IMG/VR virus record: IMGVR_UViG_3300024261_000038
Location: 1 to 55,662 of that record
DNA length: 55,662 nt
Origin: a virus
Lineage: Duplodnaviria; Caudoviricetes
Strand: one strand, 5' to 3'
Part shown: positions 1-55,662 of the stretch, one piece after another
Layout of the letters: the number at the start of each line of letters is the position of its first letter
How positions within the stretch are numbered: the first letter of the stretch is position 1
Translations under genes and position numbers: made by a program
The notes under the pieces: model-generated
What the model was told of the DNA's origin: nothing
Seen by the model: only the letters and a program-made list of their open reading frames with translations
Databases searched by the model: none

Positions 1-1308
1 AATCAAGTTGAAAATGTAGTTAATCAAATAAATCAACCTAAAGTTATCCCAGCAGATAGTGCTGAAGGTAGAGGTATTACAGAACAATTATTAGGTAAGA
101 AAAAAGCAGATGTAATGGATATGGAAGGAAACAAAATTCCTGAAGGATCAAAGATTATGGGTGGTAAGAAAGTTGAATTTTCATTCAATGAAAAAATAGA
201 TTGGTTAGTTAAAAATGTTGATCCAAACGCAGAACAAACAATTCCACCAAAATTCGTATTACAAGAAATGTTAAAAGATGGTAGAGAAGATCTTATTGAT
301 CATTTTTTTGAAATACATACAAAAAATATAGGAAGTAAACCTGTAATTGATATAGATACAAGTGGCCTTAAACATCCTGAATTAGTTAAGAAAATGATGA
401 CGGATCAAAAATTAAAACCAACATTAGTTAATCAAGAATCAGATGCAGCAATTAAAGCACGTCTTGATGCTGGTAATAAAAAAGGTATTGCAAGTATACA
501 AATTAGTTTAGTTGATGATTCAATTGCTAAAATAAAATCTTTGGAACCAATGGATGCAATGAAAGAAGCAAACTTAGTTGCAGGAAAAAAAGGTAGATAT
601 GCAAACTTAGACGATAACCAAGTTAAAAAAATTATGGATGATACTCAAGAACATATCTTTCAAGATTCAAGTCCTCTTGATGATTATGCAACAGGTGGAC
701 GTGTTGGTTACAAAGTTGGTAGCGTTGATAAGATGAGAAGATTATTCTTACAAGCTATTGGAGCAGGTGCAGGAACAATCGGTGCAGCTAAATCTGGATT
801 ATTTAGTTTTGGTAAAGGAGCAACTAAACAAGTTGCAAAAGAAGTTGCACAGCAAACTACATCAGGTATGCCTCCTCCATATTTCTTCAAGCTTGCAGAG
901 AAAATTAAAATGATGGGTGATGATGCAACAGCTACAACAGAGAGAACTATTGCAAAAACATTAAAGTCTAAAGATGGTAAATCAACATATTTATTAGAAG
1001 AAGATATAACATCTGGAGATACAATCATTAAAAAGATTAATAAAGAAGGTGATGAGATGATCACTGACGTTGAGATTATGGAACTTAAAAAAGGTGAAGT
1101 TGTAATGGGCAAAAATGGTAAACCAGTTAAAGTACCTGATGAGTATGAAGAAGTTACAGAGTCTAATTCTAGAATTTACAAAGATGAATTTAACGATCCT
1201 GATTATACAGATGGAATTAAAGTAGATGAAATTATAAAAGAAGTAGATGACAAAGTACCATCAATCAAATATGCAAGTGGTGGCCTAGCTTATATGTTAG
1301 GAGAATAA
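1..1308 (+). CDS. Large virion-associated modular protein with xxGG motifs (5'-truncated by the window)
   Basis: Frame 1 is open from base 1 through the listed ATG at 115; contains YATGGRVG and ends YASGGLAYMLGE; stop overlaps the next ATG (TAATG). Confidence 0.7.
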   Translation, partial: NQVENVVNQINQPKVIPADSAEGRGITEQLLGKKKADVMDMEGNKIPEGSKIMGGKKVEFSFNEKIDWLVKNVDPNAEQTIPPKFVLQEMLKDGREDLIDHFFEIHTKNIGSKPVIDIDTSGLKHPELVKKMMTDQKLKPTLVNQESDAAIKARLDAGNKKGIASIQISLVDDSIAKIKSLEPMDAMKEANLVAGKKGRYANLDDNQVKKIMDDTQEHIFQDSSPLDDYATGGRVGYKVGSVDKMRRLFLQAIGAGAGTIGAAKSGLFSFGKGATKQVAKEVAQQTTSGMPPPYFFKLAEKIKMMGDDATATTERTIAKTLKSKDGKSTYLLEEDITSGDTIIKKINKEGDEMITDVEIMELKKGEVVMGKNGKPVKVPDEYEEVTESNSRIYKDEFNDPDYTDGIKVDEIIKEVDDKVPSIKYASGGLAYMLGE

Positions 1309-4300
1309 TGAATCCTTATAGACTTAAAAATGTATTTGAATATCTAACATCTAACAACCAACTACTTAAACGTAAATTAAAATTAGGAACTAGTGAAATA
1401 CCTATCCCTCCTAAAAGACAAGATGTTATTGATATAGAAGCTATCAACAGATTTAACAAAAATAATCCTCGTGTAGATACAACTAATGTTCAACCTGTTG
1501 TTAAACAGTCTACAATAAAACAATCTAATGTAGGTGAAATTGATGAAGGCGTGATCCAAGGTGCGTTCGACACGGCTACTATGGAAGCAAGAGATGGAGG
1601 CTACCCTGCACCAGTTTATGAGGCTTTTAAAAAAAGATACTTAAAAAGAAACATGAAAGCAGATGGTGGAAGGATTGGTTACAAAGACGGAGAGGGTGTT
1701 ATAACCGTTGATGATAAAATCGATGAGATGATTTCTTTTTACAAAGATTATTTAAACCAAGGTGGCAAGATGGATTTTAAAACCTTTTCTAAAAAATACA
1801 TACCAGAGAATTTTGAAAAAGGCGGACGTGCAGGTTACGAGGACGGACCAAAGCTAACTGATTTTCTCGATGTCCAAGCTTCAGGATCCAAGAGTGGTAA
1901 ACAACAAATCGAAGGTGCACCAAAAGGTATTACTGCTGATAGTGAAACAATAAACGCTATTATAAAAGCAGACATACCTGTATCTGAAAAAATAAATCTT
2001 CTTGCAACTTACGGTTACGGTAAGAGTAGAAATAGAATCGAAAACAAAGATCAAGAAATATTTTTAGATGAAGGGGGCTATAGAGACAGAAACGTTGGTA
2101 TAGACTTTAATAGAGATGGAGAAGGTCTTAGTGGTTCTGCTACCTATGGTATTGATACAGGTGAGCCACAGTTAAATATAAAATACAAAAAGAGTTTTGC
2201 TGACGGTGGTATGTTGGTACAACCTAGTGACGACGGATCACGGCCAGGGTATGCTAAAATGAAATTAGACGACGATACTATTCAAAAAATAAAAAATAAA
2301 GTTGCTTTAAAAAAAGGACAAAAATGGAATTTTTATGATCCAGAAACAAATCCAAAAGGACATACATATGGTGTTCCAAAAGGAGATACTAATTATGATA
2401 TTGCAAGAAATTTAAAACCAGGAAGATTAGAAGCAAAGTTAGAAAAAGCTACAGAAAAATACAAAGAAATAAAAGCTGATCCTAAATTATTGGCTGAAAA
2501 AAAATTAACAGATAAAGAAAGATATCAAACTAATAGAACTCAAATATTAGAAGACAAAAATTTTCAATATGAAACAGATAAAGATTATAGAGAAAAAAAA
2601 TTAGAATGGGCTAAACAAGATAGAATTAAAAATCCGGAAAAATATAAACAAAAATTAAATGATTATTTTGCAAAGAAAGGAAGATTTCCTCCGGGAAATA
2701 ACTATAAAGAAAATGTTTGGAGAGATATGTTTAGATCTTCACAAAAGGCAGGACAAGAAAGATTCTTGCTTGTCGGAGAAGACGGTAAACTTTTAACTCA
2801 AGATAAATTTCCTATAAAAGAAGGTAAAGTAAGATGGGACATTGGAGGTGCTTATAAGAAAGTAAAATTTTATGACACTAAAACAAAACAATTTGTAAAG
2901 TTTGATAATACTACTAAAGGAAAAGGTATAAGTTTTGAAAAATACTTGGATCAAAAATCTGTTGGCGGTAAAGGTGCTTATGAAGATGCTATTAATGGAT
3001 ATAAAAACAAAGATAATATAAAAGATTTAACTTTTAAAAATTCAAAAGGAAAAGATATTCGCCTAGGAACTATTGTGCAATCAAAATTAAATGATGGCGT
3101 TAATTTTATAAATAGTGGTGTCAATGTGCAACATCCGGATATTAACAATGCTTTTTGGAAAAATGAAGTTTCTCTAGCTTCTTCCAACAATGAATTAAAT
3201 TATTTAGAACAAACATTAGACAGAAAATTAAAAAATGCTGGAAACGATGTTACTTTAAGAAATAAAGCATTAAGTGAATTTAAAACTAAAATAAATAAAT
3301 TAGAAGGTGGTATAACTAAAATTATAGATGGTGAAACTTTTGGAGTAGCACCTAATGAAAAATCAGTTGTGAAAGCGGTAGGTAAAGAATCACGTTTAAA
3401 TAATTTTAAAGAATTTAAAACACTAGTAGCGGCTTTAGGTCCAGGCACGTGTTCCGTGTTTAGTGGTAAGAAAGCAGATGGTGGCCGTATAGGTCTTGCA
3501 ACAGGGACCCCTAACATAGATAAATGTTATGATGCTGCAACTGCAGCTATAAACTCTGGTAAAGTTCCTGTGGATAAAGCAGATGACTTTACTAAACTTT
3601 TAAAAAGAATGGGTACTATTGGAAGAGGTATTAGGAAGTTTGGTATCATACCGGAAGCAATGTACGTTGCAGCAGATTCTCTTGTTAGACTTGGTATGGG
3701 AAGTACTTTTAAAGAAGCGGGTTTACTAGCCTCCGATTATTTATTACCAGGAGACCAAACTAAAGCAGCAGAAATGAGTAAGGTTTCAAGAATTTTTGGT
3801 GACACTACAGGTGAGCTTGTAGGAAGGGTTATTGATTATAAAAATCAATTAGCAAAAATACAAAGTCTAGAGGATCAAATATCAAATCTTGATAATTTAT
3901 CTGATGTAGGAGAGTTTGATTATATGGGAGATTTATCTGGTGAATCTAATACTAAAAAAAATTTACTTTCACAAGCAAAGAATGATTTAGATAATAAGTT
4001 TAAAATATCAGAAGCAGAACAACTATATGCTGAAAGAAAACAAGAAGAGGCATATGATGCAAGTTCAGCTAACTCTTCGTTTTCAAACTTAAAAAGAAAA
4101 TATGGGGATTCATCAAATAATATAGATGATATAGAACAATTAGCATCACCTGAGAAAACTCAATTACAATTAAATTTAGATATGCTGCCAGCAGTACCTA
4201 AAGATTTTATGATGACAACAGATGATGAACTAACAAATTATGTTAATGCAGAAAGCGTAAGAAGCGGTGAAAAATTAGACCCACAAGTTTACATAGATGA

Positions 4301-4631
4301 AAAAGAAAAATTAAAAAAAGATTTCATGACCAAAGGTCCAGGTGTATATGGAGCAGAACAAGTATACGGAACACAAGGAATTTTTGCAGAACCTTTATTA
4401 AAAAGTATAGCTCGTAAGGAAAATTCAATAAACGATCTTGAAAGAGAAGTGGTCGGTCAAAGAAATAAATTTAATATTTTCGATAGAGATCATTCAGTTC
4501 TAGGAACGGGACTTAGAGGTTTTTCAGCGGCATCAGGAGGCATAGCAAGCCTAACTAAGACCATTCCACCAGAATCAGGGCCAACACCTCAAGGGTTGCC
4601 TTATGTATATAATAATGTTAAGAAGATATAG
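1308..4631 (+). CDS. 1107-aa modular virion-associated protein (xxGG-delimited modules, beta-barrel-like and possibly degenerate HNH-like segments)
   Basis: Long ORF with GGAG RBS, directly upstream of portal; motifs KADGGRIG (x2), FEKGGRAG, FADGG, AASGG. Confidence 0.7.
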   Translation: MNPYRLKNVFEYLTSNNQLLKRKLKLGTSEIPIPPKRQDVIDIEAINRFNKNNPRVDTTNVQPVVKQSTIKQSNVGEIDEGVIQGAFDTATMEARDGGYPAPVYEAFKKRYLKRNMKADGGRIGYKDGEGVITVDDKIDEMISFYKDYLNQGGKMDFKTFSKKYIPENFEKGGRAGYEDGPKLTDFLDVQASGSKSGKQQIEGAPKGITADSETINAIIKADIPVSEKINLLATYGYGKSRNRIENKDQEIFLDEGGYRDRNVGIDFNRDGEGLSGSATYGIDTGEPQLNIKYKKSFADGGMLVQPSDDGSRPGYAKMKLDDDTIQKIKNKVALKKGQKWNFYDPETNPKGHTYGVPKGDTNYDIARNLKPGRLEAKLEKATEKYKEIKADPKLLAEKKLTDKERYQTNRTQILEDKNFQYETDKDYREKKLEWAKQDRIKNPEKYKQKLNDYFAKKGRFPPGNNYKENVWRDMFRSSQKAGQERFLLVGEDGKLLTQDKFPIKEGKVRWDIGGAYKKVKFYDTKTKQFVKFDNTTKGKGISFEKYLDQKSVGGKGAYEDAINGYKNKDNIKDLTFKNSKGKDIRLGTIVQSKLNDGVNFINSGVNVQHPDINNAFWKNEVSLASSNNELNYLEQTLDRKLKNAGNDVTLRNKALSEFKTKINKLEGGITKIIDGETFGVAPNEKSVVKAVGKESRLNNFKEFKTLVAALGPGTCSVFSGKKADGGRIGLATGTPNIDKCYDAATAAINSGKVPVDKADDFTKLLKRMGTIGRGIRKFGIIPEAMYVAADSLVRLGMGSTFKEAGLLASDYLLPGDQTKAAEMSKVSRIFGDTTGELVGRVIDYKNQLAKIQSLEDQISNLDNLSDVGEFDYMGDLSGESNTKKNLLSQAKNDLDNKFKISEAEQLYAERKQEEAYDASSANSSFSNLKRKYGDSSNNIDDIEQLASPEKTQLQLNLDMLPAVPKDFMMTTDDELTNYVNAESVRSGEKLDPQVYIDEKEKLKKDFMTKGPGVYGAEQVYGTQGIFAEPLLKSIARKENSINDLEREVVGQRNKFNIFDRDHSVLGTGLRGFSAASGGIASLTKTIPPESGPTPQGLPYVYNNVKKI

Positions 4632-4640
4632 GAGTAATAA

Positions 4641-7094
4641 ATGGCAGATATAGATAAAGGACTCCCGAACACACGATCTAAAATTGAGATTCCTTCAGAA
4701 GAGGAATTGCAAGACATTGCTGTTCAGGAAGAAGACGTAGAAGAATTAAAAGGACCCGTTGAAGTTATCCCTGAAGAGGATGGCGGAGCAACTATCGACT
4801 ATGATCCAGGTGCAATAAACACTACAGGTTCACAATCACACTTTGACAACCTAGCAGATATTTTACCAGAAGATGCAGTTGAACCAATTGGAAACGAAAT
4901 GGTTCAAAACTACATGGACTACAAATCATCAAGAAAAGAATGGGAAAGTGCTTACACAAGTGGTCTTGATCTTTTAGGATTTAAATACGAAAACAGAACA
5001 GAACCTTTTCAAGGAGCTTCAGGTGCAACACACCCAGTATTAGCGGAAGCTGTAACTCAGTTTCAAGCTCAAGCTTACAAAGAATTATTACCAAGTGATG
5101 GTCCTGTTAGAACACAAGTTATAGGAATTAAAAATCCAGCGACGGAGCAACAGTCACAACGTGTTAAAGATTATATGAATTATTTAATCATGGACACAAT
5201 GAAAGAATATGAATCTGAATTTGATTCTATGTTATTTCATTTACCACTAGCTGGATCTACATTTAAAAAAGTTTACTACGACGTTCCACTTGGAAGAGTG
5301 GTATCGAAGTTTGTACCAGCGGATGAATTAATTGTTCCGTACACAGCTACCTCATTAGACGATGCGGAAGCAGTTATTCATACCGTGAAAATTTCAGAGA
5401 ACGAATTAAGAAAACAACAAGTCAATGGTTTTTATAGTGATGTCGAGTTAGGACCTCCAGGTACAGATACCAATGGAGAACTATCTAAAAAAGAACGTGA
5501 GCTAGAAGGAACTAAGAAGACAGGTAAGAACGAACCTATTTACACTTTGTTAGAGTGTCATGTTAATTTAGACTTAGAAGGTTTCGAAGATGTTGGCTCC
5601 GATGGTGAACCAACTGGAATAAAATTACCTTACCTCGTTACAGTCGATGAAGGTAGTAGAAAAGTTTTGTCTATTAGACGAAACTATGCGCCCGATGATC
5701 TAAAGAAAACTAAAATCCAATATTTCGTCCACTTCAAATTTCTGCCAGGACTAGGATTTTATGGCTTTGGACTCATTCACATGATTGGCGGATTGAGTCG
5801 TACGGCAACGTCGGCTCTCCGTCAATTATTAGATGCGGGTACATTATCAAATCTACCAGCAGGATTTAAACAACGAGGAGTTAGAGTAAGAGATGAAGCA
5901 TCACCAATACAACCAGGTGAATTTAAAGATGTAGATGCACCAGGTGGATCTTTAAGAGATGCATTCTTCCCTCTACCCTACAAAGAACCATCAGCAACAT
6001 TATTACAATTAATGGGTGTTGTAGTTGGTGCAGGTCAAAGGTTCGCGGCTATTGCTGATATGCAAGTGGGCGATGGAAACCAAGGCGCTGCAGTAGGAAC
6101 TACTGTTGCACTTCTTGAACGTGGATCACGTGTGATGTCTGCTATTCATAAAAGATGTTATGCAGCAATGAAGAATGAATTTAAATTATTATCTAAAATA
6201 GTTTCACAATACTTACCACCAGAATATCCTTATGATGTTGTAGGTGGTGCAAGAAACATTAAGCAAGCTGACTTTGATGATAGAATAGATGTAGTACCAG
6301 TTGCGGATCCTAATATATTCTCAATGAGTCAGAGAATAACTTTAGCTCAAACACAATTACAGATCGCAACATCAAATCCACAACTTCATAACATGTATCA
6401 AATTTACAGAAACATGTATAATGCAATTGGTGTAAAAGATGTTGATGCAGTTCTACCGCCACCGGCACCGAATGCACCATTAGATCCAAGTTTAGAACAC
6501 ATAAATGCTTTAGGTGGAAAACCTTTTCAAGCTTTTCCTGGTCAAGACCACAGAGCACACATTACAGCTCACTTAAATTTTATGTCAACTAACATGGTTA
6601 GAAATAATCCTGCGGTTATGGCTGCAATACAAAAAAATATCTTAGAGCACATTTCAATTATGGCTCAAGAACAGGTTCAATTAGAGTTCAGAGAGCAAAT
6701 GGCTAACATGCAGCAGATGCAACAGATGTCAGTAAACAATCCACAGATGCAACAACAGTTACAAATGCTTACAAATCAAGTTGAAGCAAGAAAAGCTGTC
6801 TTGATTGCTGAGATGACTGAAGAATTTATGAAAGAAGAGAATAAAATCACTTCACAAATGGATTCAGACCCACTATTAAAACTAAAATCACGTGAGGTTG
6901 ACTTGAGAGCGATGGAAAATGAACGAAAAAAAGAAGCTGATACAACAAAAGCTGATTTTGATAGAGCAAAATTAATGCAAGCAAGAGAATTAGCTGAAGA
7001 TAAGATGGATCAGAACGAAGAATTAGCAGAATTACGTGCAAATACTAGTTTAGCTAAAGCAGGTGTTAAAGAAATGTCTGTTCTTGACAATTAA
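4641..7094 (+). CDS. Portal protein
   Basis: 817 aa; RTEPFQGASGATHPVLAEAVTQFQAQAYKELLP and FLPGLGFYGFGL segments typical of podovirus portals; Q-rich C-terminal coiled coil; AGGAG RBS. Confidence 0.85.
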   Translation: MADIDKGLPNTRSKIEIPSEEELQDIAVQEEDVEELKGPVEVIPEEDGGATIDYDPGAINTTGSQSHFDNLADILPEDAVEPIGNEMVQNYMDYKSSRKEWESAYTSGLDLLGFKYENRTEPFQGASGATHPVLAEAVTQFQAQAYKELLPSDGPVRTQVIGIKNPATEQQSQRVKDYMNYLIMDTMKEYESEFDSMLFHLPLAGSTFKKVYYDVPLGRVVSKFVPADELIVPYTATSLDDAEAVIHTVKISENELRKQQVNGFYSDVELGPPGTDTNGELSKKERELEGTKKTGKNEPIYTLLECHVNLDLEGFEDVGSDGEPTGIKLPYLVTVDEGSRKVLSIRRNYAPDDLKKTKIQYFVHFKFLPGLGFYGFGLIHMIGGLSRTATSALRQLLDAGTLSNLPAGFKQRGVRVRDEASPIQPGEFKDVDAPGGSLRDAFFPLPYKEPSATLLQLMGVVVGAGQRFAAIADMQVGDGNQGAAVGTTVALLERGSRVMSAIHKRCYAAMKNEFKLLSKIVSQYLPPEYPYDVVGGARNIKQADFDDRIDVVPVADPNIFSMSQRITLAQTQLQIATSNPQLHNMYQIYRNMYNAIGVKDVDAVLPPPAPNAPLDPSLEHINALGGKPFQAFPGQDHRAHITAHLNFMSTNMVRNNPAVMAAIQKNILEHISIMAQEQVQLEFREQMANMQQMQQMSVNNPQMQQQLQMLTNQVEARKAVLIAEMTEEFMKEENKITSQMDSDPLLKLKSREVDLRAMENERKKEADTTKADFDRAKLMQARELAEDKMDQNEELAELRANTSLAKAGVKEMSVLDN

Positions 7095-7097
7095 TAA

Positions 7098-7106
7098 TGG
7101 TATAAT
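7098..7106 (+). promoter_or_regulatory. Extended -10 promoter element (TGnTATAAT)
   Basis: TGGTATAAT immediately after the portal stop, upstream of the ORF at 7128. Confidence 0.5.
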
Positions 7107-7127
7107 AGGTTAACAAAGGTAAATATT

Positions 7128-7307
7128 ATGATGAACTATAAAAAAGAAAAACAAATAGCTGTTCCTGAGCAAAATATAGAAATAGATCCAAGATCTAAGA
7201 CTACAGCTGATGGTGCTTTCAATTATATTCCTACTGGAGACAAAGCAGAAGTCAAAGGAACTAAGAGAATGCTAAAAGACAAGAAAAAAATAGCTACTTG
7301 GTACTAA
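7128..7307 (+). CDS. Small hypothetical protein (59 aa, not in ORF track)
   Basis: MMNYKKEKQIAVPEQ...KKKIATWY; AAGGT RBS; fills the gap between portal and holin. Confidence 0.65.
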   Translation: MMNYKKEKQIAVPEQNIEIDPRSKTTADGAFNYIPTGDKAEVKGTKRMLKDKKKIATWY

Positions 7308-7308
7308 T

Positions 7309-7698
7309 ATGTGGTTTTCGGCAATTAAATTAGCCGTCTCTGCTGGTAGTAAAATTTATGCTAACAAGCAGAAGACTAAAATGGCAATGTCAGATGCACA
7401 GCTTATGCATGCATCTCGTATGGCCGAAGGAAAAGAAGCCTACCAGGGAAAACTTTTAGAAGCACGTCAATCAGACTGGAAGGACGAGGCGGTTTTGATA
7501 ATTTTAAGTTTGCCAATCGCAATTTTGGCCTGGGCAGTCGTATCGGATGATCCGACAGCAATGGACAAAGTAAAATTGTTCTTCGAGATGTTCTCACAGC
7601 TTCCGTCATGGTTTACAAATCTTTGGATACTTGTCGTCGCGAGTATTTATGGTATAAAGGGTACACAAATATTTAGAAACGGCGGAGGAAAAAAATAA
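7309..7698 (+). CDS. Putative holin (3TM/GTA-holin-like)
   Basis: SDWKDE motif followed by two hydrophobic helices and a basic C-terminus. Confidence 0.55.
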   Translation: MWFSAIKLAVSAGSKIYANKQKTKMAMSDAQLMHASRMAEGKEAYQGKLLEARQSDWKDEAVLIILSLPIAILAWAVVSDDPTAMDKVKLFFEMFSQLPSWFTNLWILVVASIYGIKGTQIFRNGGGKK

Positions 7699-8168
7699 TG
7701 TCAGGATGGGTAAAAGCAGGTCAAGCAGGTTGGAGTGCTATTAAAGGAGTATTACCAAAAGTTAATAAAACAAAATTAAGTAAAGCTACAAGTGAATTAA
7801 ATATTGCTATACAAAAAACAAAAAGTTCTAAAGCAAAATTAAAACAAACATTGTTTGAAATAGAAAATAAAATGCCTTTAACTTTTAAAAAAAGTAGTAA
7901 AAAATCAGAATCAAATAAAGAAGCTTATAAAAGAATACAAAAAGATAATACTAAAGTAATTAAAAGTATGATTGATAAAGCTACTGAAAAAAAAGCTGAT
8001 GGTGGAAGAATAGGTAGAAAACTTGGTGGTGGTACTGACATGGCTAAGAGAAAGACAAACGTTCAAAAAATAAAAGAAACATTTGCACCTAAAAAATTTA
8101 AAGGTTTTTTTAAACTACCAGAAAAAGTTCAACAAAAAATGAACAAGAAACTAGCGAGAAAAGTTTAA
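7698..8168 (+). CDS. Lysine-rich basic protein with KADGGRIG motif
   Basis: Very K-rich ORF, translationally coupled to both neighbours. Confidence 0.65.
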   Translation: MSGWVKAGQAGWSAIKGVLPKVNKTKLSKATSELNIAIQKTKSSKAKLKQTLFEIENKMPLTFKKSSKKSESNKEAYKRIQKDNTKVIKSMIDKATEKKADGGRIGRKLGGGTDMAKRKTNVQKIKETFAPKKFKGFFKLPEKVQQKMNKKLARKV

Positions 8169-8527
8169 TGGCTGTAACAGGAACATTTAAAGATTTAACT
8201 AAAAAAGAAAAAGATGTTTTAAAAAAACATTTAGACCCTGTTGGAGGTCCTAAATCTCTTAAAGATAAAGTAATAGATGCAGGTAAAAAAGTTTTAGAAA
8301 TAGGAAAAAAAGCTGTAGAGTTTACTCCTCCTGGTCAAGTTAAAAAACTTGTTGAACTTGTAAAAGATAATTCTAAAAGAGCAGAACGTAAATTAAATAA
8401 CGAAAGATTAAATCCTGGTAAAATTCCAAAACCAATGAAAACAGGTGGAAGAGCCGGATACAAAATGGGCGGTAAATGTAAGTTAGCCACAAAAGGCAAA
8501 GGAAGAGCTTACGGAAAGAATTCGTAA
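8168..8527 (+). CDS. Lysine-rich basic protein with MKTGGRAGYKMGG motif
   Basis: Coupled ORF (TAATG overlaps); basic; tandem GG motif near the C-terminus. Confidence 0.65.
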   Translation: MAVTGTFKDLTKKEKDVLKKHLDPVGGPKSLKDKVIDAGKKVLEIGKKAVEFTPPGQVKKLVELVKDNSKRAERKLNNERLNPGKIPKPMKTGGRAGYKMGGKCKLATKGKGRAYGKNS

Positions 8528-8751
8528 TGCAATTAGAAACAGTAATAAATAAAACGTTAAGATATCTAGACTCAAGAATAGAAGCACTGTCTATATCCGT
8601 CACATCTGGTGGGGTTGACAGTATGGAAAATTACAAGTATATGATAGGACAAATAAACGCCTACGAGGCAACTAAACAGGAAATCTCTAACCTGCTAAAC
8701 GATAAGGAGCACAATGAAGGAACAGTCATCGATATTAACACCAAACAATAA
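8527..8751 (+). CDS. Hypothetical protein
   Basis: Coupled 74-aa helical ORF before groES. Confidence 0.6.
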   Translation: MQLETVINKTLRYLDSRIEALSISVTSGGVDSMENYKYMIGQINAYEATKQEISNLLNDKEHNEGTVIDINTKQ

Positions 8752-9127
8752 AATTATTGGTGTAAAAAAATCAGAGAAAAAAGAAGAGAAAGAACCTAAG
8801 TTACCAAAACCTACTGGGTGGAGGATGATAGTTTTACCTTTTAAAATGAAAGAGAAAACTAAAGGTGGATTAGTATTAGCTGAAACAACTTTGGAGAGGC
8901 AACAAGTTGCATCTCAAGTTGGATTAGTTTTAGCTATGGGCCCACAATGTTATAAGGATAAAGAAAGATATCCTGAAGGTCCATGGTGCAAGGTCAATGA
9001 TTGGATAATGTTTGCACGTTATGCTGGATCACGGATCAAGATAGATGGCGGAGAAATGCGTCTTCTAAACGACGACGAAGTGTTAGCAACAATTGATAGT
9101 CCAGAGGACATCTTGCATGAGTTTTAA
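8714..9127 (+). CDS. groES: Co-chaperonin GroES (Cpn10 family)
   Basis: PTGWRMIV, KTKGGLVL mobile loop, VLAMGP, FARYAG, LLNDDEVLA; AAGGAG RBS. Confidence 0.9.
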   Translation: MKEQSSILTPNNKIIGVKKSEKKEEKEPKLPKPTGWRMIVLPFKMKEKTKGGLVLAETTLERQQVASQVGLVLAMGPQCYKDKERYPEGPWCKVNDWIMFARYAGSRIKIDGGEMRLLNDDEVLATIDSPEDILHEF

Positions 9128-9145
9128 TCATAGGAAGGAGTAACT

Positions 9146-10105
9146 ATGCCAGACACAGAAGAAAACAAAATGGTACCTATAGATACATCAGGACCTGATG
9201 CTACTGTAGATATTGAAGAAGTAAAAGAAGAAGCCGTTGTAGAAACGGAAAATACAGAAAACACGGAAAAAGAAACAGATAAATCATTTGAGAATGAAAG
9301 AGAAACAAAGTTAGATGAAAAAAAATCAGACGAAGATTTAGAAGACTACAGTAAAGGTGTTCAATCTCGTATTGCGAAACTAACTCGTAAGATGAGAGAA
9401 GCAGAAAGAAGAGAACAAGCTGCTTTAGATTATGCCAAAGGTGTAGAAGAGAAAAGACAGATTTTAGAAAAAAGGTTTGAAAAAACTGATTCTGAATATG
9501 TTAAAAAGTTTGAGACTAGTATTACTTCAGGTTTAGAAGCTGCGCAAAAAGAATTAGCGTCAGCAATTGAATCTGGTGATGCGGCAGCTCAAGTTGAAGC
9601 TAATAAAAGAATTGCAACTCTTGCTTTTGAGAATGCAAAATTAGAACAAACTAAAGCAGGAAGAGAAGAGCAACAGGCTGAGAAACCTGTTCTAACTCAA
9701 CCACAATTTCAAACTCAACAAAGAGACGAACCTAATAATCCAGATCCTAGAGCTGAAGTATGGGCTAGTGAAAACTCATGGTTTGGTACTGATAAAGCAA
9801 TGACTTACACTGCTTTTGAAATACACAAGGATTTAACGGAAAAAGAAGGTTATGATCCAAGCTCAAATGAGTATTATGCGGAAGTAGACAAACGTATTAG
9901 AGTTGACTTTCCACATAAATTTGGTAATACTAATAATAAGCAAACGGCCGCTCCTGTTCAGACAGTTGCTTCTGCTACAAGAAGCGTAAAGCCAGGTCGC
10001 AAAACTGTGAGACTCACATCTTCACAGGTAGCAATAGCTAAAAAATTAGGTGTGCCACTCGAAGAGTACGCAAAACAATTAAAATACACGAAGGAAGGAG
10101 CGTAA
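9146..10105 (+). CDS. Putative capsid scaffolding protein
   Basis: Acidic coiled-coil protein upstream of capsid genes, ending in the helix-turn-helix VAIAKKLGVPLEEYAK. Confidence 0.65.
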   Translation: MPDTEENKMVPIDTSGPDATVDIEEVKEEAVVETENTENTEKETDKSFENERETKLDEKKSDEDLEDYSKGVQSRIAKLTRKMREAERREQAALDYAKGVEEKRQILEKRFEKTDSEYVKKFETSITSGLEAAQKELASAIESGDAAAQVEANKRIATLAFENAKLEQTKAGREEQQAEKPVLTQPQFQTQQRDEPNNPDPRAEVWASENSWFGTDKAMTYTAFEIHKDLTEKEGYDPSSNEYYAEVDKRIRVDFPHKFGNTNNKQTAAPVQTVASATRSVKPGRKTVRLTSSQVAIAKKLGVPLEEYAKQLKYTKEGA

Positions 10106-10107
10106 AT

Positions 10108-10572
10108 ATGGAAAACGAAAATAAAAATACTTCAACTCGTGCGAACCAAACACGGTCAAAGTCTGAACGACCTAAAGTGTGGGTTCCACCATCTTCTCTA
10201 GATGCACCCCCTGCACCTGATGGATTCAGGTATAGATGGATAAGAGCAGAAAGCGTTGGCTTTCAGGACACTAAAAATATATCCGGACGTTTAAGAGAAG
10301 GATATGAATTAGTTAGAGCCGAAGAAGTTGAAAATGCATCTGATTATCCAGTCCTCGATGAGGGCAAATACAAGGGAGTGATTGGGGTAGGTGGCCTTTT
10401 GCTTGCAAAGGTACCAACTGAGATTGCGCAACAACGTCAAGATTATATGTCTAATAGACATAAACAAAGAGACGAAGCTGTAAAGAACGATCTTATGAAG
10501 GAGCAGGATAGTAGAATGCCGATCAATGTTGAAAGGCAATCTCGTGTAACCTTCGGTGGTACGAAAAAATAA
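10108..10572 (+). CDS. Head-module hypothetical protein
   Basis: 154 aa; AAGGAG RBS; between scaffold and capsid genes. Confidence 0.65.
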   Translation: MENENKNTSTRANQTRSKSERPKVWVPPSSLDAPPAPDGFRYRWIRAESVGFQDTKNISGRLREGYELVRAEEVENASDYPVLDEGKYKGVIGVGGLLLAKVPTEIAQQRQDYMSNRHKQRDEAVKNDLMKEQDSRMPINVERQSRVTFGGTKK

Positions 10573-10600
10573 TTTTTCAAATCACTGGATTTAATAAACC

Positions 10601-10627
10601 GTACTGGAGGCCCCTCGGGGCAGGTAC
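10601..10627 (+). promoter_or_regulatory. GC-rich hairpin immediately before the RBS of the capsid-operon gene
   Basis: GTAC-TGGAG-GCCC-CTCG-GGGC-AG-GTAC followed by ATAAGGAG. Confidence 0.45.
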
Positions 10628-10643
10628 ATAAGGAGAAACAACT

Positions 10644-11204
10644 ATGGCAAATAGAAACACACAAGGTTTTGGTTTGATTGCTGCAGGTGCGCTTGGACAA
10701 ACTCCAGCCACTTCTGGTCAAGGCAAATACAAAATCGATGCGGGTTATGCAACTACACTATATCATGGTGCAGCTGTTGCTTCTGCTGCTGGTTACATTG
10801 TTGACGGACAAACAACTGATGCACCTATCTTAGGTGTGTTAAATGGAATATTCTATAACGCGGCTTCAACTTTAAAGCCGACGTTTGCGAATCATTACGT
10901 CCAAGTAACACCAGCAAACTCAGAAGATATCGATGCATTTGTATTCGATAACCCACAACAACAATATGTAGTAGCAACTGATGATACAGTGGCACAAGCT
11001 GGATATTTAGAAACGTATGACATGAACACAACGGCAGGTAGTACAACTACTGGTCAGTCTTCAGCTACACTAGATATCGGAGACACAAGTGCTGATGCAG
11101 CTTCATGGAGATTATTAAGATCTGCTGAAGATCCTGAAAACGATGAAAATGCGGCTTTCAGATCTGTAGTAGTAGTTGCTAATCTAATTGAGCTACAAAA
11201 CTAA
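10644..11204 (+). CDS. Putative capsid decoration / minor capsid protein
   Basis: 186 aa, A/T/G/D-rich, strong RBS, directly before MCP. Confidence 0.55.
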   Translation: MANRNTQGFGLIAAGALGQTPATSGQGKYKIDAGYATTLYHGAAVASAAGYIVDGQTTDAPILGVLNGIFYNAASTLKPTFANHYVQVTPANSEDIDAFVFDNPQQQYVVATDDTVAQAGYLETYDMNTTAGSTTTGQSSATLDIGDTSADAASWRLLRSAEDPENDENAAFRSVVVVANLIELQN

Positions 11205-11225
11205 GCTAGAATAGGAGAATAAAAA

Positions 11226-12137
11226 ATGGCTATATCACGATCACAACTAGTTAAAGAACTAGAGCCAGGTTTGAATGCACTATTCGGCCTGGAATACAAA
11301 CGTTATGAAAATCAGCATGCTGAAATTTATAACGAGGAATCATCTGACAGAGCTTTCGAAGAGGAAGTTATGTTATCTGGTTTCGCAAACGCACAAGTAA
11401 AAGGTGAAGGTTCTGGAGTTTCATTTGATGAAGCACAAGAAACTTTCACAGCTCGTTACACTCACGAGACTGTAGCTTTAGCGTTCGCAATCACTGAAGA
11501 AGCGATTGAGGACAACTTGTATGATAGACTTGCGTCTAGATATACAAAAGCTTTAGCTAGATCTATGAGTAATGCTAAACAAGTAAAAGCAGTTGAACCA
11601 CTGATTCAAGGTCTTCCAACTACGGATAACTTTGATTCAGGTGACGGTGTATCTTTATTTAATACATCACACCCAACAGTGTCTGGAACTTTTTCTAACA
11701 CTTTAACAACTCAAGCTGACTTAAACGAAACTTCATTAGAACAGTCGATGATTGACATCGCGGCTATGACTGATGAAAGAGGTTTAAGAATTGCTGCTAG
11801 AGGAGTAAAAATGATTATTCCTTCTGAGCTACAATTCACAGCTGAAAGATTGATGAAGTCTCAAGGTAGAACTGGAACAGCTGATAATGATATCAATGCA
11901 ATCGTATCTATGGGTATGGTTCCTCAAGGTTATAGAGTGAACAATTACCTAACAGACTCAGATGCATTTTATATCTTAACAGACATTCCTAATGGAATGA
12001 AAATGTTCAACAGAGCTCCATTGACAACTGCAATGGAAGGCGACTTTGATACTGGAAACGTTAGATACAAAGCTAGAGAAAGATACAGCTTCGGCGTATC
12101 AGACCCTAGAGGTATCTTCGGCGTTGAAGGTGCGTAA
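11226..12137 (+). CDS. Major capsid protein (HK97 fold)
   Basis: MAISRSQLVKELEPGLNALFG N-terminus and DFDTGNVRYKARERYSFG C-terminus; strong RBS; followed by a terminator. Confidence 0.88.
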   Translation: MAISRSQLVKELEPGLNALFGLEYKRYENQHAEIYNEESSDRAFEEEVMLSGFANAQVKGEGSGVSFDEAQETFTARYTHETVALAFAITEEAIEDNLYDRLASRYTKALARSMSNAKQVKAVEPLIQGLPTTDNFDSGDGVSLFNTSHPTVSGTFSNTLTTQADLNETSLEQSMIDIAAMTDERGLRIAARGVKMIIPSELQFTAERLMKSQGRTGTADNDINAIVSMGMVPQGYRVNNYLTDSDAFYILTDIPNGMKMFNRAPLTTAMEGDFDTGNVRYKARERYSFGVSDPRGIFGVEGA

Positions 12138-12151
12138 GCATAATTAAATTT

Positions 12152-12182
12152 TGTGGCCGGACATAGTTCGGCCACATTTTCT
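12152..12182 (+). terminator. Rho-independent terminator after MCP
   Basis: TGTGGCCGGAC-ATA-GTTCGGCCACA stem-loop followed by TTTTCT. Confidence 0.75.
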
Positions 12183-12200
12183 AAATAGAAAGAAAAAACC

Positions 12201-12458
12201 ATGAAACTATTCACCATTACAATTTGGGCATACGATCATTACGCAAAATTTAATGTTTTGTCGGAAGATAATGCTATTTCTCTTGAAAAATCTATCCTTG
12301 ACAAGTTGGGAGAAAAGAGTATAAATTGGGAATATCTTGGTATATCATATGATAATCAAGTAAACAGAATAACCTATGAGGAGGTTGTTGATGATACAAG
12401 ACCTATACAAAGCAAAAAGGTCCTTGGAGTTGAAGTGGGAACAGGAGCATCTATCTAA
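12201..12458 (+). CDS. Hypothetical protein
   Basis: 85-aa ORF after the terminator; overlaps the next gene. Confidence 0.5.
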   Translation: MKLFTITIWAYDHYAKFNVLSEDNAISLEKSILDKLGEKSINWEYLGISYDNQVNRITYEEVVDDTRPIQSKKVLGVEVGTGASI

Positions 12459-12600
12459 TGATAAGTATACTCTTGAAATGGTCAGGATCGATGACAAAAT
12501 TAAAGAAGTCATTACTGAGATCAAACTGGCTGAAGCTGAAGTTGCTTACAAGCAAAATAGCGTTGAAGACGCTGCTCCACAAGTTTCTGTAGCTACTTAA
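12391..12600 (+). CDS. Small coiled-coil hypothetical protein
   Basis: GAGGAGG RBS at 12378-12384 favours ATG 12391 (MIQDLYKAKR...). Confidence 0.6.
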   Translation: MIQDLYKAKRSLELKWEQEHLSNDKYTLEMVRIDDKIKEVITEIKLAEAEVAYKQNSVEDAAPQVSVAT

Positions 12601-12648
12601 TCAAAAGCTACATCGTTGGAAAAATTCCACTCCACACTACAGGCTCTC

Positions 12649-12677
12649 TTGCACTCTACTGAAAACTAGTATATACT
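12649..12677 (+). promoter_or_regulatory. Sigma70-type promoter
   Basis: TTGCAC-17 nt-TATACT. Confidence 0.65.
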
Positions 12678-12683
12678 TTTGGC

Positions 12684-12759
12684 ACTATACATAAATTAAT
12701 ATTCTGCATAGACGCAGTATAGTCGACGGCCTAGAGACTATGTAGAATTTAACTAGGAG
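12684..12759 (+). ncRNA. Candidate cis-regulatory 5' leader RNA (double pseudoknot overlapping the SD)
   Basis: Interleaved pairings 12684-90/12717-23 (7 bp), 12701-11/12738-48 (11 bp, one G-U), 12730-34/12753-57 (5 bp, overlaps AGGAG). Confidence 0.6.
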
Positions 12760-12766
12760 AATAATC

Positions 12767-13285
12767 ATGGCAAACACTACGTTTTCAGGACCGGTCATTT
12801 CTAAAAATGGCTTTGTAAATACAGGTCCTGGTATGACTGTTAGCTTAACAGCTGACACTACATTAACAGTCGCTACACACGCTGGCAAAATTTTACTTAC
12901 AAATGATGCAGATGGTAAATTTACTTTACCTTCAATCAATGTAAATGCAAATGGCGCATCAGCAGGTGATAATGACGTTAATAACTTAAACAACATTGGT
13001 GCAACTTTTCATTTTTATGTGGAAACTGCTGCAACTGATATGGACATCTTAACTGATGGTACTGACAAATTTAAAGGTGGTATCATGGTAGCTGTAGATG
13101 ACGGTTCTAAAAAAGCTTTCATTCCAGCTGCAACAAATGATGTTATAACTATGAATGGTTCTACACAAGGTGGAATCGTTGGTAGCGTAGTATCTTTTAC
13201 AGCGATTGATACTGCTACATACTTAGTCCACAGTTCTTTACTGCTTGGATCAGGTACAATAGTAACACCTTACGCTGACGCGTAA
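12767..13285 (+). CDS. Putative virion structural protein
   Basis: MANTTFSGPV start, T/G/A-rich, strong RBS, followed by a hairpin. Confidence 0.6.
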   Translation: MANTTFSGPVISKNGFVNTGPGMTVSLTADTTLTVATHAGKILLTNDADGKFTLPSINVNANGASAGDNDVNNLNNIGATFHFYVETAATDMDILTDGTDKFKGGIMVAVDDGSKKAFIPAATNDVITMNGSTQGGIVGSVVSFTAIDTATYLVHSSLLLGSGTIVTPYADA

Positions 13286-13296
13286 TAAATAATTAG

Positions 13297-13326
13297 TGTG
13301 GGGCTCCGGCCCCACATATTAATTTT
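13297..13326 (+). terminator. Stem-loop, probable (leaky) terminator
   Basis: TGTGGGGC-TCCG-GCCCCACA followed by TATTAATTTT. Confidence 0.6.
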
Positions 13327-13339
13327 AAGGAGATAAAAT

Positions 13340-13642
13340 ATGGCAACATCAGACCAACAGTTTTCTACAAGAACTTCTGACGGTAGATTTGGTAGAGCAA
13401 CAGACGCTTCAGGTTCATATATTGGACCAGCTAGAATAACTTATATTCAAGTTGAAGGAGTGGCTAATAGTAATATCAAACTATATGATGGAACAGATAA
13501 CTCAGGTGCTTTAGTATTCGAAGGTAATTGCGGAACTGAAGGACTAGACATTTATGTTCCAGGAAGCGGTATCAGATGTAGAACTGGAATATATTTAGAT
13601 TTAACTAACACTACTTCAGTTACTATCGGCTACACTGGCTAG
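13340..13642 (+). CDS. Putative virion structural protein
   Basis: 100 aa; AAGGAG RBS; within the structural module. Confidence 0.55.
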   Translation: MATSDQQFSTRTSDGRFGRATDASGSYIGPARITYIQVEGVANSNIKLYDGTDNSGALVFEGNCGTEGLDIYVPGSGIRCRTGIYLDLTNTTSVTIGYTG

Positions 13643-13650
13643 GAGTTTAA

Positions 13651-14400
13651 ATGGCTAATACTACTTCGGGAACTACAACGTTCGACAAAACTTTTTCTAT
13701 TGATGAAATTATAGAAGAATCTTTTGAACGTATTGGATTAAATTCAGTAGCTGGTTATCAAATGAAATCAGCTAGAAGATCTCTTAATATCTTATTTCAA
13801 GAATGGGGTAATAGAGGTATTCACTATTGGGAAATAGGTAGTACAAGTTTAGATTTAATCGAAGGACAAGCTGAGTATAAATTTTATAGAGCTGCTGCAG
13901 ATGGTACAAGTGCCACTTCAAATCCAAACGGTATTTATGGAATATCCGATGTCCTTGAAGCACAATTAAGAGCTAATAGAACACAAACAACTCAATCTGA
14001 TTCACCTATGACTAAAGTTGATAGATCAGCTTATGCAGGTTTTTCAAATAAACTTTCTAAAGGTACACCTAATCAATATTGGGTCCAAAGATTTATTGAT
14101 TATACTAGTATTAGTATTTACCCTACACCTGATTCAACTAATGCATCTAAAGATATGCATTTTTATTACATAAAAAGAATTCAAGATGTTGGAGACTATA
14201 CAAATGCAACAGATATTCCATTTAGATTTATTCCTTGTATGACTTCAGGTTTAGCTTTTTATTTAGCACAAAAATATGCACCACAATTAGTACAACAAAT
14301 GAAATTATATTATGAAGATGAATTATCAAGAGCACTTGCAGAAGATGGTTCAGCTTCGAGTACATTTATTACACCTAAAGCTTATTACCCAGGAACTTAA
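13651..14400 (+). CDS. Putative head-tail adaptor / tail tubular protein
   Basis: 249 aa; KGTPNQYWVQR...IYPTPD motif typical of phage adaptor proteins. Confidence 0.55.
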   Translation: MANTTSGTTTFDKTFSIDEIIEESFERIGLNSVAGYQMKSARRSLNILFQEWGNRGIHYWEIGSTSLDLIEGQAEYKFYRAAADGTSATSNPNGIYGISDVLEAQLRANRTQTTQSDSPMTKVDRSAYAGFSNKLSKGTPNQYWVQRFIDYTSISIYPTPDSTNASKDMHFYYIKRIQDVGDYTNATDIPFRFIPCMTSGLAFYLAQKYAPQLVQQMKLYYEDELSRALAEDGSASSTFITPKAYYPGT

Positions 14401-15002
14401 TGTCTAAGTACGCAACAGGAAAACATTCAAAAGCTATTTCAGATAGATCAGGACTTGAATTTCCATATAGAGAAATGGTTAGAGAATGGAACGGTTCTTT
14501 TGTTCATTATACAGAGTATGAACCTAAACAACCACAATTAGAACCAAAACCAACAGGTGGGGACGGTGTTGCATTATTAAATGTAAGACCAGATAGAACA
14601 GAGCCTATTACAACTGTAATGATTTCTAATAATGGTTTTGAAACTTATGAAGCAGGGTCTGGTATTATAAATGTTTTTTCCCCTGGACACGGTTTAACAA
14701 ATGGAACGACTTATTTATTTAGAGGTCCACCAACAATTTCACCTGGTACAGGTACAGAGTCTAATCCTGTTTTTGCTTATGCAACTATTCCTAATTTTGA
14801 TGGAATAACTGGTGCACAAATAGGACAGGGTTCAGGATATGCTATTACAACAGGAAAGTATAAAAATGATCTAAGAGATACAACAGACTATTCAGTAACT
14901 AATTTTTTCTATTTTACAGTTAACTCGGATACTGCTACAACAGGTAATATAAAAGGAGGAGGCTACGGTTGTTCCGTTGGGCCTGTAACGATAAGCGCAT
15001 GA
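14400..15002 (+). CDS. Putative virion protein
   Basis: Coupled ORF; ISDRSG N-terminal motif; PGHGL beta-rich domain. Confidence 0.55.
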   Translation: MSKYATGKHSKAISDRSGLEFPYREMVREWNGSFVHYTEYEPKQPQLEPKPTGGDGVALLNVRPDRTEPITTVMISNNGFETYEAGSGIINVFSPGHGLTNGTTYLFRGPPTISPGTGTESNPVFAYATIPNFDGITGAQIGQGSGYAITTGKYKNDLRDTTDYSVTNFFYFTVNSDTATTGNIKGGGYGCSVGPVTISA

Positions 15003-15130
15003 TAAATAAAATTTGGAATTGGATAAAAAATATTTTTAAACCTGAGAGACAAGACCCTCATCTTGAAATTTATGAAGAAACTGCAAAACAAAAAAAGATA
15101 CGTTCAAAATATAAAGGAGATAGTAAATAA
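14999..15130 (+). CDS. Small hypothetical protein (43 aa, not in ORF track)
   Basis: MINKIWNWIKNIFKP...; ATGA overlap upstream and TAATG overlap downstream. Confidence 0.5.
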   Translation: MINKIWNWIKNIFKPERQDPHLEIYEETAKQKKIRSKYKGDSK

Positions 15131-15837
15131 TGGCTGGTTTAAGTTATTCAGATTTAGTTACACAAATAAGAAATTATACTGAAACAGATTCAAATGTTTT
15201 AACAACCGCTATTTTAGAAAATATAATTTTAAATTCTCAGTACAGAATAATGAGAGATGTTCCTATTGATGCAGATAGAAAACAACAATCAGGTAGTTTA
15301 GTAACAGGTCAAGAGTCTATTAATGCTCCAGCAGGAGCTTTATTTATAAGAGGTATTCAAGTTTATGATTCAACATCCTCTATAGCAGGTGCTAATACTT
15401 GGTTAGAAAAAAAAGATGTAACTTATTTACAAGAATATGTATCATCAACAGAATCTGCAAAAAGAGGTAAACCTAAATACTATTCTATGTATGGAGGAGC
15501 AACAGGTAATACAGATACTACATCTGGAAGAATGTTTCTTGCCCCGGTCCCTGATTCAACATACAAATTCAGAGTGCATTATAACAAAATGCCAGCTACT
15601 TTAGAGTCTGGTAATGCTACTAACTATATTAGCTTAAACTTTCCAAATGGTTTATTATATTGTTGCTTATCAGAGACTTATGGTTTTTTAAAAGGTCCAA
15701 TAGATATGTTGACACTATATGAAAATAAGTATAAACAAGAGGTACAGAAGTTTGCTAATGAGCAAGTTGGTAGAAGACGAAGAGATGACTACACAGATGG
15801 TGCTGTTCGTATACCAGTAAAATCAGCAAACCCGTAG
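15130..15837 (+). CDS. Putative head-tail adaptor / tail tubular protein
   Basis: GKPKYYS...LAPVPD motif; resembles the ORF at 13651. Confidence 0.55.
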   Translation: MAGLSYSDLVTQIRNYTETDSNVLTTAILENIILNSQYRIMRDVPIDADRKQQSGSLVTGQESINAPAGALFIRGIQVYDSTSSIAGANTWLEKKDVTYLQEYVSSTESAKRGKPKYYSMYGGATGNTDTTSGRMFLAPVPDSTYKFRVHYNKMPATLESGNATNYISLNFPNGLLYCCLSETYGFLKGPIDMLTLYENKYKQEVQKFANEQVGRRRRDDYTDGAVRIPVKSANP

Positions 15838-15848
15838 GAGAATAAATT

Positions 15849-16286
15849 ATGGCAATATCATCAGCAATTTGTACAAGTTTCAAACAAGAAATCTTAGTAG
15901 GTACTCACAATTTTACAGCAACAAGTGGAAACACTTTTAAAATAGCTTTATATACAAGTTCAGCATCACTAGGTGCAAGTACAACAGCTTATAGTGCAAC
16001 AAATGAAATTACAAATGCATCAGGAACTGCTTATACTGCAGGCGGTGCAACTCTTACAAGTGTAACTCCTACAACTTCAGGAACTACAGCGATATGTGAT
16101 TTTGCAGATGTTAGTTATACTTCAGCATCTTTTACAGCGAATGGTGCTTTAATTTATAATGACACAAATTCTGATAAAGCTTGTGCAGTTATCGCTTTTG
16201 GTAGTGATAAAACTGTAACTAGTGGAACTTTCACTATTCAATTTCCAACAGCAGACGCAAGTAACGCAATCATTCGTATAGCGTAA
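15849..16286 (+). CDS. Putative tail structural protein
   Basis: T/A/S-rich; FKIALYT and GALIYN motifs typical of tail-fibre attachment proteins. Confidence 0.55.
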   Translation: MAISSAICTSFKQEILVGTHNFTATSGNTFKIALYTSSASLGASTTAYSATNEITNASGTAYTAGGATLTSVTPTTSGTTAICDFADVSYTSASFTANGALIYNDTNSDKACAVIAFGSDKTVTSGTFTIQFPTADASNAIIRIA

Positions 16287-16299
16287 GGAGGAAGTCCTT

Positions 16300-17193
16300 A
16301 TGGCTACATCAATTTGGGGCGGAGATGATCCCTCAGTAGCATGGAATGAAAATTCATGGCAATCTAATCTTGCAACAGTTATATTAACAGGAGTTTCAAC
16401 AACAACATCAGTCGGATCTATAGATGCTTTTAATACAGCAGGATGGGGATCGGATGCTTGGGGTGAAGATGGTTGGGATGGAACTTTTACAGTAGTTTTA
16501 ACAAGTGCAGGTGTTGCAACAACAGCTGTTGGTTCTGTAGAAGTAGATGCAGAAATAGGTTCTGGTTGGGGCCGAGGTGAATGGAACAACAACGAAGGTT
16601 GGGGTATTCAAGGAACTGTAATACTTGAAAGTTTATCTGCAACTGTATCTTTAGGTTCTGTAACAACTGCTGATGTAATGGGACTAACAGGAGTTTCTGC
16701 AACAGCTAGTATTGGATCAGTTACAATGATCGGTAACGTAGTTGTGACTCCAACAGGAATTTCTGCAACAACAAATTTAGGATCAGTTACTGTTGCTGAT
16801 GTAATGGGACTAACAGGAGTTTCTGCAACAGTAAGTGTAGGATCTATTTCTCCTGCAGATGTTATGGGAGTATCTACAGCAGGAGTTGGAACAACAGCTA
16901 TTGGAGATGTTGGTGTTACTTCAAACCCTACTATTTTACCAACAGGAGTTTCTGCAACAGTAAGTGTAGGATCTATTTCTCCTGCAGATGTTATGGGATT
17001 AACAGGAGTTTCTGCAACAGCTTCAGTAGGAAGTTTAAGTCCTCCTGTTGTAATGGGGTTAACAGGAATTTCTGCAACAATAAGTGTCGGAGACTTATTT
17101 ATTCAGGCATATCAAGATGTTGACACAGGTTCAAATACATCGTATACAAGTGTTGCAACAGGATCAAATACAAGTTATAGTGACGTTGCATAA
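16300..17193 (+). CDS. Repetitive fibre-like virion protein
   Basis: N-terminal WG repeats, then about 20-aa repeats (VMGLTGVSATxSVGSI). Confidence 0.6.
   Translation: MATSIWGGDDPSVAWNENSWQSNLATVILTGVSTTTSVGSIDAFNTAGWGSDAWGEDGWDGTFTVVLTSAGVATTAVGSVEVDAEIGSGWGRGEWNNNEGWGIQGTVILESLSATVSLGSVTTADVMGLTGVSATASIGSVTMIGNVVVTPTGISATTNLGSVTVADVMGLTGVSATVSVGSISPADVMGVSTAGVGTTAIGDVGVTSNPTILPTGVSATVSVGSISPADVMGLTGVSATASVGSLSPPVVMGLTGISATISVGDLFIQAYQDVDTGSNTSYTSVATGSNTSYSDVA
16668..16998 (+). repeat. Internal direct repeats in the fibre gene
   Basis: 58-bp identical copies at 16812-16869 and 16941-16998; 38-bp identical copies at 16668-16705 and 16794-16831. Confidence 0.85.
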
Positions 17194-17205
17194 TTAGGAG
17201 ATTAC

Positions 17206-18066
17206 ATGGCATCAACATACACACCTTTAGGAGTTGAACTACAAGCAACCGGAGAAAATGCCGGAACTTGGGGAACAAAAACTAACACTAATTTACAAGT
17301 TTTCGAACAAATTTCAGGGGGATACTCTGCACAATCAATAGCAGGTGGAGCACAAACAACTGAATTAACAGTTTCTGATGGATCAACTGGTGCTGTTTTA
17401 GCTCACAGAATGGTTGAGTTCACTGGTACAATTACAGGAAATCAAATTGTTACAATTCCATTAGATGTACAAAACTTTTATTTTTTAAGAAATACAACAT
17501 CAGGTGCATACACAGTACAATTTAAATATGCTTCTGGTTCAGGAGATTCATTTACTTTTTCAGCAACAGACAAAGGTGATCAAATTGTTTTCGCAACAGC
17601 AAACGATGGAACTAATCCTGATATAGATACACTATCAATTGGAACTGGTATATCAAGTGTAGCTGCAGATACATCACCACAATTAGGTGGAAACTTAGAT
17701 GTTAATGGAAACGATATTGTTTCAACTTCAAATGCAGATATTGATATTATACCAAATGGAACTGGTGATGTTGTTCTTTCAGCAGATACAGTAAAAGTTG
17801 GAGATAGTGGTGCAGCCGCTACTCTTACATCAAATGGAGCAGGAGCATTAACTGTTACTACTGGAGGCGCCGCAGATCTAGTTTTAAATACAAATAGCGG
17901 AACAAACTCTGGAACTGTTACTATTACAGATGCTGCTAATGGAGATATTACTGTAGCACCAAATGGTACAGGTAGAGCAAAAGTAACTAATGCAACATCA
18001 AGTTCAACACAAACTGTAACTACGGATGGAAAAGGACTTGTCTTCTCCATGGTTTTCGGGTATTAA
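17206..18066 (+). CDS. Putative tail fibre protein
   Basis: GENAGTWG N-terminus; DTSPQLGGNLDVNG and PNGTG fibre repeats. Confidence 0.65.
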   Translation: MASTYTPLGVELQATGENAGTWGTKTNTNLQVFEQISGGYSAQSIAGGAQTTELTVSDGSTGAVLAHRMVEFTGTITGNQIVTIPLDVQNFYFLRNTTSGAYTVQFKYASGSGDSFTFSATDKGDQIVFATANDGTNPDIDTLSIGTGISSVAADTSPQLGGNLDVNGNDIVSTSNADIDIIPNGTGDVVLSADTVKVGDSGAAATLTSNGAGALTVTTGGAADLVLNTNSGTNSGTVTITDAANGDITVAPNGTGRAKVTNATSSSTQTVTTDGKGLVFSMVFGY

Positions 18067-18085
18067 TATCAAAGGAGAATAAAAA

Positions 18086-18445
18086 ATGGCAACACCAAAT
18101 TTAGTAAATATAGCAACGATCACACCTAAGAATGCTATGGGTAGTTTAGGGGATACTAACAGAACTACTATGATCGATGTTCCTGCAGAAACTGCAGTAA
18201 GAATAGACACAATATTATTAGCAAACATTGACGGAGCTAATGCTGCAGACGTAACAGTAGAAATTAGTGATGACAATGGTGTAACTTATTATAAAATCGC
18301 AAGTACAATTTCTGTACCTGCAGATTCAACATTAGATTTAATTAGCAGACCTATCTATTTAGATGAAACAGATCTTATAGCTGTAACAGCTGGTGCTGCC
18401 AGTGACATAGCTTTTCATGTTTCTTATGTAGAAATGGTAGACTAA
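18086..18445 (+). CDS. Putative tail-fibre-associated structural protein
   Basis: 119 aa beta-rich protein; AAGGAG RBS. Confidence 0.5.
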   Translation: MATPNLVNIATITPKNAMGSLGDTNRTTMIDVPAETAVRIDTILLANIDGANAADVTVEISDDNGVTYYKIASTISVPADSTLDLISRPIYLDETDLIAVTAGAASDIAFHVSYVEMVD

Positions 18446-18461
18446 TAGGAGGATAATTTAA

Positions 18462-19157
18462 ATGCCAAAAATAATTAAGCCAGTAGGAAAAAGTAGTTTT
18501 ACATCAGCAACAATTTCTGTTGATGGTGATGGTAGAATTTTTTCTGCAGCTTCAGGATCAGCAGGTGCACAAGGTTATCAACCAAAAGAATTAAAATATG
18601 GTTCTCACAGTTACAGCTATTCAGCAATAGACCAAAACGCTACAAAAGCAGCAGGGTTAATTTCTGGTGGTGGTGGCGGAGGAGGAAACTCAAACCAAAA
18701 CGCAACAGGAAGACCAGGCGGTCACGGATTTTTTGGTGTATGGGCAGTAGACGTTGCTCCAGGAGTTTTAAATGGAACAGCGATTCAAATTGGTGCTGGC
18801 GGTACTGGTGCAACTAATCCAAGTCAAGGGCAAGCCGGTGGAACAACTAATTTTGGTAATATAATAAATGCAGGAGGTGGTACTGGTGGAGCTAGTCCTC
18901 ACAGTCCCGATCAACCAAGACCTGCTGCTGGAAGTACAAATACACCTAATGTATTTAATTATAGCACATCAGATTTTGCTAACACAACTAACATTGCACC
19001 TCCCTCACCTGGATCAGGTGGTACAGGACCGGGTACAAGTAATGGACCTCAAGCACCTTTAACTCGATTTACCTTAGGCGGTAGAGGTGGTGGTGGAGCT
19101 TCAAGTAATGGAAATGGCGGGGATGGATACATATACATTTTCGAACAGGTAACATAG
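18462..19157 (+). CDS. Glycine/proline-rich fibre-tip (possible receptor-binding) protein
   Basis: GGGGGG, GAGGTG, AGGGTGG and NGGDG glycine-rich domain motifs with Pro-rich loops. Confidence 0.55.
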   Translation: MPKIIKPVGKSSFTSATISVDGDGRIFSAASGSAGAQGYQPKELKYGSHSYSYSAIDQNATKAAGLISGGGGGGGNSNQNATGRPGGHGFFGVWAVDVAPGVLNGTAIQIGAGGTGATNPSQGQAGGTTNFGNIINAGGGTGGASPHSPDQPRPAAGSTNTPNVFNYSTSDFANTTNIAPPSPGSGGTGPGTSNGPQAPLTRFTLGGRGGGGASSNGNGGDGYIYIFEQVT

Positions 19158-19165
19158 GATAAAAG

Positions 19166-19624
19166 ATGCCAAATATATATTTTAGAGGAAATACAAATGA
19201 AATTTGGAGAATATCAAAAGATGATTCTGATGGAGAATCAATCGTAGCCAACTCTGGAGAGACGTTAGTTAAAAAAAATTTTTCACAATCTGATTTTGAT
19301 TTAATAGTTGCACAAACAAAAAGATTTGATGAAAGTCTAACTCAAGACAATATTGTTCTTGTAGATACAGAACAACCAACTAGATCTATACTTGAATTTA
19401 AACAAGATTTTGAAAACGAAATAAATGCTTTTGATAAATTTTTAGAAGGTACTAAAACCTCAACTATGAGAGATAGACTTGCAGCTTATAGAGCACGTTT
19501 AAGTGCAGCTTTGAGCCATGCAATGTTATCAGAAAATGAAACTTTTTCAGTACATTGTTCAAAATACACCTCTGATTTAAATCCTGGAGAAGAAGTATTT
19601 CATATGTTGCAAGTTTGTGATTAA
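19166..19624 (+). CDS. Hypothetical protein (possible fibre assembly factor)
   Basis: 152-aa ORF directly after the Gly-rich gene. Confidence 0.5.
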   Translation: MPNIYFRGNTNEIWRISKDDSDGESIVANSGETLVKKNFSQSDFDLIVAQTKRFDESLTQDNIVLVDTEQPTRSILEFKQDFENEINAFDKFLEGTKTSTMRDRLAAYRARLSAALSHAMLSENETFSVHCSKYTSDLNPGEEVFHMLQVCD

Positions 19625-19643
19625 ATGATATATTAATATCTTT

Positions 19644-20390
19644 ATGAAAGATATTCAATTTGTTGCTCCCGACATTTATCTAAAAAATTTTGAAGACAGA
19701 CCTCAACTCTCTAATAATTTTTTACCTGATTGGTATAAAAAACTTAAACATCACCCTAACAGAACCACTATAAAAGGATGTAAACCTTTTGCAGATTCAA
19801 TGACCACTGGGTATATGCTAACTACACCTCAAGAGTTTTATCTTGAAATAACTGAAGTAGAGAAAGGTAAATTAGAAATATATGTAAAATCTTCTTTTGA
19901 AGATTTTTCTAATGACCCAAGGTTTAGTGAAATAAATATAAACGCTAATATGGGACGTCAGATACACCCTCCTCGTCAATTTGAAGGTTCACCACAATTA
20001 AAAAAAAATTTTAATTTCCCTGGTATGAAATTTCATAACCCTTGGAAAATATATACTCCTTCTGGCTATTCTTGTTTATTTACTCCACCTATAAATAGAG
20101 TTGATGATAGGTTTGAAATCATTAGTGGTATAGTAGATACGGATGCTTATAAAGAATATATTAACTTTCCTTTTATTTTAAAAAAAGACTATCTTTTAAA
20201 ACAAGTTAAAAACGGAAAGTATTTTTCTATTATTAAAAAAGGAACTCCATATTGTCAAATTATTCCTTTTAAAAGAGAGAGTTGGAAAATGAAAATAGAA
20301 GAAGGAGAACCTACTGTTTCTAGTAGTCTTCTTACAGAAAAATTTAATTATTATAGTAATAAAATCTGGAACCGAAAAAGTTATAAATAA
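19644..20390 (+). CDS. Conserved phage hypothetical protein (DUF6065-like)
   Basis: TIKGCKPFADSM, TPSGYSCLF, SGIVDTD and KGTPYCQIIPFKRE motifs. Confidence 0.55.
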   Translation: MKDIQFVAPDIYLKNFEDRPQLSNNFLPDWYKKLKHHPNRTTIKGCKPFADSMTTGYMLTTPQEFYLEITEVEKGKLEIYVKSSFEDFSNDPRFSEININANMGRQIHPPRQFEGSPQLKKNFNFPGMKFHNPWKIYTPSGYSCLFTPPINRVDDRFEIISGIVDTDAYKEYINFPFILKKDYLLKQVKNGKYFSIIKKGTPYCQIIPFKRESWKMKIEEGEPTVSSSLLTEKFNYYSNKIWNRKSYK

Positions 20391-20615
20391 TTATTCTTTA
20401 GTTAAATCAATTTTAGTGTTTTCGTCACTTAATCTGTTCTGATATTTTTCAGGAAGGTTCGTATTAAATGTAATAATTGTGTGTACAAAAGAGTCAATAA
20501 AACTTTTTGATGTATCAAAATTTAAAAAAACTTCTCCTTTAAAAAATATTTTAAGTCTTTCTTTCCAAGAAAAATCAAATTTAATATTACCTGGTTTTAG
20601 TTGTCTAATTTGCAT
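20391..20615 (-). CDS. Hypothetical protein
   Basis: 74 aa; last gene of the inverted cassette; stop codon abuts the opposing stop. Confidence 0.55.
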   Translation of the reverse strand: MQIRQLKPGNIKFDFSWKERLKIFFKGEVFLNFDTSKSFIDSFVHTIITFNTNLPEKYQNRLSDENTKIDLTKE

Positions 20616-20628
20616 ACCTTGTTATATA

Positions 20629-21231
20629 CTATATCTTTAAATTGTTCAATCTATCGTACATTCCAACTTCTCCTCTAAACCATGTGTTAAAAGATAAAGT
20701 AGTTCTTACTTTTTTACTTGGATTGGCAAGTACATCATGAGATAATTGAGAAGGAAAAATAATTAAATTACCTTGCTCTGCTTTTACAGTTAGTATTTCT
20801 TCTAAATAACAAGTTTCTTTTTCTTTTTCAAAAACAACTTGTTGCATGTCTTTGTTTGGACTATGAAAACGAGTTTCAGTATGCTCTCCGGTTATATAAT
20901 ATACTCCGCTATAAATACTATTAGGGTGTCGATGTAAGTGATGTCCTTCTCCAGGTTTACTCATTGTAAGCCACGATTGAGTTATATATAGTTCTATTCT
21001 TTTATCGTAACCTATTATATTGTGATGAAAGTTTTTTACATTATCTAATATAAACTTTTTTAGATTTTTTAAATTTTCTTGCTCTAGCCACATTTTATTT
21101 TTACTTGTATGATTTAATAAATTTTCAAGCGCTGCTACATTTTTAAAAGATTCTTTTTCATTATCATCCATTACGTATTTATCATCTGCTAAATATACAG
21201 GTTGTGAAAATAATTCTAATACTTTTGCCAT
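20629..21231 (-). CDS. 2OG-Fe(II) oxygenase-like protein (TIGR02466-like)
   Basis: SW...HHLHRHPNS...SGVYY...IFPSQLSHDV...RTTLSFN; start likely MAKVLELF. Confidence 0.75.
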   Translation of the reverse strand: MAKVLELFSQPVYLADDKYVMDDNEKESFKNVAALENLLNHTSKNKMWLEQENLKNLKKFILDNVKNFHHNIIGYDKRIELYITQSWLTMSKPGEGHHLHRHPNSIYSGVYYITGEHTETRFHSPNKDMQQVVFEKEKETCYLEEILTVKAEQGNLIIFPSQLSHDVLANPSKKVRTTLSFNTWFRGEVGMYDRLNNLKI

Positions 21232-21233
21232 AA

Positions 21234-21785
21234 TTAAAAACCCCAAGTTACAAATGAATAACGTGTTCCTTCTCTAATATTATTTACTCTATGAGGATAT
21301 AAAAAATTACTTGGAAATAATAAAATATCTCCTTGTTTTAATTCTACTTTATATTCTTTGTTAAACATAAACTCTCCCCCTTTATAGTCATCATTTAACA
21401 ATCCTACAACAGAAATAATTGGAATACCTTTATGCACTCCATCAAATATAGAATGAATATGATCAATATGACTATTCATATTAGTGCCTGTTACATACTT
21501 ATTAAATCTTATTTCACTAAAAGATTTAATCCAAGAATAGTCCCCAACGTGTTTTTTTCTATATTCCCTGCAACATTCAATAACTAATTTTTGTAAAGGA
21601 ACTCCTTCTTCTTTTGCGGACATAACTTCTAACTCTTCTTTATCTCTAGAACCTACTTCTTTTCCCGTTGTATCTGACCACGTGTGGGCTGACCATTCTC
21701 TTTGATTTAGTGAGCATATTAAATTATTACAAAAATCTTTATCCAAAACATTTTGGACTTCTATGTAATCATAAATTTGTTTCAT
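21234..21785 (-). CDS. 2OG-Fe(II) oxygenase (prolyl-hydroxylase-like)
   Basis: HID...LNDDYKGGEF...FPSNFLYPHRV...GTRYS: HxD...H...R signature. Confidence 0.85.
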   Translation of the reverse strand: MKQIYDYIEVQNVLDKDFCNNLICSLNQREWSAHTWSDTTGKEVGSRDKEELEVMSAKEEGVPLQKLVIECCREYRKKHVGDYSWIKSFSEIRFNKYVTGTNMNSHIDHIHSIFDGVHKGIPIISVVGLLNDDYKGGEFMFNKEYKVELKQGDILLFPSNFLYPHRVNNIREGTRYSFVTWGF

Positions 21786-23194
21786 ATTGATTCCTTAATA
21801 ACTTGGTCATGATCTATATATTCTTTTGAAAAACTAAACAACTCTTCGTGTTCCATTTCTGCAAAACTTTTTAAAACAGGAGAGGCGTTTAATTCTTTTT
21901 TAATATTCTCTGTATTAAACAAACCTAAAGCATGAAATAAAATTACCCAATTAGGAGCTTTAAACATATGCCAGCCCATATTAAAATCAGTATTTCTAAT
22001 CATTCTTATTTTTGCAATTTCCATTAGTTCTTGTACACCCTCCATTATGGGCAAGTTTTGCACATCTTTCCAAAATTCAGTATCTTGTCTTTTTGTAAGA
22101 TAATGTGCGTGTACAAATTCCATTAGATTTTCATATAAATATTCAGTGTGTTTATTAAAAGATTTTTTGTCTAAAGAAGGCAAAAATTGATTTAAACAAA
22201 AAGCTTGCTGTATAGTGCTTCCAATTGAAGTCGCTTCTAAAGGTTCAACAAATCCAGCGGACACTCCTATTGCTACAACATTTTTATACCAAAATGTTTT
22301 TACTCTACCTGCTTGAAATTTAAATGATTTTGCTATTTTTATCTTGTCACCATATAATTTTTGTATTTCTTCTAGTGCTTTATCCTCTGTTATATGACTT
22401 GAACTATAAACATATCCATTACCTAATCTATCTTGAGTAGGTGTTTTCCAATGCCAACCACTATTCATGGTTCTTGACAGAGTCCAAGCATTTCGTTTTT
22501 CTTCTTTTGGAGAAGGAAAAGCAAATGCACTATCTACAGGTAAATATTTTTGATAAGAAATATAAGGGACCTTTAAATGTTTTTTTAATAAGAATCCAAA
22601 AAACCCACTACAATCAATAAATAAATCAGCGTCATAATTTTGTTTCTGTCCTACTAAATGTTTTATCTCACCTAAATCGTTTTTAATAGCATCTTTAATA
22701 TCATCTTCAATAATGTTTATATTTTTCTCTATACATACTTTATTTAAAAAAGTATTTAATTTAAAAGTATCAAAATGAAATTGAAGAACTAAATTACTAT
22801 AATCTTGTTTTATGAATTTATTATCATAAAAATTTTGATAACACATATATTTTGCATTAATGTTTCTGGCTATTAAATTTGCATACAGATATAGGTAATC
22901 TCCAGCTTCTTTACTAAAATCTCCATTAACAGAATGAAGGAAAGGTTCTTTGGTCCAACCTTCAAACATAACACCTGATTTTAATGTAGCTCCAGTTTCT
23001 TTAAGTAAGTCTTTAAATTTAATCCCTACATAATTTGTAAACTCAGACCAATGTTCTGTGGACCCTTCTCCAACTCCTATGATACCTATTTTATCAGATT
23101 TAATAATATTTATATTATAATTAGGAAATTTTGTTTTTAAAATTAAAGCCGTTACTAACCCTGAAGTTCCAGCTCCTAAGATATTTATCTTCAT
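21782..23194 (-). CDS. Flavin-dependent tryptophan-halogenase-family protein
   Basis: GAGTSG FAD motif, IGVGEGS, ATLK, FIDCSGF, GWHWKTP (WxWxIP variant), GFVEPLEATSI. Confidence 0.85.
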   Translation of the reverse strand: MKINILGAGTSGLVTALILKTKFPNYNINIIKSDKIGIIGVGEGSTEHWSEFTNYVGIKFKDLLKETGATLKSGVMFEGWTKEPFLHSVNGDFSKEAGDYLYLYANLIARNINAKYMCYQNFYDNKFIKQDYSNLVLQFHFDTFKLNTFLNKVCIEKNINIIEDDIKDAIKNDLGEIKHLVGQKQNYDADLFIDCSGFFGFLLKKHLKVPYISYQKYLPVDSAFAFPSPKEEKRNAWTLSRTMNSGWHWKTPTQDRLGNGYVYSSSHITEDKALEEIQKLYGDKIKIAKSFKFQAGRVKTFWYKNVVAIGVSAGFVEPLEATSIGSTIQQAFCLNQFLPSLDKKSFNKHTEYLYENLMEFVHAHYLTKRQDTEFWKDVQNLPIMEGVQELMEIAKIRMIRNTDFNMGWHMFKAPNWVILFHALGLFNTENIKKELNASPVLKSFAEMEHEELFSFSKEYIDHDQVIKESI

Positions 23195-23724
23195 ACTTTT
23201 TTACTAAAGTCTAGATTATCCCATTTTTTTATTTGATCCATATTAAAAGCTAAACTGTATCTTTTATCTAAATCAGAACGGTTTACAAAATGTAGGAGGA
23301 TAGGGTCAAATAAAATATATCTACCTTTGATTGGATTAATTACTTTTTTTATTTCTTCAAAACTTGTTCCTGGGCCACCGGTTGTAAGATATAATAGTCC
23401 ACAAAAAGCAGAAGTTTGTATATGAGCATGATTATGTGTTGAATCTCCTTTATTCATTAACACTCCCCATGAATTTTCAATAATAAAAGAATGCTTATAA
23501 ATCTTTTTAATATCTGATTGAATCGATTTTAAAAAAAGGTGGAAGTCAGGATCTCCATTAAACCTTTTAAAAGAAGTCATATGTGGGACATTTGTTTTAA
23601 AACTTAATGTTGGATCAATATTGTATTTTATTTTTTCTATTAAACGATCACATAATTCCATATCTGTTATGTCACCAGAAACAATCTTGACTGTTTTTTC
23701 TATTTTAAATTCTAAATCTTGCAT
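23191..23724 (-). CDS. 2OG-Fe(II) oxygenase-like protein
   Basis: SW...HNHAH...LYL...GGPGT...LLHFV...RYSLAFN. Confidence 0.7.
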   Translation of the reverse strand: MQDLEFKIEKTVKIVSGDITDMELCDRLIEKIKYNIDPTLSFKTNVPHMTSFKRFNGDPDFHLFLKSIQSDIKKIYKHSFIIENSWGVLMNKGDSTHNHAHIQTSAFCGLLYLTTGGPGTSFEEIKKVINPIKGRYILFDPILLHFVNRSDLDKRYSLAFNMDQIKKWDNLDFSKKV

Positions 23725-24227
23725 TATACGTAGTTAATATTAATATTTAAACGCAAGTGTTTATCGGTACACGTTGTGCTTTGATGTAGTTTGCTAGTAT
23801 CAAAAAATACGGCCCTATTTTCAATACTTTCAATCTTAGTTCCGTCTTCTAGAATAGTATATCCATTGTTATTATTAATATGAAATATTAATCCTTTATG
23901 AGGAAAAGGATAATCTTGATGTTTTGCATGAGTATATTGAGTTTCAGTAGATGGATAACAATTTACTTTTGCTCTAATTATAGATGTGTGATCGATTCTA
24001 GTCATAATAGGTGTCAATAGCTTTTCAAAAAAATTACTTCGTATAGTATTTTCAAAATATAAAAAATGAACAAAATGATAGAGATCATCCTTTTTTAAAG
24101 ATCCATTGCCTTTTTTATAAAAATAAGACAGCTCAAAGGTTATGATTTTTTGTACTTCTTTAAAAATATCCAGAGGAAGGAAATTTTCGACTATTTTATA
24201 TTTATTGACCGCAGTAGCTTTCTTCAT
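23724..24227 (-). CDS. 2OG-Fe(II) oxygenase-like protein
   Basis: HQD...NNGYT...FDTSKLH...RLNININY; start likely MKKAT at 24227, as longer starts overlap the opposite gene. Confidence 0.7.
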   Translation of the reverse strand: MKKATAVNKYKIVENFLPLDIFKEVQKIITFELSYFYKKGNGSLKKDDLYHFVHFLYFENTIRSNFFEKLLTPIMTRIDHTSIIRAKVNCYPSTETQYTHAKHQDYPFPHKGLIFHINNNNGYTILEDGTKIESIENRAVFFDTSKLHQSTTCTDKHLRLNININYV

Positions 24228-24233
24228 TATAAT
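24205..24233 (+). promoter_or_regulatory. Sigma70-type promoter restarting the tail operon after the inverted cassette
   Basis: TTGACC-17 nt-TATAAT. Confidence 0.7.
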
Positions 24234-24261
24234 GAGGAATATTAACATAAAAAAGACTATC

Positions 24262-26439
24262 ATGCTACAAAAAATTGGATTCCAACCAGGCATCAATAAA
24301 CAAATATCAGAAACTACTGCTGAAGGACAATGGGTAGATTGTGATAATGTACGTTTTAGATATGGCACACCTGAAAAAATAGGTGGATGGAAACAGTTAG
24401 GAACAGATGATCTAACTGGAGCAGCCAGAGGACTACATCATTTTGTAAACAGCTTAGGTAGAAAGTACGCAATCATAGGTACAAACAGTATTTTATATGC
24501 ATATTCAGGTGGAGTATTCTACGACATACACCCCATAGATACTACAACTACTCTTAGTAATGCTTTCAGCACAACTAATGGATCTCCCACTGTTACTATA
24601 ACTTTTCCTTCTGCACATAATATGACAGATAATGATATTATTCTTTTAGATAATTTTACAACAATAACTAATTCTAATTTTAGTGCATCAGATTTTGACG
24701 ATAAAAAATTTATGGTAACATCGGTGCCTTCTACAACAACTATAACAATTACAATGCCATCAAATGAAACAGGTAGTGGTGCAACCACATCTGGAGGTAT
24801 TAGAATTCAACATTATTATACAGTAGGTCCATCTGTTCAAGGAAAAGGTTTTGGTTTTGGTTTAGGTTCTTGGAGTGGTCCTGCTGCAGGAGCAGTAACA
24901 ACAACTTTAGATGGAGCAATCAACGCTGCAGTAACTAGTATTACACTATCAGATGCTTCACAGTTTCCAGACAGTGGAACTAATTTTATTATAATAGGTT
25001 CAGAAGAAATTTCATACACAGGAGTTAGTAGTAATACTTTAACAGGGTGTACTAGAGGTGTAGCAGGAACAACAGCAGCATCTCACAGTGATGGAGATAC
25101 AGTTACAAACTCAACTGACTATGTTGCATGGGGAGAAGCAGCGTCAGGAGATTTAATTGTTGAACCGGGTATGTGGTCATTAGATAACTTTGGAGACAAA
25201 GCTATTTGTTTAATTCACAACAACGCTTGTTTTGAATGGGACTCTTCTTCATCAAATGCAACAGCAACTAGAGCTACAATTATATCAGGTGCACCAACAT
25301 CTTCACGTCATATGTTAGTATCTACTCCTGATAGACACTTAGTATTTTTTGGAACAGAAACAACTATTGGTGATCCATTAACACAAGATGAAATGTTTAT
25401 TAGATTCTCGGACCAAGAGGATATTAATACTTATACACCTACAGCAACCAATACAGCTGGTACACAGAGACTGGCCGACGGATCACGGATCATGGGAGCT
25501 ATTAGAGGTAGAGATGCAATTTATGTTTGGACTGATACTGCATTGTTCACTCAACGTTTTGTTGGTCAACCATTTACTTTTGCCTTTGCACAAGTTGGGA
25601 CCAACTGTGGACTTGTAGGACAGAATGCTTGTGTTGAAGTTGATGGTGCTGCGTACTGGATGTCAGAAAATGGTTTCTTTAGATTTGCTGGTAGACTAGA
25701 GTCTTTACCTTGTTTAGTAGAGGACTATGTTTATGATGATATAAATATAGAGTCAGGTAATCAAATGATATCTGCTGGATTAAATAATTTGTTTGGTGAA
25801 GTAATATGGTTTTACCCAACGTCTTCCTCAGCTGTTGTAAATAGAATGGTTTCATATAATTATTTTGATTCTTCTCCTCAAAGACCTGTATGGGCAAATG
25901 GATCTTTATCTAGAACTATGTGGAAAGACTCAGCAGTTTTTGGTAGTCCACATGCAACAGAATACGATGCAGGCACTGATAGTTCTTTTGATGTAGTTGG
26001 AAACACAGAAGGTATGACAACTTATTATGAACACGAAATTGGAACTGATCAAAATAAAAACGGAGTAATCACTGCAGTTACTGCAAACATTTCGTCAGGA
26101 GATTTTGATATAACACAAGCAAGATCTGCTCAAGGAACTCAAACAGGTATTGCAACTTTTAAAGGAGATGGTGAATATTTAATGAAAATAAGAAGATTTG
26201 TACCTGACTTCATATCACAAACAGGAACTACTAGAGTTACATTACAATTAAAAAACTATCCTAATGATTCACAAACTGGTTCACCACTTGGACCTTTTGA
26301 TATAACAACCTCTACTACAAAAGTAGACACACGTGCAAGAGCAAGATCAATTGCTATGAAAATAGAAAACACAGCAGCTAGTCAAAGTTGGAAACTAGGT
26401 ACTTTTAGATTAGATACACAACCGGATGGTAGAAGATAA
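24262..26439 (+). CDS. Tail nozzle / tail tubular B-like (DNA stabilisation) protein
   Basis: MLQKIGFQPGINK start, WVDCDNVRFR, IRFSDQED and C-terminal PDGRR; beta-propeller-like. Confidence 0.65.
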   Translation: MLQKIGFQPGINKQISETTAEGQWVDCDNVRFRYGTPEKIGGWKQLGTDDLTGAARGLHHFVNSLGRKYAIIGTNSILYAYSGGVFYDIHPIDTTTTLSNAFSTTNGSPTVTITFPSAHNMTDNDIILLDNFTTITNSNFSASDFDDKKFMVTSVPSTTTITITMPSNETGSGATTSGGIRIQHYYTVGPSVQGKGFGFGLGSWSGPAAGAVTTTLDGAINAAVTSITLSDASQFPDSGTNFIIIGSEEISYTGVSSNTLTGCTRGVAGTTAASHSDGDTVTNSTDYVAWGEAASGDLIVEPGMWSLDNFGDKAICLIHNNACFEWDSSSSNATATRATIISGAPTSSRHMLVSTPDRHLVFFGTETTIGDPLTQDEMFIRFSDQEDINTYTPTATNTAGTQRLADGSRIMGAIRGRDAIYVWTDTALFTQRFVGQPFTFAFAQVGTNCGLVGQNACVEVDGAAYWMSENGFFRFAGRLESLPCLVEDYVYDDINIESGNQMISAGLNNLFGEVIWFYPTSSSAVVNRMVSYNYFDSSPQRPVWANGSLSRTMWKDSAVFGSPHATEYDAGTDSSFDVVGNTEGMTTYYEHEIGTDQNKNGVITAVTANISSGDFDITQARSAQGTQTGIATFKGDGEYLMKIRRFVPDFISQTGTTRVTLQLKNYPNDSQTGSPLGPFDITTSTTKVDTRARARSIAMKIENTAASQSWKLGTFRLDTQPDGRR

Positions 26440-26603
26440 TGGCAAAAATTGTACAAGTAATTACAAGACCTGAACGAGATTATACTATAGAAACAGCAGA
26501 AGCTCAAGTAAGAGATCTTGATGCAATTGTAGAAAAACTAAACTCAACGTTTCAAGCAGACTTAAAAGATGAGATTGATGCGTTTAACTTTTTTGTAAAC
26601 TAA
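26439..26603 (+). CDS. Small helical virion protein (54 aa, not in ORF track)
   Basis: MAKIVQVITRPERDY...FNFFVN; TAATG coupling. Confidence 0.6.
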   Translation: MAKIVQVITRPERDYTIETAEAQVRDLDAIVEKLNSTFQADLKDEIDAFNFFVN

Positions 26604-26604
26604 T

Positions 26605-26934
26605 ATGGCAAATCAATATAAATTTATAGGTATAGATAATAGTACAACAGGTGGAGCACTTACACCATTAGGATCTGGTAATCCTTTAGTAAGTGAAACA
26701 TATGTTATTAAATCTATACTTGTTACATCAGCAGGTACACCTACAGTCACAATTACAAACAACAGTATTACAGCTTTAAAATCTGCAGCTTTAACTGCAA
26801 ACGTTACAACAGAATTATTAACTCAACCGCTAATAGTAGAAGGTGGTAAGTCTTTTACAGTGTTATCAAGCACATCAGATTCCTTTGATGTAGCTATTAG
26901 CTATCTAAACATTAAGAAAGAGGTAACAACATAA
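26605..26934 (+). CDS. Putative structural protein
   Basis: 109 aa, beta-rich; similar in character to the ORF at 18086. Confidence 0.55.
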   Translation: MANQYKFIGIDNSTTGGALTPLGSGNPLVSETYVIKSILVTSAGTPTVTITNNSITALKSAALTANVTTELLTQPLIVEGGKSFTVLSSTSDSFDVAISYLNIKKEVTT

Positions 26935-27104
26935 TGCTAGAACTACGACCAGATACGATAATAGAAAAAATAACTAACAAAAAAACAGGCGAAGAATACA
27001 AGAATGACAAGGAATGGAGAGATAAAGGTATATCTCCAGAAGATATTAGAAGAGATGTAACTCTTTTAATGCCTAGTCTTGATATTTTCGGAAAAACAAA
27101 ATAG
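26934..27104 (+). CDS. Small hypothetical protein (56 aa, not in ORF track)
   Basis: MLELRPDTIIEKITNKKTGEEY...; GAGG RBS and TAATG coupling. Confidence 0.6.
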   Translation: MLELRPDTIIEKITNKKTGEEYKNDKEWRDKGISPEDIRRDVTLLMPSLDIFGKTK

Positions 27105-27107
27105 AAT
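27079..27107 (+). promoter_or_regulatory. Sigma70-type promoter, probably leaderless
   Basis: TTGATA-17 nt-TAGAAT-6 nt-ATG(27114); no SD. Confidence 0.55.
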
Positions 27108-27113
27108 AGTAAA

Positions 27114-29123
27114 ATGGCCATAACAAACGCACAGCAATACAAACAATTACTAGCACAAGGTGGACGTATAGGACTCAAAGGTGGAGCGGATGCTTCTACA
27201 TTTAATTCAAAAAGAGAGAAACGAATTACACCAAACGTTACTGCTGGTGGCGCTAGTTTCAACAAAATGGAACCAGGTCCTACTAAAAAACAGCGAAGAG
27301 ATGAAGCTATAAAGATGCAAGGTGGTAACGCCGATATAAATAAATTTATAGCAACAAGAAACTATCCTAAAATGAAATTGGGAGTATTTGATATACTTAC
27401 TGATGGCAAAGCTACTAAAAAATTTGTAGATTTTTCTTCAGCAATAAACAGACCTTATTTTATTAACGAAGTAATTAGAGCAGGTAGAATCCCTGGTTTA
27501 AATTATGGAACTCTTGCTGATATGTCTCAAGACGAATTAGAAGAACACTATAAAGAATATAATAGAGCTAGATTAAGTAATGAAATAGATGCTTACGGTA
27601 ATCCTATAATGGGTGGGGATGGAATGTATAGTGATGGTGCTGTTCTTCCTAAAGAAGGTATCCTGACTGCTGATGCAGCGGATGCTATAGACCCAATAGA
27701 AGATGAAGATCAAATTAATTACAGACTCTTAGCTGATGGTGGTAGAGCTGCGTTTGCAGATGGTTCTACGTATGACGAAGCTGGATTAAATGAAGTCAAG
27801 TCTACTAAACAAGACAGAATGATAATAGGAGGACAAGGAGATGACGAACCAAAAGGTTTTATAAAACCAAAAGGTCCACCTATGGGACAAGGTAGCGACA
27901 AAATTAGAAATAACCCAAATTTATTTGGAAATATGAGACTAGCTAATAATAATCTTTTTGATAAAAAAATGTTAGAGCAGTTAGGATTAATAAATGATGA
28001 AAATGAGGATATGAAAGTGGCAGGACTTAACCAAGAGCAAGTTGATTACTTAAATCAAGTAGGTAATAAAGTTATAAACGTATCTCCTGAAGGAGGAAGT
28101 CTTTTTACTTATGACAGTCCAACAAATATAAAAAAACAAATAGAAAAATTAAATCCAGAATCAGATAGTTTATGGTTTACAGGTTTTAGTTTTGACCCAG
28201 ATAAAATTGTAGAGGGAGATAAAGGCACATATGCCACTGATCAAGATGTAAAAAACTATATGAAAAGTAATTTTCCAAAATTAACAACAGATGGTAGAAA
28301 AATAGGATTAGCAGAAGGTGGCATGCCTTACGAAGGTGGGATCATGGATCTTGAAACATCAAGACAACAATATGGTCTAGGTAAACTTGTTAGAAAAATT
28401 ACACGTGGTGTTAAGAAGATAGCTAAGTCTCCAATAGGTAAAGCTGCATTAGCTTTTGGTGCATATAAATTGGGTGGTGCATTTTTAAAAAATAAAGGAA
28501 TTATGGGTTCAATATTTGGTCAAGCAGGATCAAGAGTTGGACAATCTTTTGTCCCTTTCAAAGAAGGGTTTCTTCCTTCATTAGGTTTAACAAAAGGTGG
28601 TGGGTCTATGATGCCAACAGCTTTAGGTGGCATAGGTTTAACATCATTAGCATCATATTTCATGACACCTGAAGAAGAGGATAATGATGAAATATTATAT
28701 GCTGGAGCAGACCTAAGTGCTAGTCCTAAATATATTATGGCAAATAATCGTGATTTTACTAATACAAGACTTTTAGCTGAAGGTGGATCTACAGAAGAAA
28801 AAGAACCGGTAGCTAAAAAGACTATGCCTCTATTAGATATGGATGGTCAAGAAATGGATTTAAGAGCTGAAGGTGGATTTGTACCATTAGGTAGAATGGA
28901 AAAAGCAGATGACGTACCTGCAAGACTATCTAAGAATGAATTTGTATTTACGGCTGAGGCTGTAAGAAATGCAGGTGAAGGAGATGTAGACAAAGGCGCA
29001 GAAGTTATGTATAACATGATGAAGAACTTAGAATCCGGAGGTGAAGTTTCAGAAGAATCTCAAGGGTTGGAAGGCGCTAGAGAAATGTTTCAAACATCAC
29101 AAAGATTAGAGGAAGTAATATAA
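27114..29123 (+). CDS. Modular internal virion protein with multiple xxGG motifs and a C-terminal tape-measure-type EFV domain
   Basis: LAQGGRIG, LADGGRAA, LAEGG (x2), RAEGG, LESGG; C-terminal ADDVPARLSKNEFVFTAEAV. Confidence 0.65.
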   Translation: MAITNAQQYKQLLAQGGRIGLKGGADASTFNSKREKRITPNVTAGGASFNKMEPGPTKKQRRDEAIKMQGGNADINKFIATRNYPKMKLGVFDILTDGKATKKFVDFSSAINRPYFINEVIRAGRIPGLNYGTLADMSQDELEEHYKEYNRARLSNEIDAYGNPIMGGDGMYSDGAVLPKEGILTADAADAIDPIEDEDQINYRLLADGGRAAFADGSTYDEAGLNEVKSTKQDRMIIGGQGDDEPKGFIKPKGPPMGQGSDKIRNNPNLFGNMRLANNNLFDKKMLEQLGLINDENEDMKVAGLNQEQVDYLNQVGNKVINVSPEGGSLFTYDSPTNIKKQIEKLNPESDSLWFTGFSFDPDKIVEGDKGTYATDQDVKNYMKSNFPKLTTDGRKIGLAEGGMPYEGGIMDLETSRQQYGLGKLVRKITRGVKKIAKSPIGKAALAFGAYKLGGAFLKNKGIMGSIFGQAGSRVGQSFVPFKEGFLPSLGLTKGGGSMMPTALGGIGLTSLASYFMTPEEEDNDEILYAGADLSASPKYIMANNRDFTNTRLLAEGGSTEEKEPVAKKTMPLLDMDGQEMDLRAEGGFVPLGRMEKADDVPARLSKNEFVFTAEAVRNAGEGDVDKGAEVMYNMMKNLESGGEVSEESQGLEGAREMFQTSQRLEEVI

Positions 29124-30268
29124 TGGCCGTAACAGAACAAGTATCAAGACCAGCACCTTTTGTAGAAAAACTAGGAACTAACTTAGCAGAAAATGTATTA
29201 GCCCAACAAGGTGTACCCATTGTATCATCAGGTATTGCAGGCTTAACACAATTTGCTGGTGAAGATCCAGCAGCTTTTGCAGCAAGACAAAAAGCTGGAC
29301 AAGCTTTTGATATTAGAAAACAAAATTTAGCAGGCCTTGCACCACAAGTTGCAGGTCAAGATGCATTACAAGGAACGGCACAAACATTAGCACAACAAAA
29401 TGCAGGAATAGATCCAACTACTGGACAAAAAACTGGACTAGCTTCTTTTGAACCATTTTTACAAACAGCAGGTCAACAAGCACAAGTTGCTGCTGGATTA
29501 GGAACACAGGCTCTTGGACAATTACAAACAGCAGGATCTACTTTTGGTGCAATACCAACAGGTCCAATGACAACTGCACAAACACAACAATATATGTCAC
29601 CATATCAATCACAAGTGATTGATGCATCACTTGCAGAATTTGATCGTAATAAACAAATACAAGAACAACAGATCAAAGATCAACAAACCGCTTTGGGTGC
29701 GCTCGGCAGTGGTCGAGCGGGAGTGCAACTCGCTGAGTTTGGCACAGGGGCAGCGAGAGAACGAGCTTTATTACAAGCTGGTCTCTTACAGCAAGGTTTT
29801 GGACAAGCTCAAGCTGCAAGACAGCAAGACATCCAAAACAGGTTTAACTTAGGACAAGCACAACAAGGTATCGCTGGAGCAACTCAAAATTTAGGTGCAT
29901 TCCAATCAGGACTTGCTGGTCAACAAGCAGGACTTGGAGCACAAACTCAATCATTACAAGGAACAGATATTTCACGTTTAGGTCAGTTGGGCGCACTGAA
30001 CCAAGCGCAAACACAAGCAGGACTTGATGCAACTAGAGAAGCTACAAGACAAGCAGCATTTCAACCACAAGAACAATTAGATAGATACACTAATCAAGTA
30101 ACAGGAATTATGGGTGGTTATCCAGGTCAAACAGTTTCAACTAATGTACCTAACCCTACACCATTACAAACTGCACTAGGTGTTGGTACAACACTTGCTG
30201 GTGTATACGGTGGATTAACAGGTAAATTAACAGGAAACTTTAATTTTAATAAACAATCAAGTGTTTAA
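29123..30268 (+). CDS. Q/A/G-rich DNA ejection (pilot-like) protein
   Basis: YMSPYQSQVID motif, long Q/A-rich helices, hydrophobic Gly-rich C-terminal segment. Confidence 0.6.
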   Translation: MAVTEQVSRPAPFVEKLGTNLAENVLAQQGVPIVSSGIAGLTQFAGEDPAAFAARQKAGQAFDIRKQNLAGLAPQVAGQDALQGTAQTLAQQNAGIDPTTGQKTGLASFEPFLQTAGQQAQVAAGLGTQALGQLQTAGSTFGAIPTGPMTTAQTQQYMSPYQSQVIDASLAEFDRNKQIQEQQIKDQQTALGALGSGRAGVQLAEFGTGAARERALLQAGLLQQGFGQAQAARQQDIQNRFNLGQAQQGIAGATQNLGAFQSGLAGQQAGLGAQTQSLQGTDISRLGQLGALNQAQTQAGLDATREATRQAAFQPQEQLDRYTNQVTGIMGGYPGQTVSTNVPNPTPLQTALGVGTTLAGVYGGLTGKLTGNFNFNKQSSV

Positions 30269-30270
30269 TT

Positions 30271-31056
30271 ATGAATAGAACTTTAAAAAGACCAATGTTT
30301 AGAATGGGTGGATCAACAGGAACTGGTATTACATCAGGACTAGATCAACCAAGAAAACAATACAATCAAGGATCTAATCCTTATAACATGGGAAACTTTG
30401 CTCCTGGAACAGGTGCAGGTTTCTTAACTCAATTTGGTTTAGATCTAGTATCAAGACCACCACAAGGAAACATATTTCAAACGATGGCAACATCAGCTAA
30501 ACAACCTTTTCAAGATTTTCAAGCAGCACAATTTGCAAAAGGTCAAAAAATGGGTGAAAGAGATTTTTTAAGAAGTGAAAGATTAGAAGGTCAAGAATTT
30601 GATAAGTCACAACTAGCAGCTAAATTATCTTCTGATGAAAAAATTGCAGGTATGAGAACTAATAAAGATGATGTTTTATATAACGTATCTTTAGAATCAT
30701 TTTTAGAAAACCTACCTCCAATGGTAGCTGAAAGAGCAGCAAAATTTAACACTGAAATGGCAGATGTTTTAAGAGAATCTGTAGGTGGTCAAAAATATGG
30801 TGGAGTATTAGAAATTGATATTAGAGATCCTGAACAAGGAAAAATTATAAAAAAACAAAAAAACAGATTTGACAACAAAATCTTTTACGATCCATATGAA
30901 GACAACTACAAATACATAGTAGTAAAAAATGGTGTAATTTCTTTTGATGAATTTTCAACAATACCAGAAATTAAATTCCCAGACTTTACAGCTTCACAAC
31001 CAGAGAAAATAGATAGATCAGTACCAGAGTTTGGTTTAACATCGGATCAACCATAG
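30271..31056 (+). CDS. Putative ejection / internal virion protein
   Basis: Starts MNRTLKRPMFRMGG; lies between two ejection-type genes. Confidence 0.5.
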   Translation: MNRTLKRPMFRMGGSTGTGITSGLDQPRKQYNQGSNPYNMGNFAPGTGAGFLTQFGLDLVSRPPQGNIFQTMATSAKQPFQDFQAAQFAKGQKMGERDFLRSERLEGQEFDKSQLAAKLSSDEKIAGMRTNKDDVLYNVSLESFLENLPPMVAERAAKFNTEMADVLRESVGGQKYGGVLEIDIRDPEQGKIIKKQKNRFDNKIFYDPYEDNYKYIVVKNGVISFDEFSTIPEIKFPDFTASQPEKIDRSVPEFGLTSDQP

Positions 31057-31064
31057 GTCTATAA

Positions 31065-34000
31065 ATGGCTCTACAACCATTATACCCGGCAGAAGAAAAT
31101 AACGAAGTATCATGGTATACTTCTGGACTTGCAGGTATTGCATCCGGTGGTATTAAAGTTGTTGAAGGAGCATTCTCATTAGGCGCTGAATTAATTGATT
31201 TAGGTTTTGATACTAACTCTGCTGCACAAGTAGAAATGTTTTTTGATAAACTAAATCCACTAGAAGAATACGCAGAACAAAGTGGTATAGGTAAACTGAC
31301 ACAAGCTTTAGTTCAAATAGGTGTGCCAGGTACAGCAGGTTTTAAACTAGGAAGTAAGTTAGCCAAGAAATATTTTGATTCAAAAAAAGCTGGACTATTG
31401 GTTAGTGCCGGTTCTAAAAATATAACTAAACAAAAACAAATAGCAGATAGATTAAATAAACAAACAGGCTACGCTAGATTTGGTGTAGGTGCTGTAGGTG
31501 GAGCTGCGGGTGAAGCATTTGTAGCAGACGTTGAAGAGATAGGATCTTTCGGAGATATGTTTGATAGAGGACCTACTCAACTAGATGTATTCGCTTTAGA
31601 TGGTGGAAGAGAAGACGCTACTAGAAAACTAATGAATAGATTAAAGTTTGGTAGTGAGTCTTTATTACTTACTCCATTTGTAGCGGGTGTTGGTAAAGGA
31701 GCCAAGGCTCTTGCAACACGGGGCAAGGACCTTGCATATAGTAATTATAAACTAGAAAGATACTTAGGTAAGTTTGCACAAGCATTCACACCTGAAGGAG
31801 CAATGACAAAAGAAGTTTTTGGTTCTCAAAAAGTAATGGAAGGTTTTAGATCTGCAGACGTAAATAGAGCAACAGAACTTATAAGAAAATTAGATACTAA
31901 TCTAAGTAAAGCATTTCCACAAATGCAATCAATATTAGATAGATCACTAACTAAAAAAGAAAAAGATGAATTTCTTAAAGAAATAAATGAGTTAATGTTT
32001 GATGGAGATTTAACTAAATTAGTAGATGGTAAAAGATCAGATGCATTTGTTAAAGTTTTAAAAGACAAAGGTGTAGATCAAAAAGTAATTGATTCAATTA
32101 CAGGGACGGTTGATGAAGCTAGAAGCACAATAGGAAATTTAATTAAAACTACAAATAACTATAACTCAAAAGAATTAAAAGATATTTTACAAGACAGGAT
32201 AAAAGGCTTAACTGAAAACACTTATAAAATTTTTGAAACTACACCTGTGTTAGGTGTATTTGGTAGATACAGACCTACTGATGATTCTATGGTAGAAGCT
32301 ATAGATTTTTTTAGACAACAAATTGCAGGCACTAACAAAGACAAAACATTTAAATTAGATAGTGATACTTACTACGAAGAAGCTAAAAATATTGTAGAGC
32401 GAATAATAGAAGATGGTATCAAAGCTAAGAAGACTGGTAGAGGTTTAGCAGATCCAAATTATGTATCTAAAACTTTAACAGATTTACCTGGAGGAAAATT
32501 TGTAGATGAAATTATAGAAAGAACAGGTGCACCACCACCAGTTATTAAAAAACTATTGGGTGAAATGAAAGACCCAAGATATTCTATGTTTAATGCAATC
32601 ACAGAGCTATCCGGTATAGCTAGATCAAGTGCAATGTTTAAAGAAATGTTTGACACCAACGTTGCAGCACAAGCACAAGGAGCTAGAGGTAGTTTTTGGG
32701 ATTCAATAGAAGCTGCAAAAGCAGCAACAAACAGTCAAGCAAAAATTGTAAGAGTTGACGATGCACTAGCAGGTATGTCAGAGTTTAAAGCAGGGAAAGC
32801 AAGCAATCCTTTAGGTGGTATGTTTACTACAGCGGACACAGCAGAAGCGTTAAAACGTATGAATGGTTTAACAGAGGGTGCTTTTACAGCAGCTGTCAGA
32901 GGGAGAGAGGGAGCAAATGTAGCAGAAAAAGGTGCAAGTTTTTTATATAGAAATTTATTATTATTTCCAAAAGCTACAGCGCAGTTAGCAAAAACAGTTT
33001 TATCTATACCTACTCACTTACGTAACATAATTAGTGCAGGTGCATTCGCCGGTGCTAATGGTATCTTGTTTGAAGGTTTTATGAACCCAAAACTATTGGG
33101 TGACTCGTTTAGAAAAGGTTGGCAGATATCTGGGGTTAACCCGTTTAAACCTTCAAGATTTAATGATGAAGGTTTTGAAAAAGCCTATAGAGAATTATTA
33201 GAGTTAGGTGTTGTGAATTCACAAGTGCAAATAGGAGATTTAAAAAATCTAATGAGAGATGTAGGTTTCGGTGATAAAATTATGGATCTTGATGCAATTG
33301 TAAATCCAATGCTTAACAAACTTAAAAAAGTTCCCGCATACTTACAAGGTAAATATGTTGCAGAAGATGACTTTTGGAAAATTACAAACTACTTTGTAGA
33401 ATTAAACAGAAGACAAGATGCATTAGTAAAAGATGGTATAAGAAGAGGTGTTAAAGTTGATCCAAACAACGCAGAGTTTTTAGCTAAACTTAAAACAGAA
33501 ACAGCTGACATTGTTAAGAATACAGTTCCAAATTATAATTATGTAGGAGACTTTGTTAGAACAGCAAGAAACTTACCAATTGGTAACTTTATGTCTTTCC
33601 CATCTGAAATGTTAAGAACAACTACAAACATTGGTGGCCAAGCATTAAAAGAAATGAGACACTCTAAACCAACTATTGGAACTAACATAGCACCGTACGT
33701 ACTTGATGCTGCTACAGGAACAATGGTTAAGAATGATAATCCATTCTATAGAATAGGGGCAACTAGAGCTGCTGGTATGGCTTTTACACTAGGTGCAGTA
33801 CCTGCAGCATTAGTAGAAGGATCTAAAGCATTATACAATGTATCAAAAGATGAACTGGATGCTTTACGTCAATTCGTTCCTGATTGGTCTAGAAACTCTA
33901 CACTCATACCAATGAGAGATGAAAAAACTGGTGAATTAAAATATATAGATTTTAGTCATAGTAATGCATACGATGTAGTTGCAAAACCTTTTAGAACTTT

Positions 34001-35012
34001 ACTTAATGAAATAACAGCAGCATCAAAAGATGGCGATACAATTTTAAAAGGATTCATGTCAGGTATAGAAGATGCAAGTACAGAATTAGCTGCACCGTTT
34101 TTAGATGAATCTATTTGGACGGAAGCTGCAAGAGATATAACTACTAGAGGTGGTAGAACAAGAGAAGGTAAAGTTTTATACACAGATCAAACTCCTGTTG
34201 GAGATGTAGCACAAATTAGATTTAGACATTTAATGGAAGCACTCTTACCTCAATACAAACCTTATATAAGAATAGTACAAGCAGCTACTGGTAAACCAAA
34301 TAAACTTGGAGAGATTTTAGAATTAGATGATCAGATAGCTGGACTAGCAGGGTTTAGACCTACTAAAGTAGATCCACTTAAAGCTATGGGATTTAAAATA
34401 TCTCAATACCAAACAGGTATAAGAAATGCTAGAAGAGAATTTACAGGTGGTTACTTTGGATTGTTAAAAGGTGGACCAATTGACCCTAATGATATTATTA
34501 CAAGATACTATGAATCTAACAAAGCAAGATTTAAAGTGCAAAAAGAAATGTATAAAAATATTGATGCAGCACAAATCTTAGGAACTAATCCAAATGATTT
34601 AAGACAAACGTTTCAAGATAGACAACTTACAACAAAAACTTTTAATAATTTAAGAAGAGGAAAGTATGAACCTTATTTTCCATCTGAAGATATAAGAGCT
34701 AGATTTAAAGAGATTGCAGACAACTTAGGTTCGTACGATGTGTACAAAGTAGCTGTTCCTTTTTTAAAAGCAATGAGATCACAAATGAAATTTTTAAGTC
34801 TTGATGATACTTTTGATATAGATTTAAATGACTTTTCTTTAGATACAGTGGAAACACCTAACTTACCAAATACACCGATGCCTGCAAATATCCAACCAAA
34901 TGTAAATAATCAGGCGCAAGGAGTGGATCCAAATACTAACTTGACATCAACAGAGATGGCATTACTGTCTCCAGAAGAACAACTAATTAGACAAAGGTTA
35001 AGAAGAACATAA
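31065..35012 (+). CDS. Large internal virion / ejection protein (1315 aa)
   Basis: Size, helical composition, Gly/Ala hydrophobic N-terminal segments; last gene of the virion module. Confidence 0.6.
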   Translation: MALQPLYPAEENNEVSWYTSGLAGIASGGIKVVEGAFSLGAELIDLGFDTNSAAQVEMFFDKLNPLEEYAEQSGIGKLTQALVQIGVPGTAGFKLGSKLAKKYFDSKKAGLLVSAGSKNITKQKQIADRLNKQTGYARFGVGAVGGAAGEAFVADVEEIGSFGDMFDRGPTQLDVFALDGGREDATRKLMNRLKFGSESLLLTPFVAGVGKGAKALATRGKDLAYSNYKLERYLGKFAQAFTPEGAMTKEVFGSQKVMEGFRSADVNRATELIRKLDTNLSKAFPQMQSILDRSLTKKEKDEFLKEINELMFDGDLTKLVDGKRSDAFVKVLKDKGVDQKVIDSITGTVDEARSTIGNLIKTTNNYNSKELKDILQDRIKGLTENTYKIFETTPVLGVFGRYRPTDDSMVEAIDFFRQQIAGTNKDKTFKLDSDTYYEEAKNIVERIIEDGIKAKKTGRGLADPNYVSKTLTDLPGGKFVDEIIERTGAPPPVIKKLLGEMKDPRYSMFNAITELSGIARSSAMFKEMFDTNVAAQAQGARGSFWDSIEAAKAATNSQAKIVRVDDALAGMSEFKAGKASNPLGGMFTTADTAEALKRMNGLTEGAFTAAVRGREGANVAEKGASFLYRNLLLFPKATAQLAKTVLSIPTHLRNIISAGAFAGANGILFEGFMNPKLLGDSFRKGWQISGVNPFKPSRFNDEGFEKAYRELLELGVVNSQVQIGDLKNLMRDVGFGDKIMDLDAIVNPMLNKLKKVPAYLQGKYVAEDDFWKITNYFVELNRRQDALVKDGIRRGVKVDPNNAEFLAKLKTETADIVKNTVPNYNYVGDFVRTARNLPIGNFMSFPSEMLRTTTNIGGQALKEMRHSKPTIGTNIAPYVLDAATGTMVKNDNPFYRIGATRAAGMAFTLGAVPAALVEGSKALYNVSKDELDALRQFVPDWSRNSTLIPMRDEKTGELKYIDFSHSNAYDVVAKPFRTLLNEITAASKDGDTILKGFMSGIEDASTELAAPFLDESIWTEAARDITTRGGRTREGKVLYTDQTPVGDVAQIRFRHLMEALLPQYKPYIRIVQAATGKPNKLGEILELDDQIAGLAGFRPTKVDPLKAMGFKISQYQTGIRNARREFTGGYFGLLKGGPIDPNDIITRYYESNKARFKVQKEMYKNIDAAQILGTNPNDLRQTFQDRQLTTKTFNNLRRGKYEPYFPSEDIRARFKEIADNLGSYDVYKVAVPFLKAMRSQMKFLSLDDTFDIDLNDFSLDTVETPNLPNTPMPANIQPNVNNQAQGVDPNTNLTSTEMALLSPEEQLIRQRLRRT

Positions 35013-35191
35013 TGACTAAAAAATCTGCATTACAAAAAATTGAAGACCATGAAAAACTGTGTCGTATTATGCAGAAACAAACTTTTGATCAGATCAAAGA
35101 AGTTAAGCAAAGATTAGAACGTATGGAAAAGATGATAATAGGTGGAGCGTTTGGAATTGTAGTTGCTCTTTTATTGAACATGCTTAAATGA
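35012..35191 (+). CDS. Small coiled-coil membrane protein (XhlA/holin-like, 59 aa, not in ORF track)
   Basis: HEKLC coiled coil and C-terminal TM segment IIGGAFGIVVALLL; near the endolysin. Confidence 0.55.
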   Translation: MTKKSALQKIEDHEKLCRIMQKQTFDQIKEVKQRLERMEKMIIGGAFGIVVALLLNMLK

Positions 35192-35700
35192 AAATTTTAA
35201 ACGATATTTTACCACAAGAAACTAATTTAAAAATATTAGATTTAGTTACAAAAGAAAATTGGTTTGTATCTAAAGATGATATAAATTTGTCACAATTAGA
35301 ATCATTAATGTCTTATAACACTGGATTACAAAATGTTACTTATCAAGAAGGTTCTGATTTTGAAAATCAATTTCAAGAATTAAATGAATATGCTCAATTA
35401 ATATTAGATGAAGTAAGTAAAAAATTAAATATTAAAACAGAGCCTCATAGATTTTTTTGGAATTTATACTTTACTCCAAGTCACTCTGAGAATCACAGAG
35501 ATTGGCCTGTTGCAGATAAATGTCAAACAATAATTTATAATCTACATACAACGGATGGTGGAACAGAGATAGATGGTAAAACTTTTAAAGACAAAATGGG
35601 TCAAGCAAAAATTTTTGAAAGCAATTTATTACACAAAGGTATTTCTTGCAAAGAAGACAAAGTAAGATTAAACTTAAACATTATTTTTAAAATAAAATGA
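35188..35700 (+). CDS. 2OG-Fe(II) oxygenase-like protein
   Basis: HRD...DGGT...FESNLLH...RLNLN. Confidence 0.7.
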   Translation: MKILNDILPQETNLKILDLVTKENWFVSKDDINLSQLESLMSYNTGLQNVTYQEGSDFENQFQELNEYAQLILDEVSKKLNIKTEPHRFFWNLYFTPSHSENHRDWPVADKCQTIIYNLHTTDGGTEIDGKTFKDKMGQAKIFESNLLHKGISCKEDKVRLNLNIIFKIK

Positions 35701-36173
35701 AACTATCTCGTAATTTTAGCTTGCAAGAGCTTATTAAATCAGACACGGCTATACGTAAGGGCATTAATAATGAACCCAATGCTGATCAAATAGATAAATT
35801 AAAAGCATTGTGTGAAAATATTTTACAGCCAGTGCGTGATCAATTTGGTAGAGTTAAAGTGACCAGCGGATTCCGTTCTCCTGAGCTGTGCACAGCCATA
35901 GGATCAAGTTTAACTAGTCAGCACTCAAAAGCTGAGGCGGTTGATTTCGAATGTATGGGAGTTGACAATGCTGAAGTAGCGGATTGGATAAAACAAAATT
36001 TAGAGACAGATCAATTGATACTCGAATACTACACGCCTGGAGAACCTAATTCGGGGTGGATTCACGCAAGTTACATACCTTTTAACCCTAGACATCAATA
36101 CATGCGGGCTTACCGTGAAGATAAGAAAACTAAATACAAGCCTATTATTGGTAGAGCAGTAGATTTAGTTTAG
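35697..36173 (+). CDS. Peptidase M15A family endolysin
   Basis: SGFRS...SQH...AVD...WIH zinc-ligand pattern. Confidence 0.8.
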   Translation: MKLSRNFSLQELIKSDTAIRKGINNEPNADQIDKLKALCENILQPVRDQFGRVKVTSGFRSPELCTAIGSSLTSQHSKAEAVDFECMGVDNAEVADWIKQNLETDQLILEYYTPGEPNSGWIHASYIPFNPRHQYMRAYREDKKTKYKPIIGRAVDLV

Positions 36174-37600
36174 ATCCAATCTCTTAACTCTTCACCCATA
36201 ACTTCAGATGCAATATTAATTTTATTACGTAAAGCTTTTACAATCTTTTCATCTACAGTATCCTCTGCTATAATATCAACATATGTTACCGTTTTTGTTT
36301 GTCCTATTCTGTGCGCTCGGTCTTCTGACTGTAATCTTTTTTCTAAATCGTAACCATTGGAATAATAAATAACAGTATTAGCTTGTGTAAGTGTAATACC
36401 ATATCCACCTGTCTGTGGTGTACCTATTAAGAATCTACACTTAGGATCATTTTGAAATTTACGAATAAAGTCTTGTCTATCTTCTTGTGGTGTTAAACCA
36501 TAATAATGAACATAGGAATCTGGACCATAAACTTTAATTATTTTTTGTATAATTTCACCTACACTTAATTGATAGTTAGCCCAGATAATAGCTTTACCAT
36601 CTGTGTCTTCTAAAATAGACATCAATTCATTAAGTCTATTACTTTCAACTTGTTGTGTGGTTCCATCATCAGCTGTTACATAACCGCAGGTTATTTGATG
36701 TAGTCTCATTAGCTGTGTTAATACAGTCATAGTGGTAGTTACTTTACCATTGAGTACAGCAAGAGCTTGTTCTTTCATTTGCTCATAAACTCTTTTTTGA
36801 TCAGCTGTCAATGTTATATGACGTTTGATAAATACTTTAGGGGGTAAATCTAAACAATCTTCTTTTAATACTCTGTATGAAAATTCTTTTACAATGTCGG
36901 ATAACTCTCCTAGGTTTTGAAATTTATCTACTACCTGGATAGATCGTCCACGTATATGCATCGTTTTCATTTCAGCATATCTATTTCTAAATGCGTAGTA
37001 GGAAGCAAAGTCCAACAACCACGGATCAAGGAACTCACACTGTGTATACAAATCAAGTGGGTTTTTAGTAATAGGAGAACCTGTCATTATTCTTTTATAC
37101 TTAGCATTTAAACCTATCTTAATAATATTTTTAGTACGTCTAGCAGAAGGTGTTTTAATTGTAGTAGACTCATCAATAGCCATCATAGTTTTATGTGAGT
37201 TAATAAATTTAGTTGCAAACTTAACACCTTTGTCTGTACTTAATGCTTCAACATTCATAATTAAAATATGTAATGCAGAGTCTATTTCAAATAATGTATC
37301 TAATTTTTCTTGTTGTGTTTTTGTAATATTAGGCTGCCACAATACAGACACATTCTCTATATGATCTGGTAAATGTGTAGGTAGTTCTTGTTCATACCAA
37401 GTCTTAACAACACCTTTAGGTGCAATAATTAAAGCACCATCAATCTTGCCTTTGTCATATAACATAGCAACATTGTCTATTAATACTTTTGTTTTGCCTG
37501 TACCCATTTCCATAAAATAAGCAAAGTTTTCTTTATTCCAAGACTTTTCTAATGCAGTAATTTGATGTGCATAAGGTTTTGTTTTAAATTTATAATTCAT
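36170..37600 (-). CDS. SNF2-like SF2 helicase
   Basis: MGTGKT Walker A, DEST, TGSP and QSEDRAHRIGQ motif VI. Confidence 0.9.
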   Translation of the reverse strand: MNYKFKTKPYAHQITALEKSWNKENFAYFMEMGTGKTKVLIDNVAMLYDKGKIDGALIIAPKGVVKTWYEQELPTHLPDHIENVSVLWQPNITKTQQEKLDTLFEIDSALHILIMNVEALSTDKGVKFATKFINSHKTMMAIDESTTIKTPSARRTKNIIKIGLNAKYKRIMTGSPITKNPLDLYTQCEFLDPWLLDFASYYAFRNRYAEMKTMHIRGRSIQVVDKFQNLGELSDIVKEFSYRVLKEDCLDLPPKVFIKRHITLTADQKRVYEQMKEQALAVLNGKVTTTMTVLTQLMRLHQITCGYVTADDGTTQQVESNRLNELMSILEDTDGKAIIWANYQLSVGEIIQKIIKVYGPDSYVHYYGLTPQEDRQDFIRKFQNDPKCRFLIGTPQTGGYGITLTQANTVIYYSNGYDLEKRLQSEDRAHRIGQTKTVTYVDIIAEDTVDEKIVKALRNKINIASEVMGEELRDWI

Positions 37601-37621
37601 AATTTTTTCTCTTCTTTCTAG

Positions 37622-37658
37622 TTGACAATCATATAAACATGTTTATATTGTTTGTCAA
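37622..37658. promoter_or_regulatory. Palindromic divergent promoter region
   Basis: TTGACA at 37622 (+) and at 37653-58 (-) flanking the perfect 18-bp palindrome ATATAAACATGTTTATAT (37631-37648). Confidence 0.65.
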
Positions 37659-38023
37659 TGTCAGAAAGAAAAGTTTATGTAATACAAGAAATACCAGGAA
37701 GCCAAGCAGGTACTCCTAAAATAAATATTATGGGTGCAGCTTCTTATTCTACTTCAGGTAAATTTAATTTTTTATTACCAGAGTTTTCTCAAATGATTTT
37801 TTCTCCTGGTCCATTAATTTTTAAATTAAGAAAAGGTTTAAGAAATTATACACCAGAAGATTATTTATTATTAACAGGAGATCCTGCAATCATTGGTGTT
37901 GCATGTTCTATTGCGTCTGATATTACAAACGGTAAATACAATGTATTGAAATGGGATAAACAAGAAAGAAAATATTATCCTATTGAAATTAATCTATACG
38001 AGAAAGGAGAAATAGATGATTAG
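37658..38023 (+). CDS. Replication-operon hypothetical protein
   Basis: MSERKVYVIQE...DYLLLTGDP; first gene after the promoter. Confidence 0.65.
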   Translation: MSERKVYVIQEIPGSQAGTPKINIMGAASYSTSGKFNFLLPEFSQMIFSPGPLIFKLRKGLRNYTPEDYLLLTGDPAIIGVACSIASDITNGKYNVLKWDKQERKYYPIEINLYEKGEIDD

Positions 38024-38291
38024 AAAACATTATTTAAAAGAAAGATTAAATAAAACAGAAAAATGGATTGAACATTATTTAGAAACAGAAGACCATATAC
38101 AAATTTCTAGAAATGCTCTTAAACAATCATATAATGAAATTCATTTTTTAATAAGTTGGACAGTAAAAATACTTCACTTACCAACTAAAATTTATGATTT
38201 TATTTACACTATAATTTGGTGGAATAGATATCGTAAAGCATGTAAAGAAGTTGAAATTATAAGAAAGGAATTAGAAAGTTATGACAATTAA
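38016..38291 (+). CDS. Hypothetical protein
   Basis: AAGGAG RBS; overlaps both neighbours; very AT-rich. Confidence 0.55.
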   Translation: MIRKHYLKERLNKTEKWIEHYLETEDHIQISRNALKQSYNEIHFLISWTVKILHLPTKIYDFIYTIIWWNRYRKACKEVEIIRKELESYDN

Positions 38292-38832
38292 TTTTGAACA
38301 AGATCAACAAGATGCAATGAAAAAAACTGAAAACATTCAGTCTCTTGCAGATCAAGTAGAAATGTTAGAGGGCTTGCACAAAAGAATAGAGGCAAGTGAA
38401 ACTAACATTAAAGATTTAAAAAAAGAATACCAACGTATATCGGGTGAGGTTATTCCCACCATGATGTCCGAGATGGGTTTAGCAGAATTAAAACTACAAG
38501 ATGGATCACATCTTAAAGTTTCAACGACGTATCGTGCTACTATTACAGAAGCAAATAAAGAGACGGCGTTTAACTGGCTTCGGGACAATGGATTAGGTGA
38601 TATTATTAAGAACGAGATCTTGGTATCATTTGGTCGTAACGAGGATAACAAGGCAGCAGAATATGCTGATCTTGCGAAGGGTCACGGGTTTCAACCAACA
38701 CAAAAGATGAAGGTTGAGCCCATGACTCTGAAAGCGCTAGTCCGTGAGCGTATTGAGGCAGGTAAAGAAATGCCAACGGAAATCTTTGGGGTATTCTCAG
38801 AGAATAAAACAACTATAAAAAGGAACAAATAA
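38281..38832 (+). CDS. Conserved phage replication-module protein
   Basis: N-terminal coiled coil; AFNWLRDNGLGDIIK and VEPMTLKA motifs. Confidence 0.65.
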   Translation: MTINFEQDQQDAMKKTENIQSLADQVEMLEGLHKRIEASETNIKDLKKEYQRISGEVIPTMMSEMGLAELKLQDGSHLKVSTTYRATITEANKETAFNWLRDNGLGDIIKNEILVSFGRNEDNKAAEYADLAKGHGFQPTQKMKVEPMTLKALVRERIEAGKEMPTEIFGVFSENKTTIKRNK

Positions 38833-38834
38833 AC

Positions 38835-39581
38835 ATGAACCAAGTAGCAGAAAAAAAGAATAGTGCATTAGCAACATTTGATATGGAAGCTGATGCAGCA
38901 CAAGGCGCTCAAAATATATCGCAAGAAGATCTTGCGTTGCCTTTCTTAAAAATTTTGGGCCAACTATCACCAGAAGTAAACAAGCGTGATGGTAAATATG
39001 TCGAGGGTGCAGAACCTGGCAAAATAATAAATACTGTAACTAATGAACTGTATGACACTATACAAGTTGTACCGGCTCATTACAAAAGACAGTACATTGA
39101 ATGGCAAGACAGAGGTACCAGTACAGGTGCACCTGTAGCAATTCACGATGCAGATAGTGATATTGTAAGTCAGACGACTAGAGGTAAAGATTACAAAGAC
39201 AGATTACCAAATGGTAATTATCTTGATAACACTGCTAGTCATTTTGTATTGACTCTTGGAGATAACCCACAGACAGCTTTGATTTCTATGAAATCTACTC
39301 AACTTAAAGTTAGTAGAAAATGGAACTCAATGATGATGGGTATCAAGATGCAAGGTAAAAACGGTTTATTCACACCGCCTACTTATAGCCACATTTATAA
39401 TCTATCTACCGTTCAGATGTCTAATGACAAAGGAACATGGTTTGGTTGGGATGTATCTAAAGTTGGTCCTGTAACAGACAAAGTTGTATACGATATGGCT
39501 AAGTCATTTGCAGAATCAGTTGGCAAAGGTGAGGTGCAAGCTAAACACGGTACAGAAGAGAAAACTAACTCTCCTTACTAA
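38835..39581 (+). CDS. Putative single-stranded DNA-binding protein
   Basis: LALPFLKILGQLSPE, SMKSTQLKVSRKWN; position before primase; acidic/aromatic C-terminal tail. Confidence 0.5.
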   Translation: MNQVAEKKNSALATFDMEADAAQGAQNISQEDLALPFLKILGQLSPEVNKRDGKYVEGAEPGKIINTVTNELYDTIQVVPAHYKRQYIEWQDRGTSTGAPVAIHDADSDIVSQTTRGKDYKDRLPNGNYLDNTASHFVLTLGDNPQTALISMKSTQLKVSRKWNSMMMGIKMQGKNGLFTPPTYSHIYNLSTVQMSNDKGTWFGWDVSKVGPVTDKVVYDMAKSFAESVGKGEVQAKHGTEEKTNSPY

Positions 39582-39595
39582 TCAAATCCTAGGTA

Positions 39596-39627
39596 GTGGG
39601 CGTCGAAGCGAGAGTGGGAACGCCCGC
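39596..39627 (+). promoter_or_regulatory. Structured intergenic hairpin before primase
   Basis: GTGGGCGT/ACGCCCGC stem, purine-rich internal loop, GC-GAGA-GT cap. Confidence 0.5.
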
Positions 39628-39649
39628 GAAAATTAATTGTATATTTATT

Positions 39650-41230
39650 ATGGTAGAAAAATTTAGAAAGATATTTAAAGGTTTGGAAGAAAGATTTGGG
39701 TACCATGTACTTGATCAAAGTAATGGTAACGGTAAAAAATCTGGTACTTCATTTACATCTTCTTATGCACATACAGAAGAAATGTGGAAAGCACATCTAG
39801 AAGGCATTAAGTTTAGTGTTAAAACAAAAACAAAAATTATAGAAGCAGATAGTTTAGGTCTTTGTCCTATTACAAGTGACAGTAAATGTACTTGGGGTGC
39901 AATAGATTTAGATGAATATAAACCTGACGTAAAAGAATTATATAAAAAAATAAAAAGTTTGAATGTACCTGTAATACCATTTAAATCTAAAAGCGGTGGT
40001 ATACACGTTTACATATTCTTAACAGAAGAAGTCCCTGCATTATTATTAAGAGAAAAATTACATTCAATAAAAAATATATTTGGAGATTGTAAACCAGATA
40101 AAATATTTCCTGTGCAAAAATATTTAAACCTTGAAAAAGGTTCAGCAGGTAGTTGGATCAATCTTCCATATCATAACTACAAAAATACTGTGAGGTGTAT
40201 GATAAAGGAGGATGGCTCTGGGGCCACCCTGGAAGAGTTCTTTGAACACTATGAAAGAAATACAGTCACTCCCAAACAACTCAAAACATTAAAATCAAAC
40301 ATAGACGAAGGAGACTCTGGAGAATGGTTCCAGGATGGTCCTCCTTGTATGCAAGCACTTGCAAAATTTGGTGTACCTAAAAGTCAAAGGAACGAAGTTT
40401 TATTAGATATGACTAGGTATGTAAAACAAAGATACCCTGAAGATTGGAAAGATAAAACTTTAGAATATAACAAACAATTTTTTGAACCTAAAGGAAAAGG
40501 TATGGGTTTCAGTGAAGTAAGTGGAGTCATAGGATCTAGAGAGAAAAAAGATTATGTATATAGATGTGACCAAGATTGGTTAAAAAGTTATTGTAATAAA
40601 GAAGAATGTATTAAAAGAAAGTTTGGTATAAGCGGTTCACTAAACAGTGAGTTGGTATTAGGTCCTTTATCTTACGTAACATCTAATCCTAAAATTTGGT
40701 ATCTAGGTTTTAATGGTGAAGAGGTAGGTCTATCATCAAAAGAATTAGTTAAACAAGATTTAGCAAGAGAAGCTGCAACAGAACAAACAAGTAAGACACC
40801 CCCTAAAATTAAAAATTGGGATATGCAACTACGAGCACTTCAAGAAAAAGCTACAGAGATAGATGCACCAGAAGAAAGTTTACCAACGTTTAGATTAAAA
40901 ACAAGTTTAGAAAGTTTTTGTTTTAATACTAGAGTGACTAAAGACAAAAAGAAAATATTATTAGGTAGACCTTTTGAAGATGAGTCTTCTATTAAATTTA
41001 CTTTTGGTGACTTCTTTAAATATATAAAAGCTGATGAATGGAATATTACTTCAGACGTTACCCACCAAATGTTAAAAAAAATTCCTGGTATTACAAGAGA
41101 TAAGTTTCACATTAAAGAAGGTGTTAAACGATGGGTATATGTTTTACATAAAGAACAGTTTGACAATGAGCCTGCAACAGAACAAGAAGTTCCAGAGTAT
41201 GTTAACCAAGAAAAAGAAAGTCCGTTTTAA
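39650..41230 (+). CDS. Primase (AEP / prim-pol-like)
   Basis: WGAIDLD (DxD), SKSGGIHVY (SxH), INLPY, PPCM and a C-terminal Cys cluster; start likely MVEKFRK. Confidence 0.75.
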   Translation: MVEKFRKIFKGLEERFGYHVLDQSNGNGKKSGTSFTSSYAHTEEMWKAHLEGIKFSVKTKTKIIEADSLGLCPITSDSKCTWGAIDLDEYKPDVKELYKKIKSLNVPVIPFKSKSGGIHVYIFLTEEVPALLLREKLHSIKNIFGDCKPDKIFPVQKYLNLEKGSAGSWINLPYHNYKNTVRCMIKEDGSGATLEEFFEHYERNTVTPKQLKTLKSNIDEGDSGEWFQDGPPCMQALAKFGVPKSQRNEVLLDMTRYVKQRYPEDWKDKTLEYNKQFFEPKGKGMGFSEVSGVIGSREKKDYVYRCDQDWLKSYCNKEECIKRKFGISGSLNSELVLGPLSYVTSNPKIWYLGFNGEEVGLSSKELVKQDLAREAATEQTSKTPPKIKNWDMQLRALQEKATEIDAPEESLPTFRLKTSLESFCFNTRVTKDKKKILLGRPFEDESSIKFTFGDFFKYIKADEWNITSDVTHQMLKKIPGITRDKFHIKEGVKRWVYVLHKEQFDNEPATEQEVPEYVNQEKESPF

Positions 41231-43011
41231 TGTTAGACAAATTTTACAGGAGAAGATATAAAATTTTAGGTGGTCCAGGTTGTGGTAAAACAACCAAGAT
41301 ATTAGAAATTCTAGCAGATTATATTAAAGGAGGTGTTAACTTAGATCAAGTTTTATTAATTGGTTTTGCTAAAGCAACAGCAGAGGAATTACGAGCTAGG
41401 GTTATTAAAAAAGGTTTATTGACAGAAAAGCAAGCTGAATCAATTAAAACAATACATAAATTTTGTTTAGATCATATAGGTAAACACGATATCTTGAACT
41501 CCAGTGTAAAAAAAGATTTTAAAAAAAGAATGGCTTCTGATCCTGACACTTGGGTTATGTTGGATGATGAAAAATACGACAGGGATGATGACGTGCCTGC
41601 AGCATGGACTGAAAAAGAAGATAAAAAATTAGCTATTTATTATGACATAATAAACAAAGCACATCATAAAATAGGTTTTGATAAAAGACATAAATACAAA
41701 GATGATTTAGATAAAATTATAAGTTACTTTAGAGAAAGTGAAAACGATAAATTTAAATATGTACACACAGCGCAATTAACTTATTTTTATACTAACCTTA
41801 AAAAATTTAAAAGTCAGACAGGAGTTATTGATTTTGATGATATGTTATTAAAAGCTTTATACCCCACAGTAGAATTTCCATCTTATAAATTAGTGCTGGT
41901 TGATGAAGTACAAGATCTTTCAAAATTAGAATGGCAGGTCATATCTAAAATAGCACAAAAAACTGAAGAATTATTTTTAGTTGGTGATGATGATCAAGCT
42001 ATATATGGGTGGAAAGGATCAGACGTTCGTTTATTTCAAAAATGGCCTTGTAAAAAAGAAAATGTTACGCGTTTAGAAACATCTTATAGGCTTCCAGGAA
42101 AAATATATGACTTTGCTATAGGTATAAGGGATGAAATAAATAATAGATTAGGTAATGAATTTACTTGTCATAAAAGAATACACCCAGAAAATAAAGACGA
42201 AGGACATATCTCCTATATAAATGGTTTAGATGAAATAGAACATTTAAATAAAGATTCTCAAATAATTCTTTGTGCAAGAACGAATGCTCTTCTTAGACCT
42301 TACGCTGAATTTTTAAAAGAAAATAATTTAATATGGCTAGAAAAATCACAAAGCATGGATGACAGGGGTAAATTTAAAAGTTCTTTTCCCGACGGTTGTA
42401 AAGAAGTCATAGAGTTTTGGCATACTCTACAAGAAGGACATCCAATTAAAGGTACAAGTTACATAAAAATGGTTAAACAAATGAATGTAGAATTTATTTC
42501 TGAAAGAAAGAAAACTGCTTTATCTAAAAAAGATACAGCGCCAATAGAATTATATGAAGCAGACAAGATGTTTTCATATGAAGAATTAAAAAACAAATTT
42601 TATCTCAATGCTTCTTTAGAAAAAATGTGGCATGAAATTTTTTATTTTGATACTACACGAATTCAATCAGCTAAAAAACCTAAAGCTATATTTAGAGATA
42701 GAGAAGACTTTAACTATTACCTAAAAGGTTGTTGGGAAAAAAATAAAAATTTAACGACTGAAATTACATTATCAACTATTCATGGGGTAAAAGGAAGAGA
42801 AGCTGACAAAGTAGTTTTATGTGTTGAATGGGGTTATTCCTTAAATGCATATAATAAAGGAAATCAACAAGACGAAGACGAGGAAATTAGGGTTTGTTAT
42901 GTAGGTGTTACTAGAGCTAAAAAAGAATTATATTTATTTCAACCACCTGGATATAACAAATATCCTTTTCCATTATTACAAACTTACTTAGGAGAAAAAT
43001 ATGACGGATAA
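41230..43011 (+). CDS. UvrD/Rep-like SF1 helicase
   Basis: GGPGCGKT, VDEVQD, GDDDQAIY, STIHGVKGRE, YVGVTRAK. Confidence 0.9.
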   Translation: MLDKFYRRRYKILGGPGCGKTTKILEILADYIKGGVNLDQVLLIGFAKATAEELRARVIKKGLLTEKQAESIKTIHKFCLDHIGKHDILNSSVKKDFKKRMASDPDTWVMLDDEKYDRDDDVPAAWTEKEDKKLAIYYDIINKAHHKIGFDKRHKYKDDLDKIISYFRESENDKFKYVHTAQLTYFYTNLKKFKSQTGVIDFDDMLLKALYPTVEFPSYKLVLVDEVQDLSKLEWQVISKIAQKTEELFLVGDDDQAIYGWKGSDVRLFQKWPCKKENVTRLETSYRLPGKIYDFAIGIRDEINNRLGNEFTCHKRIHPENKDEGHISYINGLDEIEHLNKDSQIILCARTNALLRPYAEFLKENNLIWLEKSQSMDDRGKFKSSFPDGCKEVIEFWHTLQEGHPIKGTSYIKMVKQMNVEFISERKKTALSKKDTAPIELYEADKMFSYEELKNKFYLNASLEKMWHEIFYFDTTRIQSAKKPKAIFRDREDFNYYLKGCWEKNKNLTTEITLSTIHGVKGREADKVVLCVEWGYSLNAYNKGNQQDEDEEIRVCYVGVTRAKKELYLFQPPGYNKYPFPLLQTYLGEKYDG

Positions 43012-43240
43012 AAATATGTTAGAGGAAGCTTTTCCTCAAGACAAACAAATTGGAGGATCTCACTACAAAGACTTCCACATTCAACCTTATGAATTTATTT
43101 CAAAGAATAATTTATCGTTCTTTCAAGGAAACGTTGTGAAATATGTTTGTAGATATTTACATAAAAATAAGATAGAAGATCTTGAGAAGATCAAACACTA
43201 TTGTGATCTAGAAATTAAAAAGATGAAAGATACAAAATGA
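43001..43240 (+). CDS. DUF3310 (SaV-like) protein
   Basis: QIGGSHY...GNVVKYVCRY...EDLEK. Confidence 0.75.
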   Translation: MTDKNMLEEAFPQDKQIGGSHYKDFHIQPYEFISKNNLSFFQGNVVKYVCRYLHKNKIEDLEKIKHYCDLEIKKMKDTK

Positions 43241-45165
43241 TACAAAAACCTTTATTCACTGCACAGACAGAATGGTTTCCACCAGATGATTTTCCAGATT
43301 TATCTAAGTATGATGAGATAGCTATCGACTTAGAAACTAAGGACCCAGATTTAAAAACAAAAGGTTCTTCATCAATGAGAGGACAAGGAGATGTAGTTGG
43401 TATTGCAGTAGCTGTTAGAGATTGGTCAGGCTATTATCCTATCGCACATGAATCAGGTCCCAACATGGAAAGAAAAAAAGTTCTTGGTTGGTTTCAAGAT
43501 GTACTTAAAACAAAAGCAGATAAAGTATTTCACAATGCTATCTATGATATGTGTTGGATTCACAGACTAGGGCTCACGGTTCACGGAACAGTTGTTGATA
43601 CAATGGTTATGACTTCTTTAGTTAATGAAAACAGATTTAGATATGACTTAAACTCTGTAGCACAACACTATACAGGTATGGGTAAAAATGAATCTGCATT
43701 ACAAGAAGCAGCAAAAGATTGGGGTGTTGATCCTAAAGCAGAGATGTACAGACTTCCTGCTATGTATGTAGGTGAGTATGCTGAAAGAGATGCAGAAGTA
43801 ACTTTAGCTTTGTGGCAAGAACTTAAAAAAGAAATTGAACATCAAGACTTACAATCGATTGTTGAATTAGAACAAAAAGTTTTTCCTTGTATACTAGATA
43901 TGAAAGTAAAAGGTGTAAGGGTTAGTGAATCACAGGTTGATCAACTAGATCACCAATTAAAATTGTCTTATGATAAATATATAAAAAGAATACATGACGA
44001 CACAGGTATGTATCCTGAAGTTTGGGCTGCAAAAAGTATTGAACTTGTATGTAACAAACTAGGTATTGATGACTTTGATAGAACAGAGAAGACACAGAAA
44101 CCTTCTTTTACAAAAAACTATTTAAAGAATCACAAACATCCAGTGCTTCGAGCTATCGCAAGTGCAAGAGAACTTGATAAACTAAAGAATACTTTCTTAG
44201 AGTCTATTAAGAATTATGTTTATAATGGTAGAATACATGCAGATATACATCAGTTAAAAGGAGACTTTGGAGGAACCATAACCGGCAGGTTATCTTACTC
44301 AAATCCTAACCTACAACAATTACCTAACTATAGTAATATTGGTAAGGGTATTAGGTCTATATTTATGCCTGAAGAAGGCCGTAGATGGGGTTGTTTTGAC
44401 TATTCTCAGCAAGAGCCTAGGCTGGTAGTGCATTATGCTTTAGCAACGCTAGGAACCACTGGGGTTCAATCTATTGCAGATAAGTATGATGAAGCAGGGG
44501 AAAACCCATATGATTCAGATATTCAAAAAGCAGCAGACTTTCATAGTATGGTAGCTGAAATAGCAGACATAGATAGAGGACAAGCTAAAACAATTAATCT
44601 TGGTTTGTTTTATGGTATGGGTAAAGCTAAACTACAAGCACAACTAGGTGTAACTGAGCAAGTAGCCAAAGATCTTTTAGAAACGTACCATAGTAAAGTA
44701 CCATTTGTAAAACAATTGATCCATCACACAATGGACCGTGCTCAACAAAGAGGTTGGATTAGAACTATACTAGGTAGAAAATGTAGATTTAACATGTGGG
44801 AACCAGCATCGTTCGGGATGCACAAACCACAAACATTTGATGATGCGTGCATGGAACACGGATCACGGAACATTAAAAGAGCATTTACATATAAAGCATT
44901 AAATAAATTAATTCAGGGTAGTGCGGCAGATATGACTAAGCAATCTATGATAAATCTAAGAGAAGCTGGTATTACTCCAATGATTCAATTACATGATGAG
45001 TTAAATGTATCATATGAAAATGAAGAAGAAGCTGATAAGATAAAAGAAATAATGGAACAAGCTGTTCCATTAAAGGTACCCAACAAAGTTGATTTTGAAG
45101 ATGGTGAATGTTGGGGTGATATTGTAAACAACAGAGAGGAAGAGGAAGACAAGGACTTCTTTTAA
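43237..45165 (+). CDS. polA: Family A DNA polymerase with 3'-5' exonuclease
   Basis: DLET, FHNAIYD, TGRLSYSNPNLQQ, DYSQQEPR, KTINLGLFYG, IQGSAAD, QLHDEL. Confidence 0.93.
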   Translation: MIQKPLFTAQTEWFPPDDFPDLSKYDEIAIDLETKDPDLKTKGSSSMRGQGDVVGIAVAVRDWSGYYPIAHESGPNMERKKVLGWFQDVLKTKADKVFHNAIYDMCWIHRLGLTVHGTVVDTMVMTSLVNENRFRYDLNSVAQHYTGMGKNESALQEAAKDWGVDPKAEMYRLPAMYVGEYAERDAEVTLALWQELKKEIEHQDLQSIVELEQKVFPCILDMKVKGVRVSESQVDQLDHQLKLSYDKYIKRIHDDTGMYPEVWAAKSIELVCNKLGIDDFDRTEKTQKPSFTKNYLKNHKHPVLRAIASARELDKLKNTFLESIKNYVYNGRIHADIHQLKGDFGGTITGRLSYSNPNLQQLPNYSNIGKGIRSIFMPEEGRRWGCFDYSQQEPRLVVHYALATLGTTGVQSIADKYDEAGENPYDSDIQKAADFHSMVAEIADIDRGQAKTINLGLFYGMGKAKLQAQLGVTEQVAKDLLETYHSKVPFVKQLIHHTMDRAQQRGWIRTILGRKCRFNMWEPASFGMHKPQTFDDACMEHGSRNIKRAFTYKALNKLIQGSAADMTKQSMINLREAGITPMIQLHDELNVSYENEEEADKIKEIMEQAVPLKVPNKVDFEDGECWGDIVNNREEEEDKDFF

Positions 45166-45170
45166 TATGA

Positions 45171-45821
45171 ATGGCTTACTTAAATGCAAACATACCAGCA
45201 ACTTATGCACAAATAAAAAGAGAATATTTATATGATCTTAAAAAACATCATGGAGAAGTTGAAGACTGCATTGTGTTTGGTCTTAGCGCTCTTACAGGTC
45301 GTGCTATATTATTTCATGCTATTATGGAAAACGGTGCAGTATTTTATCGCTTACCAATTAGCGCGTTTATTCAAAAGGGATTTGAACCATCCAGAGTGCC
45401 CGCAAGACGACTTGATGAACTACAGCTCTGGAATAGTTTTTCTTATTATCCTTCTGTCCATCGTTGGGATATACTAGACGGACAAGCAGGAAAGTATATT
45501 GGTAAAGATAAGAAGTGGCATCCAGGTAAGTATTTATTTACCGTTGACTTTGCACATCCAGATAGTAATATACTTGACACTGATCATTCAGAGATTCCGC
45601 ACGAACATAAGTGCGCACACATAATTGCCCTCGATGATGGTAATTTTGCAGCACAACCTAACAATAGATGTATATGGGACTTACCTTCTTTCACTGTGAA
45701 AGATGATATTCCTGATTGGAAAGTGCAAACTTCTGAATGGAATGTTGAAGATAGTAGAGCCTGGCGGACAGAAGATACCGACAAGTTCTTCTATGAAATC
45801 GAGGAGAAAAAAAATGATTGA
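45171..45821 (+). CDS. Conserved phage hypothetical protein
   Basis: 216 aa; YLFTVDF, EHKCAH and AQPNNR motifs; function unknown. Confidence 0.65.
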   Translation: MAYLNANIPATYAQIKREYLYDLKKHHGEVEDCIVFGLSALTGRAILFHAIMENGAVFYRLPISAFIQKGFEPSRVPARRLDELQLWNSFSYYPSVHRWDILDGQAGKYIGKDKKWHPGKYLFTVDFAHPDSNILDTDHSEIPHEHKCAHIIALDDGNFAAQPNNRCIWDLPSFTVKDDIPDWKVQTSEWNVEDSRAWRTEDTDKFFYEIEEKKND

Positions 45822-45915
45822 TAAATTAAAAAGTAAAGCTATGCATTACTGGTCATACCACAAGATCGAATGTCTTGTAGTTGCTGTTCTTGTTATAGCT
45901 TACATTGTTAAGTAA
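45814..45915 (+). CDS. Small membrane peptide (33 aa)
   Basis: GAGGAG RBS; MIDKLKSK...LVVAVLVIAYIVK. Confidence 0.5.
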   Translation: MIDKLKSKAMHYWSYHKIECLVVAVLVIAYIVK

Positions 45916-46256
45916 TGAATATAGCAGAATTATTTAAAAAGAATTTTGTATTAGTGCCCGTAATAGCTTCTGTACTTTTCGGAACATTTACGGGCGTTAA
46001 GTATATTGTTAATTTAACAGACACAATCAATGCTAATCAATTAGCAATCATAAAAATACAAGAAGTCGAGATAAAAGATCTTAGAAGAGATCTAGCTTAC
46101 GAACAAGAAAAGATGGCAGATGTAAAAACTAGACTTGCATCAGCAGAAGCTACCTGGACCATGGCAGAGAACCTTTACAATGTGCTCGCTAATACGGTAC
46201 GGGAACAAGGCTATGATATTAAAGACGTAGCTAGAGATTTATTAAATGATTATTAG
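45915..46256 (+). CDS. Membrane-anchored coiled-coil protein
   Basis: N-terminal TM helix followed by a coiled coil. Confidence 0.6.
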   Translation: MNIAELFKKNFVLVPVIASVLFGTFTGVKYIVNLTDTINANQLAIIKIQEVEIKDLRRDLAYEQEKMADVKTRLASAEATWTMAENLYNVLANTVREQGYDIKDVARDLLNDY

Positions 46257-46263
46257 GTAATGT

Positions 46264-46851
46264 ATGGAGACTCTCAGGATGGATTACAGATTTACTGCAC
46301 TATTAATTATAATGTTTACACTCTTAACTTTGTTTGCAAAACCTGCTTATCCTAAAAACGAATATCTTCAAAACGATGGAGGACAATGTGTCTACGGAAG
46401 CATGGAAGCAGCTATTACTAAAGTTGAAACCGAACATGATTATCGTATTCCAAGTACTAGTGATTATGATAATGATAGACACGAACTAAGGTTATCATTT
46501 AGAAAAAATTTAGGTCTATCTAAAAAAAATTGTGACTCACAAAATAGAATAAGAACAGAAAATCTTATATTAAAACAACAATTAGAATTATTAAAACATT
46601 GTAATAAAGTTAATGCTAATCCTAGCTATCTATATAATGAAAACTTTAGATCACTGGCCTTAAGATGTAAGGGTGTAGTATCAATTAATGAAGAAATTAT
46701 TAATAAAAAAGATGAAGGAAACCATTGGGAAAATTTAAAAAAAGAGTATATGGAGAAAAATCCAGGTGATTATATGGGGGAAGACGCTACAAAGAAGCTA
46801 AAAATACCTAAATACTTGACAGATGAACTACCGGTTCCTACAAATGAGTAG
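46264..46851 (+). CDS. Putative exported protein with signal peptide
   Basis: Hydrophobic N-terminus ending AKPAYP; four Cys. Confidence 0.55.
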   Translation: METLRMDYRFTALLIIMFTLLTLFAKPAYPKNEYLQNDGGQCVYGSMEAAITKVETEHDYRIPSTSDYDNDRHELRLSFRKNLGLSKKNCDSQNRIRTENLILKQQLELLKHCNKVNANPSYLYNENFRSLALRCKGVVSINEEIINKKDEGNHWENLKKEYMEKNPGDYMGEDATKKLKIPKYLTDELPVPTNE

Positions 46852-47032
46852 AAAAACTAATACAGCATTAATAGCATTGTTGGGTACAATCCTAATGGGT
46901 CTCGCTACATGGACATTGGTCACACTCATAGAACTTCAGTTAATAGTAACTATGATCCAGTCGGACCTAATGTCTATTGACAAGCAATTCGGTCGCGTTT
47001 ATAATTTCATCGATTCTGTTAGAGGTAAATAA
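46844..47032 (+). CDS. Small membrane protein
   Basis: MSRKTNTALIALLG... TM helix plus short coiled coil. Confidence 0.5.
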   Translation: MSRKTNTALIALLGTILMGLATWTLVTLIELQLIVTMIQSDLMSIDKQFGRVYNFIDSVRGK

Positions 47033-47166
47033 TGAAAAAATGTACTAAATGTAAAAAAGAATTCGAAGCTAAAGACGAATTAGATATGTTTTGCAGCCAG
47101 GACTGTAAAGAAGAAGCACTCGCAGACCTTGACAATGACAGCGATGAGTGTTTAAGTTGCCAATAA
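47032..47166 (+). CDS. Small Cys-rich protein (44 aa, not in ORF track)
   Basis: MKKCTKCKKEF...FCSQDC...DECLSCQ; GAGGT RBS; coupled on both sides. Confidence 0.65.
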   Translation: MKKCTKCKKEFEAKDELDMFCSQDCKEEALADLDNDSDECLSCQ

Positions 47167-47375
47167 TGAAAGTATCAGCAGAAGTAGTTAATGGTAAATG
47201 TCCAACATGTAGTGAACTCACTATGTTAGTTGGTTTAACCCCTGAATTATTTAGATGTATGAACTGCGGTTCAGATCTACAGCAACATGTTAATGGTAAG
47301 ATAACTTATCTACCTGTCATGACATCACCAACAGATGGTGCTACGCCTTTCGTAAAAGAATGGAAAGATGGCTAA
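47166..47375 (+). CDS. Zinc-ribbon protein
   Basis: CPTC...CMNC; TAATG coupling gives start 47166. Confidence 0.6.
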   Translation: MKVSAEVVNGKCPTCSELTMLVGLTPELFRCMNCGSDLQQHVNGKITYLPVMTSPTDGATPFVKEWKDG

Positions 47376-47502
47376 ACAAAGTTTTAAGTTCTTTACACCC
47401 CGAAATAAACCCAAGAAACGTGGACCACGTCAACATAAAAAATCATTAAATAAGTCAGAAAAAAGACAGAAAAAACAGAAAAGATACAAAGGACAGGGTT
47501 GA
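47368..47502 (+). CDS. Small very basic protein ending YKGQG (44 aa, not in ORF track)
   Basis: MAKQSFKFFTPRNKPKKRGPRQHKKSLNKSEKRQKKQKRYKGQG. Confidence 0.6.
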   Translation: MAKQSFKFFTPRNKPKKRGPRQHKKSLNKSEKRQKKQKRYKGQG

Positions 47503-47527
47503 CAAACATCCTGTACTATCCTATATA
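47499..47527 (+). promoter_or_regulatory. Sigma70-type promoter, probably leaderless
   Basis: TTGACA-17 nt-TATATA-6 nt-ATG(47534). Confidence 0.6.
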
Positions 47528-47533
47528 TAGGGT

Positions 47534-47740
47534 ATGAAAGAAAAAACTATAACAATAAAAGTAGATGGTACCAATCCTGGTCAATGGTCTAACCTTTTAC
47601 TTGAATTAAACATTATGAAAAAAGCTTGGAGATCTTTTGGTGTAGACATAGATTTAAAAGCACCAGGTATAAAAAATATAATTGAGTGGGGGACTAGAAA
47701 TAATGATTACATTAGACCAACTAGACAAAATAAAAAGTAA
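47534..47740 (+). CDS. Hypothetical protein
   Basis: 68-aa ORF behind the promoter. Confidence 0.6.
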   Translation: MKEKTITIKVDGTNPGQWSNLLLELNIMKKAWRSFGVDIDLKAPGIKNIIEWGTRNNDYIRPTRQNKK

Positions 47741-47946
47741 TGGAACTAATAATTCTAAATGATGGATTGTATCAATTAGTTCCTGTAACAAAACAAATGA
47801 TGGAAAATATAACTTTATTAGGGGATGTAGATTGTATGGATATATGTGAGATACTAAGACTAAAACTAAGTGGATACGCTGATACTTTAAACTTGCATGT
47901 CATGGATAATGGCAGTGGAAATTTTTATGGATGTATTTGTAAATGA
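47740..47946 (+). CDS. Hypothetical protein
   Basis: 68-aa coupled ORF with four Cys. Confidence 0.55.
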   Translation: MELIILNDGLYQLVPVTKQMMENITLLGDVDCMDICEILRLKLSGYADTLNLHVMDNGSGNFYGCICK

Positions 47947-48005
47947 TTGAAGCTTGGATTATATTAGAAGTCGTGGCTATAACAGTTTATTTGTTAAGCC
48001 AATAA
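47943..48005 (+). CDS. Possible 20-aa hydrophobic peptide
   Basis: MIEAWIILEVVAITVYLLSQ; ATGA-coupled to the upstream gene. Confidence 0.4.
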   Translation: MIEAWIILEVVAITVYLLSQ

Positions 48006-48019
48006 AATTTAAAAGCTCA

Positions 48020-48126
48020 AGGGCGTCCAAATCTGCCAATGGCATTTCCCTGTACGTTAGCGATGACCGAAAGGTAGCAACCTGGAGTTTGGCCGGCTGT
48101 GAGTACGTCGACGGAAAGCAGCTGGT
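48020..48126. ncRNA. Candidate structured non-coding RNA
   Basis: GC-rich intergenic segment with several stems, including ACC-GAAA-GGT and GCCGGCTG/CAGCTGGT. Confidence 0.5.
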
Positions 48127-48127
48127 T

Positions 48128-48346
48128 TTATATGACCCTATCTGACTTACACGAAAATTTAGTATAAACTTCCATACTGTTAACCCATTCCGGATCAAAT
48201 TCTGTTAATAATCTGTGTGAATAACTATAACCATAAACTATGCAGCTATGGTAATCATTAAATAATTTTTCATTGGTGGGTATAACTTTACATTTATTTT
48301 GTGCCATTCCGGAACACAAAACCATAAATAAAATAAATTTTGTCAT
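48128..48346 (-). CDS. Small exported/membrane Cys-containing protein (72 aa)
   Basis: MTKFILFMVLCSG...; AGGA RBS on the minus strand; the longer listed start overlaps a + strand gene. Confidence 0.55.
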   Translation of the reverse strand: MTKFILFMVLCSGMAQNKCKVIPTNEKLFNDYHSCIVYGYSYSHRLLTEFDPEWVNSMEVYTKFSCKSDRVI

Positions 48347-48375
48347 TGACAATCCTATATTATGCACTATATAGT
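48346..48375 (+). promoter_or_regulatory. Sigma70-type promoter
   Basis: TTGACA-18 nt-TATAGT with ATCCTATA in the spacer. Confidence 0.55.
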
Positions 48376-48401
48376 CTACTTTAACATGAAAGGAAGTAAA
48401 C

Positions 48402-48575
48402 ATGACAGACATGACTAAGTACAAAAACGTTTCTTTAAGTAAAGAAACATACGCTACTTTAGATAAGTTATCAAAGATAATATTGCCCGATGCAAAATTA
48501 TCAGTAGCAAAAACAATAGAAGCAATAGCAAACGAGAAAGCGAAGAAATTAAATGGCAAATTCAAAAAAAGTTAA
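48402..48575 (+). CDS. Putative ribbon-helix-helix DNA-binding protein (57 aa, not in ORF track)
   Basis: MTDMTKYKNVSLSKETYATLDKLSK...LSVAKTIEAIANE: alternating beta strand then two helices; AAGGA RBS. Confidence 0.6.
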   Translation: MTDMTKYKNVSLSKETYATLDKLSKIILPDAKLSVAKTIEAIANEKAKKLNGKFKKS

Positions 48576-48750
48576 GAAGGTTTACATTTGTCCTACCTGT
48601 AGAGGTAATGGCTATGTAAAAGTCGCATGCATTTATGAAAAAGAAGATATGGTTCATCAATGCTGGGATTGTGGATCTCAAGGAGAGCTATATGATTATG
48701 GAAATGAAGATTTTCCTGACTTTGAGGGAGAAGGGATGTCAATACACTAA
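48553..48750 (+). CDS. DnaJ-type zinc-finger protein
   Basis: CPTCRGNG...CWDCGSQG. Confidence 0.65.
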   Translation: MANSKKVKKVYICPTCRGNGYVKVACIYEKEDMVHQCWDCGSQGELYDYGNEDFPDFEGEGMSIH

Positions 48751-49190
48751 TGATACCTGATACTGACAAAGCCTATATTGCAGGACTGTTTGACGGAGAA
48801 GGGTCCATACATATAAGACGTGGCATTGAAAAGAAAAAGAAACACAAGGGTAAACCTGGATACAGATACTCTAATAGTTTACGTTTATCTATGGAGATTA
48901 CGATGACTGATCGTAGTGTGTTGATGTGGGTACATGAAACGTTAGGTGTTGGAACATTAGCACCTAAGAAAGTAAAAGGCAAACGAGTTGACGGTACGCC
49001 TTATCTTAAACAATATAGATGGCGATGTACTTTTCGGGACGCATACTATGTATGCGCCTTAATTTGGCCTTGGGCTCATACTAAACTGCCTAAGATACAA
49101 AGAGTAATAGAGCACTATACTAACGTTGCACTTAAGGATAATGTGATCTCAATGGAAGAATATAAAATGGTGAGGAAAGATGTTCGATAA
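48750..49190 (+). CDS. Free-standing single-motif LAGLIDADG endonuclease-like protein
   Basis: AYIAGLFDGEGSI motif. Confidence 0.75.
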   Translation: MIPDTDKAYIAGLFDGEGSIHIRRGIEKKKKHKGKPGYRYSNSLRLSMEITMTDRSVLMWVHETLGVGTLAPKKVKGKRVDGTPYLKQYRWRCTFRDAYYVCALIWPWAHTKLPKIQRVIEHYTNVALKDNVISMEEYKMVRKDVR

Positions 49191-49320
49191 ATATATTTAT
49201 ATGTTTTTAGATAAAACTATGGAGTGGTCTGGAAAGATCAACTCCTGGGCTTGGGTCAAACATTTAAAGTATGTAGAAAAACGTAGAATGGAAAGATTGT
49301 ATGGCAAAAGAAAAAGGTAA
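49180..49320 (+). CDS. Small hypothetical protein (46 aa, not in ORF track)
   Basis: MFDKYIYMFLDK...; GAGGA RBS. Confidence 0.5.
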   Translation: MFDKYIYMFLDKTMEWSGKINSWAWVKHLKYVEKRRMERLYGKRKR

Positions 49321-49332
49321 ATAAATACAACT

Positions 49333-50022
49333 ATGAAGAAGAAAAGAGAATGTATGAAGAAGAATGAAGAAGAACAAATAAAATTATCTATATTTAATTG
49401 GGGACCTTGTGTTACACATTTTAAATGTGATGATGCATTTATAGATTTACTTATAAAAGAAGGTAAAAAAGGTAAACAAGACTACAGAGATAAACTTGCA
49501 GGACAAATTAAAGAAGAGATAGGTTATTCTGAAGAGTCAAAAAAGTTAATATTACCAAGACTTTCCCAGTTTATAGGGGTCTATGATCAAGCTTTTGAAA
49601 GGTATCAAAGCAAACCTTATGAAACAAAACCTGAGTATGTGTTATCAGCACTCTGGATAAATTATCAAAAACAACACGAGTATAATCCACCACACGATCA
49701 TGATGGTAGATTGTCGTTTGTTATCTATCTTGATATGCCAAAAAAATTAGAAGAAGAACAAAAAAATTATGTAGGTAAATCTTGTGGACCTGGAGGAATA
49801 CAATTTTTATATGGAGAAGGACCAAGAGATGCAGTAACTACATTATCTTTTTCTCCTAAAAAAGGAGATATGTTTATTTTTCCTTCTTGGTTGAAACATT
49901 ACGTTGCGCCTTACAAATCTGATTGTACACGAATCAGTGTGAGTGGTAACTTTCATGACCAAGTCCCTATAAATAATGTTATAAATTTCGCACCTAAATA
50001 TTTAAAAAATGCAAAAAAATGA
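49333..50022 (+). CDS. 2OG-Fe(II) oxygenase-like protein
   Basis: WINYQ...NPPHDH...SFVIYL...FPSWLKHYV...RISVSGN; start may be 49354. Confidence 0.75.
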   Translation: MKKKRECMKKNEEEQIKLSIFNWGPCVTHFKCDDAFIDLLIKEGKKGKQDYRDKLAGQIKEEIGYSEESKKLILPRLSQFIGVYDQAFERYQSKPYETKPEYVLSALWINYQKQHEYNPPHDHDGRLSFVIYLDMPKKLEEEQKNYVGKSCGPGGIQFLYGEGPRDAVTTLSFSPKKGDMFIFPSWLKHYVAPYKSDCTRISVSGNFHDQVPINNVINFAPKYLKNAKK

Positions 50023-50753
50023 AGAAGAGTGATCGATATAGATATATGTCCGGACAGATGTACGAGCATCACGGAACACGGCTCTATGACTTTGGCGGAG
50101 AAAGATTGCCGTCTGTTACAACCATTTTAGGATTGACAAAAGATCAAAGTTTTATAAAGCAGTGGCAAAAAAAGGTAGGCCATGAAAAAGCAGAACAGAT
50201 CAAGAATCATAGTAGTAAACGTGGGACTTCCATGCATAAATTCCTGGAATGTCACGTCACAGGAGTTGGATACGATGATCTATCGCCCATTGGGACGGAA
50301 GCTAAACCGATGGCTGAAAAGATTATTGAAGTGGGTTTATTACCCGTTGAAGAGTATTATGGTTCGGAAGTTACGTTACACTATCCGGGGCTGTACGCAG
50401 GCTCAACAGATCTTGTATGCTCACACAATGGCATGGAAACTATTGTTGACTTCAAGCAGGCCAATCGTCCGAAGAAGAAAGAATGGATCGAAGATTATTA
50501 TTTGCAAATTGCAGCATACGCCATGGCACACGACTATGTCTACAAATCTGAAATTAGGCAGGGAGTTATCATGGTATGCACGCCTGACCTATATTATCAA
50601 GAATTTAAAATAGAAGGACCTGAATTAAGGCGCTATAAACATGAGTTTCTCAAAAGATTGGACATGTATCATGACCTAAAATTTGATGAAAAAGAAAGAA
50701 CCAAACCAATGAAAGCGGAAGATTTTAATGTTCAGGAAGATAAGACCAAATAA
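50019..50753 (+). CDS. PD-(D/E)xK exonuclease (RecB/Cas4-like)
   Basis: PSVTTIL, RGTSMH, YAGSTDL...IVDFKQ, YYLQIAAY. Confidence 0.8.
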   Translation: MKKSDRYRYMSGQMYEHHGTRLYDFGGERLPSVTTILGLTKDQSFIKQWQKKVGHEKAEQIKNHSSKRGTSMHKFLECHVTGVGYDDLSPIGTEAKPMAEKIIEVGLLPVEEYYGSEVTLHYPGLYAGSTDLVCSHNGMETIVDFKQANRPKKKEWIEDYYLQIAAYAMAHDYVYKSEIRQGVIMVCTPDLYYQEFKIEGPELRRYKHEFLKRLDMYHDLKFDEKERTKPMKAEDFNVQEDKTK

Positions 50754-50883
50754 TTTAGATAAGATTAATAAATTACAATCTATGAAAAAACATCCTATTG
50801 GAGCAATGGGAGAAAGAGATTCACGTATAAATAAATTAATTAACAAACTATATAATAGGAAGGAGCAAACATGGGTGCAGTAA
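50728..50883 (+). CDS. Small hypothetical protein (51 aa, not in ORF track)
   Basis: MFRKIRPNNLDKINK...; fills the gap between exonuclease and the ORF at 50871. Confidence 0.45.
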   Translation: MFRKIRPNNLDKINKLQSMKKHPIGAMGERDSRINKLINKLYNRKEQTWVQ

Positions 50884-51086
50884 AACAAATGCAGATAGAA
50901 GAGATGGAAAAAGAAGACGAAAGAGCAAGAGAACATAAGATACAAATGGTAAAAGATGGTGAAGCTGATGAAGATATATTCGATTTAACAAACAATATAT
51001 GTCAAGAGGGCTGTGGAAACTATCTTACGGTTGTAGAAGATGGTTGGGGTATTTGTCTTGATTGTAGAATCGAGAAAGATGACTGA
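50871..51086 (+). CDS. Small acidic protein with Cys motif
   Basis: AAGGAG RBS; CQEGC...CLDC. Confidence 0.6.
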   Translation: MGAVKQMQIEEMEKEDERAREHKIQMVKDGEADEDIFDLTNNICQEGCGNYLTVVEDGWGICLDCRIEKDD

Positions 51087-51657
51087 TCAAACGAGTAAAA
51101 AATATTATCAAGAAAATAGAATAGAAATAACAATTAAAAGAAAAAAATTTTATCAAGATAATGTTGAAAGAATAAAAACTAATCAAAAAAAATACTACTT
51201 AAAAAATAGAAAAGAAATTTTAGAAAAACGAAAAGAATATCAGACAATTTATAGAAAAAACAATAAAGAAAAAACTCGTATTAGTAATGAAAAATATATT
51301 CGTACTGAACAAGGATTCTTTAGGTCTATGTGGGGATCGTGTAAAAAAAGTAAACACGGGTGTGATTTTAAAGATTTTAATGAGTTTTTTAATTGTTGGT
51401 TAGAACAAAAAGCTGTATCTGGAATGATTTGCCCTGCAACAGGGGTTGAAATGACTATGGAACCTGGAAAAGGATTAAAAAGACATTTTACTAATGTTTC
51501 AAAAGACCGTATTTTATCTACAAGAAGTTATTCTAAAGAAAATTTAATATTTACTACATATGGATTTAATTCTAGTAAATGTAATCTATCACCTAAAGGT
51601 GCTAAAGCTTTTTTAAGAATTGTAAAAGAAAGGTACGGTACCGATGAAATTGAATAA
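51079..51657 (+). CDS. HNH-like (His-Me finger) endonuclease
   Basis: K/Y-rich helical N-terminus; CPATG...SKDRI...YSKEN...FNSSK; start likely MTDQT. Confidence 0.6.
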   Translation: MTDQTSKKYYQENRIEITIKRKKFYQDNVERIKTNQKKYYLKNRKEILEKRKEYQTIYRKNNKEKTRISNEKYIRTEQGFFRSMWGSCKKSKHGCDFKDFNEFFNCWLEQKAVSGMICPATGVEMTMEPGKGLKRHFTNVSKDRILSTRSYSKENLIFTTYGFNSSKCNLSPKGAKAFLRIVKERYGTDEIE

Positions 51658-51696
51658 AGAAAGAACCAAACCAATGAAAGCGGAGGATTTTAATAA

Positions 51697-52437
51697 ATGA
51701 AAACAGTTTTAAGCACAAAAGGAATTTGTTTAATCCATAATCATAATTATAAAGATAACCCTGAAAAGTATACAATTCTTTTTCAAAGAAGAAAATGCAA
51801 AGGAAAAATTTATGAATACAGAGGTATTATATGTTCAGAATGTAAAATAAATAGAAGAAAAGAATATTACATTAAAAACAAAGAACATGAATTAAAACGA
51901 AATAAAAACTGGCGTGATAAAAATCCTGAAAAATTAACACTTGCAGCTAGAATAAGCAGTCTTAAACATCATTTAAAAATAACAGATGCTGAAGCTCATG
52001 ATATTATAAGAAAAAAAAGAAATATACTTACTAGTAATTGGAAAAAAAATAACCCAGAAAAAAAAAATAAAAGTCAAAGATTATATAGAAAAAGAAGAAT
52101 GGCTAGGGATCCAGGATTTAAATTATTAAATAATTGCAGGACTCAAATACATAGAGTTTTAAAAGGTAATATTAAATCTAAAAAAACTAAAGAATTACTT
52201 GGTTGTACTGTAGAACAATTAAAAAGACATTTGTCTAGTAAATTTATAGATAATATGAGTTTTGAAAATTATGGGAAGTGGCATGTAGATCACATTAAAC
52301 CTTGTGCTAAGTTTGATTTTACTAAACCCGAAGAACAAGTTAAATGTTTTCATTACACAAACCTACAGCCTTTATGGGCTATAGATAATTTTAAGAAAGG
52401 AGCAAAGTATGACGGATCAAACGAGGTGGGGCATTGA
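51697..52437 (+). CDS. HNH endonuclease
   Basis: WHVDHIKPC...CFHYTNLQPLWAIDNFKK; N-terminal CxxC; GGAGG RBS. Confidence 0.8.
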   Translation: MKTVLSTKGICLIHNHNYKDNPEKYTILFQRRKCKGKIYEYRGIICSECKINRRKEYYIKNKEHELKRNKNWRDKNPEKLTLAARISSLKHHLKITDAEAHDIIRKKRNILTSNWKKNNPEKKNKSQRLYRKRRMARDPGFKLLNNCRTQIHRVLKGNIKSKKTKELLGCTVEQLKRHLSSKFIDNMSFENYGKWHVDHIKPCAKFDFTKPEEQVKCFHYTNLQPLWAIDNFKKGAKYDGSNEVGH

Positions 52438-52609
52438 TCTTATACACACGAAGAATAAGGCAATAAAGAGGCAGAAAGACATTGTAACAAGATCCTTGGC
52501 TGAAGTTGATAAGTTAGAGGAGCAATATATTGTAGAATTGATGATACAGATTGAGGCAATATATGAGCAAAAGTATGGCGAGAACAAGGCAAATAAGACA
52601 GTTCTTTAG
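52409..52609 (+). CDS. Hypothetical protein
   Basis: AAGGAG RBS; MTDQTRWG... Confidence 0.55.
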   Translation: MTDQTRWGIDLIHTKNKAIKRQKDIVTRSLAEVDKLEEQYIVELMIQIEAIYEQKYGENKANKTVL

Positions 52610-52800
52610 AATGATTCTAATGTATCAGGGTTCATGGAGCACGGACCATGGAACTGTGGAACTCCCATGGAACTTTTTTTTCGGCTTAGAAACCGCTATA
52701 TATAAGAGATATCTAGACCAAAAGAGAAAAAGTTCCACGGTACCATCACTTTTTTTTCATCTGAACAAAAAAAGTGTTTTGGTCTGGAGAGGGTATATAG
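52606..52800. other. Non-coding region with nested direct and inverted repeats (candidate origin or packaging/regulatory site)
   Basis: TTAGAAT-G-ATTCTAA palindrome; TGGAACT x3 plus one inverted copy; further inverted repeats. Confidence 0.45.
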
Positions 52801-52812
52801 TAGGAATAAGTT

Positions 52813-53100
52813 ATGCCTAAGAAAAGAAGAAAAGCTATCAACACTGAAACAACTCCGGATATACCTTTTCAGAAGGTTAGAGTGGAGTGGGTCGACTGCG
52901 TAAGTGACTCTGCCTGGGCTAGTGAAAAAGAGTTTGATAAAATGAAATTAGCATTCCCAGTTAATGAAGGCTGGTTATATTCTAAAGATAAAAATTCAAT
53001 TAAATTATTTGCGTCTTACGATAAAGATGAAGATGGTATTACTTTTGGGGATCGGACAATGATTCCTCGTCAATGGGTAAAGAAGATTCAGAAGCTGTAG
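52813..53100 (+). CDS. Conserved phage hypothetical protein
   Basis: VRVEWVD...EGWL...IP; AGGA RBS. Confidence 0.65.
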   Translation: MPKKRRKAINTETTPDIPFQKVRVEWVDCVSDSAWASEKEFDKMKLAFPVNEGWLYSKDKNSIKLFASYDKDEDGITFGDRTMIPRQWVKKIQKL

Positions 53101-53560
53101 ATGGAGTCACATTTATTAATTGCCCGTAGTCGTCTATTATCTGTTTCATTTTTGCTTCTAGCTCTTGTTCTGATAGGTCCTCTAGTTTTCCTGTTTTTAT
53201 TATCTTTCTATCTATGTATAGTCCTGCTGCTTTTCCTCTGTTTGCTTCCGCATTCACTGCTGAAGAGAATGATCCTTTTTTTAAAGCGGCCTCTCTCAGT
53301 CTAGCAAGCTCTGCTATGTGTCCTTCATAAGACACTTCATGTTTTCTAATTCTTTCTTCTCTCAACTGTCCTAAATATTTTACAACTAGTGGAGATAACT
53401 TTGGATTGTTTAATTCTGATCCTTCTTGTCTTGCACGTTTAGGACTATACCCAGCAGCGATAGCCGCTTCTGTTTGTGTCATTGGTCCATCTGGTCCACC
53501 GAATACTAAAAATTCAGCAAAGCGTTGTTGCATTTCAGTTAATCTTTTTGGTACGCCCAT
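53039..53560 (-). CDS. terS: Terminase small subunit
   Basis: LTEMQQRFA...TEAAIAAGYS...GSELNNP N-terminal HTH typical of TerS. Confidence 0.75.
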   Translation of the reverse strand: MGVPKRLTEMQQRFAEFLVFGGPDGPMTQTEAAIAAGYSPKRARQEGSELNNPKLSPLVVKYLGQLREERIRKHEVSYEGHIAELARLREAALKKGSFSSAVNAEANRGKAAGLYIDRKIIKTGKLEDLSEQELEAKMKQIIDDYGQLINVTPSTASESSLPIDEESLSDPQK

Positions 53561-53647
53561 GTTTTTTACCTATACTGTATCCTATAATAAAACTGCATCC
53601 CATTACAGAAATGATGGCTATTAAATGCCAAATTAAAAAATTCATAT

Positions 53648-53676
53648 TTGACAATTTAAGGTAACTATCCTATAAA
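53648..53676 (+). promoter_or_regulatory. Sigma70-type promoter, probably leaderless
   Basis: TTGACA-17 nt-TATAAA-6 nt-ATG(53683). Confidence 0.65.
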
Positions 53677-53682
53677 GTCAAT

Positions 53683-53928
53683 ATGAAAGTATACAAAGAT
53701 GATAGAGGAGAACACGATCTAGAGAGAAGAATAGAACAGCTTTTATTAGAAAATAGATCTCTAAAAGATACCTTAGATGGATACAAGTTGTTGATAGAAC
53801 AACACAAGAAAGAGATCTGGGAATTAAAACAAACTGCATCAGAAAATGAAAAGAATAAAAATTTGTTGCAAGGTTATAAAAAAGTAATAGAAGACTTATC
53901 TGCTAAGTTAAGTCAAAAAGATTTATGA
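53683..53928 (+). CDS. Coiled-coil hypothetical protein
   Basis: 81-aa heptad-rich ORF behind the promoter. Confidence 0.6.
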   Translation: MKVYKDDRGEHDLERRIEQLLLENRSLKDTLDGYKLLIEQHKKEIWELKQTASENEKNKNLLQGYKKVIEDLSAKLSQKDL

Positions 53929-54164
53929 GAGTACAAGACCTTCAGTTGTTTCTCGGTAACTTTACAAAAGGATCTGACGCAGTAAAAAATGCTGTCATCT
54001 TCGTAGAGATACAAGGAAATTTACATGAGATTAGACGAATGGAAGTACATGAAAATGCTATTCCAATTATCGGTCAACCAGGCCACAGTACACATAGGTT
54101 AGTTATGAAAACCCATAAACCTTCTAAGCTTATCTTGCCAGATAAACTTCAGAAGGACTATTAA
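53925..54164 (+). CDS. Hypothetical protein
   Basis: ATGA-coupled 79-aa ORF. Confidence 0.6.
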   Translation: MRVQDLQLFLGNFTKGSDAVKNAVIFVEIQGNLHEIRRMEVHENAIPIIGQPGHSTHRLVMKTHKPSKLILPDKLQKDY

Positions 54165-54192
54165 TGAATGACAGTGTTACTTTAAAAAAGGT

Positions 54193-54561
54193 ATGGGACC
54201 AGAGCGTAAATTATATCAAAAAGTTAAGAATAATTTTAAAGATTTTTCGCTTATTAGACTTGAAAATAATAGCTTACTTGGTACTCCCGATCTATTGGTG
54301 TATAATAATTCTGGCCACTTTTTCACTATCGAGTTGAAAGTCACGAAGGGTAACAAACTTAAGTTTTCACCACACCAAATTAGCTTTCATGTGAGGCATC
54401 CACACAATACATTTATCATAGCAGAGGCCCTTGGTCCAGGTACCGTGAAACTTTTCCGTGGTTCACGAATCATGGAGCTTGACGCTTGCGGGTTTAAGCT
54501 TGACGCTTGCTGCTTGGGGCTTGACGCTTGTCGCTTGATGCTTCAGGAGCTTGGGGCTTGA
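54193..54561 (+). CDS. PD-(D/E)xK nuclease (VRR-NUC / Holliday-junction-resolvase-like)
   Basis: E...GTPDLL...IELK...SPHQ; C-terminus runs into the heptad array. Confidence 0.7.
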   Translation: MGPERKLYQKVKNNFKDFSLIRLENNSLLGTPDLLVYNNSGHFFTIELKVTKGNKLKFSPHQISFHVRHPHNTFIIAEALGPGTVKLFRGSRIMELDACGFKLDACCLGLDACRLMLQELGA

Positions 54562-54583
54562 CGCTTGAGGCTTGAAGCTTGTG
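54477..54583 (+). repeat. 7-bp-period array GCTTGNN (14 GCTT units plus 1 degenerate)
   Basis: GCTT at 54477, 54484, (54491), 54498-54540 every 7 bp, one 9-nt step, then 54549-54577 every 7 bp. Confidence 0.9.
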
Positions 54584-54700
54584 GCCCGGACCAGGTGAAC
54601 GCCTTCCAGCCTCCGTCGAGTCTCCTCGGCTAATTACCTGATCCGATTTATTACGCTTGCGTAATTCTTTATAATATTTTGGGTGTTTAAATTCGTGCAT
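54494..54700 (-). CDS. Small hypothetical protein whose C-terminus is encoded by the heptad array
   Basis: TAATG-coupled to the upstream minus-strand gene; MHEFKHPKYYKELRK. Confidence 0.45.
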   Translation of the reverse strand: MHEFKHPKYYKELRKRNKSDQVISRGDSTEAGRRSPGPGHKLQASSVKPQAPEASSDKRQAPSSKRQA

Positions 54701-55299
54701 TAATGTTTACCATATATCACAGCTGGAATAGTTTTGTCCCAACATTTTCTACAATCCATGCATTTTCCTTTTTGGTCCGGAGCTGGACATGTACGTGATT
54801 CTTTAGTCGTGACACCTGACTCATGACTCCAGGCGCTGGAGCTTGGACCGTTGATCTTAGATCTTGATAATCTTATAACAAGATTTGCCGGAACCTCTTC
54901 AGGAGCTGGCAGGAATTGCCGCTCTTGCGTCGGCAGCCAGTGATTTGTATCGGGTGTAAGTTTACACACCTCCAAAATATTGGCCATATGTTCTTTTGAT
55001 TGTACGTCTCCGGCATCATGCCATCTAAACCATTTTAAATTTTTAATTCTTGCAGCCATCGCTTCAACCCATAATGGGTTTTTAATTGCATCCAGGCGTC
55101 TGTACTGGGCCGCTTTGATTGCTGGGTACCGTGTATAATTTCCTTTTTTAGCATAACAGAAAAAGCATGGCGTGCCTGGAACCTTCGAGAGCTTCCAGCC
55201 GGTCTTACACTCCCACGCCGGGAGGCTATAAGATAGTCCCGGCATTTTGGACGTTTTCGTAAATGAGTCTGTAATTTTTAAAGCTTCTTTTATTAACAT
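54700..55299 (-). CDS. Gp88-like protein (Cys-rich, radical-SAM-like pattern)
   Basis: SKMPGLSYSLPAWEC...CFFCYA...FRWHDAGD...CPA...CMDCRKCW. Confidence 0.65.
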   Translation of the reverse strand: MLIKEALKITDSFTKTSKMPGLSYSLPAWECKTGWKLSKVPGTPCFFCYAKKGNYTRYPAIKAAQYRRLDAIKNPLWVEAMAARIKNLKWFRWHDAGDVQSKEHMANILEVCKLTPDTNHWLPTQERQFLPAPEEVPANLVIRLSRSKINGPSSSAWSHESGVTTKESRTCPAPDQKGKCMDCRKCWDKTIPAVIYGKH

Positions 55300-55493
55300 A
55301 ATTTATTTCTTTCTAAATCCTTTATAGTCCCTGATTCATGATCTGTCAAGCTTGAAGCTTGGCGCTTGGCGCTTGTTGCTTGCGGCTTGAGGCTTTTGAA
55401 AAACTTCTCGCAGCTGGCAAGATAAGCAGCCGGGAGCTGTGAGTGCTCCCGGATAAAATAATGTGTTAAGTCGTTGTGTTTAATTCTTTTCAT
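55293..55493 (-). CDS. Small hypothetical protein spanning the second heptad array
   Basis: GGAG RBS; ATGA-coupled to the upstream minus-strand gene. Confidence 0.5.
   Translation of the reverse strand: MKRIKHNDLTHYFIREHSQLPAAYLASCEKFFKSLKPQATSAKRQASSLTDHESGTIKDLERNKLC
55321..55349 (-). promoter_or_regulatory. Sigma70-type promoter for the Gp88-like gene
   Basis: Minus strand TTGACA-17 nt-TATAAA. Confidence 0.65.
55350..55398 (+). repeat. Second 7-bp-period GCTTGNN array (7 units)
   Basis: GCTT at 55350, 55357, 55364, 55371, 55378, 55385, 55392. Confidence 0.9.
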
Positions 55494-55662
55494 GATTGCC
55501 AGTAATCTCCACCAGCCGCGCTGTTCAGGCAGGTTAAGTACTCAGACTCTGACAGTCCCATCTCGCTGGTCAGGAAGCTGTGCTTATCTCCTTGGAGCCC
55601 GAACTTTGGGTCCTTCAGGTACTGGACCGCCTTATCCAGGATCACGTGGCGCTCGCTGCCAC
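55490..55662 (-). CDS. Partial GC-rich hypothetical gene (start lies beyond the window)
   Basis: Open minus frame ...GSERHVILDKAVQYLKDPKFG...AAGGDYWQS*; mostly G/C-ending codons. Confidence 0.55.
   Translation of the reverse strand, partial: GSERHVILDKAVQYLKDPKFGLQGDKHSFLTSEMGLSESEYLTCLNSAAGGDYWQS

What the first reader, a model, noticed from the sequence alone, without database searches (positions are those of the whole stretch)
685..30312. A recurring, often tandem [YFLMK]-[AK]-x-G-G motif punctuates six virion-region proteins: candidate polyprotein processing or cargo-targeting system
Seen: otherwise dissimilar proteins share the motif, eight times as an 8-residue tandem pair: YATGG-RVG-YKVGS (ORF 1-1308); KADGG-RIG-YKDGE, FEKGG-RAG-YEDG and KADGG-RIG-LATGT (1308-4631); KADGG-RIG-RKLGG (7698); MKTGG-RAG-YKMGG (8168); LAQGG-RIG-LKGG and LADGG-RAA-FADGS (27114). 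Single copies: YASGG, FADGG, AASGG, LAEGG x2, RAEGG, LESGG, FRMGG (30271). I did not notice it in the capsid or replication proteins. Copies sit at termini or between compositionally distinct blocks. Known: Gly-Gly motifs direct virion-protein maturation in adenoviruses and asfarviruses, and lambdoid tape-measure proteins carry [FY]AxGG. Inference: these are cleavage sites or capsid-loading/ejection tags that let the phage package interchangeable cargo domains as polyproteins.
Basis: partly seen in the sequence, partly recalled or inferred. Interest (0 to 1): 0.9.

Follow-up and report, generated by a model that had tools for sequence, protein, structure and literature searches.

The report
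Junction motif of phage injection proteins
A 12-residue glycine-rich motif really does recur at the joints of fast-evolving internal proteins of an abundant ocean phage, and its core matches the spot where phage T5 cuts its DNA-injection protein, so it probably marks where protein modules are joined, cut or docked.

Summary
The window is a pelagiphage of the HTVC027P/HTVC023P group. Its consensus motif is [KFM]-A-[DK]-G-G-R-[IVA]-G-[LFY]-[KR]-x-G. It occurs 8 times in 5 of 60 ORFs, against 0.00 expected from shuffles. A scoring matrix trained only on other contigs recovers exactly these 8. Related contigs hold 113 and 93 further copies, all on the coding strand, and 1210 protein clusters in a 1.84-billion-protein library match the motif profile. 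The carriers are hypervariable proteins flanking the portal gene and a tape-measure-like ejection protein. AlphaFold places the copies in low-confidence linkers, and blocks between copies are exchanged between protein families. Shorter h-A-x-G-G forms sit at invariant termini. The same short form lies immediately after the mapped maturation cut of T5 pb2 (after R1127, before AEGG). The window's ejection protein has RAEGG at the matching place, in a segment that aligns with lambda gpH. No protease is encoded. My best reading (0.40) is a boundary element for assembly-coupled processing. An uncleaved docking or cargo tag is the main rival (0.28). The function is inferred, not shown.

The parts
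1..1308 (+). Protein A (5'-truncated by the window edge; the first gene after TerL in relatives). It has a variable N-terminal part, one long motif, a Tat-signal-like helix, a beta-rich C-domain and an invariant C-terminal tail.
685..723 (+). Long motif copy 1 (YATGGRVGYKVGS)
   Evidence: 27.6 bits; pLDDT below 50
733..789 (+). MRRLFLQ followed by a Gly/Ala-rich hydrophobic stretch, directly after the motif. It resembles a Tat signal or a weak membrane helix.
   Evidence: Pfam TAT_signal matches 11 of 32 orthologues at E<=0.1, not the window copy
1270..1305 (+). C-terminal tail of protein A, YASGGLAYMLGE (short form of the motif)
   Evidence: 40 of 44 profile hits end in ..GG..(M/L)LGE; pLDDT below 50
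1308..4631 (+). Protein B (1107 aa): a hypervariable body with three long motifs, two short forms and a conserved C-terminal tail
1656..1694 (+). Long motif copy 2 (KADGGRIGYKDGE)
   Evidence: 35.6 bits
1812..1850 (+). Long motif copy 3 (FEKGGRAGYEDGP)
   Evidence: 28.1 bits
2196..2210 (+). Short form FADGG
3471..3509 (+). Long motif copy 4 (KADGGRIGLATGT)
   Evidence: 35.6 bits
4527..4628 (+). C-terminal tail of protein B, beginning AASGGIAS and running to ..PPESGP..QGL..
   Evidence: A tail of this type ends the ORF directly upstream of the portal in 55 of 81 sources (sequences)
4641..7094 (+). Portal protein (no motif; context only)
   Evidence: phrog_1216 at 2.8e-69 and PF23899
7698..8168 (+). 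s156, a small basic protein with one long motif
7992..8030 (+). Long motif copy 5 (KADGGRIGRKLGG)
   Evidence: 35.2 bits
8168..8527 (+). s119, a small basic protein with one long motif near its C-terminus
8435..8473 (+). Long motif copy 6 (MKTGGRAGYKMGG)
   Evidence: 31.1 bits
27114..29123 (+). E1, a tape-measure-like ejection protein: conserved N-terminal helix, hypervariable middle and a highly conserved C-terminal region
27150..27188 (+). Long motif copy 7 (LAQGGRIGLKGGA), directly after the N-terminal helix
   Evidence: (31.2 bits)
27729..27767 (+). Long motif copy 8 (LADGGRAAFADGS)
   Evidence: 28.7 bits
28308..28322 (+). Short form LAEGG (followed by MPYEGGIMD)
   Evidence: the best local match to the T5 pb2 cut site, not significant at E 0.33
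28773..28787 (+). Short form LAEGG
28863..28877 (+). Short form RAEGG, 85 residues from the C-terminus. It opens the segment that aligns with lambda gpH 734-785 and corresponds to the T5 pb2 cut site R1127|AEGG.
   Evidence: PMC10038345
29028..29042 (+). Short form LESGG, which aligns with YATGG of lambda gpH
29123..30268 (+). E2, an ejection-protein homologue (no motif; context only)
   Evidence: phrog_4287 'DNA ejection protein' at 1.8e-13
30298..30312 (+). FRMGG near the N-terminus of E3. In relatives a protein encoded about 1 kb downstream of E1 carries a long copy.

Best explanation
The motif is a short, unstructured 'junction' element of phage DNA-delivery proteins, meaning ejection proteins and tape-measure-like proteins. 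It has a core h-A-x-G-G (h = hydrophobic or basic residue). In this phage group the core is extended to [KFM]-A-[DK]-G-G-R-[IVA]-G-[LFY]-[KR]-x-G.

It sits in exposed linkers at the N-terminal edge of modules, and it is the only constant part of proteins whose bodies evolve and are exchanged very fast.

The most likely mechanism is that the junction is the boundary or recognition element for limited, assembly-coupled proteolysis. The proteins would be made as strings of modules and cut just before the Ala of some junctions, as in T5 pb2. The pieces would stay in the particle and leave with the DNA. The protease would be a host enzyme or an unrecognised one, since the phage encodes none that can be recognised.

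Shown here: the motif itself, its enrichment, its restriction to these proteins, its low-confidence (probably disordered) setting, the module exchange, and the sequence correspondence to the T5 and lambda sites. Inferred: that any copy in this phage is cut, and that proteins A, B, s156 and s119 are virion proteins.
For: (1) Enrichment and selection on the protein. There are 8 copies against 0.00 expected, and an independently trained matrix finds only these 8. The copies use different synonymous codons. All 113 of 113 and 93 of 93 copies in two sets of 80 related contigs are on the coding strand, although about a third of the ORF residues scanned were on the other strand.

(2) Positions the search pattern did not require are conserved across 129 distinct copies: A at -2 in 74%, G at +4 in 95%, L/F/Y at +5 in 94%, G at +8 in 96%.

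(3) The copies lie in low-confidence linkers between confident domains. In protein A, residues 225-246 and 417-435 score below pLDDT 50 while neighbouring domains score about 90. E1 has a mean pLDDT of 49.5, and its copy after helix 3-14 lies in a low-confidence stretch.

(4) The architecture is beads on a string. Spacing between copies peaks at 50-59 residues (76 of 356 spacings), and the blocks between copies are unlike one another.

(5) T5 pb2 is cut 'after R1127' (PMC10038345, section 9, passage), and its sequence there reads FVPR|AEGGMMYPG. pb2 has only 5 GG dipeptides in 1219 residues.

(6) E1 has RAEGG 85 residues from its C-terminus; the T5 C-terminal fragment is 92 residues. The E1 family profile aligns residues 585-646 with lambda gpH 734-785, with 43% identity over 51 columns and E 0.0026. 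In that alignment AEGGF falls on ATGGF and LESGG on YATGG. The same part of E1 hits tape-measure PHROGs at E 0.002.

(7) Lambda gpH loses a fragment of about 14 kDa from its glycine-rich C-terminal region, and both the site and the protease are unknown (PMC12617516, passages). FATGG lies at residues 733-737 of gpH.

(8) Long and short forms replace each other at the same place in the E1 N-terminus.

(9) Other delivery proteins are processed at glycine-rich junctions. TP901-1 Tal is processed at NGGGNSGGGD (PMC11409707, passages). P22 gp7 loses 20 residues through the host enzyme OpdA (record note), and the sequence there reads YPE|KGGKGG.
Against: No cleavage has been observed in this phage or any close relative, and I saw no virion proteomics for this group (passages of 10.1101/2019.12.14.876532).

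No protease other than an M15 endolysin-type peptidase was found among the ORFs scanned with PHROGs and Pfam.

If the cut is placed as in T5, all the conservation lies on the C-terminal side, out to about 11 residues, and the residue before the cut varies (K, F, M, L, Y, R). That is unusual for a protease site and fits a binding element better.

Some copies are so close to an end that cutting would release only 6-13 residues: the E1 N-termini and the 11-residue tail of protein A.

The link to T5 rests on a five-residue identity plus position. The direct profile match to T5 is not significant (E 0.33), and the lambda match has low hhalign probability (11.6%).

A T5-like cut in lambda at F733|A734 would leave about 12.6 kDa, against the reported figure of about 14 kDa.
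Confidence: 0.4

Rival explanations
1. The motif is an uncleaved docking or cargo-loading tag. The motif and the conserved terminal tails would bind a conserved phage component (portal, scaffold, capsid interior or another internal protein). Fast-changing injected proteins would then be recruited into the procapsid and held there, much as cargo peptides load encapsulins or the T4 targeting sequence loads internal proteins.
For: Short conserved peptides are attached to hypervariable bodies. Protein A orthologues are 21-64% identical while the portals of the same contigs are 77-94% identical.

Terminal tails are invariant: 40 of 44 A-type ends, and a B-type tail in 55 of 81 sources.

Copy number varies from 0 to 6, which suits binding by avidity.

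Conservation runs over about 12 residues, mostly on one side. The setting is low-confidence and probably disordered. No protease is encoded. The same modules appear in different carrier proteins.
Against: No partner has been identified. In T5 and lambda the part of the C-terminal fragment seen bound to the tail tip is its far C-terminal end, not the motif region. That is lambda residues 818-849, with about 690-817 unresolved (PMC12617516), and the last 35 residues in T5. The one experimental fact about any member of the motif family is a cut.
Confidence: 0.28
2. The motif is a structural hinge or assembly element of the ejected channel. It would be a helix cap plus tight turns that lets strings of small helical modules pass through the narrow portal and tail channel. 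Alternatively it would pair between chains when the trans-envelope conduit forms.
For: The motif follows a predicted helix in E1 (helix 3-14, then the copy). Glycines are fixed at 0, +1, +4 and +8. The modules between copies are mostly about 40-50 residues long. The carriers look like ejection proteins: largely low-confidence in AlphaFold, with Gly/Ala-rich hydrophobic stretches.
Against: A hinge alone does not need a fixed Arg, an aliphatic residue, an aromatic residue and a Lys. AlphaFold gives no confident structure for the motif, alone or packed on its neighbours.
Confidence: 0.14
3. The motif is a chaperonin handle. The short form would mimic the GroEL-binding mobile loop of GroES, so that these aggregation-prone proteins are held by host GroEL until the phage's own GroES or the assembly process releases them.
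For: The phage encodes GroES at 8714-9127, next to s119. Its mobile loop reads KTKGGLVLAE, and the relatives have KTKGG followed by three hydrophobic residues. Short forms read GG+LAY, GG+IAS, GG+IMD and GG+FVP, and in DSL-LC04 GG+LV or GG+IV. [quoted passage not shown] I saw this as a citation only.
Against: The long form has Arg and Gly where the loop needs hydrophobic residues (GG-R-I-G). The resemblance rests on four to five residues. No test was run.
Confidence: 0.08
4. The motif is an adenovirus- or asfarvirus-type GG|X site cut by a virus-encoded cysteine protease.
For: There is a Gly-Gly core with a hydrophobic residue upstream. The architecture is beads on a string.
Against: The residue four before the would-be bond is A, K or E in 8 of 8 long copies, not M/I/L. 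That consensus is recalled, not checked here. No such protease family was matched in the ORFs scanned. The mapped T5 cut lies before the Ala, not after GG.
Confidence: 0.03
5. The pattern is a chance or compositional artefact, or a DNA repeat with no meaning for the proteins.
For: The carrier proteins are fairly glycine-rich (8.5-12.6% Gly in four of the five, 7.1% in s156).
Against: Shuffles that keep each protein's composition give 0.00 copies. The independent matrix finds only the 8. Codons differ between copies. There are 0 of 206 copies on the non-coding strand. 1210 protein clusters match the motif profile at E<=0.001.
Confidence: 0.01

Closest known systems
Maturation cut of the T5 tape-measure protein pb2 (pb2* plus pb2C)
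   Same: The cut falls after R1127, directly before AEGG (PMC10038345, passage). The window's E1 has RAEGG 85 residues from its C-terminus, against 92 in T5. Both are DNA-delivery proteins with a hydrophobic stretch upstream.
   Different: T5 has one site in one protein and is a long-tailed phage. Here the extended form occurs 8 times in 5 proteins of a short-tailed phage. Nothing is known to be cut here. The direct sequence match to T5 is not significant.
C-terminal region of lambda gpH (gpH* / gpHC)
   Same: FATGG..[9 protein letters not shown]..YATGG in gpH aligns with AEGGF..NEFVFTAEA..LESGG in E1. gpH is cut in this glycine-rich region, and the site and protease are unknown (PMC12617516, passages).
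   Different: Lambda lacks the R-[IVA]-G-[LFY]-K extension and has two copies in a single protein. The homology is weak (E 0.0026, hhalign probability 11.6%).
Glycine-rich processing junction of TP901-1/Tuc2009 Tal
   Same: It is a glycine-rich motif at a domain junction of a tail-tip delivery protein, and it is processed (PMC11409707, passages).
   Different: The sequence differs (NGGGNSGGGD), there is one site, and the host is Gram-positive.
P22 gp7 leader removal by host OpdA
   Same: An ejection protein of a short-tailed phage is trimmed by a host peptidase next to GG-x-GG.
   Different: The cut lies one residue before GG rather than two. There is no Ala and no extended motif. It is a single N-terminal site.
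Encapsulin cargo-loading peptides and the T4 capsid targeting sequence (both recalled; nothing read here)
   Same: Both are short conserved peptides in flexible ends of otherwise unrelated cargo proteins, and both direct the cargo into an HK97-fold shell or prohead.
   Different: No binding to the capsid, scaffold or portal is shown here. Most long copies are internal. The T4 sequence is removed by a phage prohead protease, and none is found here.
Adenovirus and asfarvirus GG-X processing sites (recalled)
   Same: They have a Gly-Gly core and occur in virion core proteins.
   Different: The upstream residues do not fit, no viral cysteine protease is found, and the precedent in T5 cuts at a different bond.

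Membership tests
Tape-measure-type C-terminal processing module (lambda gpH / T5 pb2) | Sequence similarity to the conserved C-terminal region of tape-measure proteins | tested here: inconclusive
   E1 residues 585-659 hit phrog_4197 and phrog_5448 at E 0.002. hhalign of the E1 family against gpH gives E 0.0026 but probability 11.6%. There is no Pfam hit and no PDB sequence hit.
Tape-measure-type C-terminal processing module (lambda gpH / T5 pb2) | h-A-x-G-G at the start of the C-terminal fragment, where the mapped cut lies | tested here: met
   T5 reads FVPR|AEGG, with the cut after R1127. E1 has RAEGG at residues 584-588. Lambda has FATGG at 733-737.
Tape-measure-type C-terminal processing module (lambda gpH / T5 pb2) | The protein is actually cut during assembly | not testable with these tools
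   This needs virion proteomics.
Adenovirus/asfarvirus GG-X maturation sites | M/I/L four residues before the cut, with the cut after GG (consensus recalled) | tested here: not met
   Position -2 is A in 6, K in 1 and E in 1 of the 8 long copies, and A in 74% of 129 copies.
Adenovirus/asfarvirus GG-X maturation sites | A virus-encoded cysteine protease of that clan | tested here: not met
   No such family was matched in the Pfam or PHROG scans of the window ORFs. ORFs of unknown function remain.
Encapsulin-type cargo-loading peptide | A short conserved peptide in a flexible end of otherwise unrelated cargo proteins | tested here: met
   Conserved tails of proteins A and B sit on hypervariable bodies. 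The tail of A scores below pLDDT 50.
Encapsulin-type cargo-loading peptide | The peptide binds the inner face of the HK97-fold shell | not testable with these tools
   This needs a binding or co-assembly experiment, or a structure.
T4-type capsid targeting sequence | An N-terminal leader removed by the phage prohead protease | tested here: not met
   No prohead protease was found. Only 24 of 228 long copies lie near the N-terminus.
GroES mobile loop (GroEL-binding) | A conserved Gly followed by three small hydrophobic residues (PMC5649160, passage) | tested here: inconclusive
   Some short forms fit (GG+LAY, GG+IAS, GG+IMD). The long form does not (GG+RIG).
Twin-arginine (Tat) signal (for the segment after the motif in protein A) | RRxFLK followed by a moderately hydrophobic stretch, at the N-terminus of the protein | tested here: inconclusive
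   PF10518 matches 11 of 32 orthologues at E<=0.1, best 0.0018. The window copy gives no hit at that threshold. The segment is internal, not N-terminal.

The most novel reading that the evidence does not exclude
HTVC023P/027P-type pelagiphages run a modular system for delivering injected cargo. Small, rapidly swapped effector modules of about 40-130 residues would be strung together by one universal junction peptide. That peptide would both load the strings into the capsid and mark where they are cut into separate injected pieces. The same junction code (h|A-x-G-G) would be the long-sought cleavage signal of tape-measure proteins such as lambda gpH. The phage GroES next door may take part in handling these strings.
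Probability: 0.15. Interest if true: 0.85.

Novelty: new variant of a known kind. Interest (0 to 1): 0.66.

Why it matters
These phages are among the most abundant viruses in the surface ocean, and almost none of their structural proteins have an assigned role (10.1101/2019.12.14.876532, passages).

The motif gives a handle on five of those proteins at once. It shows that their bodies are mosaics exchanged at fixed joints.

It also turns two open points about classic phages into direct tests. The site and the catalyst of lambda gpH cleavage are both stated to be unknown (PMC12617516). The T5 site combined with this motif family predicts a cut before Ala734 of gpH, and analogous cuts in ejection proteins of short-tailed phages.

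If instead the motif is a loading tag, it would be a ready-made peptide for packaging foreign proteins into phage heads.

Tried and rejected
Complex prediction of major capsid protein + scaffold + a 40-residue motif segment, each given as an alignment. The verdict was 'no answer' (score 0.00 in both runs, controls not run). It says nothing either way.

Structure search with the protein A model. There were 0 matches at E<=0.001 in the PDB. In the viral library the two strongest of three matches at E<=0.001 were uncharacterised proteins of uncultured viruses, and the third was a nidovirus-like replicase polyprotein at TM-score 0.12.

PDB sequence searches with E1 and B gave no hit.

The ESM Atlas search with B gave only unnamed viral clusters at scores of 0.82 or less.

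NCBIfam on ten proteins gave only sub-threshold noise.

tblastn against the phage collection: B found no match, and the E1 C-terminus found only the three known relatives.

Literature. A search for the motif strings found 32 papers holding at least one string; none of the 25 listed concerns phages, judging by title. Searches on ejection proteins, targeting and motifs and on tape-measure cleavage sites found no description of this motif. PMC9599517 holds none of six structural terms. Passages of the SU10 paper say only that its ejection proteins gp20-24 are not resolved.

Leads dropped. (a) The TerL C-terminus (FRQGGLI) as a portal-binding copy: the GG is not kept in HTVC023P or DSL-LC04 TerL. 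(b) The idea that the long form is limited to the HTVC027P branch, which I had used to argue about the partner. Uncultured contigs sharing HTVC023P's gene order around the ejection-protein genes, including a pair of unmatched ORFs upstream of E1 where HTVC023P has a glycosyltransferase, carry the long form in E1. I withdrew the argument. (c) p154 and p186 as hidden proteases: no family hit, and p154 has one His and no Cys. Neither was folded.

Full report
WHAT THE WINDOW IS. The window is a whole IMG/VR virus record of 55,662 bases. It is linear and estimated 69% complete. It holds no tRNA genes. Its portal protein (4641-7094; phrog_1216 at 2.8e-69, PF23899 SU10_portal) is 66% identical to that of Pelagibacter phage HTVC027P. 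It is 63% identical to phage 023Pt_psg01, 51% to HTVC023P and 46% to DSL-LC04.

The gene order matches those phages. It runs: [TerL, missing at the window edge] - A (1-1308) - B (1308-4631) - portal - p129 - s156 (7698-8168) - s119 (8168-8527) - GroES - scaffold - p154 - p186 - major capsid protein - tail genes. After the tail genes comes E1 (27114-29123), then E2 (phrog_4287 'DNA ejection protein', 1.8e-13), E3 and E4 (1315 aa, virion structural protein).

The 5-mer [YFLMK][AK].GG occurs 13 times, all in five ORFs, against 4.08 expected from 2000 within-protein shuffles. The extended pattern occurs 8 times against 0.00 expected. GG dipeptides as such are not enriched (109 against 113.6).

Because these patterns were chosen after looking, I trained a scoring matrix on 118 distinct copies from other contigs only. 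It recovers exactly the 8 window copies (27.6-35.6 bits). No other hit among 60 ORFs reaches 8 bits, and the best of 12,000 shuffled proteins scores 14.5. The copies use different synonymous codons, so the constraint acts on the protein.

THE MOTIF IS WIDESPREAD. Eighty contigs found through the portal hold 113 copies, and eighty found through the E1 C-terminus hold 93. All 206 are on the coding strand, although about a third of the ORF residues scanned lay on the other strand.

The logo from 129 distinct copies is [KFM]-A-[DK]-G-G-R-[IVA]-G-[LFY]-[KR]-x-G-[GTS]. Positions that the search pattern did not require are strongly conserved. HTVC027P has 3 copies and 023Pt_psg01 has 4, in the corresponding genes.

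A profile of the motif matched 1210 of 1.84 billion cluster representatives at E<=0.001, and 168 at E<=1e-10, many with 3-6 copies. Of the best 150, 58 end in the protein A tail, 32 have the E1 C-terminus and 60 were unclassified. Of 67 scanned, essentially none has a Pfam domain. Five match tape-measure phrog_5448 and one matches tape-measure phrog_23013.

ANATOMY. The carriers are hypervariable. Protein A orthologues are 21-64% identical, and only 24 and 18 ORFs in the first locus set are detectably similar to A and B. The portals of the same contigs are 77-94% identical. What stays fixed is the motif and the termini:

- Protein A ends in ..ASGG[IL]A.MLGE in 40 of 44 profile hits.
- A B-type tail (GG[IL]A..SGPPPESGP..QGL..) ends the ORF upstream of the portal in 55 of 81 sources.
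- E1 starts with a conserved helix followed by the motif or a short variant. Its last 110 residues are 93-100% identical among the best 120 listed of 8000 matching proteins, whose lengths run from 390 to 798 residues.

AlphaFold gives pLDDT below 50 for the motif and tail of protein A, between domains scoring about 90. It gives E1 a mean pLDDT of 49.5. The motif therefore looks like a linear element in exposed linkers.

Spacing between copies peaks at 50-59 residues (76 of 356), and the blocks between them are diverse small modules.

Blocks move between carriers. B residues 118-181 are 74% identical to part of an A-type protein in L044. Two block families occur in both A-type and E1-type proteins. 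In HTVC027P the A-type C-domain sits at the end of the second gene.

In DSL-LC04 and HTVC023P only the short form h-A-x-G-G-[LIV] is seen, in the same gene classes. Uncultured contigs sharing HTVC023P's gene order around the ejection-protein genes do carry the long form in E1.

LINK TO TAPE-MEASURE PROTEINS. gpH reads ..[30 protein letters not shown]....YATGGYVG... The E1 family profile aligns residues 585-646 with gpH 734-785 (E 0.0026, 43% identity over 51 columns, but hhalign probability only 11.6%). In that alignment one short form falls on another at each end.

In the passages I read, lambda gpH is said to lose a fragment of about 14 kDa from its glycine-rich C-terminal region. [quoted passage not shown] Residues of about 690-817 are unresolved, while 818-849 bind gpI (PMC12617516).

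For T5 the main text gives the pb2 cut 'after R1127' (PMC10038345). The sequence there is FVPR|AEGGMMYPG, in a protein with only 5 GG dipeptides in 1219 residues. E1 has RAEGG 85 residues from its end, against 92 in T5. The direct profile match to T5 is not significant, although its best local alignment falls on the cut site (E 0.33).

Two looser parallels exist. TP901-1 Tal is processed at a glycine-rich junction (PMC11409707). P22 gp7 loses a 20-residue leader through host OpdA, next to KGGKGG.

HOW IT MOST LIKELY WORKS. I put 0.40 on the motif being the boundary element for assembly-coupled limited proteolysis of modular delivery proteins. The cut would fall just before the Ala, as in T5, and would be made by a host or unrecognised protease. 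No phage protease other than an M15 peptidase is found.

Several facts count against this:

- Nothing is known to be cut in this phage.
- Conservation lies almost wholly on one side of the putative bond.
- Some copies lie within a few residues of an end.

The same facts favour the main rival, an uncleaved docking or cargo tag (0.28). That reading explains conserved tails on hypervariable bodies but has no identified partner. A hinge or assembly role (0.14) and a GroES-loop-like chaperonin handle (0.08) remain possible. The adenovirus-type reading (0.03) fails on the upstream residues, the missing protease and the position of the T5 cut. Chance is excluded.

NOVELTY. Glycine-rich processing junctions in single delivery proteins are known. 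I found nothing in print describing a sharply defined junction motif of about 12 residues, repeated across at least five protein families of one phage, conserved in over a thousand protein clusters and bounding exchangeable modules. Those searches cover only the held library, and supplements were closed. I rate it a new variant of a known kind.

Noticed in passing
window 733-789 (protein A residues 245-263) and orthologues in L006-L085: Directly after the last long motif, protein A has M-x-RRxF[LI]K followed by a Gly/Ala-rich hydrophobic stretch. This looks like a twin-arginine signal placed in the middle of a protein. Pfam TAT_signal matches 11 of 32 orthologues at E<=0.1 (best 0.0018), and one unrelated motif-rich protein at 3.3e-4. 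A Met just before the RR is in the consensus, so an internal start or exposure after a cut is conceivable.
   Followed up: partly
window 1-4631 versus 4641-7094, compared with L006-L085: The two genes between TerL and the portal are extremely variable (21-64% identity for A, and mosaic) while the adjacent portal is 77-94% identical. This pattern would fit injected proteins under host pressure.
   Followed up: partly
window 8714-9127: The phage GroES lies inside the head module, next to the motif-bearing small proteins. Its mobile loop (KTKGGLVLAE) resembles the short form of the motif.
   Followed up: partly
window about 20629-24368 (minus strand), GC 27-28%: A block of genes on the opposite strand has lower GC. 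Among 47 ORFs scanned together, one matches Trp_halogenase (PF04820, 1.1e-96) and up to three match 2OG-Fe(II) oxygenase families. By size the halogenase is probably 21782-23194(-), but I did not check which ORF gives which hit.
   Followed up: no
window 27114-29123 and P0001-P0120: At least 8000 proteins in the public collection matched the last 110 residues of E1. The best 120 listed are 93-100% identical there, yet their total lengths range from 390 to 798 residues. A highly conserved end is attached to a freely varying, low-complexity middle.
   Followed up: partly
window 7309-7698 (p129): A conserved 129-residue protein (phrog_2524; similar ORFs in 61 subject ORFs of the first locus set) has hydrophobic helices and sits between the portal and the small motif proteins. 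HTVC023P gp33 ends in the same ..IKGTQIF.GGKK. Its role is unknown; it could be a membrane protein of the injection set.
   Followed up: no
window 3100-3250 (protein B, about residues 600-650) and HTVC027P gp42: By eye, B and HTVC027P gp42 carry a stretch that looks like an HNH-type nuclease signature (..VQHPDINN.. and ..EVDHFDK..N..). No family search supported this, and it was not tested.
   Followed up: no
window 46851-48128: No ORF of 80 residues or more lies on either strand for about 1.3 kb, and there is no tRNA. I did not examine this region further.
   Followed up: no

Follow-up and report, generated by a model that had tools for sequence, protein, structure and literature searches.

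Contiguous 7-bp repeats in exact phase, dispersed through coding sequence and arrayed near terS, in an HTVC023P-type pelagiphage genome

RESULTS

GCTTGNN arrays near terS. The window analyzed here, a stretch of viral DNA of 55,662 nucleotides, is from an HTVC023P-type pelagiphage. Phages of this family are very abundant in the ocean, and for most of their genes no function is known. Mosaicism in the family is high, with polA genes ~50 to 70% identical between flanks of 83 to 100%. Toward the end of the window lies array 1 (54477-54581, + strand), ~15 GCTTGNN units in two sub-arrays with a 2-base offset, the first half of which forms the C-terminal tail of the ORF 54193-54561. This array is also found in G001 to G004 and HTVC027P. 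Its flank, CGTGGTT CACGAAT CATGGAG (54457-54477, +), encodes G-S-R-I-M, as at 25478, and runs in register into the array, as an earlier note on this DNA had described; the form xGTGGTT CACGWAT CATGGAG is seen in three of four relatives (G001, G004, and, with one change, G002), and G003 carries a variant.

Array 2, with ~7 GCTTGNN units (55348-55395, +), is near gene 54700-55299. On the minus strand it adjoins the −35 element of a promoter-like TTGACA-17-TATAAA (a consensus match only) that precedes this gene. The gene product matches Pfam GP88, and tblastn aligns the gene at 72% identity with a stretch of HTVC027P which, from its equal length and position, we infer to be gp33. In HTVC027P, gp33 forms a temporal class of its own (PMC12753301). 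The arrays are located ~0.9 kb from terS, and TerS matches Pfam Terminase_2 (31.7 bits versus a cut-off of 26.1). A link between the heptads and the terminase is possible.

A tandem motif in excess of codon-shuffled expectation. The earlier note listed ten sites with ACGGAWC-like tandem units, all of which read as quoted at the coordinates given. The proposed 7-base period was borne out, but the unit register is better described as CANGGNN, with 2 to 6 units in phase at each site. On the + strand there are 8 copies of ACGGATC, 5 of ACGG-N3-ACGG (2233, 25478, 43576, 44858, and 50071), and 12 of ANGGNNC x2, versus 0 on the − strand for each, and CACGG occurs 22 times on + versus 8 on −. The motif core carries little information. 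A density increasing toward terS, also proposed, is weak: the mean position is 35.1 kb versus 27.8 kb expected (z ~1.4, by arithmetic on ten positions).

To obtain a null, the window was subjected to 1000 within-gene synonymous-codon shuffles. On the + strand, ACGG..CACGG was observed 5 times versus a null mean of 0.07, A.GG..C x2 12 times versus 2.63, CACGG 22 times versus 9.13, and GG..CA.GG 24 times versus 8.40. The observed value was reached by 0 of 1000 shuffles for any of the four patterns, and whole-codon shuffles gave the same outcome. Every four-letter word (256 in all) was also scanned without bias at spacings of 4 to 15 (3072 tests). Apart from the GCTT/CTTG arrays, the highest rank went to ACGG at spacing 7 (k = 5, expected 0.13, Poisson 2.8e-7), and the same word scored only 0 to 1 at each of the remaining eleven spacings.

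A Gly-Ser-Arg protein motif was considered and rejected as the source of the repeat: four of the five ACGG-N3-ACGG pairs share one frame (chance ~0.14, by arithmetic). Since peptide-preserving shuffles still expect only 0.07 such pairs, the signal sits in the codons. CGG, an Arg codon used 16 times in 723 in the window, occurs at six of the listed sites (2241, 9032, 25486, 31719, 44866, and 50079), as the earlier note had stated.

Exact 7-bp phasing across the family. The comparison set consisted of seven HTVC023P-type genomes (G000 to G005 and HTVC027P). Counts of CA.GG..CA.GG on the + strand (observed/null of synonymous shuffles) were 11/1.03 in G000, 6/1.33 in G001, 7/0.52 in G002, 9/2.87 in G003, 3/0.69 in G004, and 5/0.55 in G005. 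Triple in-phase cores (CA.G or C.TG) were then counted with arrays masked against 100 shuffles per genome. At a spacing of 7 bp, the observed/null values were 9/1.5, 12/5.4, 13/0.9, 8/0.9, 4/0.3, and 2/0.4 for G000 to G005, respectively, and 6/1.3 for HTVC027P, and in each of the seven genomes the observed value was reached by 0 of 100 shuffles. At periods of 5, 6, 8, 9, and 10, triple cores were near the null in these genomes, such that enrichment was confined to 7-bp spacing. The motif is common to genomes with divergent replication genes: the primase and replicative helicase of G000 are only 25 to 33% identical to those of G001 to G003, all of which carry it. HTVC010P, the one unrelated phage of host HTCC1062 in the comparison, has 0 tandem sites and 0 period-7 triples versus 0.1 expected. 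A host Chi is therefore unlikely, because this phage of the same host lacks tandem sites.

Orientation of the units. CA.G and C.TG cores stand side by side in one register, and mixed runs recur in G001 to G003, which share CACGGAA CAAGGAA CTTGGAC; an HTVC027P run reads CTTGATA CTGGTAT CATGACT CAGGCAT CAGGAAT. CA.G, C.TG, and CATG make up ~70 to 89% of run units versus 61 to 66% of all C..G words. The large GCTTGNN arrays consist of the CAAG core in inverted orientation; they are on the + strand in all six genomes possessing them, and the long arrays all point one way. Across 2.34 Mb, GG-type tandem units number 230 on + versus 1 on − (site clusters, 28 versus 1), but counting CATGG units as well places 11 of 65 clusters on −. 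Two clusters fall within minus-strand genes, one of them the helicase site (7 loci) and the other a singleton, and both are on +. Strict sites are in the sense orientation in 35 of 49 cases.

The strand bias suggested by the earlier note does not exceed its codon-shuffled null. For GG..CA.GG, the +:− counts were 24:4 observed versus 8.4:1.4 in shuffles, leaving the ratio unchanged. Since the sense strand is rich in purines, the shuffled sequences already lean heavily toward +.

Conservation of the dispersed sites. Heptad sites in polA, the exonuclease, the helicase, and elsewhere are protected from synonymous change in relatives, in agreement with the DNA-level signal originally proposed; together with the enrichment over shuffles, this places the signal in the nucleic acid and not in the protein. 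The rare codons GGG, CTC, ACG, CCG, and CGG are retained at heptad sites. The Arg codons within the motif are CGG or AGG in 25/25, 10/11, 60/86, and 3/4 relatives, which are not independent samples, versus 67/723 in the window. Raw codon identity was uninformative as a measure of conservation for these sites. Across five genomes, the longest invariant runs coincide with the capsid and GroES genes and not with heptads, a measure dominated by slowly evolving genes.

Two sites are in DNA polymerase A. At 43568-43588 (TAGGGCT CACGGTT CACGGAA, +), CTA GGG CTC ACG GTY CAC GGA is retained down to 61% protein identity, and the site ranks 1 of 252 in excess synonymous conservation (21 sequences, 63 to 84% identity). 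The conserved block spans only ~23 bases, with flanks that vary freely. The second polA site, CATGGAA CACGGAT CACGGAA (44850-44870, +), is retained in 9 of 10 relatives of 79 to 95% identity, and alleles at ~60 to 62% and 71 to 72% carry CACGGAC CAGGGAT even though they encode a shorter and altered peptide (EHGP-GI). The exonuclease gene has a site at its start (50063-50083, CGAGCAT CACGGAA CACGGCT, +), where GGAWCACGG survives Ser/Thr toggles (TCA or ACA), and Arg is CGG or AGG in the 60 of 86 relatives given above.

The site CACGGAT CAAGGAA (37020-37033) keeps + orientation inside the minus-strand SNF2-type helicase gene 36170-37600, as the earlier note had pointed out, and does so in 6 of 11 relatives, where the sense codons are GAG TTC CTT GAT CCG TGG amid variable flanking codons; the remaining 5 have TTT TTA and similar. 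At 38676-38689 (GAAGGGT CACGGGT, +; gene 38281-38832), 10 of 17 relatives read AAG GGT CAA GGG, in which core N3 is altered and the unit intact, and the rare GGG codon is present in all 17. The GroES-like gene has two + strand sites, GAAGGTC CATGGTG CAAGGTC (8975-8995) and GCTGGAT CACGGAT CAAGATA (9023-9043); in G001 to G003 the gene shows GGA TCA AGG ATC, where the CANGG unit survives a CGG-to-AGG change. The site at 2232-2252 (GACGGAT CACGGCC AGGGTAT, +) writes Gly-Ser-Arg as GGA TCA CGG in gene 1308-4631, and GGATCACGG with similar flanks is also present in G001 at 23411.

The six units at 25456-25497 (GCTGGTA CACAGAG ACTGGCC GACGGAT CACGGAT CATGGGA, +) lie in the virion structural gene 24142-26439 and rank 19 of 497 in excess synonymous conservation. 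There, GGA TCA is nearly invariant and the Arg (CGG) codon is CAG or CAA in 51 of 85 relatives, CGG having arisen by one CAG-to-CGG change in a clade of roughly 81 to 99% identity. The five units of mixed orientation at 31703-31737 (CAAGGCT CTTGCAA CACGGGG CAAGGAC CTTGCAT, +; gene 31065-35012) are present in L038 (92% identity) and L062 (52%) and missing in four relatives at ~72%. Further in-phase core runs in the window are CAAGCTT CAGGATC CAAGAGT (1875-1895, +) and CAAGAAA CGTGGAC CACGTCA (47412-47432, +), the latter with a counterpart in G002 at 16661 (CAAGAAA CGTGGAC CACGGCA).

The intergenic site at 52626-52653 (CAGGGTT CATGGAG CACGGAC CATGGAA, +), with four units, leads into a hairpin and T-run, a terminator-like match at 52654-52670. 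G005 has similar units at 35288 (CATGGAC CATGGAA + ctgtggaact), and sites in G001 to G003 (13776, 19408, and 54492, respectively) lie about as far upstream of array 1 and are presumably homologous to the 52626 site.

Several ordinary explanations for the sites were discarded. RNA structure was rejected, as 9 of 11 sites are unstructured (z −1.4 to +1.5). Promoter-like sites are distant from most of the dispersed sites, and none of the latter is beside a strong sigma-70-like match, which disposes of such promoters; because of this distance, ordinary operator function does not explain them. Phage RNA polymerase promoters were also dismissed, given that the repeat is not promoter-like and that HTVC027P lacks an RNA polymerase, as far as the excerpted source goes (PMC12753301). 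Recombination breakpoints were considered for the left polA transition (~43.4 to 43.6 kb), but at that position the motif is missing from the partner genomes.

Search for a reader protein. Six-frame searches of G000 to G004 with Pfam RHH_1 (PF01402) and Omega_Repress (PF07764) gave matches in 0 of 5 genomes at E<=1, and a repressor of either Pfam family was thus rejected as a reader encoded in these genomes. No DNA-binding fold scored above the cut-off in a Pfam search of 10 small ORFs, no clear reader emerged from Pfam and PHROGs on 49 ORFs, and an Atlas look-up returned only viral clusters without names. A phage-encoded CsrA was likewise rejected, with 0 matches to PF02599 in the window at E<=10.

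DISCUSSION

Our preferred explanation, offered tentatively, is that the heptads form a cis-acting double-stranded DNA lattice bound cooperatively by a family-specific protein, with one protomer or dimer per heptad. Each site would be a short lattice of contiguous 7-bp units whose 4-bp core, CANG, is accepted in either orientation; units of this clade are mostly CACGGAH as read on the sense strand. The reader would be specific to the HTVC023P-type family and cooperative, like the ribbon-helix-helix (RHH) protein omega/ParB on the contiguous heptads of plasmid pSM19035. The three long GCTTGNN arrays beside terS, one of which adjoins a promoter-like site, could serve as high-occupancy sites, and the intragenic runs of 2 to 6 units as secondary sites for the same or a paralogous reader. 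The sequences themselves show the motif, its 7-bp phasing and enrichment, its range in the family, the mixed orientation within a register, and the synonymous constraint; from these we infer that a protein binds and that reading takes place on duplex DNA, and the role may be one of regulation, packaging initiation, or genome organization or identity. In favor of the lattice are the excess over synonymous shuffles, the synonymous constraint, the retention of the DNA motif where the peptide changes (polA 44857 and the exonuclease Ser/Thr toggles), the exact period of 7, the mixed register, the antisense helicase site, the lack of RNA structure at most sites, the absence from HTVC010P, the position of array 2 at a −35 element, and the pSM19035 parS precedent of contiguous 7-bp repeats in either orientation. 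Against it stand the lack of a reader match, the nearly exclusive placement of GG-type units on +, the low core information, the non-independence of the relatives as samples, and the distance of most dispersed sites from promoter-like sites.

The placement of GG-type units almost only on + would suit a polar, strand-specific signal read on single-stranded or translocated DNA, whether as Chi-like protection of concatemer ends from host nuclease, as a packaging guide, or in priming or loading on a rolling-circle displaced strand. The phasing could come from a lattice protein whose footprint is 7 nt, both clusters in minus-strand genes and all arrays in six genomes are on +, and a phage-encoded exonuclease and a Terminase_2 TerS are close to the arrays. 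We consider such a signal unlikely, however, since the + bias equals the shuffle expectation, C.TG units share the register with CA.G units, CATGG-tolerant clusters do occur on −, tandem sites are absent from HTVC010P, which infects that host too, and the motif is shared by genomes with very different primases and helicases. The genome-oriented Chi/KOPS-like signal of the earlier note is thus unsupported, the exact phasing also speaking against it.

An RNA-level element, in which a ring- or lattice-forming RNA-binding protein recognizes unstructured mRNA repeats, is improbable. HutP reads UAG-N4 repeats and CsrA reads ANGGA, a word contained in the units; the sense orientation of most strict sites also fits, and the 52626 site, which enters the 5′ arm of the hairpin, could control the terminator. 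But the helicase site is antisense and yet conserved, in-register C.TG units would read differently in RNA, the window has no CsrA match, and composition alone predicts the sense bias. Equally slim is the chance that the heptads have no function and are a by-product of codon-context bias, translational pausing at clustered rare codons, mutation, or short gene-conversion tracts between co-infecting relatives. Rare GC-rich codons are indeed frequent at the sites, the family is mosaic, and several sites are clade-specific; against this, identical words occur in unrelated genes and intergenic DNA, the signal is exact at phase 7 and missing at 6 and 9, the helicase site is the reverse complement of its gene's sense strand, the polA block is bounded by free flanks, and the shuffles preserved codon usage.

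A bolder version of the lattice explanation, which we regard as quite doubtful, is a genome-wide heptad code in HTVC023P-type pelagiphages. A family-specific lattice protein of no recognizable fold would nucleate on the GCTTGNN arrays by terS and also read the short in-phase runs in essential genes as self-identity tags, which might single out phage DNA to be packaged or replicated, or allow self to be told apart from co-infecting relatives. Reader and unit type would then evolve together, the units being CACGG-rich in this clade and CAAG/CAGG-rich in HTVC027P.

A conserved DNA signal laid over coding sequence constrains the evolution of those genes, and a 7-bp lattice probe provides a handle to fish out a DNA-binding protein in cultured HTVC027P/HTCC1062. 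Neither the main text of the family papers searched nor a general search yielded a description of the heptad arrays or dispersed heptads.

Among known systems, Chi (RecBCD/AddAB) and KOPS (FtsK) resemble the motif as short G-rich words, mostly on one strand and spread over the genome. They are single words without phasing, whereas the window motif needs exact 7-bp tandem phasing and has mixed orientation and a family-specific range. The left-end repeats of T7 (SRL) are likewise a 7-base word repeated beside a genome landmark in a podovirus, but CCTAAAG recurs there at a period of ~13 and is not contiguous, and we rejected this weak resemblance as an analogue. Parvovirus NS1 initiator sites, (ACCA)2-3, are dispersed through the viral genome, coding sequence included; they resemble the heptads as reiterated tandem words and differ in their period of 4, the type of virus, and a known reader. 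The arrays near terS, with a TerS of the same Pfam family, Terminase_2, recall the pac region of SPP1/SF6. In the portion of the source available, pac comprises direct-repeat sets beside terS of a headful phage, the SF6 DNA-binding domain binds them weakly and with no sequence preference, and no 7-bp lattice is described (PMC4737164).

pSM19035 offers a close parallel in architecture, with differences: the cores here are CANG/CTTG, arrays reach 15 to 21 units, most sites have 2 to 6 units in coding sequence of a lytic phage, and G000 to G004 show no RHH_1 or Omega_Repress match. The omega heptad sequence is WATCACW. The parS of pSM19035 is described as contiguous 7-bp repeats, direct or inverted, with arrays of 7 to 10 heptads at promoters and weaker binding of short runs (PMC9499535). 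Like these, the heptads of the window are contiguous and gapless, with both orientations in one register.

Results

All 10 of the ACGGAWC-like tandem strings that an earlier note had reported on the + strand of the window were found where it had placed them. Comparing the + strand with the - strand, we counted 8 versus 0 occurrences of ACGGATC, 5 versus 0 of ACGG-N3-ACGG, 12 versus 0 of doubled ANGGNNC units, and 22 versus 8 of CACGG. The null consisted of 1,000 within-gene synonymous-codon shuffles, in which proteins and per-gene codon usage are preserved. Its means on the + strand were 0.07 for ACGG..CACGG, 2.63 for doubled A.GG..C, and 9.13 for CACGG, and 0 of the 1,000 shuffles attained any of the three observed counts, so the enrichment over such a null that the note had proposed to look for is present. 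Since peptide-preserving shuffles do not yield the motif, the signal lies in the DNA. Because the motif had been picked after the sequence was seen, an unbiased scan was also run over all 256 four-letter words at spacings 4 to 15 (3,072 tests). Once the GCTT/CTTG arrays were set aside, ACGG at a spacing of 7 ranked top (5 observed versus 0.13 expected; Poisson 2.8e-7), and this word occurred 0 or 1 times at every other spacing. CGG, singled out earlier as an uncommon Arg codon, is indeed used by six of the listed sites; it accounts for 16 of the 723 Arg codons in the window, and 8 of these 16 come after an NCA codon.

The register accounting for the sites is CANGGNN repeated in phase, with the consensus CACGGAH. 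When 32 non-identical instances, taken from six genomes, were aligned, the flanking heptads on either side of the two defining units were also seen to carry C at position 1, A at position 2, and G at positions 4 and 5; the sites therefore extend over 2 to 6 units. Four window sites encode Gly-Ser-Arg as GGA TCA CGG and one encodes Gly-Thr-Arg as GGA ACA CGG, and the frame at the polA site at 43575 differs from that of the GGA TCA CGG sites. By our own arithmetic, the same frame in 4/5 sites has a chance of ~0.14 and is not significant. Gene 38281-38832 has a strong predicted hairpin at its 3' end (38678-38728; folding energy, -35.3 kcal/mol; z, -5.4; 0/200 shuffles fold equally well), and the 5' arm of this hairpin includes the heptad site.

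Conservation was analyzed in 240 related loci and the five long relatives G001 to G005, and the counts are drawn from sequences with common ancestry, not from independent events. Synonymous constraint, for which the note had asked, is evident in polA, where 43568-43588 keeps CTA GGG CTC ACG GTY CAC GGA to 61% protein identity and the surrounding codons vary freely among relatives. This stretch ranks 1 of 252 windows for excess synonymous conservation (21 sequences, 63 to 84% identity). The polA site at 44850 is kept in 9/10 relatives at 79 to 95% identity, and polA alleles of ~60 to 62% and 71 to 72% identity retain CACGGAC CAGGGAT with a different peptide that is one residue shorter. At the exonuclease site, GGAWCACGG is constant while the residue toggles between Ser and Thr (TCA or ACA). 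The structural-gene site (rank 19/497 for excess synonymous conservation) reads GGA TCA CAG ATC in most relatives, and one CAG-to-CGG change in one clade made a second CACGG. At the GroES and gene 38281 sites, the variable third base differs (CGG to AGG, CAC to CAA) and the unit is kept; the rare GGG codon is also retained there. Arg at motif positions is encoded by CGG or AGG in 25/25, 10/11, 60/86, and 3/4 relatives, versus 67/723 in the window overall.

The motif was also sought across the family. CA.GG..CA.GG on the + strand occurred (observed/null) 6/1.33 times in G001, 7/0.52 in G002, 9/2.87 in G003, 3/0.69 in G004, and 5/0.55 in G005, and the same count found none in the cultured pelagiphage HTVC027P. 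We then counted triple in-phase 4-bp cores in either orientation (CA.G or C.TG) with the long arrays masked. At period 7, the observed/null values were 9/1.5 in the window, 13/0.9 in G002, 8/0.9 in G003, 4/0.3 in G004, 2/0.4 in G005, and 6/1.3 in HTVC027P, and 12/5.4 in G001, an example of a null inflated because instances outside called genes stay fixed during shuffles. In all seven genomes, 0/100 shuffles attained the observed count, and periods 5, 6, 8, 9, and 10 were near the null. HTVC010P, a podovirus that infects the same host and resembles these phages in GC content but is unrelated to them, gave 0 versus 0.1 core triples. These data indicated a feature of the phage family, not of the host or of AT-rich coding sequence in general.

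With regard to orientation, the site noted at 37021 as keeping + orientation within a minus-strand gene does lie on the + strand, at 37020, inside the minus-strand helicase gene. Its sense codons GAG TTC CTT GAT CCG TGG are kept in 6/11 relatives (76 to 93% identity), and the remaining 5/11 use the usual AT-rich codons. The motif here is the reverse complement of the helicase sense strand, which speaks against any explanation that invokes translation or the mRNA of the gene itself; this is the one good case of genome-level, not gene-level, orientation. Over 2.34 Mb of family loci, GG-type units number 230 on + versus 1 on -, or 28 versus 1 site clusters built by a simple mismatch rule; when CATGG units are admitted, 11/65 clusters lie on -. 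The shuffles foresee a + bias because GG-rich words suit the purine-rich sense strand: GG..CA.GG is split 24:4 between + and -, against an expected 8.4:1.4, an equal ratio. Furthermore, CA.G and C.TG cores stand adjacent in one register within single runs, as at 31703 in the window, in CACGGAA CAAGGAA CTTGGAC and CTTGATC CACGCTT CACGGGT of G001 to G003, and in CTTGATA CTGGTAT CATGACT CAGGCAT CAGGAAT of HTVC027P. The strand bias in counts reported earlier is thus real, but given the shuffle prediction and the mixed runs it does not by itself demonstrate the polar, genome-oriented function proposed.

The long GCTTGNN arrays form three blocks in G001 to G003 and HTVC027P and two in G004; the window has two, and its record stops where the third is expected. 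Set in the same register as the dispersed units, they read CTTGNNG, i.e., the inverted CAAG core, and, as noted before for 54458, xGTGGTT CACGWAT CATGGAG leads in phase into array 1 (54477-54581). This flank is common to the window, G001, and G004, and G002 has it with a single change. The C-terminal tail of ORF 54193-54561 is formed by the first half of array 1; this ORF gave weak hits to PHROG families of the nuclease type and none in Pfam. The tail holds LDACxxx three times, a 7-residue repeat with Leu at each seventh residue, and by our reading TGA is avoided in each third unit. The same ORF-into-array arrangement is seen in an unannotated gap of HTVC027P (16207-16499 and onward). TerS (Pfam Terminase_2) lies ~0.9 kb from array 1. 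On the minus strand, array 2 (55348-55395) abuts a promoter-like consensus match, TTGACA-17-TATAAA (55319-55349), directly downstream of it and ~20 bases before the ATG of gene 54700-55299, a Pfam GP88 member. This gene has 72% tblastn identity to an HTVC027P stretch that we equate with gp33 from its same length and position; gp33 forms its own temporal class in the HTVC027P transcriptome report (PMC12753301). Rfam Flavobacterium-1 RNA (RF02976) matches of 90 to 97 bits (cutoff, 58.9) were found at 48013-48127 (+) in the window, overlapping a predicted 63-aa ORF (47954-48145), and in two related loci (L248, 66-185; L261, 17753-17873, -); a copy adjoins array 3 in G001 and HTVC027P.

The IMG/VR record is linear, with a completeness estimate of 69% and 34% GC; its + strand has A>T and G>C because ~87% of the called coding sequence (greedy ORF picks made for this analysis) sits on it. 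Its gene order agrees with that of HTVC027P (primase, helicase, DNA polymerase A, exonuclease, then terS on the minus strand; a repeat-flanked minus-strand block; portal, GroES, capsid, and structural genes), identifying the window as an HTVC023P-type pelagiphage, and the record is without the segment from the repeat block to the terminase large subunit. Against G001/G003, polA is a diverged cassette (43000-45200; ~45 to 80% nucleotide identity, mostly 50 to 70%) between regions of 83 to 90% (before ~43.37 kb) and 85 to 100% (after 45.18 kb); in one related locus, L154, helicase identity is 93.5% but that of polA is 59%. Three homing-endonuclease-like genes (48750-49190, 51040-51657, and 51697-52437) were called; the supporting matches are to LAGLIDADG (25.7 bits) and, in PHROGs, to endonuclease and endonuclease VII. 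The pair at 51.0 to 52.4 kb, immediately upstream of the 52626 heptad site, has no counterpart in G001 to G005, and 51040-51657 has a weak 39% match in HTVC027P. Host-like metabolic genes encode a tryptophan halogenase-like protein (21782-23194, -; PHROG 2928, E 1.8e-102) and a 2OG-Fe(II) oxygenase (49333-50022, +), neither matched in G001 to G005 or HTVC027P. ORF 16300-17193 contains tandem repeats of 60 and 129 bases (16652-17091), and TTGACA-17-TATAAT, a perfect sigma-70-type consensus, occurs at 46977-47005 (+). Close relatives of the phage GroES gene (L264 to L269; 70 to 97% identity) occur on short contigs of assemblies labeled Vibrio, SAR86, Chloroflexota, and Flavobacterium SCGC AAA160-P02; these contigs are probably of phage origin and were placed in cellular bins.

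Discussion

A polar signal, read on a single strand or on translocated DNA, would suit both the + bias and the helicase site; we nevertheless consider it unlikely, since neither the mixed-orientation runs nor the absence from HTVC010P fits. Still less probable is an element acting at the RNA level: the antisense helicase site is at odds with it and 9/11 sites are without RNA structure, even though the sense bias and an intergenic site continuing into a terminator-like hairpin would agree. We give equally little credence to the idea that codon bias or recombination produced the pattern incidentally, which does not fit the exact 7-bp phasing, the recurrence across unrelated genes, or a conserved 23-base block with freely varying flanks.

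The reading favored here, by analogy, is that the heptads may form a double-stranded DNA lattice for a putative family-specific protein, with one protomer or dimer per heptad. Its weak point is the reader protein: six-frame searches of five genomes gave no match to RHH_1 or Omega_Repress, and the small ORFs tested with Pfam and PHROGs showed no clear DNA-binding fold. For the SF6 TerS relative, PMC4737164 describes a DNA-binding domain with little sequence preference for pac repeats. The intragenic runs could serve as identity tags, or as secondary sites in replication, genome organization, or the initiation of packaging.

The double-stranded lattice is favored on account of four properties in common with omega/ParB of pSM19035, as described in PMC9499535. 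Its operators and parS, like the sites here, consist of contiguous 7-bp units; a short core is usable either way in one register; long arrays lie by a promoter (here, array 2 abuts a promoter-like site); and shorter runs occur elsewhere.

What the first reader, a model, noticed from the sequence alone, without database searches (positions are those of the whole stretch)
12684..12759. Double-pseudoknot 5' leader that starts at the predicted TSS and can occlude the Shine-Dalgarno: riboswitch-like element in a phage structural operon
Seen: the promoter TTGCAC-17-TATACT ends at 12677, putting +1 near 12684, where P1 begins. P1 ACTATAC(12684-90)/GTATAGT(12717-23); P2 ATTCTGCATAG(12701-11)/CTATGTAGAAT(12738-48); P3 CCTAG(12730-34)/CTAGG(12753-57). 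Both P1 and P3 cross P2, and P3 overlaps the SD AGGAG of the gene at 12767. The joining segments contain GAC three times. A hairpin follows the gene, suggesting a single-gene unit. Inference: a compact translational switch (ligand- or protein-responsive, possibly autoregulated by the encoded virion protein) or a small ribozyme.
Basis: partly seen in the sequence, partly recalled or inferred. Interest (0 to 1): 0.8.

Follow-up and report, generated by a model that had tools for sequence, protein, structure and literature searches.

The report
Pseudoknotted leader of phage spike gene
A small, doubly knotted piece of RNA at the very start of a marine phage's capsid-spike-like gene message is real, widely conserved and related to a known but unexplained RNA motif, and it most likely sets how much of that protein is made.

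Summary
Window 12684-12757 (+) can form P1, P2 and P3 exactly as described, and related phages keep all three helices through compensatory changes: 97.5% of cells paired against 18-39% in slid controls, and 17 of 20 pairs changed on both sides. An untrimmed alignment gives 92.9%. The window is an HTVC023P-type pelagiphage. The element fills the leader from a conserved -10 box to the Shine-Dalgarno of a 172-aa gene. That gene's protein models as a homotrimer with a capsid-spike or tailspike N-domain fold. No Rfam family matches the element. In sister phages the same slot, after a Mu-gpT-like capsid gene, holds Rfam RF03012 Mu-gpT-DE, an orphan motif (23 of 23 loci). Both forms share three junction GACs (49 of 54 and 27 of 27), and hybrids exist. 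In Mu-gpT-DE the matching helices hold the SD and, probably, the start codon. I read the element as a rewired, double-pseudoknot relative of Mu-gpT-DE that controls translation in cis. The effector is unknown. A ribozyme role has no support.

The parts
11226..12137 (+). Major capsid protein gene (Mu gpT-like); the element lies downstream of it
   Evidence: Pfam PF25209 (E 6.9e-12) and PF10124 Mu-like_gpT (E 1.5e-5); phrog_371 major head protein
12152..12176 (+). Intrinsic-terminator-like hairpin with T run after the capsid gene
   Evidence: 11 pairs, 7 GC, tail TTTTCTAAAT
12646..12658 (+). Conserved block CTCTTGCACTCTA holding the -35-like TTGCAC (12649-54); unique in the window
   Evidence: Conserved in all clades except the HTVC023P and type-X clades. 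One exact match in the window. Function inferred.
12672..12677 (+). -10 box TATACT; its TATA is invariant or nearly invariant among 77 upstream sequences
   Evidence: A7 and A9 invariant; T6 and T8 in 90% or more. Spacing to P1 is constant at 6-7 nt in the alignment, except in the L001 type. Not called by the consensus scan.
12684..12690 (+). P1 5' strand (predicted first transcribed bases, about 12682-12684)
   Evidence: P1 is 94.2% paired, with 6 of 7 pairs changed on both sides. The TSS is inferred only.
12691..12703 (+). L1, an A/U-rich linker of variable length (6-17 nt across relatives). In this phage 12701-03 extend P2.
12704..12711 (+). P2 5' strand, the 8-bp core conserved in all relatives (11 bp here, from 12701)
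   Evidence: P2 is 99.5% paired, with 8 of 8 pairs changed on both sides
12712..12716 (+). J2 ACGCA. G12711-A-C12713 is GAC number 1. A and C are invariant.
12717..12723 (+). P1 3' strand
12724..12729 (+). J3 CGACGG, holding GAC number 2 (12725-27)
   Evidence: CGACGG in 34 and AGACGG in 9 of 54
12730..12734 (+). P3 5' strand CCTAG
   Evidence: P3 is 98.9% paired, with 3 of 5 pairs changed on both sides
12735..12737 (+). J4 AGA. G12736-A-C12738 is GAC number 3.
   Evidence: AGAC in 45 of 54
12738..12745 (+). P2 3' strand, 8-bp core (extends to 12748 here)
12746..12752 (+). L5, an A-rich linker. Its length is held at 5-8 nt across relatives, measured from the 8-bp P2 core.
12753..12757 (+). P3 3' strand CTAGG; its AGG is the first three bases of the SD
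12755..12759 (+). Shine-Dalgarno AGGAG, 7 nt before the ATG
   Evidence: GGAG columns invariant
12767..13285 (+). 172-aa gene (MANTTFSGPV...). Capsid-spike or tailspike N-domain-like fold, modelled as a homotrimer. Its body is swapped between related phages.
13296..13317 (+). Conserved GC-rich hairpin after the gene, not followed by a U tract. Probably a 3' stabiliser or weak terminator.
   Evidence: present with compensatory changes in 21 of 22 printed relatives

Best explanation
The element is the whole 5' leader of the mRNA for a trimeric capsid-spike-like protein of an HTVC023P-type pelagiphage. From about the first transcribed base it folds into three helices in the order P1a-P2a-P1b-P3a-P2b-P3b, which is a double pseudoknot. 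The helices hang on a junction with three conserved GAC triplets. It is a rewired relative of the orphan Rfam motif Mu-gpT-DE, which occupies the same slot in sister phages.

Shown: the fold is conserved, it lies on the + strand, and it is tied to this one slot.

Inferred: it acts in cis on translation. The last and weakest helix, P3 (5 bp), holds AGG of the SD. In Mu-gpT-DE the matching helices hold the SD and probably the start codon. A ribosome can therefore load only when the fold opens.

Also inferred: the junction is conserved across different wirings, which suggests that an effector binds there and sets how firmly the ribosome site is held. I rate a protein as more likely than a small molecule. 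One candidate is the conserved N-terminal bundle of the spike trimer, which would give negative feedback.
For: Structure: 97.5% paired with 17 of 20 pairs covarying, and 92.9% on an untrimmed alignment. Variants with wholly different helices in the same order were verified by script.

Strand: within P2 there are 31 G-U or U-G cells against 2 non-pairs.

Specificity: the CM finds one copy in the window, at 81.8 bits, with the next hit at 18.1 bits. Element anchors were found in 173 of 176 loci with the gene start. CM hits occur in 24 of 24 family-B loci that have upstream sequence.

Junction: all three GACs are present in 49 of 54 class-I and 27 of 27 Mu-gpT-DE leaders.

Sister motif: 23 of 23 type-X loci reach the RF03012 gathering score. 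All 37 lie directly after a capsid gene 64-69% identical to the window's. There, CCUG/CAGG includes the SD and UAGCC/GGCUA includes the G of the start codon and codon 2, with one compensatory change at a synonymous site and one wobble. Hybrids join the two forms.

Protein: the model has pLDDT 84.8. The best solved-structure match is the phage Pa223 capsid spike, E 9.3e-5. The trimer model scores 0.95 against a best control of 0.00. That mark was reached by 20 of 30 known same-chain pairs and 1 of 23 single chains. The runs agree in at least 96% of contacts, the partner pLDDT is at least 91, and residues 1-24 lie in the interface. The N-terminal conservation is at protein level, because third codon positions vary.
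Against: No transcript start, expression level or binding was measured. The RNA-library contigs laid on the locus gave no ends.

SD overlap is not universal. There is none in the HTVC023P clade, and the SD lies 4 nt away in L154 and L197.

The junction is not invariant. J3 and J4 vary between subtypes, and one lineage (3 of 54 sequences) has lost all three GACs while keeping the helices.

The P2 and P3 helices of Mu-gpT-DE that hold the ribosome site hardly vary, so they have little covariation support of their own.

The leader starting at +1, together with a conserved hairpin after the gene, fits a plain stabiliser equally well.

The link between a trimer and three GACs is numerology until it is tested.
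Confidence: 0.5

Rival explanations
1. Constitutive leader with no effector. A compact 5'-terminal fold leaves no single-stranded 5' tail for 5'-end-dependent RNases. Together with the hairpin after the gene, it brackets a long-lived message and gives a fixed, context-independent rate of initiation for a gene whose body is often swapped.
For: The first helix starts 6-7 nt after the conserved -10 box in nearly all clades. A conserved, covarying GC hairpin without a U tract follows the gene. SD overlap is not universal. One lineage lost all three GACs but kept the helices. A Pelagibacteraceae single-cell genome that carries such a phage contig encodes an RNase J family protein, 400.7 bits against a cut-off of 400. 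The gene body is replaced between phages while the leader stays.
Against: A simple 5' hairpin would do the same job. Seven or more unpaired junction bases are conserved across two different wirings, which points to specific recognition. In Mu-gpT-DE the SD, and probably the start codon including UUG starts, are paired. That lowers translation rather than securing it.
Confidence: 0.28
2. Small-molecule or ion riboswitch. The three-GAC junction is an aptamer, and ligand binding stabilises P3 and turns translation off.
For: The pattern is covarying helices around conserved unpaired bases. A weak helix overlaps the SD. From recall, small pseudoknot riboswitches that hold the SD are known, among them preQ1-II, SAM-II/V, SAM/SAH and guanidine-III.
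Against: It was found in only one gene slot of one phage group. All 4 true matches among 80 bacterial or archaeal genome loci are phage contigs. The junction varies among close relatives. The gene is structural, not metabolic. No Rfam riboswitch family matches.
Confidence: 0.13
3. Self-cleaving ribozyme. From recall, the order of strands resembles that of pistol: a hairpin whose loop pairs downstream, crossed by a further helix.
For: Only the compact pseudoknotted topology and the conserved junction.
Against: No ribozyme family appears at E up to 10. The linker L5, which would correspond to the cleavage region, is variable and A/U-rich. Cleavage would cut the leader from its own SD for no evident gain.
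Confidence: 0.03
4. Free-standing small RNA or 3' element of the capsid gene, as the Rfam type 'sRNA' and the name 'downstream element' imply.
For: Rfam files the sister motif as Gene; sRNA. The motif always lies downstream of the capsid gene.
Against: A terminator, or small ORFs, and a conserved -10 box lie between the capsid gene and the element. The element runs straight into the SD and ATG with no terminator between, and the Rfam model itself extends to the AUG.
Confidence: 0.04

Closest known systems
Mu-gpT-DE RNA motif (Rfam RF03012; orphan motif from marine metagenomes, function unknown)
   Same: Same genomic slot: after a Mu-gpT-like capsid gene and directly before the MA(N/K)TTF... 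gene. Both start just after a -10 box and run to the SD. The central helix is flanked by G|AC on one side and GA|C on the other, and there are three GACs. The segment before the third GAC holds CUAG or UAGCC. Hybrid forms link the two.
   Different: The Rfam model does not see the window's element, even at E up to 10, nor any of the 10 class-I or hybrid loci tested at E up to 1. In Mu-gpT-DE, P1 is a local hairpin inside a 4-bp closing helix that is itself the SD-holding helix. In the window, the 5' strand of P1 lies upstream of P2, giving a second pseudoknot. P2 is 8-11 bp and free of the SD, and a separate P3 touches the SD.
Pseudoknotted translational operators bound by proteins: T4 gene 32 leader, E. 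coli alpha-operon (S4) and rpsO (S15) leaders. Recalled; gene 32 is also cited in PMC10690425, passages seen.
   Same: Pseudoknot(s) in a 5' leader at or near the ribosome site. For gene 32, the example is a phage mRNA with the knot at its 5' end.
   Different: No sequence or model match; Rfam has no hit. The proteins made here are virion spike-like, not nucleic-acid binders. No binding has been shown.
SD-holding pseudoknot riboswitches (preQ1-II/III, SAM-II/SAM-V, SAM/SAH, guanidine-III, NAD+-II; recalled)
   Same: Small size, a pseudoknot whose 3' strand reaches the SD, and conserved unpaired bases.
   Different: No Rfam match. One phage gene slot only. The junction varies among close relatives. 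The SD is not always included.
5'-terminal stabilising stem-loops (E. coli ompA leader and others; recalled)
   Same: Base-pairing begins at or next to the first transcribed base.
   Different: Those are simple hairpins. Here there is a double pseudoknot with a conserved junction, and the start site is only predicted.

Membership tests
Rfam RF03012 Mu-gpT-DE | Scores at or above the family's gathering score (49 bits) with the Rfam covariance model | tested here: not met
   No RF03012 match in window 12500-12900 at E up to 10 or in the whole window at gathering score. Positive control: 23 of 23 type-X loci score 49.9-71.1 bits.
Rfam RF03012 Mu-gpT-DE | Lies downstream of a Mu gpT-like major head gene (the name's meaning is recalled) | tested here: met
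   The capsid gene 11226-12137 hits PF10124 Mu-like_gpT. The element starts 547 nt after it, with two small ORFs between. In the HTVC023P clade it follows the capsid gene directly.
Rfam RF03012 Mu-gpT-DE | Closing helix CCUG/CAGG around a local hairpin (consensus structure printed by cmscan) | tested here: not met
   one search gives the model structure. In the window, P1 is pseudoknotted with P2 and no CCUG/CAGG helix exists.
Rfam RF03012 Mu-gpT-DE | Conserved junction GAC...UGAC...GAC and direct run into SD and AUG | tested here: met
   GAC at 12711-13, 12725-27 and 12736-38; SD at 12755-59.
Riboswitch (any class) | Conserved, covarying aptamer fold | tested here: met
Riboswitch (any class) | Near-invariant ligand-pocket bases in all representatives | tested here: inconclusive
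   A33, C34, A52 and A66 are invariant in A2. J3 and J4 differ between subtypes, and 3 of 54 sequences lack all three GACs.
Riboswitch (any class) | Expression platform that hides the SD or forms a terminator in one state | tested here: inconclusive
   AGG of the SD lies in P3 in the window and most relatives. It does not in the HTVC023P clade or in L154 and L197.
Riboswitch (any class) | Direct, selective ligand binding | not testable with these tools
   Needs in-line probing or ITC.
Riboswitch (any class) | Association with genes of one metabolic theme, usually in cellular genomes | tested here: not met
   Only before spike-like virion genes on phage contigs.
Self-cleaving ribozymes in Rfam (pistol, hatchet, twister, twister-sister, hammerhead, HDV-like) | Match to the family model | tested here: not met
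   No such match at E up to 10.
Autogenous translational operator | The encoded protein binds its own leader | not testable with these tools
   Indirect evidence only. The leader co-occurs with a conserved N-terminus across unrelated bodies.

The most novel reading that the evidence does not exclude
The three-GAC junction is a binding site with pseudo-threefold character for the bundled, conserved N-termini of the free spike trimer. Trimers not yet mounted on capsids would lock the fold and shut off their own translation. This would be the first autogenous translational control of a virion surface protein in a tailed phage, and it would assign a function to the orphan motif Mu-gpT-DE. Alternatively, the junction is the aptamer of a phage-only riboswitch class.
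Probability: 0.2. Interest if true: 0.8.

Novelty: new variant of a known kind. Interest (0 to 1): 0.62.

Why it matters
[quoted passage not shown] This leader may therefore be among the commoner structured RNAs in the surface ocean.

The work links an unannotated double pseudoknot to the orphan Rfam motif Mu-gpT-DE. It shows that both are 5' leaders of the next gene rather than 'downstream elements' or small RNAs. It also identifies that gene as a trimeric, cassette-like, capsid-spike-like protein.

Together this gives a testable model: ribosome-site capture on a three-GAC junction. It also gives a natural series of rewired folds that keep one junction, which is useful for studying how RNA topology evolves.

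Tried and rejected
1. Nested MFE folding of the single sequence finds only P2 and scores no better than shuffles. It cannot see pseudoknots and was not used as evidence.

2. It has no discriminating power here.

3. RNA-library runs were all held as contigs. They gave no molecule ends, and one contig bridges the promoter and the leader. Nothing can be said about the TSS or expression. Gaps in cover are not evidence.

4. The first AlphaFold model, from a 28-row mixed alignment, was poor (pLDDT 45.4) and was discarded. The 46-row alignment A4 gave 84.8.

5. A PDB sequence search with the family profile found nothing at E up to 1. Pfam and PHROGs give no function for the protein.

6. A 15-mer scan of bacterial and archaeal genomes returned mostly chance matches. 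Only 4 of the 80 loci returned are true, and all 4 are phage contigs.

7. RNA-level conservation of the first codons was rejected, because third positions vary freely.

8. A DNA-level palindrome or opposite-strand RNA was rejected, because wobble pairs are tolerated on the + strand only.

10. Literature searches for pelagiphage together with riboswitch, pseudoknot or RNA motif, for Mu-gpT-DE and for RF03012 found no functional study. Only one methods paper names the motif (PMC7657543, passages seen). The main text of the discovery paper (PMC5737381, term search) does not mention it. Supplements were closed. So Table S3 of PMC12753301 (expression class of HTVC027P gp62), the supplement of PMC5737381 and the 8495 IMG/VR candidates of PMC10690425 could not be checked. 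The double-pseudoknot form may be listed there as an unnamed candidate.

Full report
**1. What is in the sequence**

The window is an IMG/VR virus record of 55,662 bases. It is related to Pelagibacter phages HTVC027P (74.1% nucleotide identity over 95% of a 1.3-kb query) and HTVC023P.

Every coordinate in the finding checks out:
- TTGCAC at 12649-54, then 17 bases, then TATACT at 12672-77.
- P1 at 12684-90 with 12717-23.
- P2 at 12701-11 with 12738-48, with one G-U pair.
- P3 at 12730-34 with 12753-57.
- GAC at 12711-13, 12725-27 and 12736-38.
- SD AGGAG at 12755-59, and ATG at 12767.

P1 crosses P2, and P2 crosses P3. P1 and P3 lie side by side. The strand order is therefore P1a-P2a-P1b-P3a-P2b-P3b.

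Single-sequence nested folding shows nothing unusual (MFE -13.6 kcal/mol, z -0.61), as expected for pseudoknots. Rfam has no match on the element at gathering scores or at E up to 10.

**2. Is it more than chance?**

I fetched the homologous gene with its upstream DNA from IMG/VR, using three divergent protein queries, and from three GenBank phages. Simple sequence anchors for the element were found in 173 of 176 loci that hold the gene start. The three misses were one locus with too little upstream DNA, one contig that begins in adapter-like sequence, and L185, which has a different leader (see section 4).

The 54 distinct element sequences were aligned by MAFFT (A2). Their ends were cut with structure-informed anchors. 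On this alignment:
- 97.5% of 1079 cells form standard pairs, against 17.7-38.7% when the 3' partners are slid by 1-3 columns.
- 17 of 20 pairs show changes on both sides.
- The covariation score is 0.587 against 0.205 for shuffles, and 0 of 500 shuffles reach it.
- P2 is 99.5% paired, with 8 of 8 pairs covarying.
- P1 is 94.2% paired, with 6 of 7 pairs covarying.
- P3 is 98.9% paired, with 3 of 5 pairs covarying.

The three 'unpaired' cells in P3 come from one lineage that is misaligned by one column.

An untrimmed, purely sequence-based alignment of 77 upstream regions (A1) still gives 92.9% paired, against 21-41% slid.

In the HTVC023P clade, P1 is CCUAG/CUAGG or ACUAG/CUAGU, and P3 is GUAUAG/CUAUAC. 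Further relatives have wholly different helices in the same order. One example is CUGGGA/UCCCAG, CUAUAAGG/CCUUAUAG and CUCAAAA/UUUUGAG. These were checked by script.

Within P2 there are 31 G-U or U-G cells against 2 non-pairs. The folded molecule is therefore the + strand RNA, not DNA and not the opposite strand.

A covariance model built from A2 finds one copy in the window, at 81.8 bits. The next hit scores 18.1 bits with E 0.3.

**3. Setting**

Upstream lies a Mu-gpT-like major capsid gene at 11226-12137. It is followed by a canonical terminator at 12152-76 and two small ORFs.

The TATA of the -10 box is invariant or nearly so among 77 sequences. It sits a constant 6-7 nt before P1 in nearly all of them. 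A block around the -35 position, CTCTTGCACTCTA, is conserved in most clades. It occurs once in the window.

In the HTVC023P and type-X clades, a terminator and a TATAAT-like box directly precede the leader. The message therefore probably starts at about 12682-84. This is inference. The consensus scan did not call the promoter, and the RNA-library contigs gave no ends.

After the gene, a GC hairpin, mostly with a UUCG-type loop, is conserved with compensatory changes in 21 of 22 printed relatives. It lacks a U tract, and the next gene's SD follows within about 10-25 nt.

The gene encodes a 172-aa protein with no Pfam or PHROG function.
- With a 46-row alignment it models at pLDDT 84.8.
- The best solved-structure match is the capsid spike of Pseudomonas phage Pa223 (9ny6_C, E 9.3e-5, TM 0.49). 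Tailspike and baseplate N-terminal domains follow. BFVD matches include tail-fibre and Mtd N-domain proteins.
- A three-copy model scores 0.95 against a best control of 0.00. That mark was reached by 20 of 30 known same-chain pairs and 1 of 23 single chains. The runs agree in at least 96% of contacts, and the partner pLDDT is at least 91. Residues 1-24 of all copies lie in the interface. The model supports trimerisation but does not show it.

In related phages with capsid proteins 77-82% identical, the body of this gene is replaced by unrelated sequence. Only the N-terminal MA(N/K)TTFxGxV is kept. That conservation is at protein level, because third codon positions vary. The gene is thus a swappable surface-protein cassette between a conserved leader and a conserved hairpin.

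**4. The sister motif**

Of the best 80 IMG/VR loci for one of these protein families (family C), the leaders divide as follows:
- 25 have the element by the covariance model.
- 9 more are double pseudoknots with other helices, parsed by hand.
- 9 are hybrids.
- 1 is truncated.
- 36 carry a different, shorter leader, here called type X: UCCUG|AC-[hairpin]-UGAC-AC-UAGCC-AAGA|CAGG-AG...AUGGCUA.

Type X is Rfam RF03012, Mu-gpT-DE. All 23 loci tested reach its gathering score, at 49.9-71.1 bits. None of the 10 class-I or hybrid loci tested do.

All 37 type-X loci (the 36 above plus L185) lie directly after a capsid gene 64-69% identical to the window's.

Both forms keep G|AC after the 5' strand of the central helix, NGAC after P1, and GA|C before the 3' strand of the central helix. 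All three GACs are present in 49 of 54 class-I and 27 of 27 type-X sequences.

In type X the central helix CCUG/CAGG contains the SD. UAGCC can pair with GGCUA, which is the G of the start codon, the Ala codon and one further base. The inner hairpin covaries (5 of 6 pairs). The other two helices hardly vary. Their support is one compensatory change at a synonymous third position, one wobble and one compensatory insertion.

The hybrids have the pseudoknotted P1 of the window's form and the GCCAAGAC segment of type X.

I conclude that the window's element and Mu-gpT-DE are two wirings of one leader family. The literature held here names Mu-gpT-DE only in a methods paper (PMC7657543, passages seen; searches). 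The main text of its discovery paper does not discuss it (PMC5737381, term search). Supplements were closed.

**5. How it most likely works**

Shown: a conserved + strand fold occupies the whole leader of one gene slot.

Inferred: it acts in cis on translation. P3 is only 5 bp and holds AGG of the SD in the window and most relatives. In Mu-gpT-DE the matching weak helices hold the SD and probably the start codon. Some of those leaders have UUG starts that would be fully paired. About seven unpaired junction bases persist across two wirings and many helix replacements. This suggests specific recognition by an effector that sets how firmly the ribosome site is held.

I rate a protein as more likely than a metabolite. 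The element is confined to one phage gene slot. All 4 true matches among 80 bacterial or archaeal genome loci are phage contigs. The junction also varies between close relatives.

Feedback through the variable body of the encoded protein is unlikely. Feedback through its conserved N-terminal bundle is possible but untested.

The main rival is a constitutive leader that shields the 5' end and, with the 3' hairpin, stabilises the message:
- For it: the start at +1, the 3' hairpin, the clades without SD overlap, and the lineage that lost all three GACs.
- Consistent with it: an RNase J family gene in a Pelagibacteraceae single-cell genome that carries such a phage contig.
- Against it: the conserved junction and the paired ribosome site of the sister motif.

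A ribozyme, a free small RNA and a DNA-level signal have little or no support.

**6. Verdict**

The element is not a member of RF03012 by the Rfam model, but it is that motif's rewired, double-pseudoknot relative. It is a new variant of a known but uncharacterised kind.

My confidence that the structure is real is about 0.95. My confidence that it is a cis translational control element with an effector is about 0.5.

Noticed in passing
window 48013-48127 (+): Full-length match to Rfam RF02976 Flavobacterium-1 RNA (95.6 bits, gathering score 58.9, E 2.2e-17) in a pelagiphage genome. It lies among small ORFs. A motif named for Flavobacterium in a SAR11 phage is unexpected.
   Followed up: no
window 12646-12658 (+): The 13-base block CTCTTGCACTCTA around the -35 position is conserved across phages whose downstream protein is only about 35% identical. 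It occurs only once in the window. It may be a site for an activator or a special sigma factor rather than a plain -35 box.
   Followed up: partly
window 12767-13285 and loci L197, L204, L212, L244: The gene after the leader is a replaceable cassette. Capsid proteins are 77-82% identical, but the gene bodies are unrelated (129 to 256 aa) and keep only the N-terminal MA.TTF.G.V. RNA-library contigs also jump from the leader or N-terminus to the region after the gene (joints 976 to 1531 and 1029 to 1515 on L142).
   Followed up: partly
window 13296-13317 (+) and relatives: A GC hairpin, mostly with a UUCG-type loop, is conserved with compensatory changes after the gene. It has no U tract, and the next gene's SD follows closely. 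It looks like a 3' stabiliser or processing barrier rather than a terminator.
   Followed up: partly
loci L388, L374, L399, L383, L386, L400, L379, L406, L373 (Mu-gpT-DE type): Nine of 27 distinct Mu-gpT-DE leaders read UUG where the others read AUG. With UUG, the proposed helix with the UAGCC segment could extend over the whole start codon.
   Followed up: partly
locus L067, first 37 bases or so: This IMG/VR contig begins with sequence that looks like a sequencing adapter and is fused to the middle of the element. It is probably an assembly artefact in a public record.
   Followed up: no
window 12201-12458 and 12376-12600 (+): Two small ORFs between the capsid gene and the leader overlap in different frames. 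Both have relatives in other phages of the group, but they are absent from the HTVC023P clade.
   Followed up: no
window 8714-9127 (+): By eye, the 137-aa ORF resembles a GroES-type co-chaperonin. This was not tested with any tool.
   Followed up: no
whole window: ARAGORN finds no tRNA genes. GC content dips to 27-28% with reversed skew at about 20-24 kb, which suggests a block on the other strand or of other origin.
   Followed up: no
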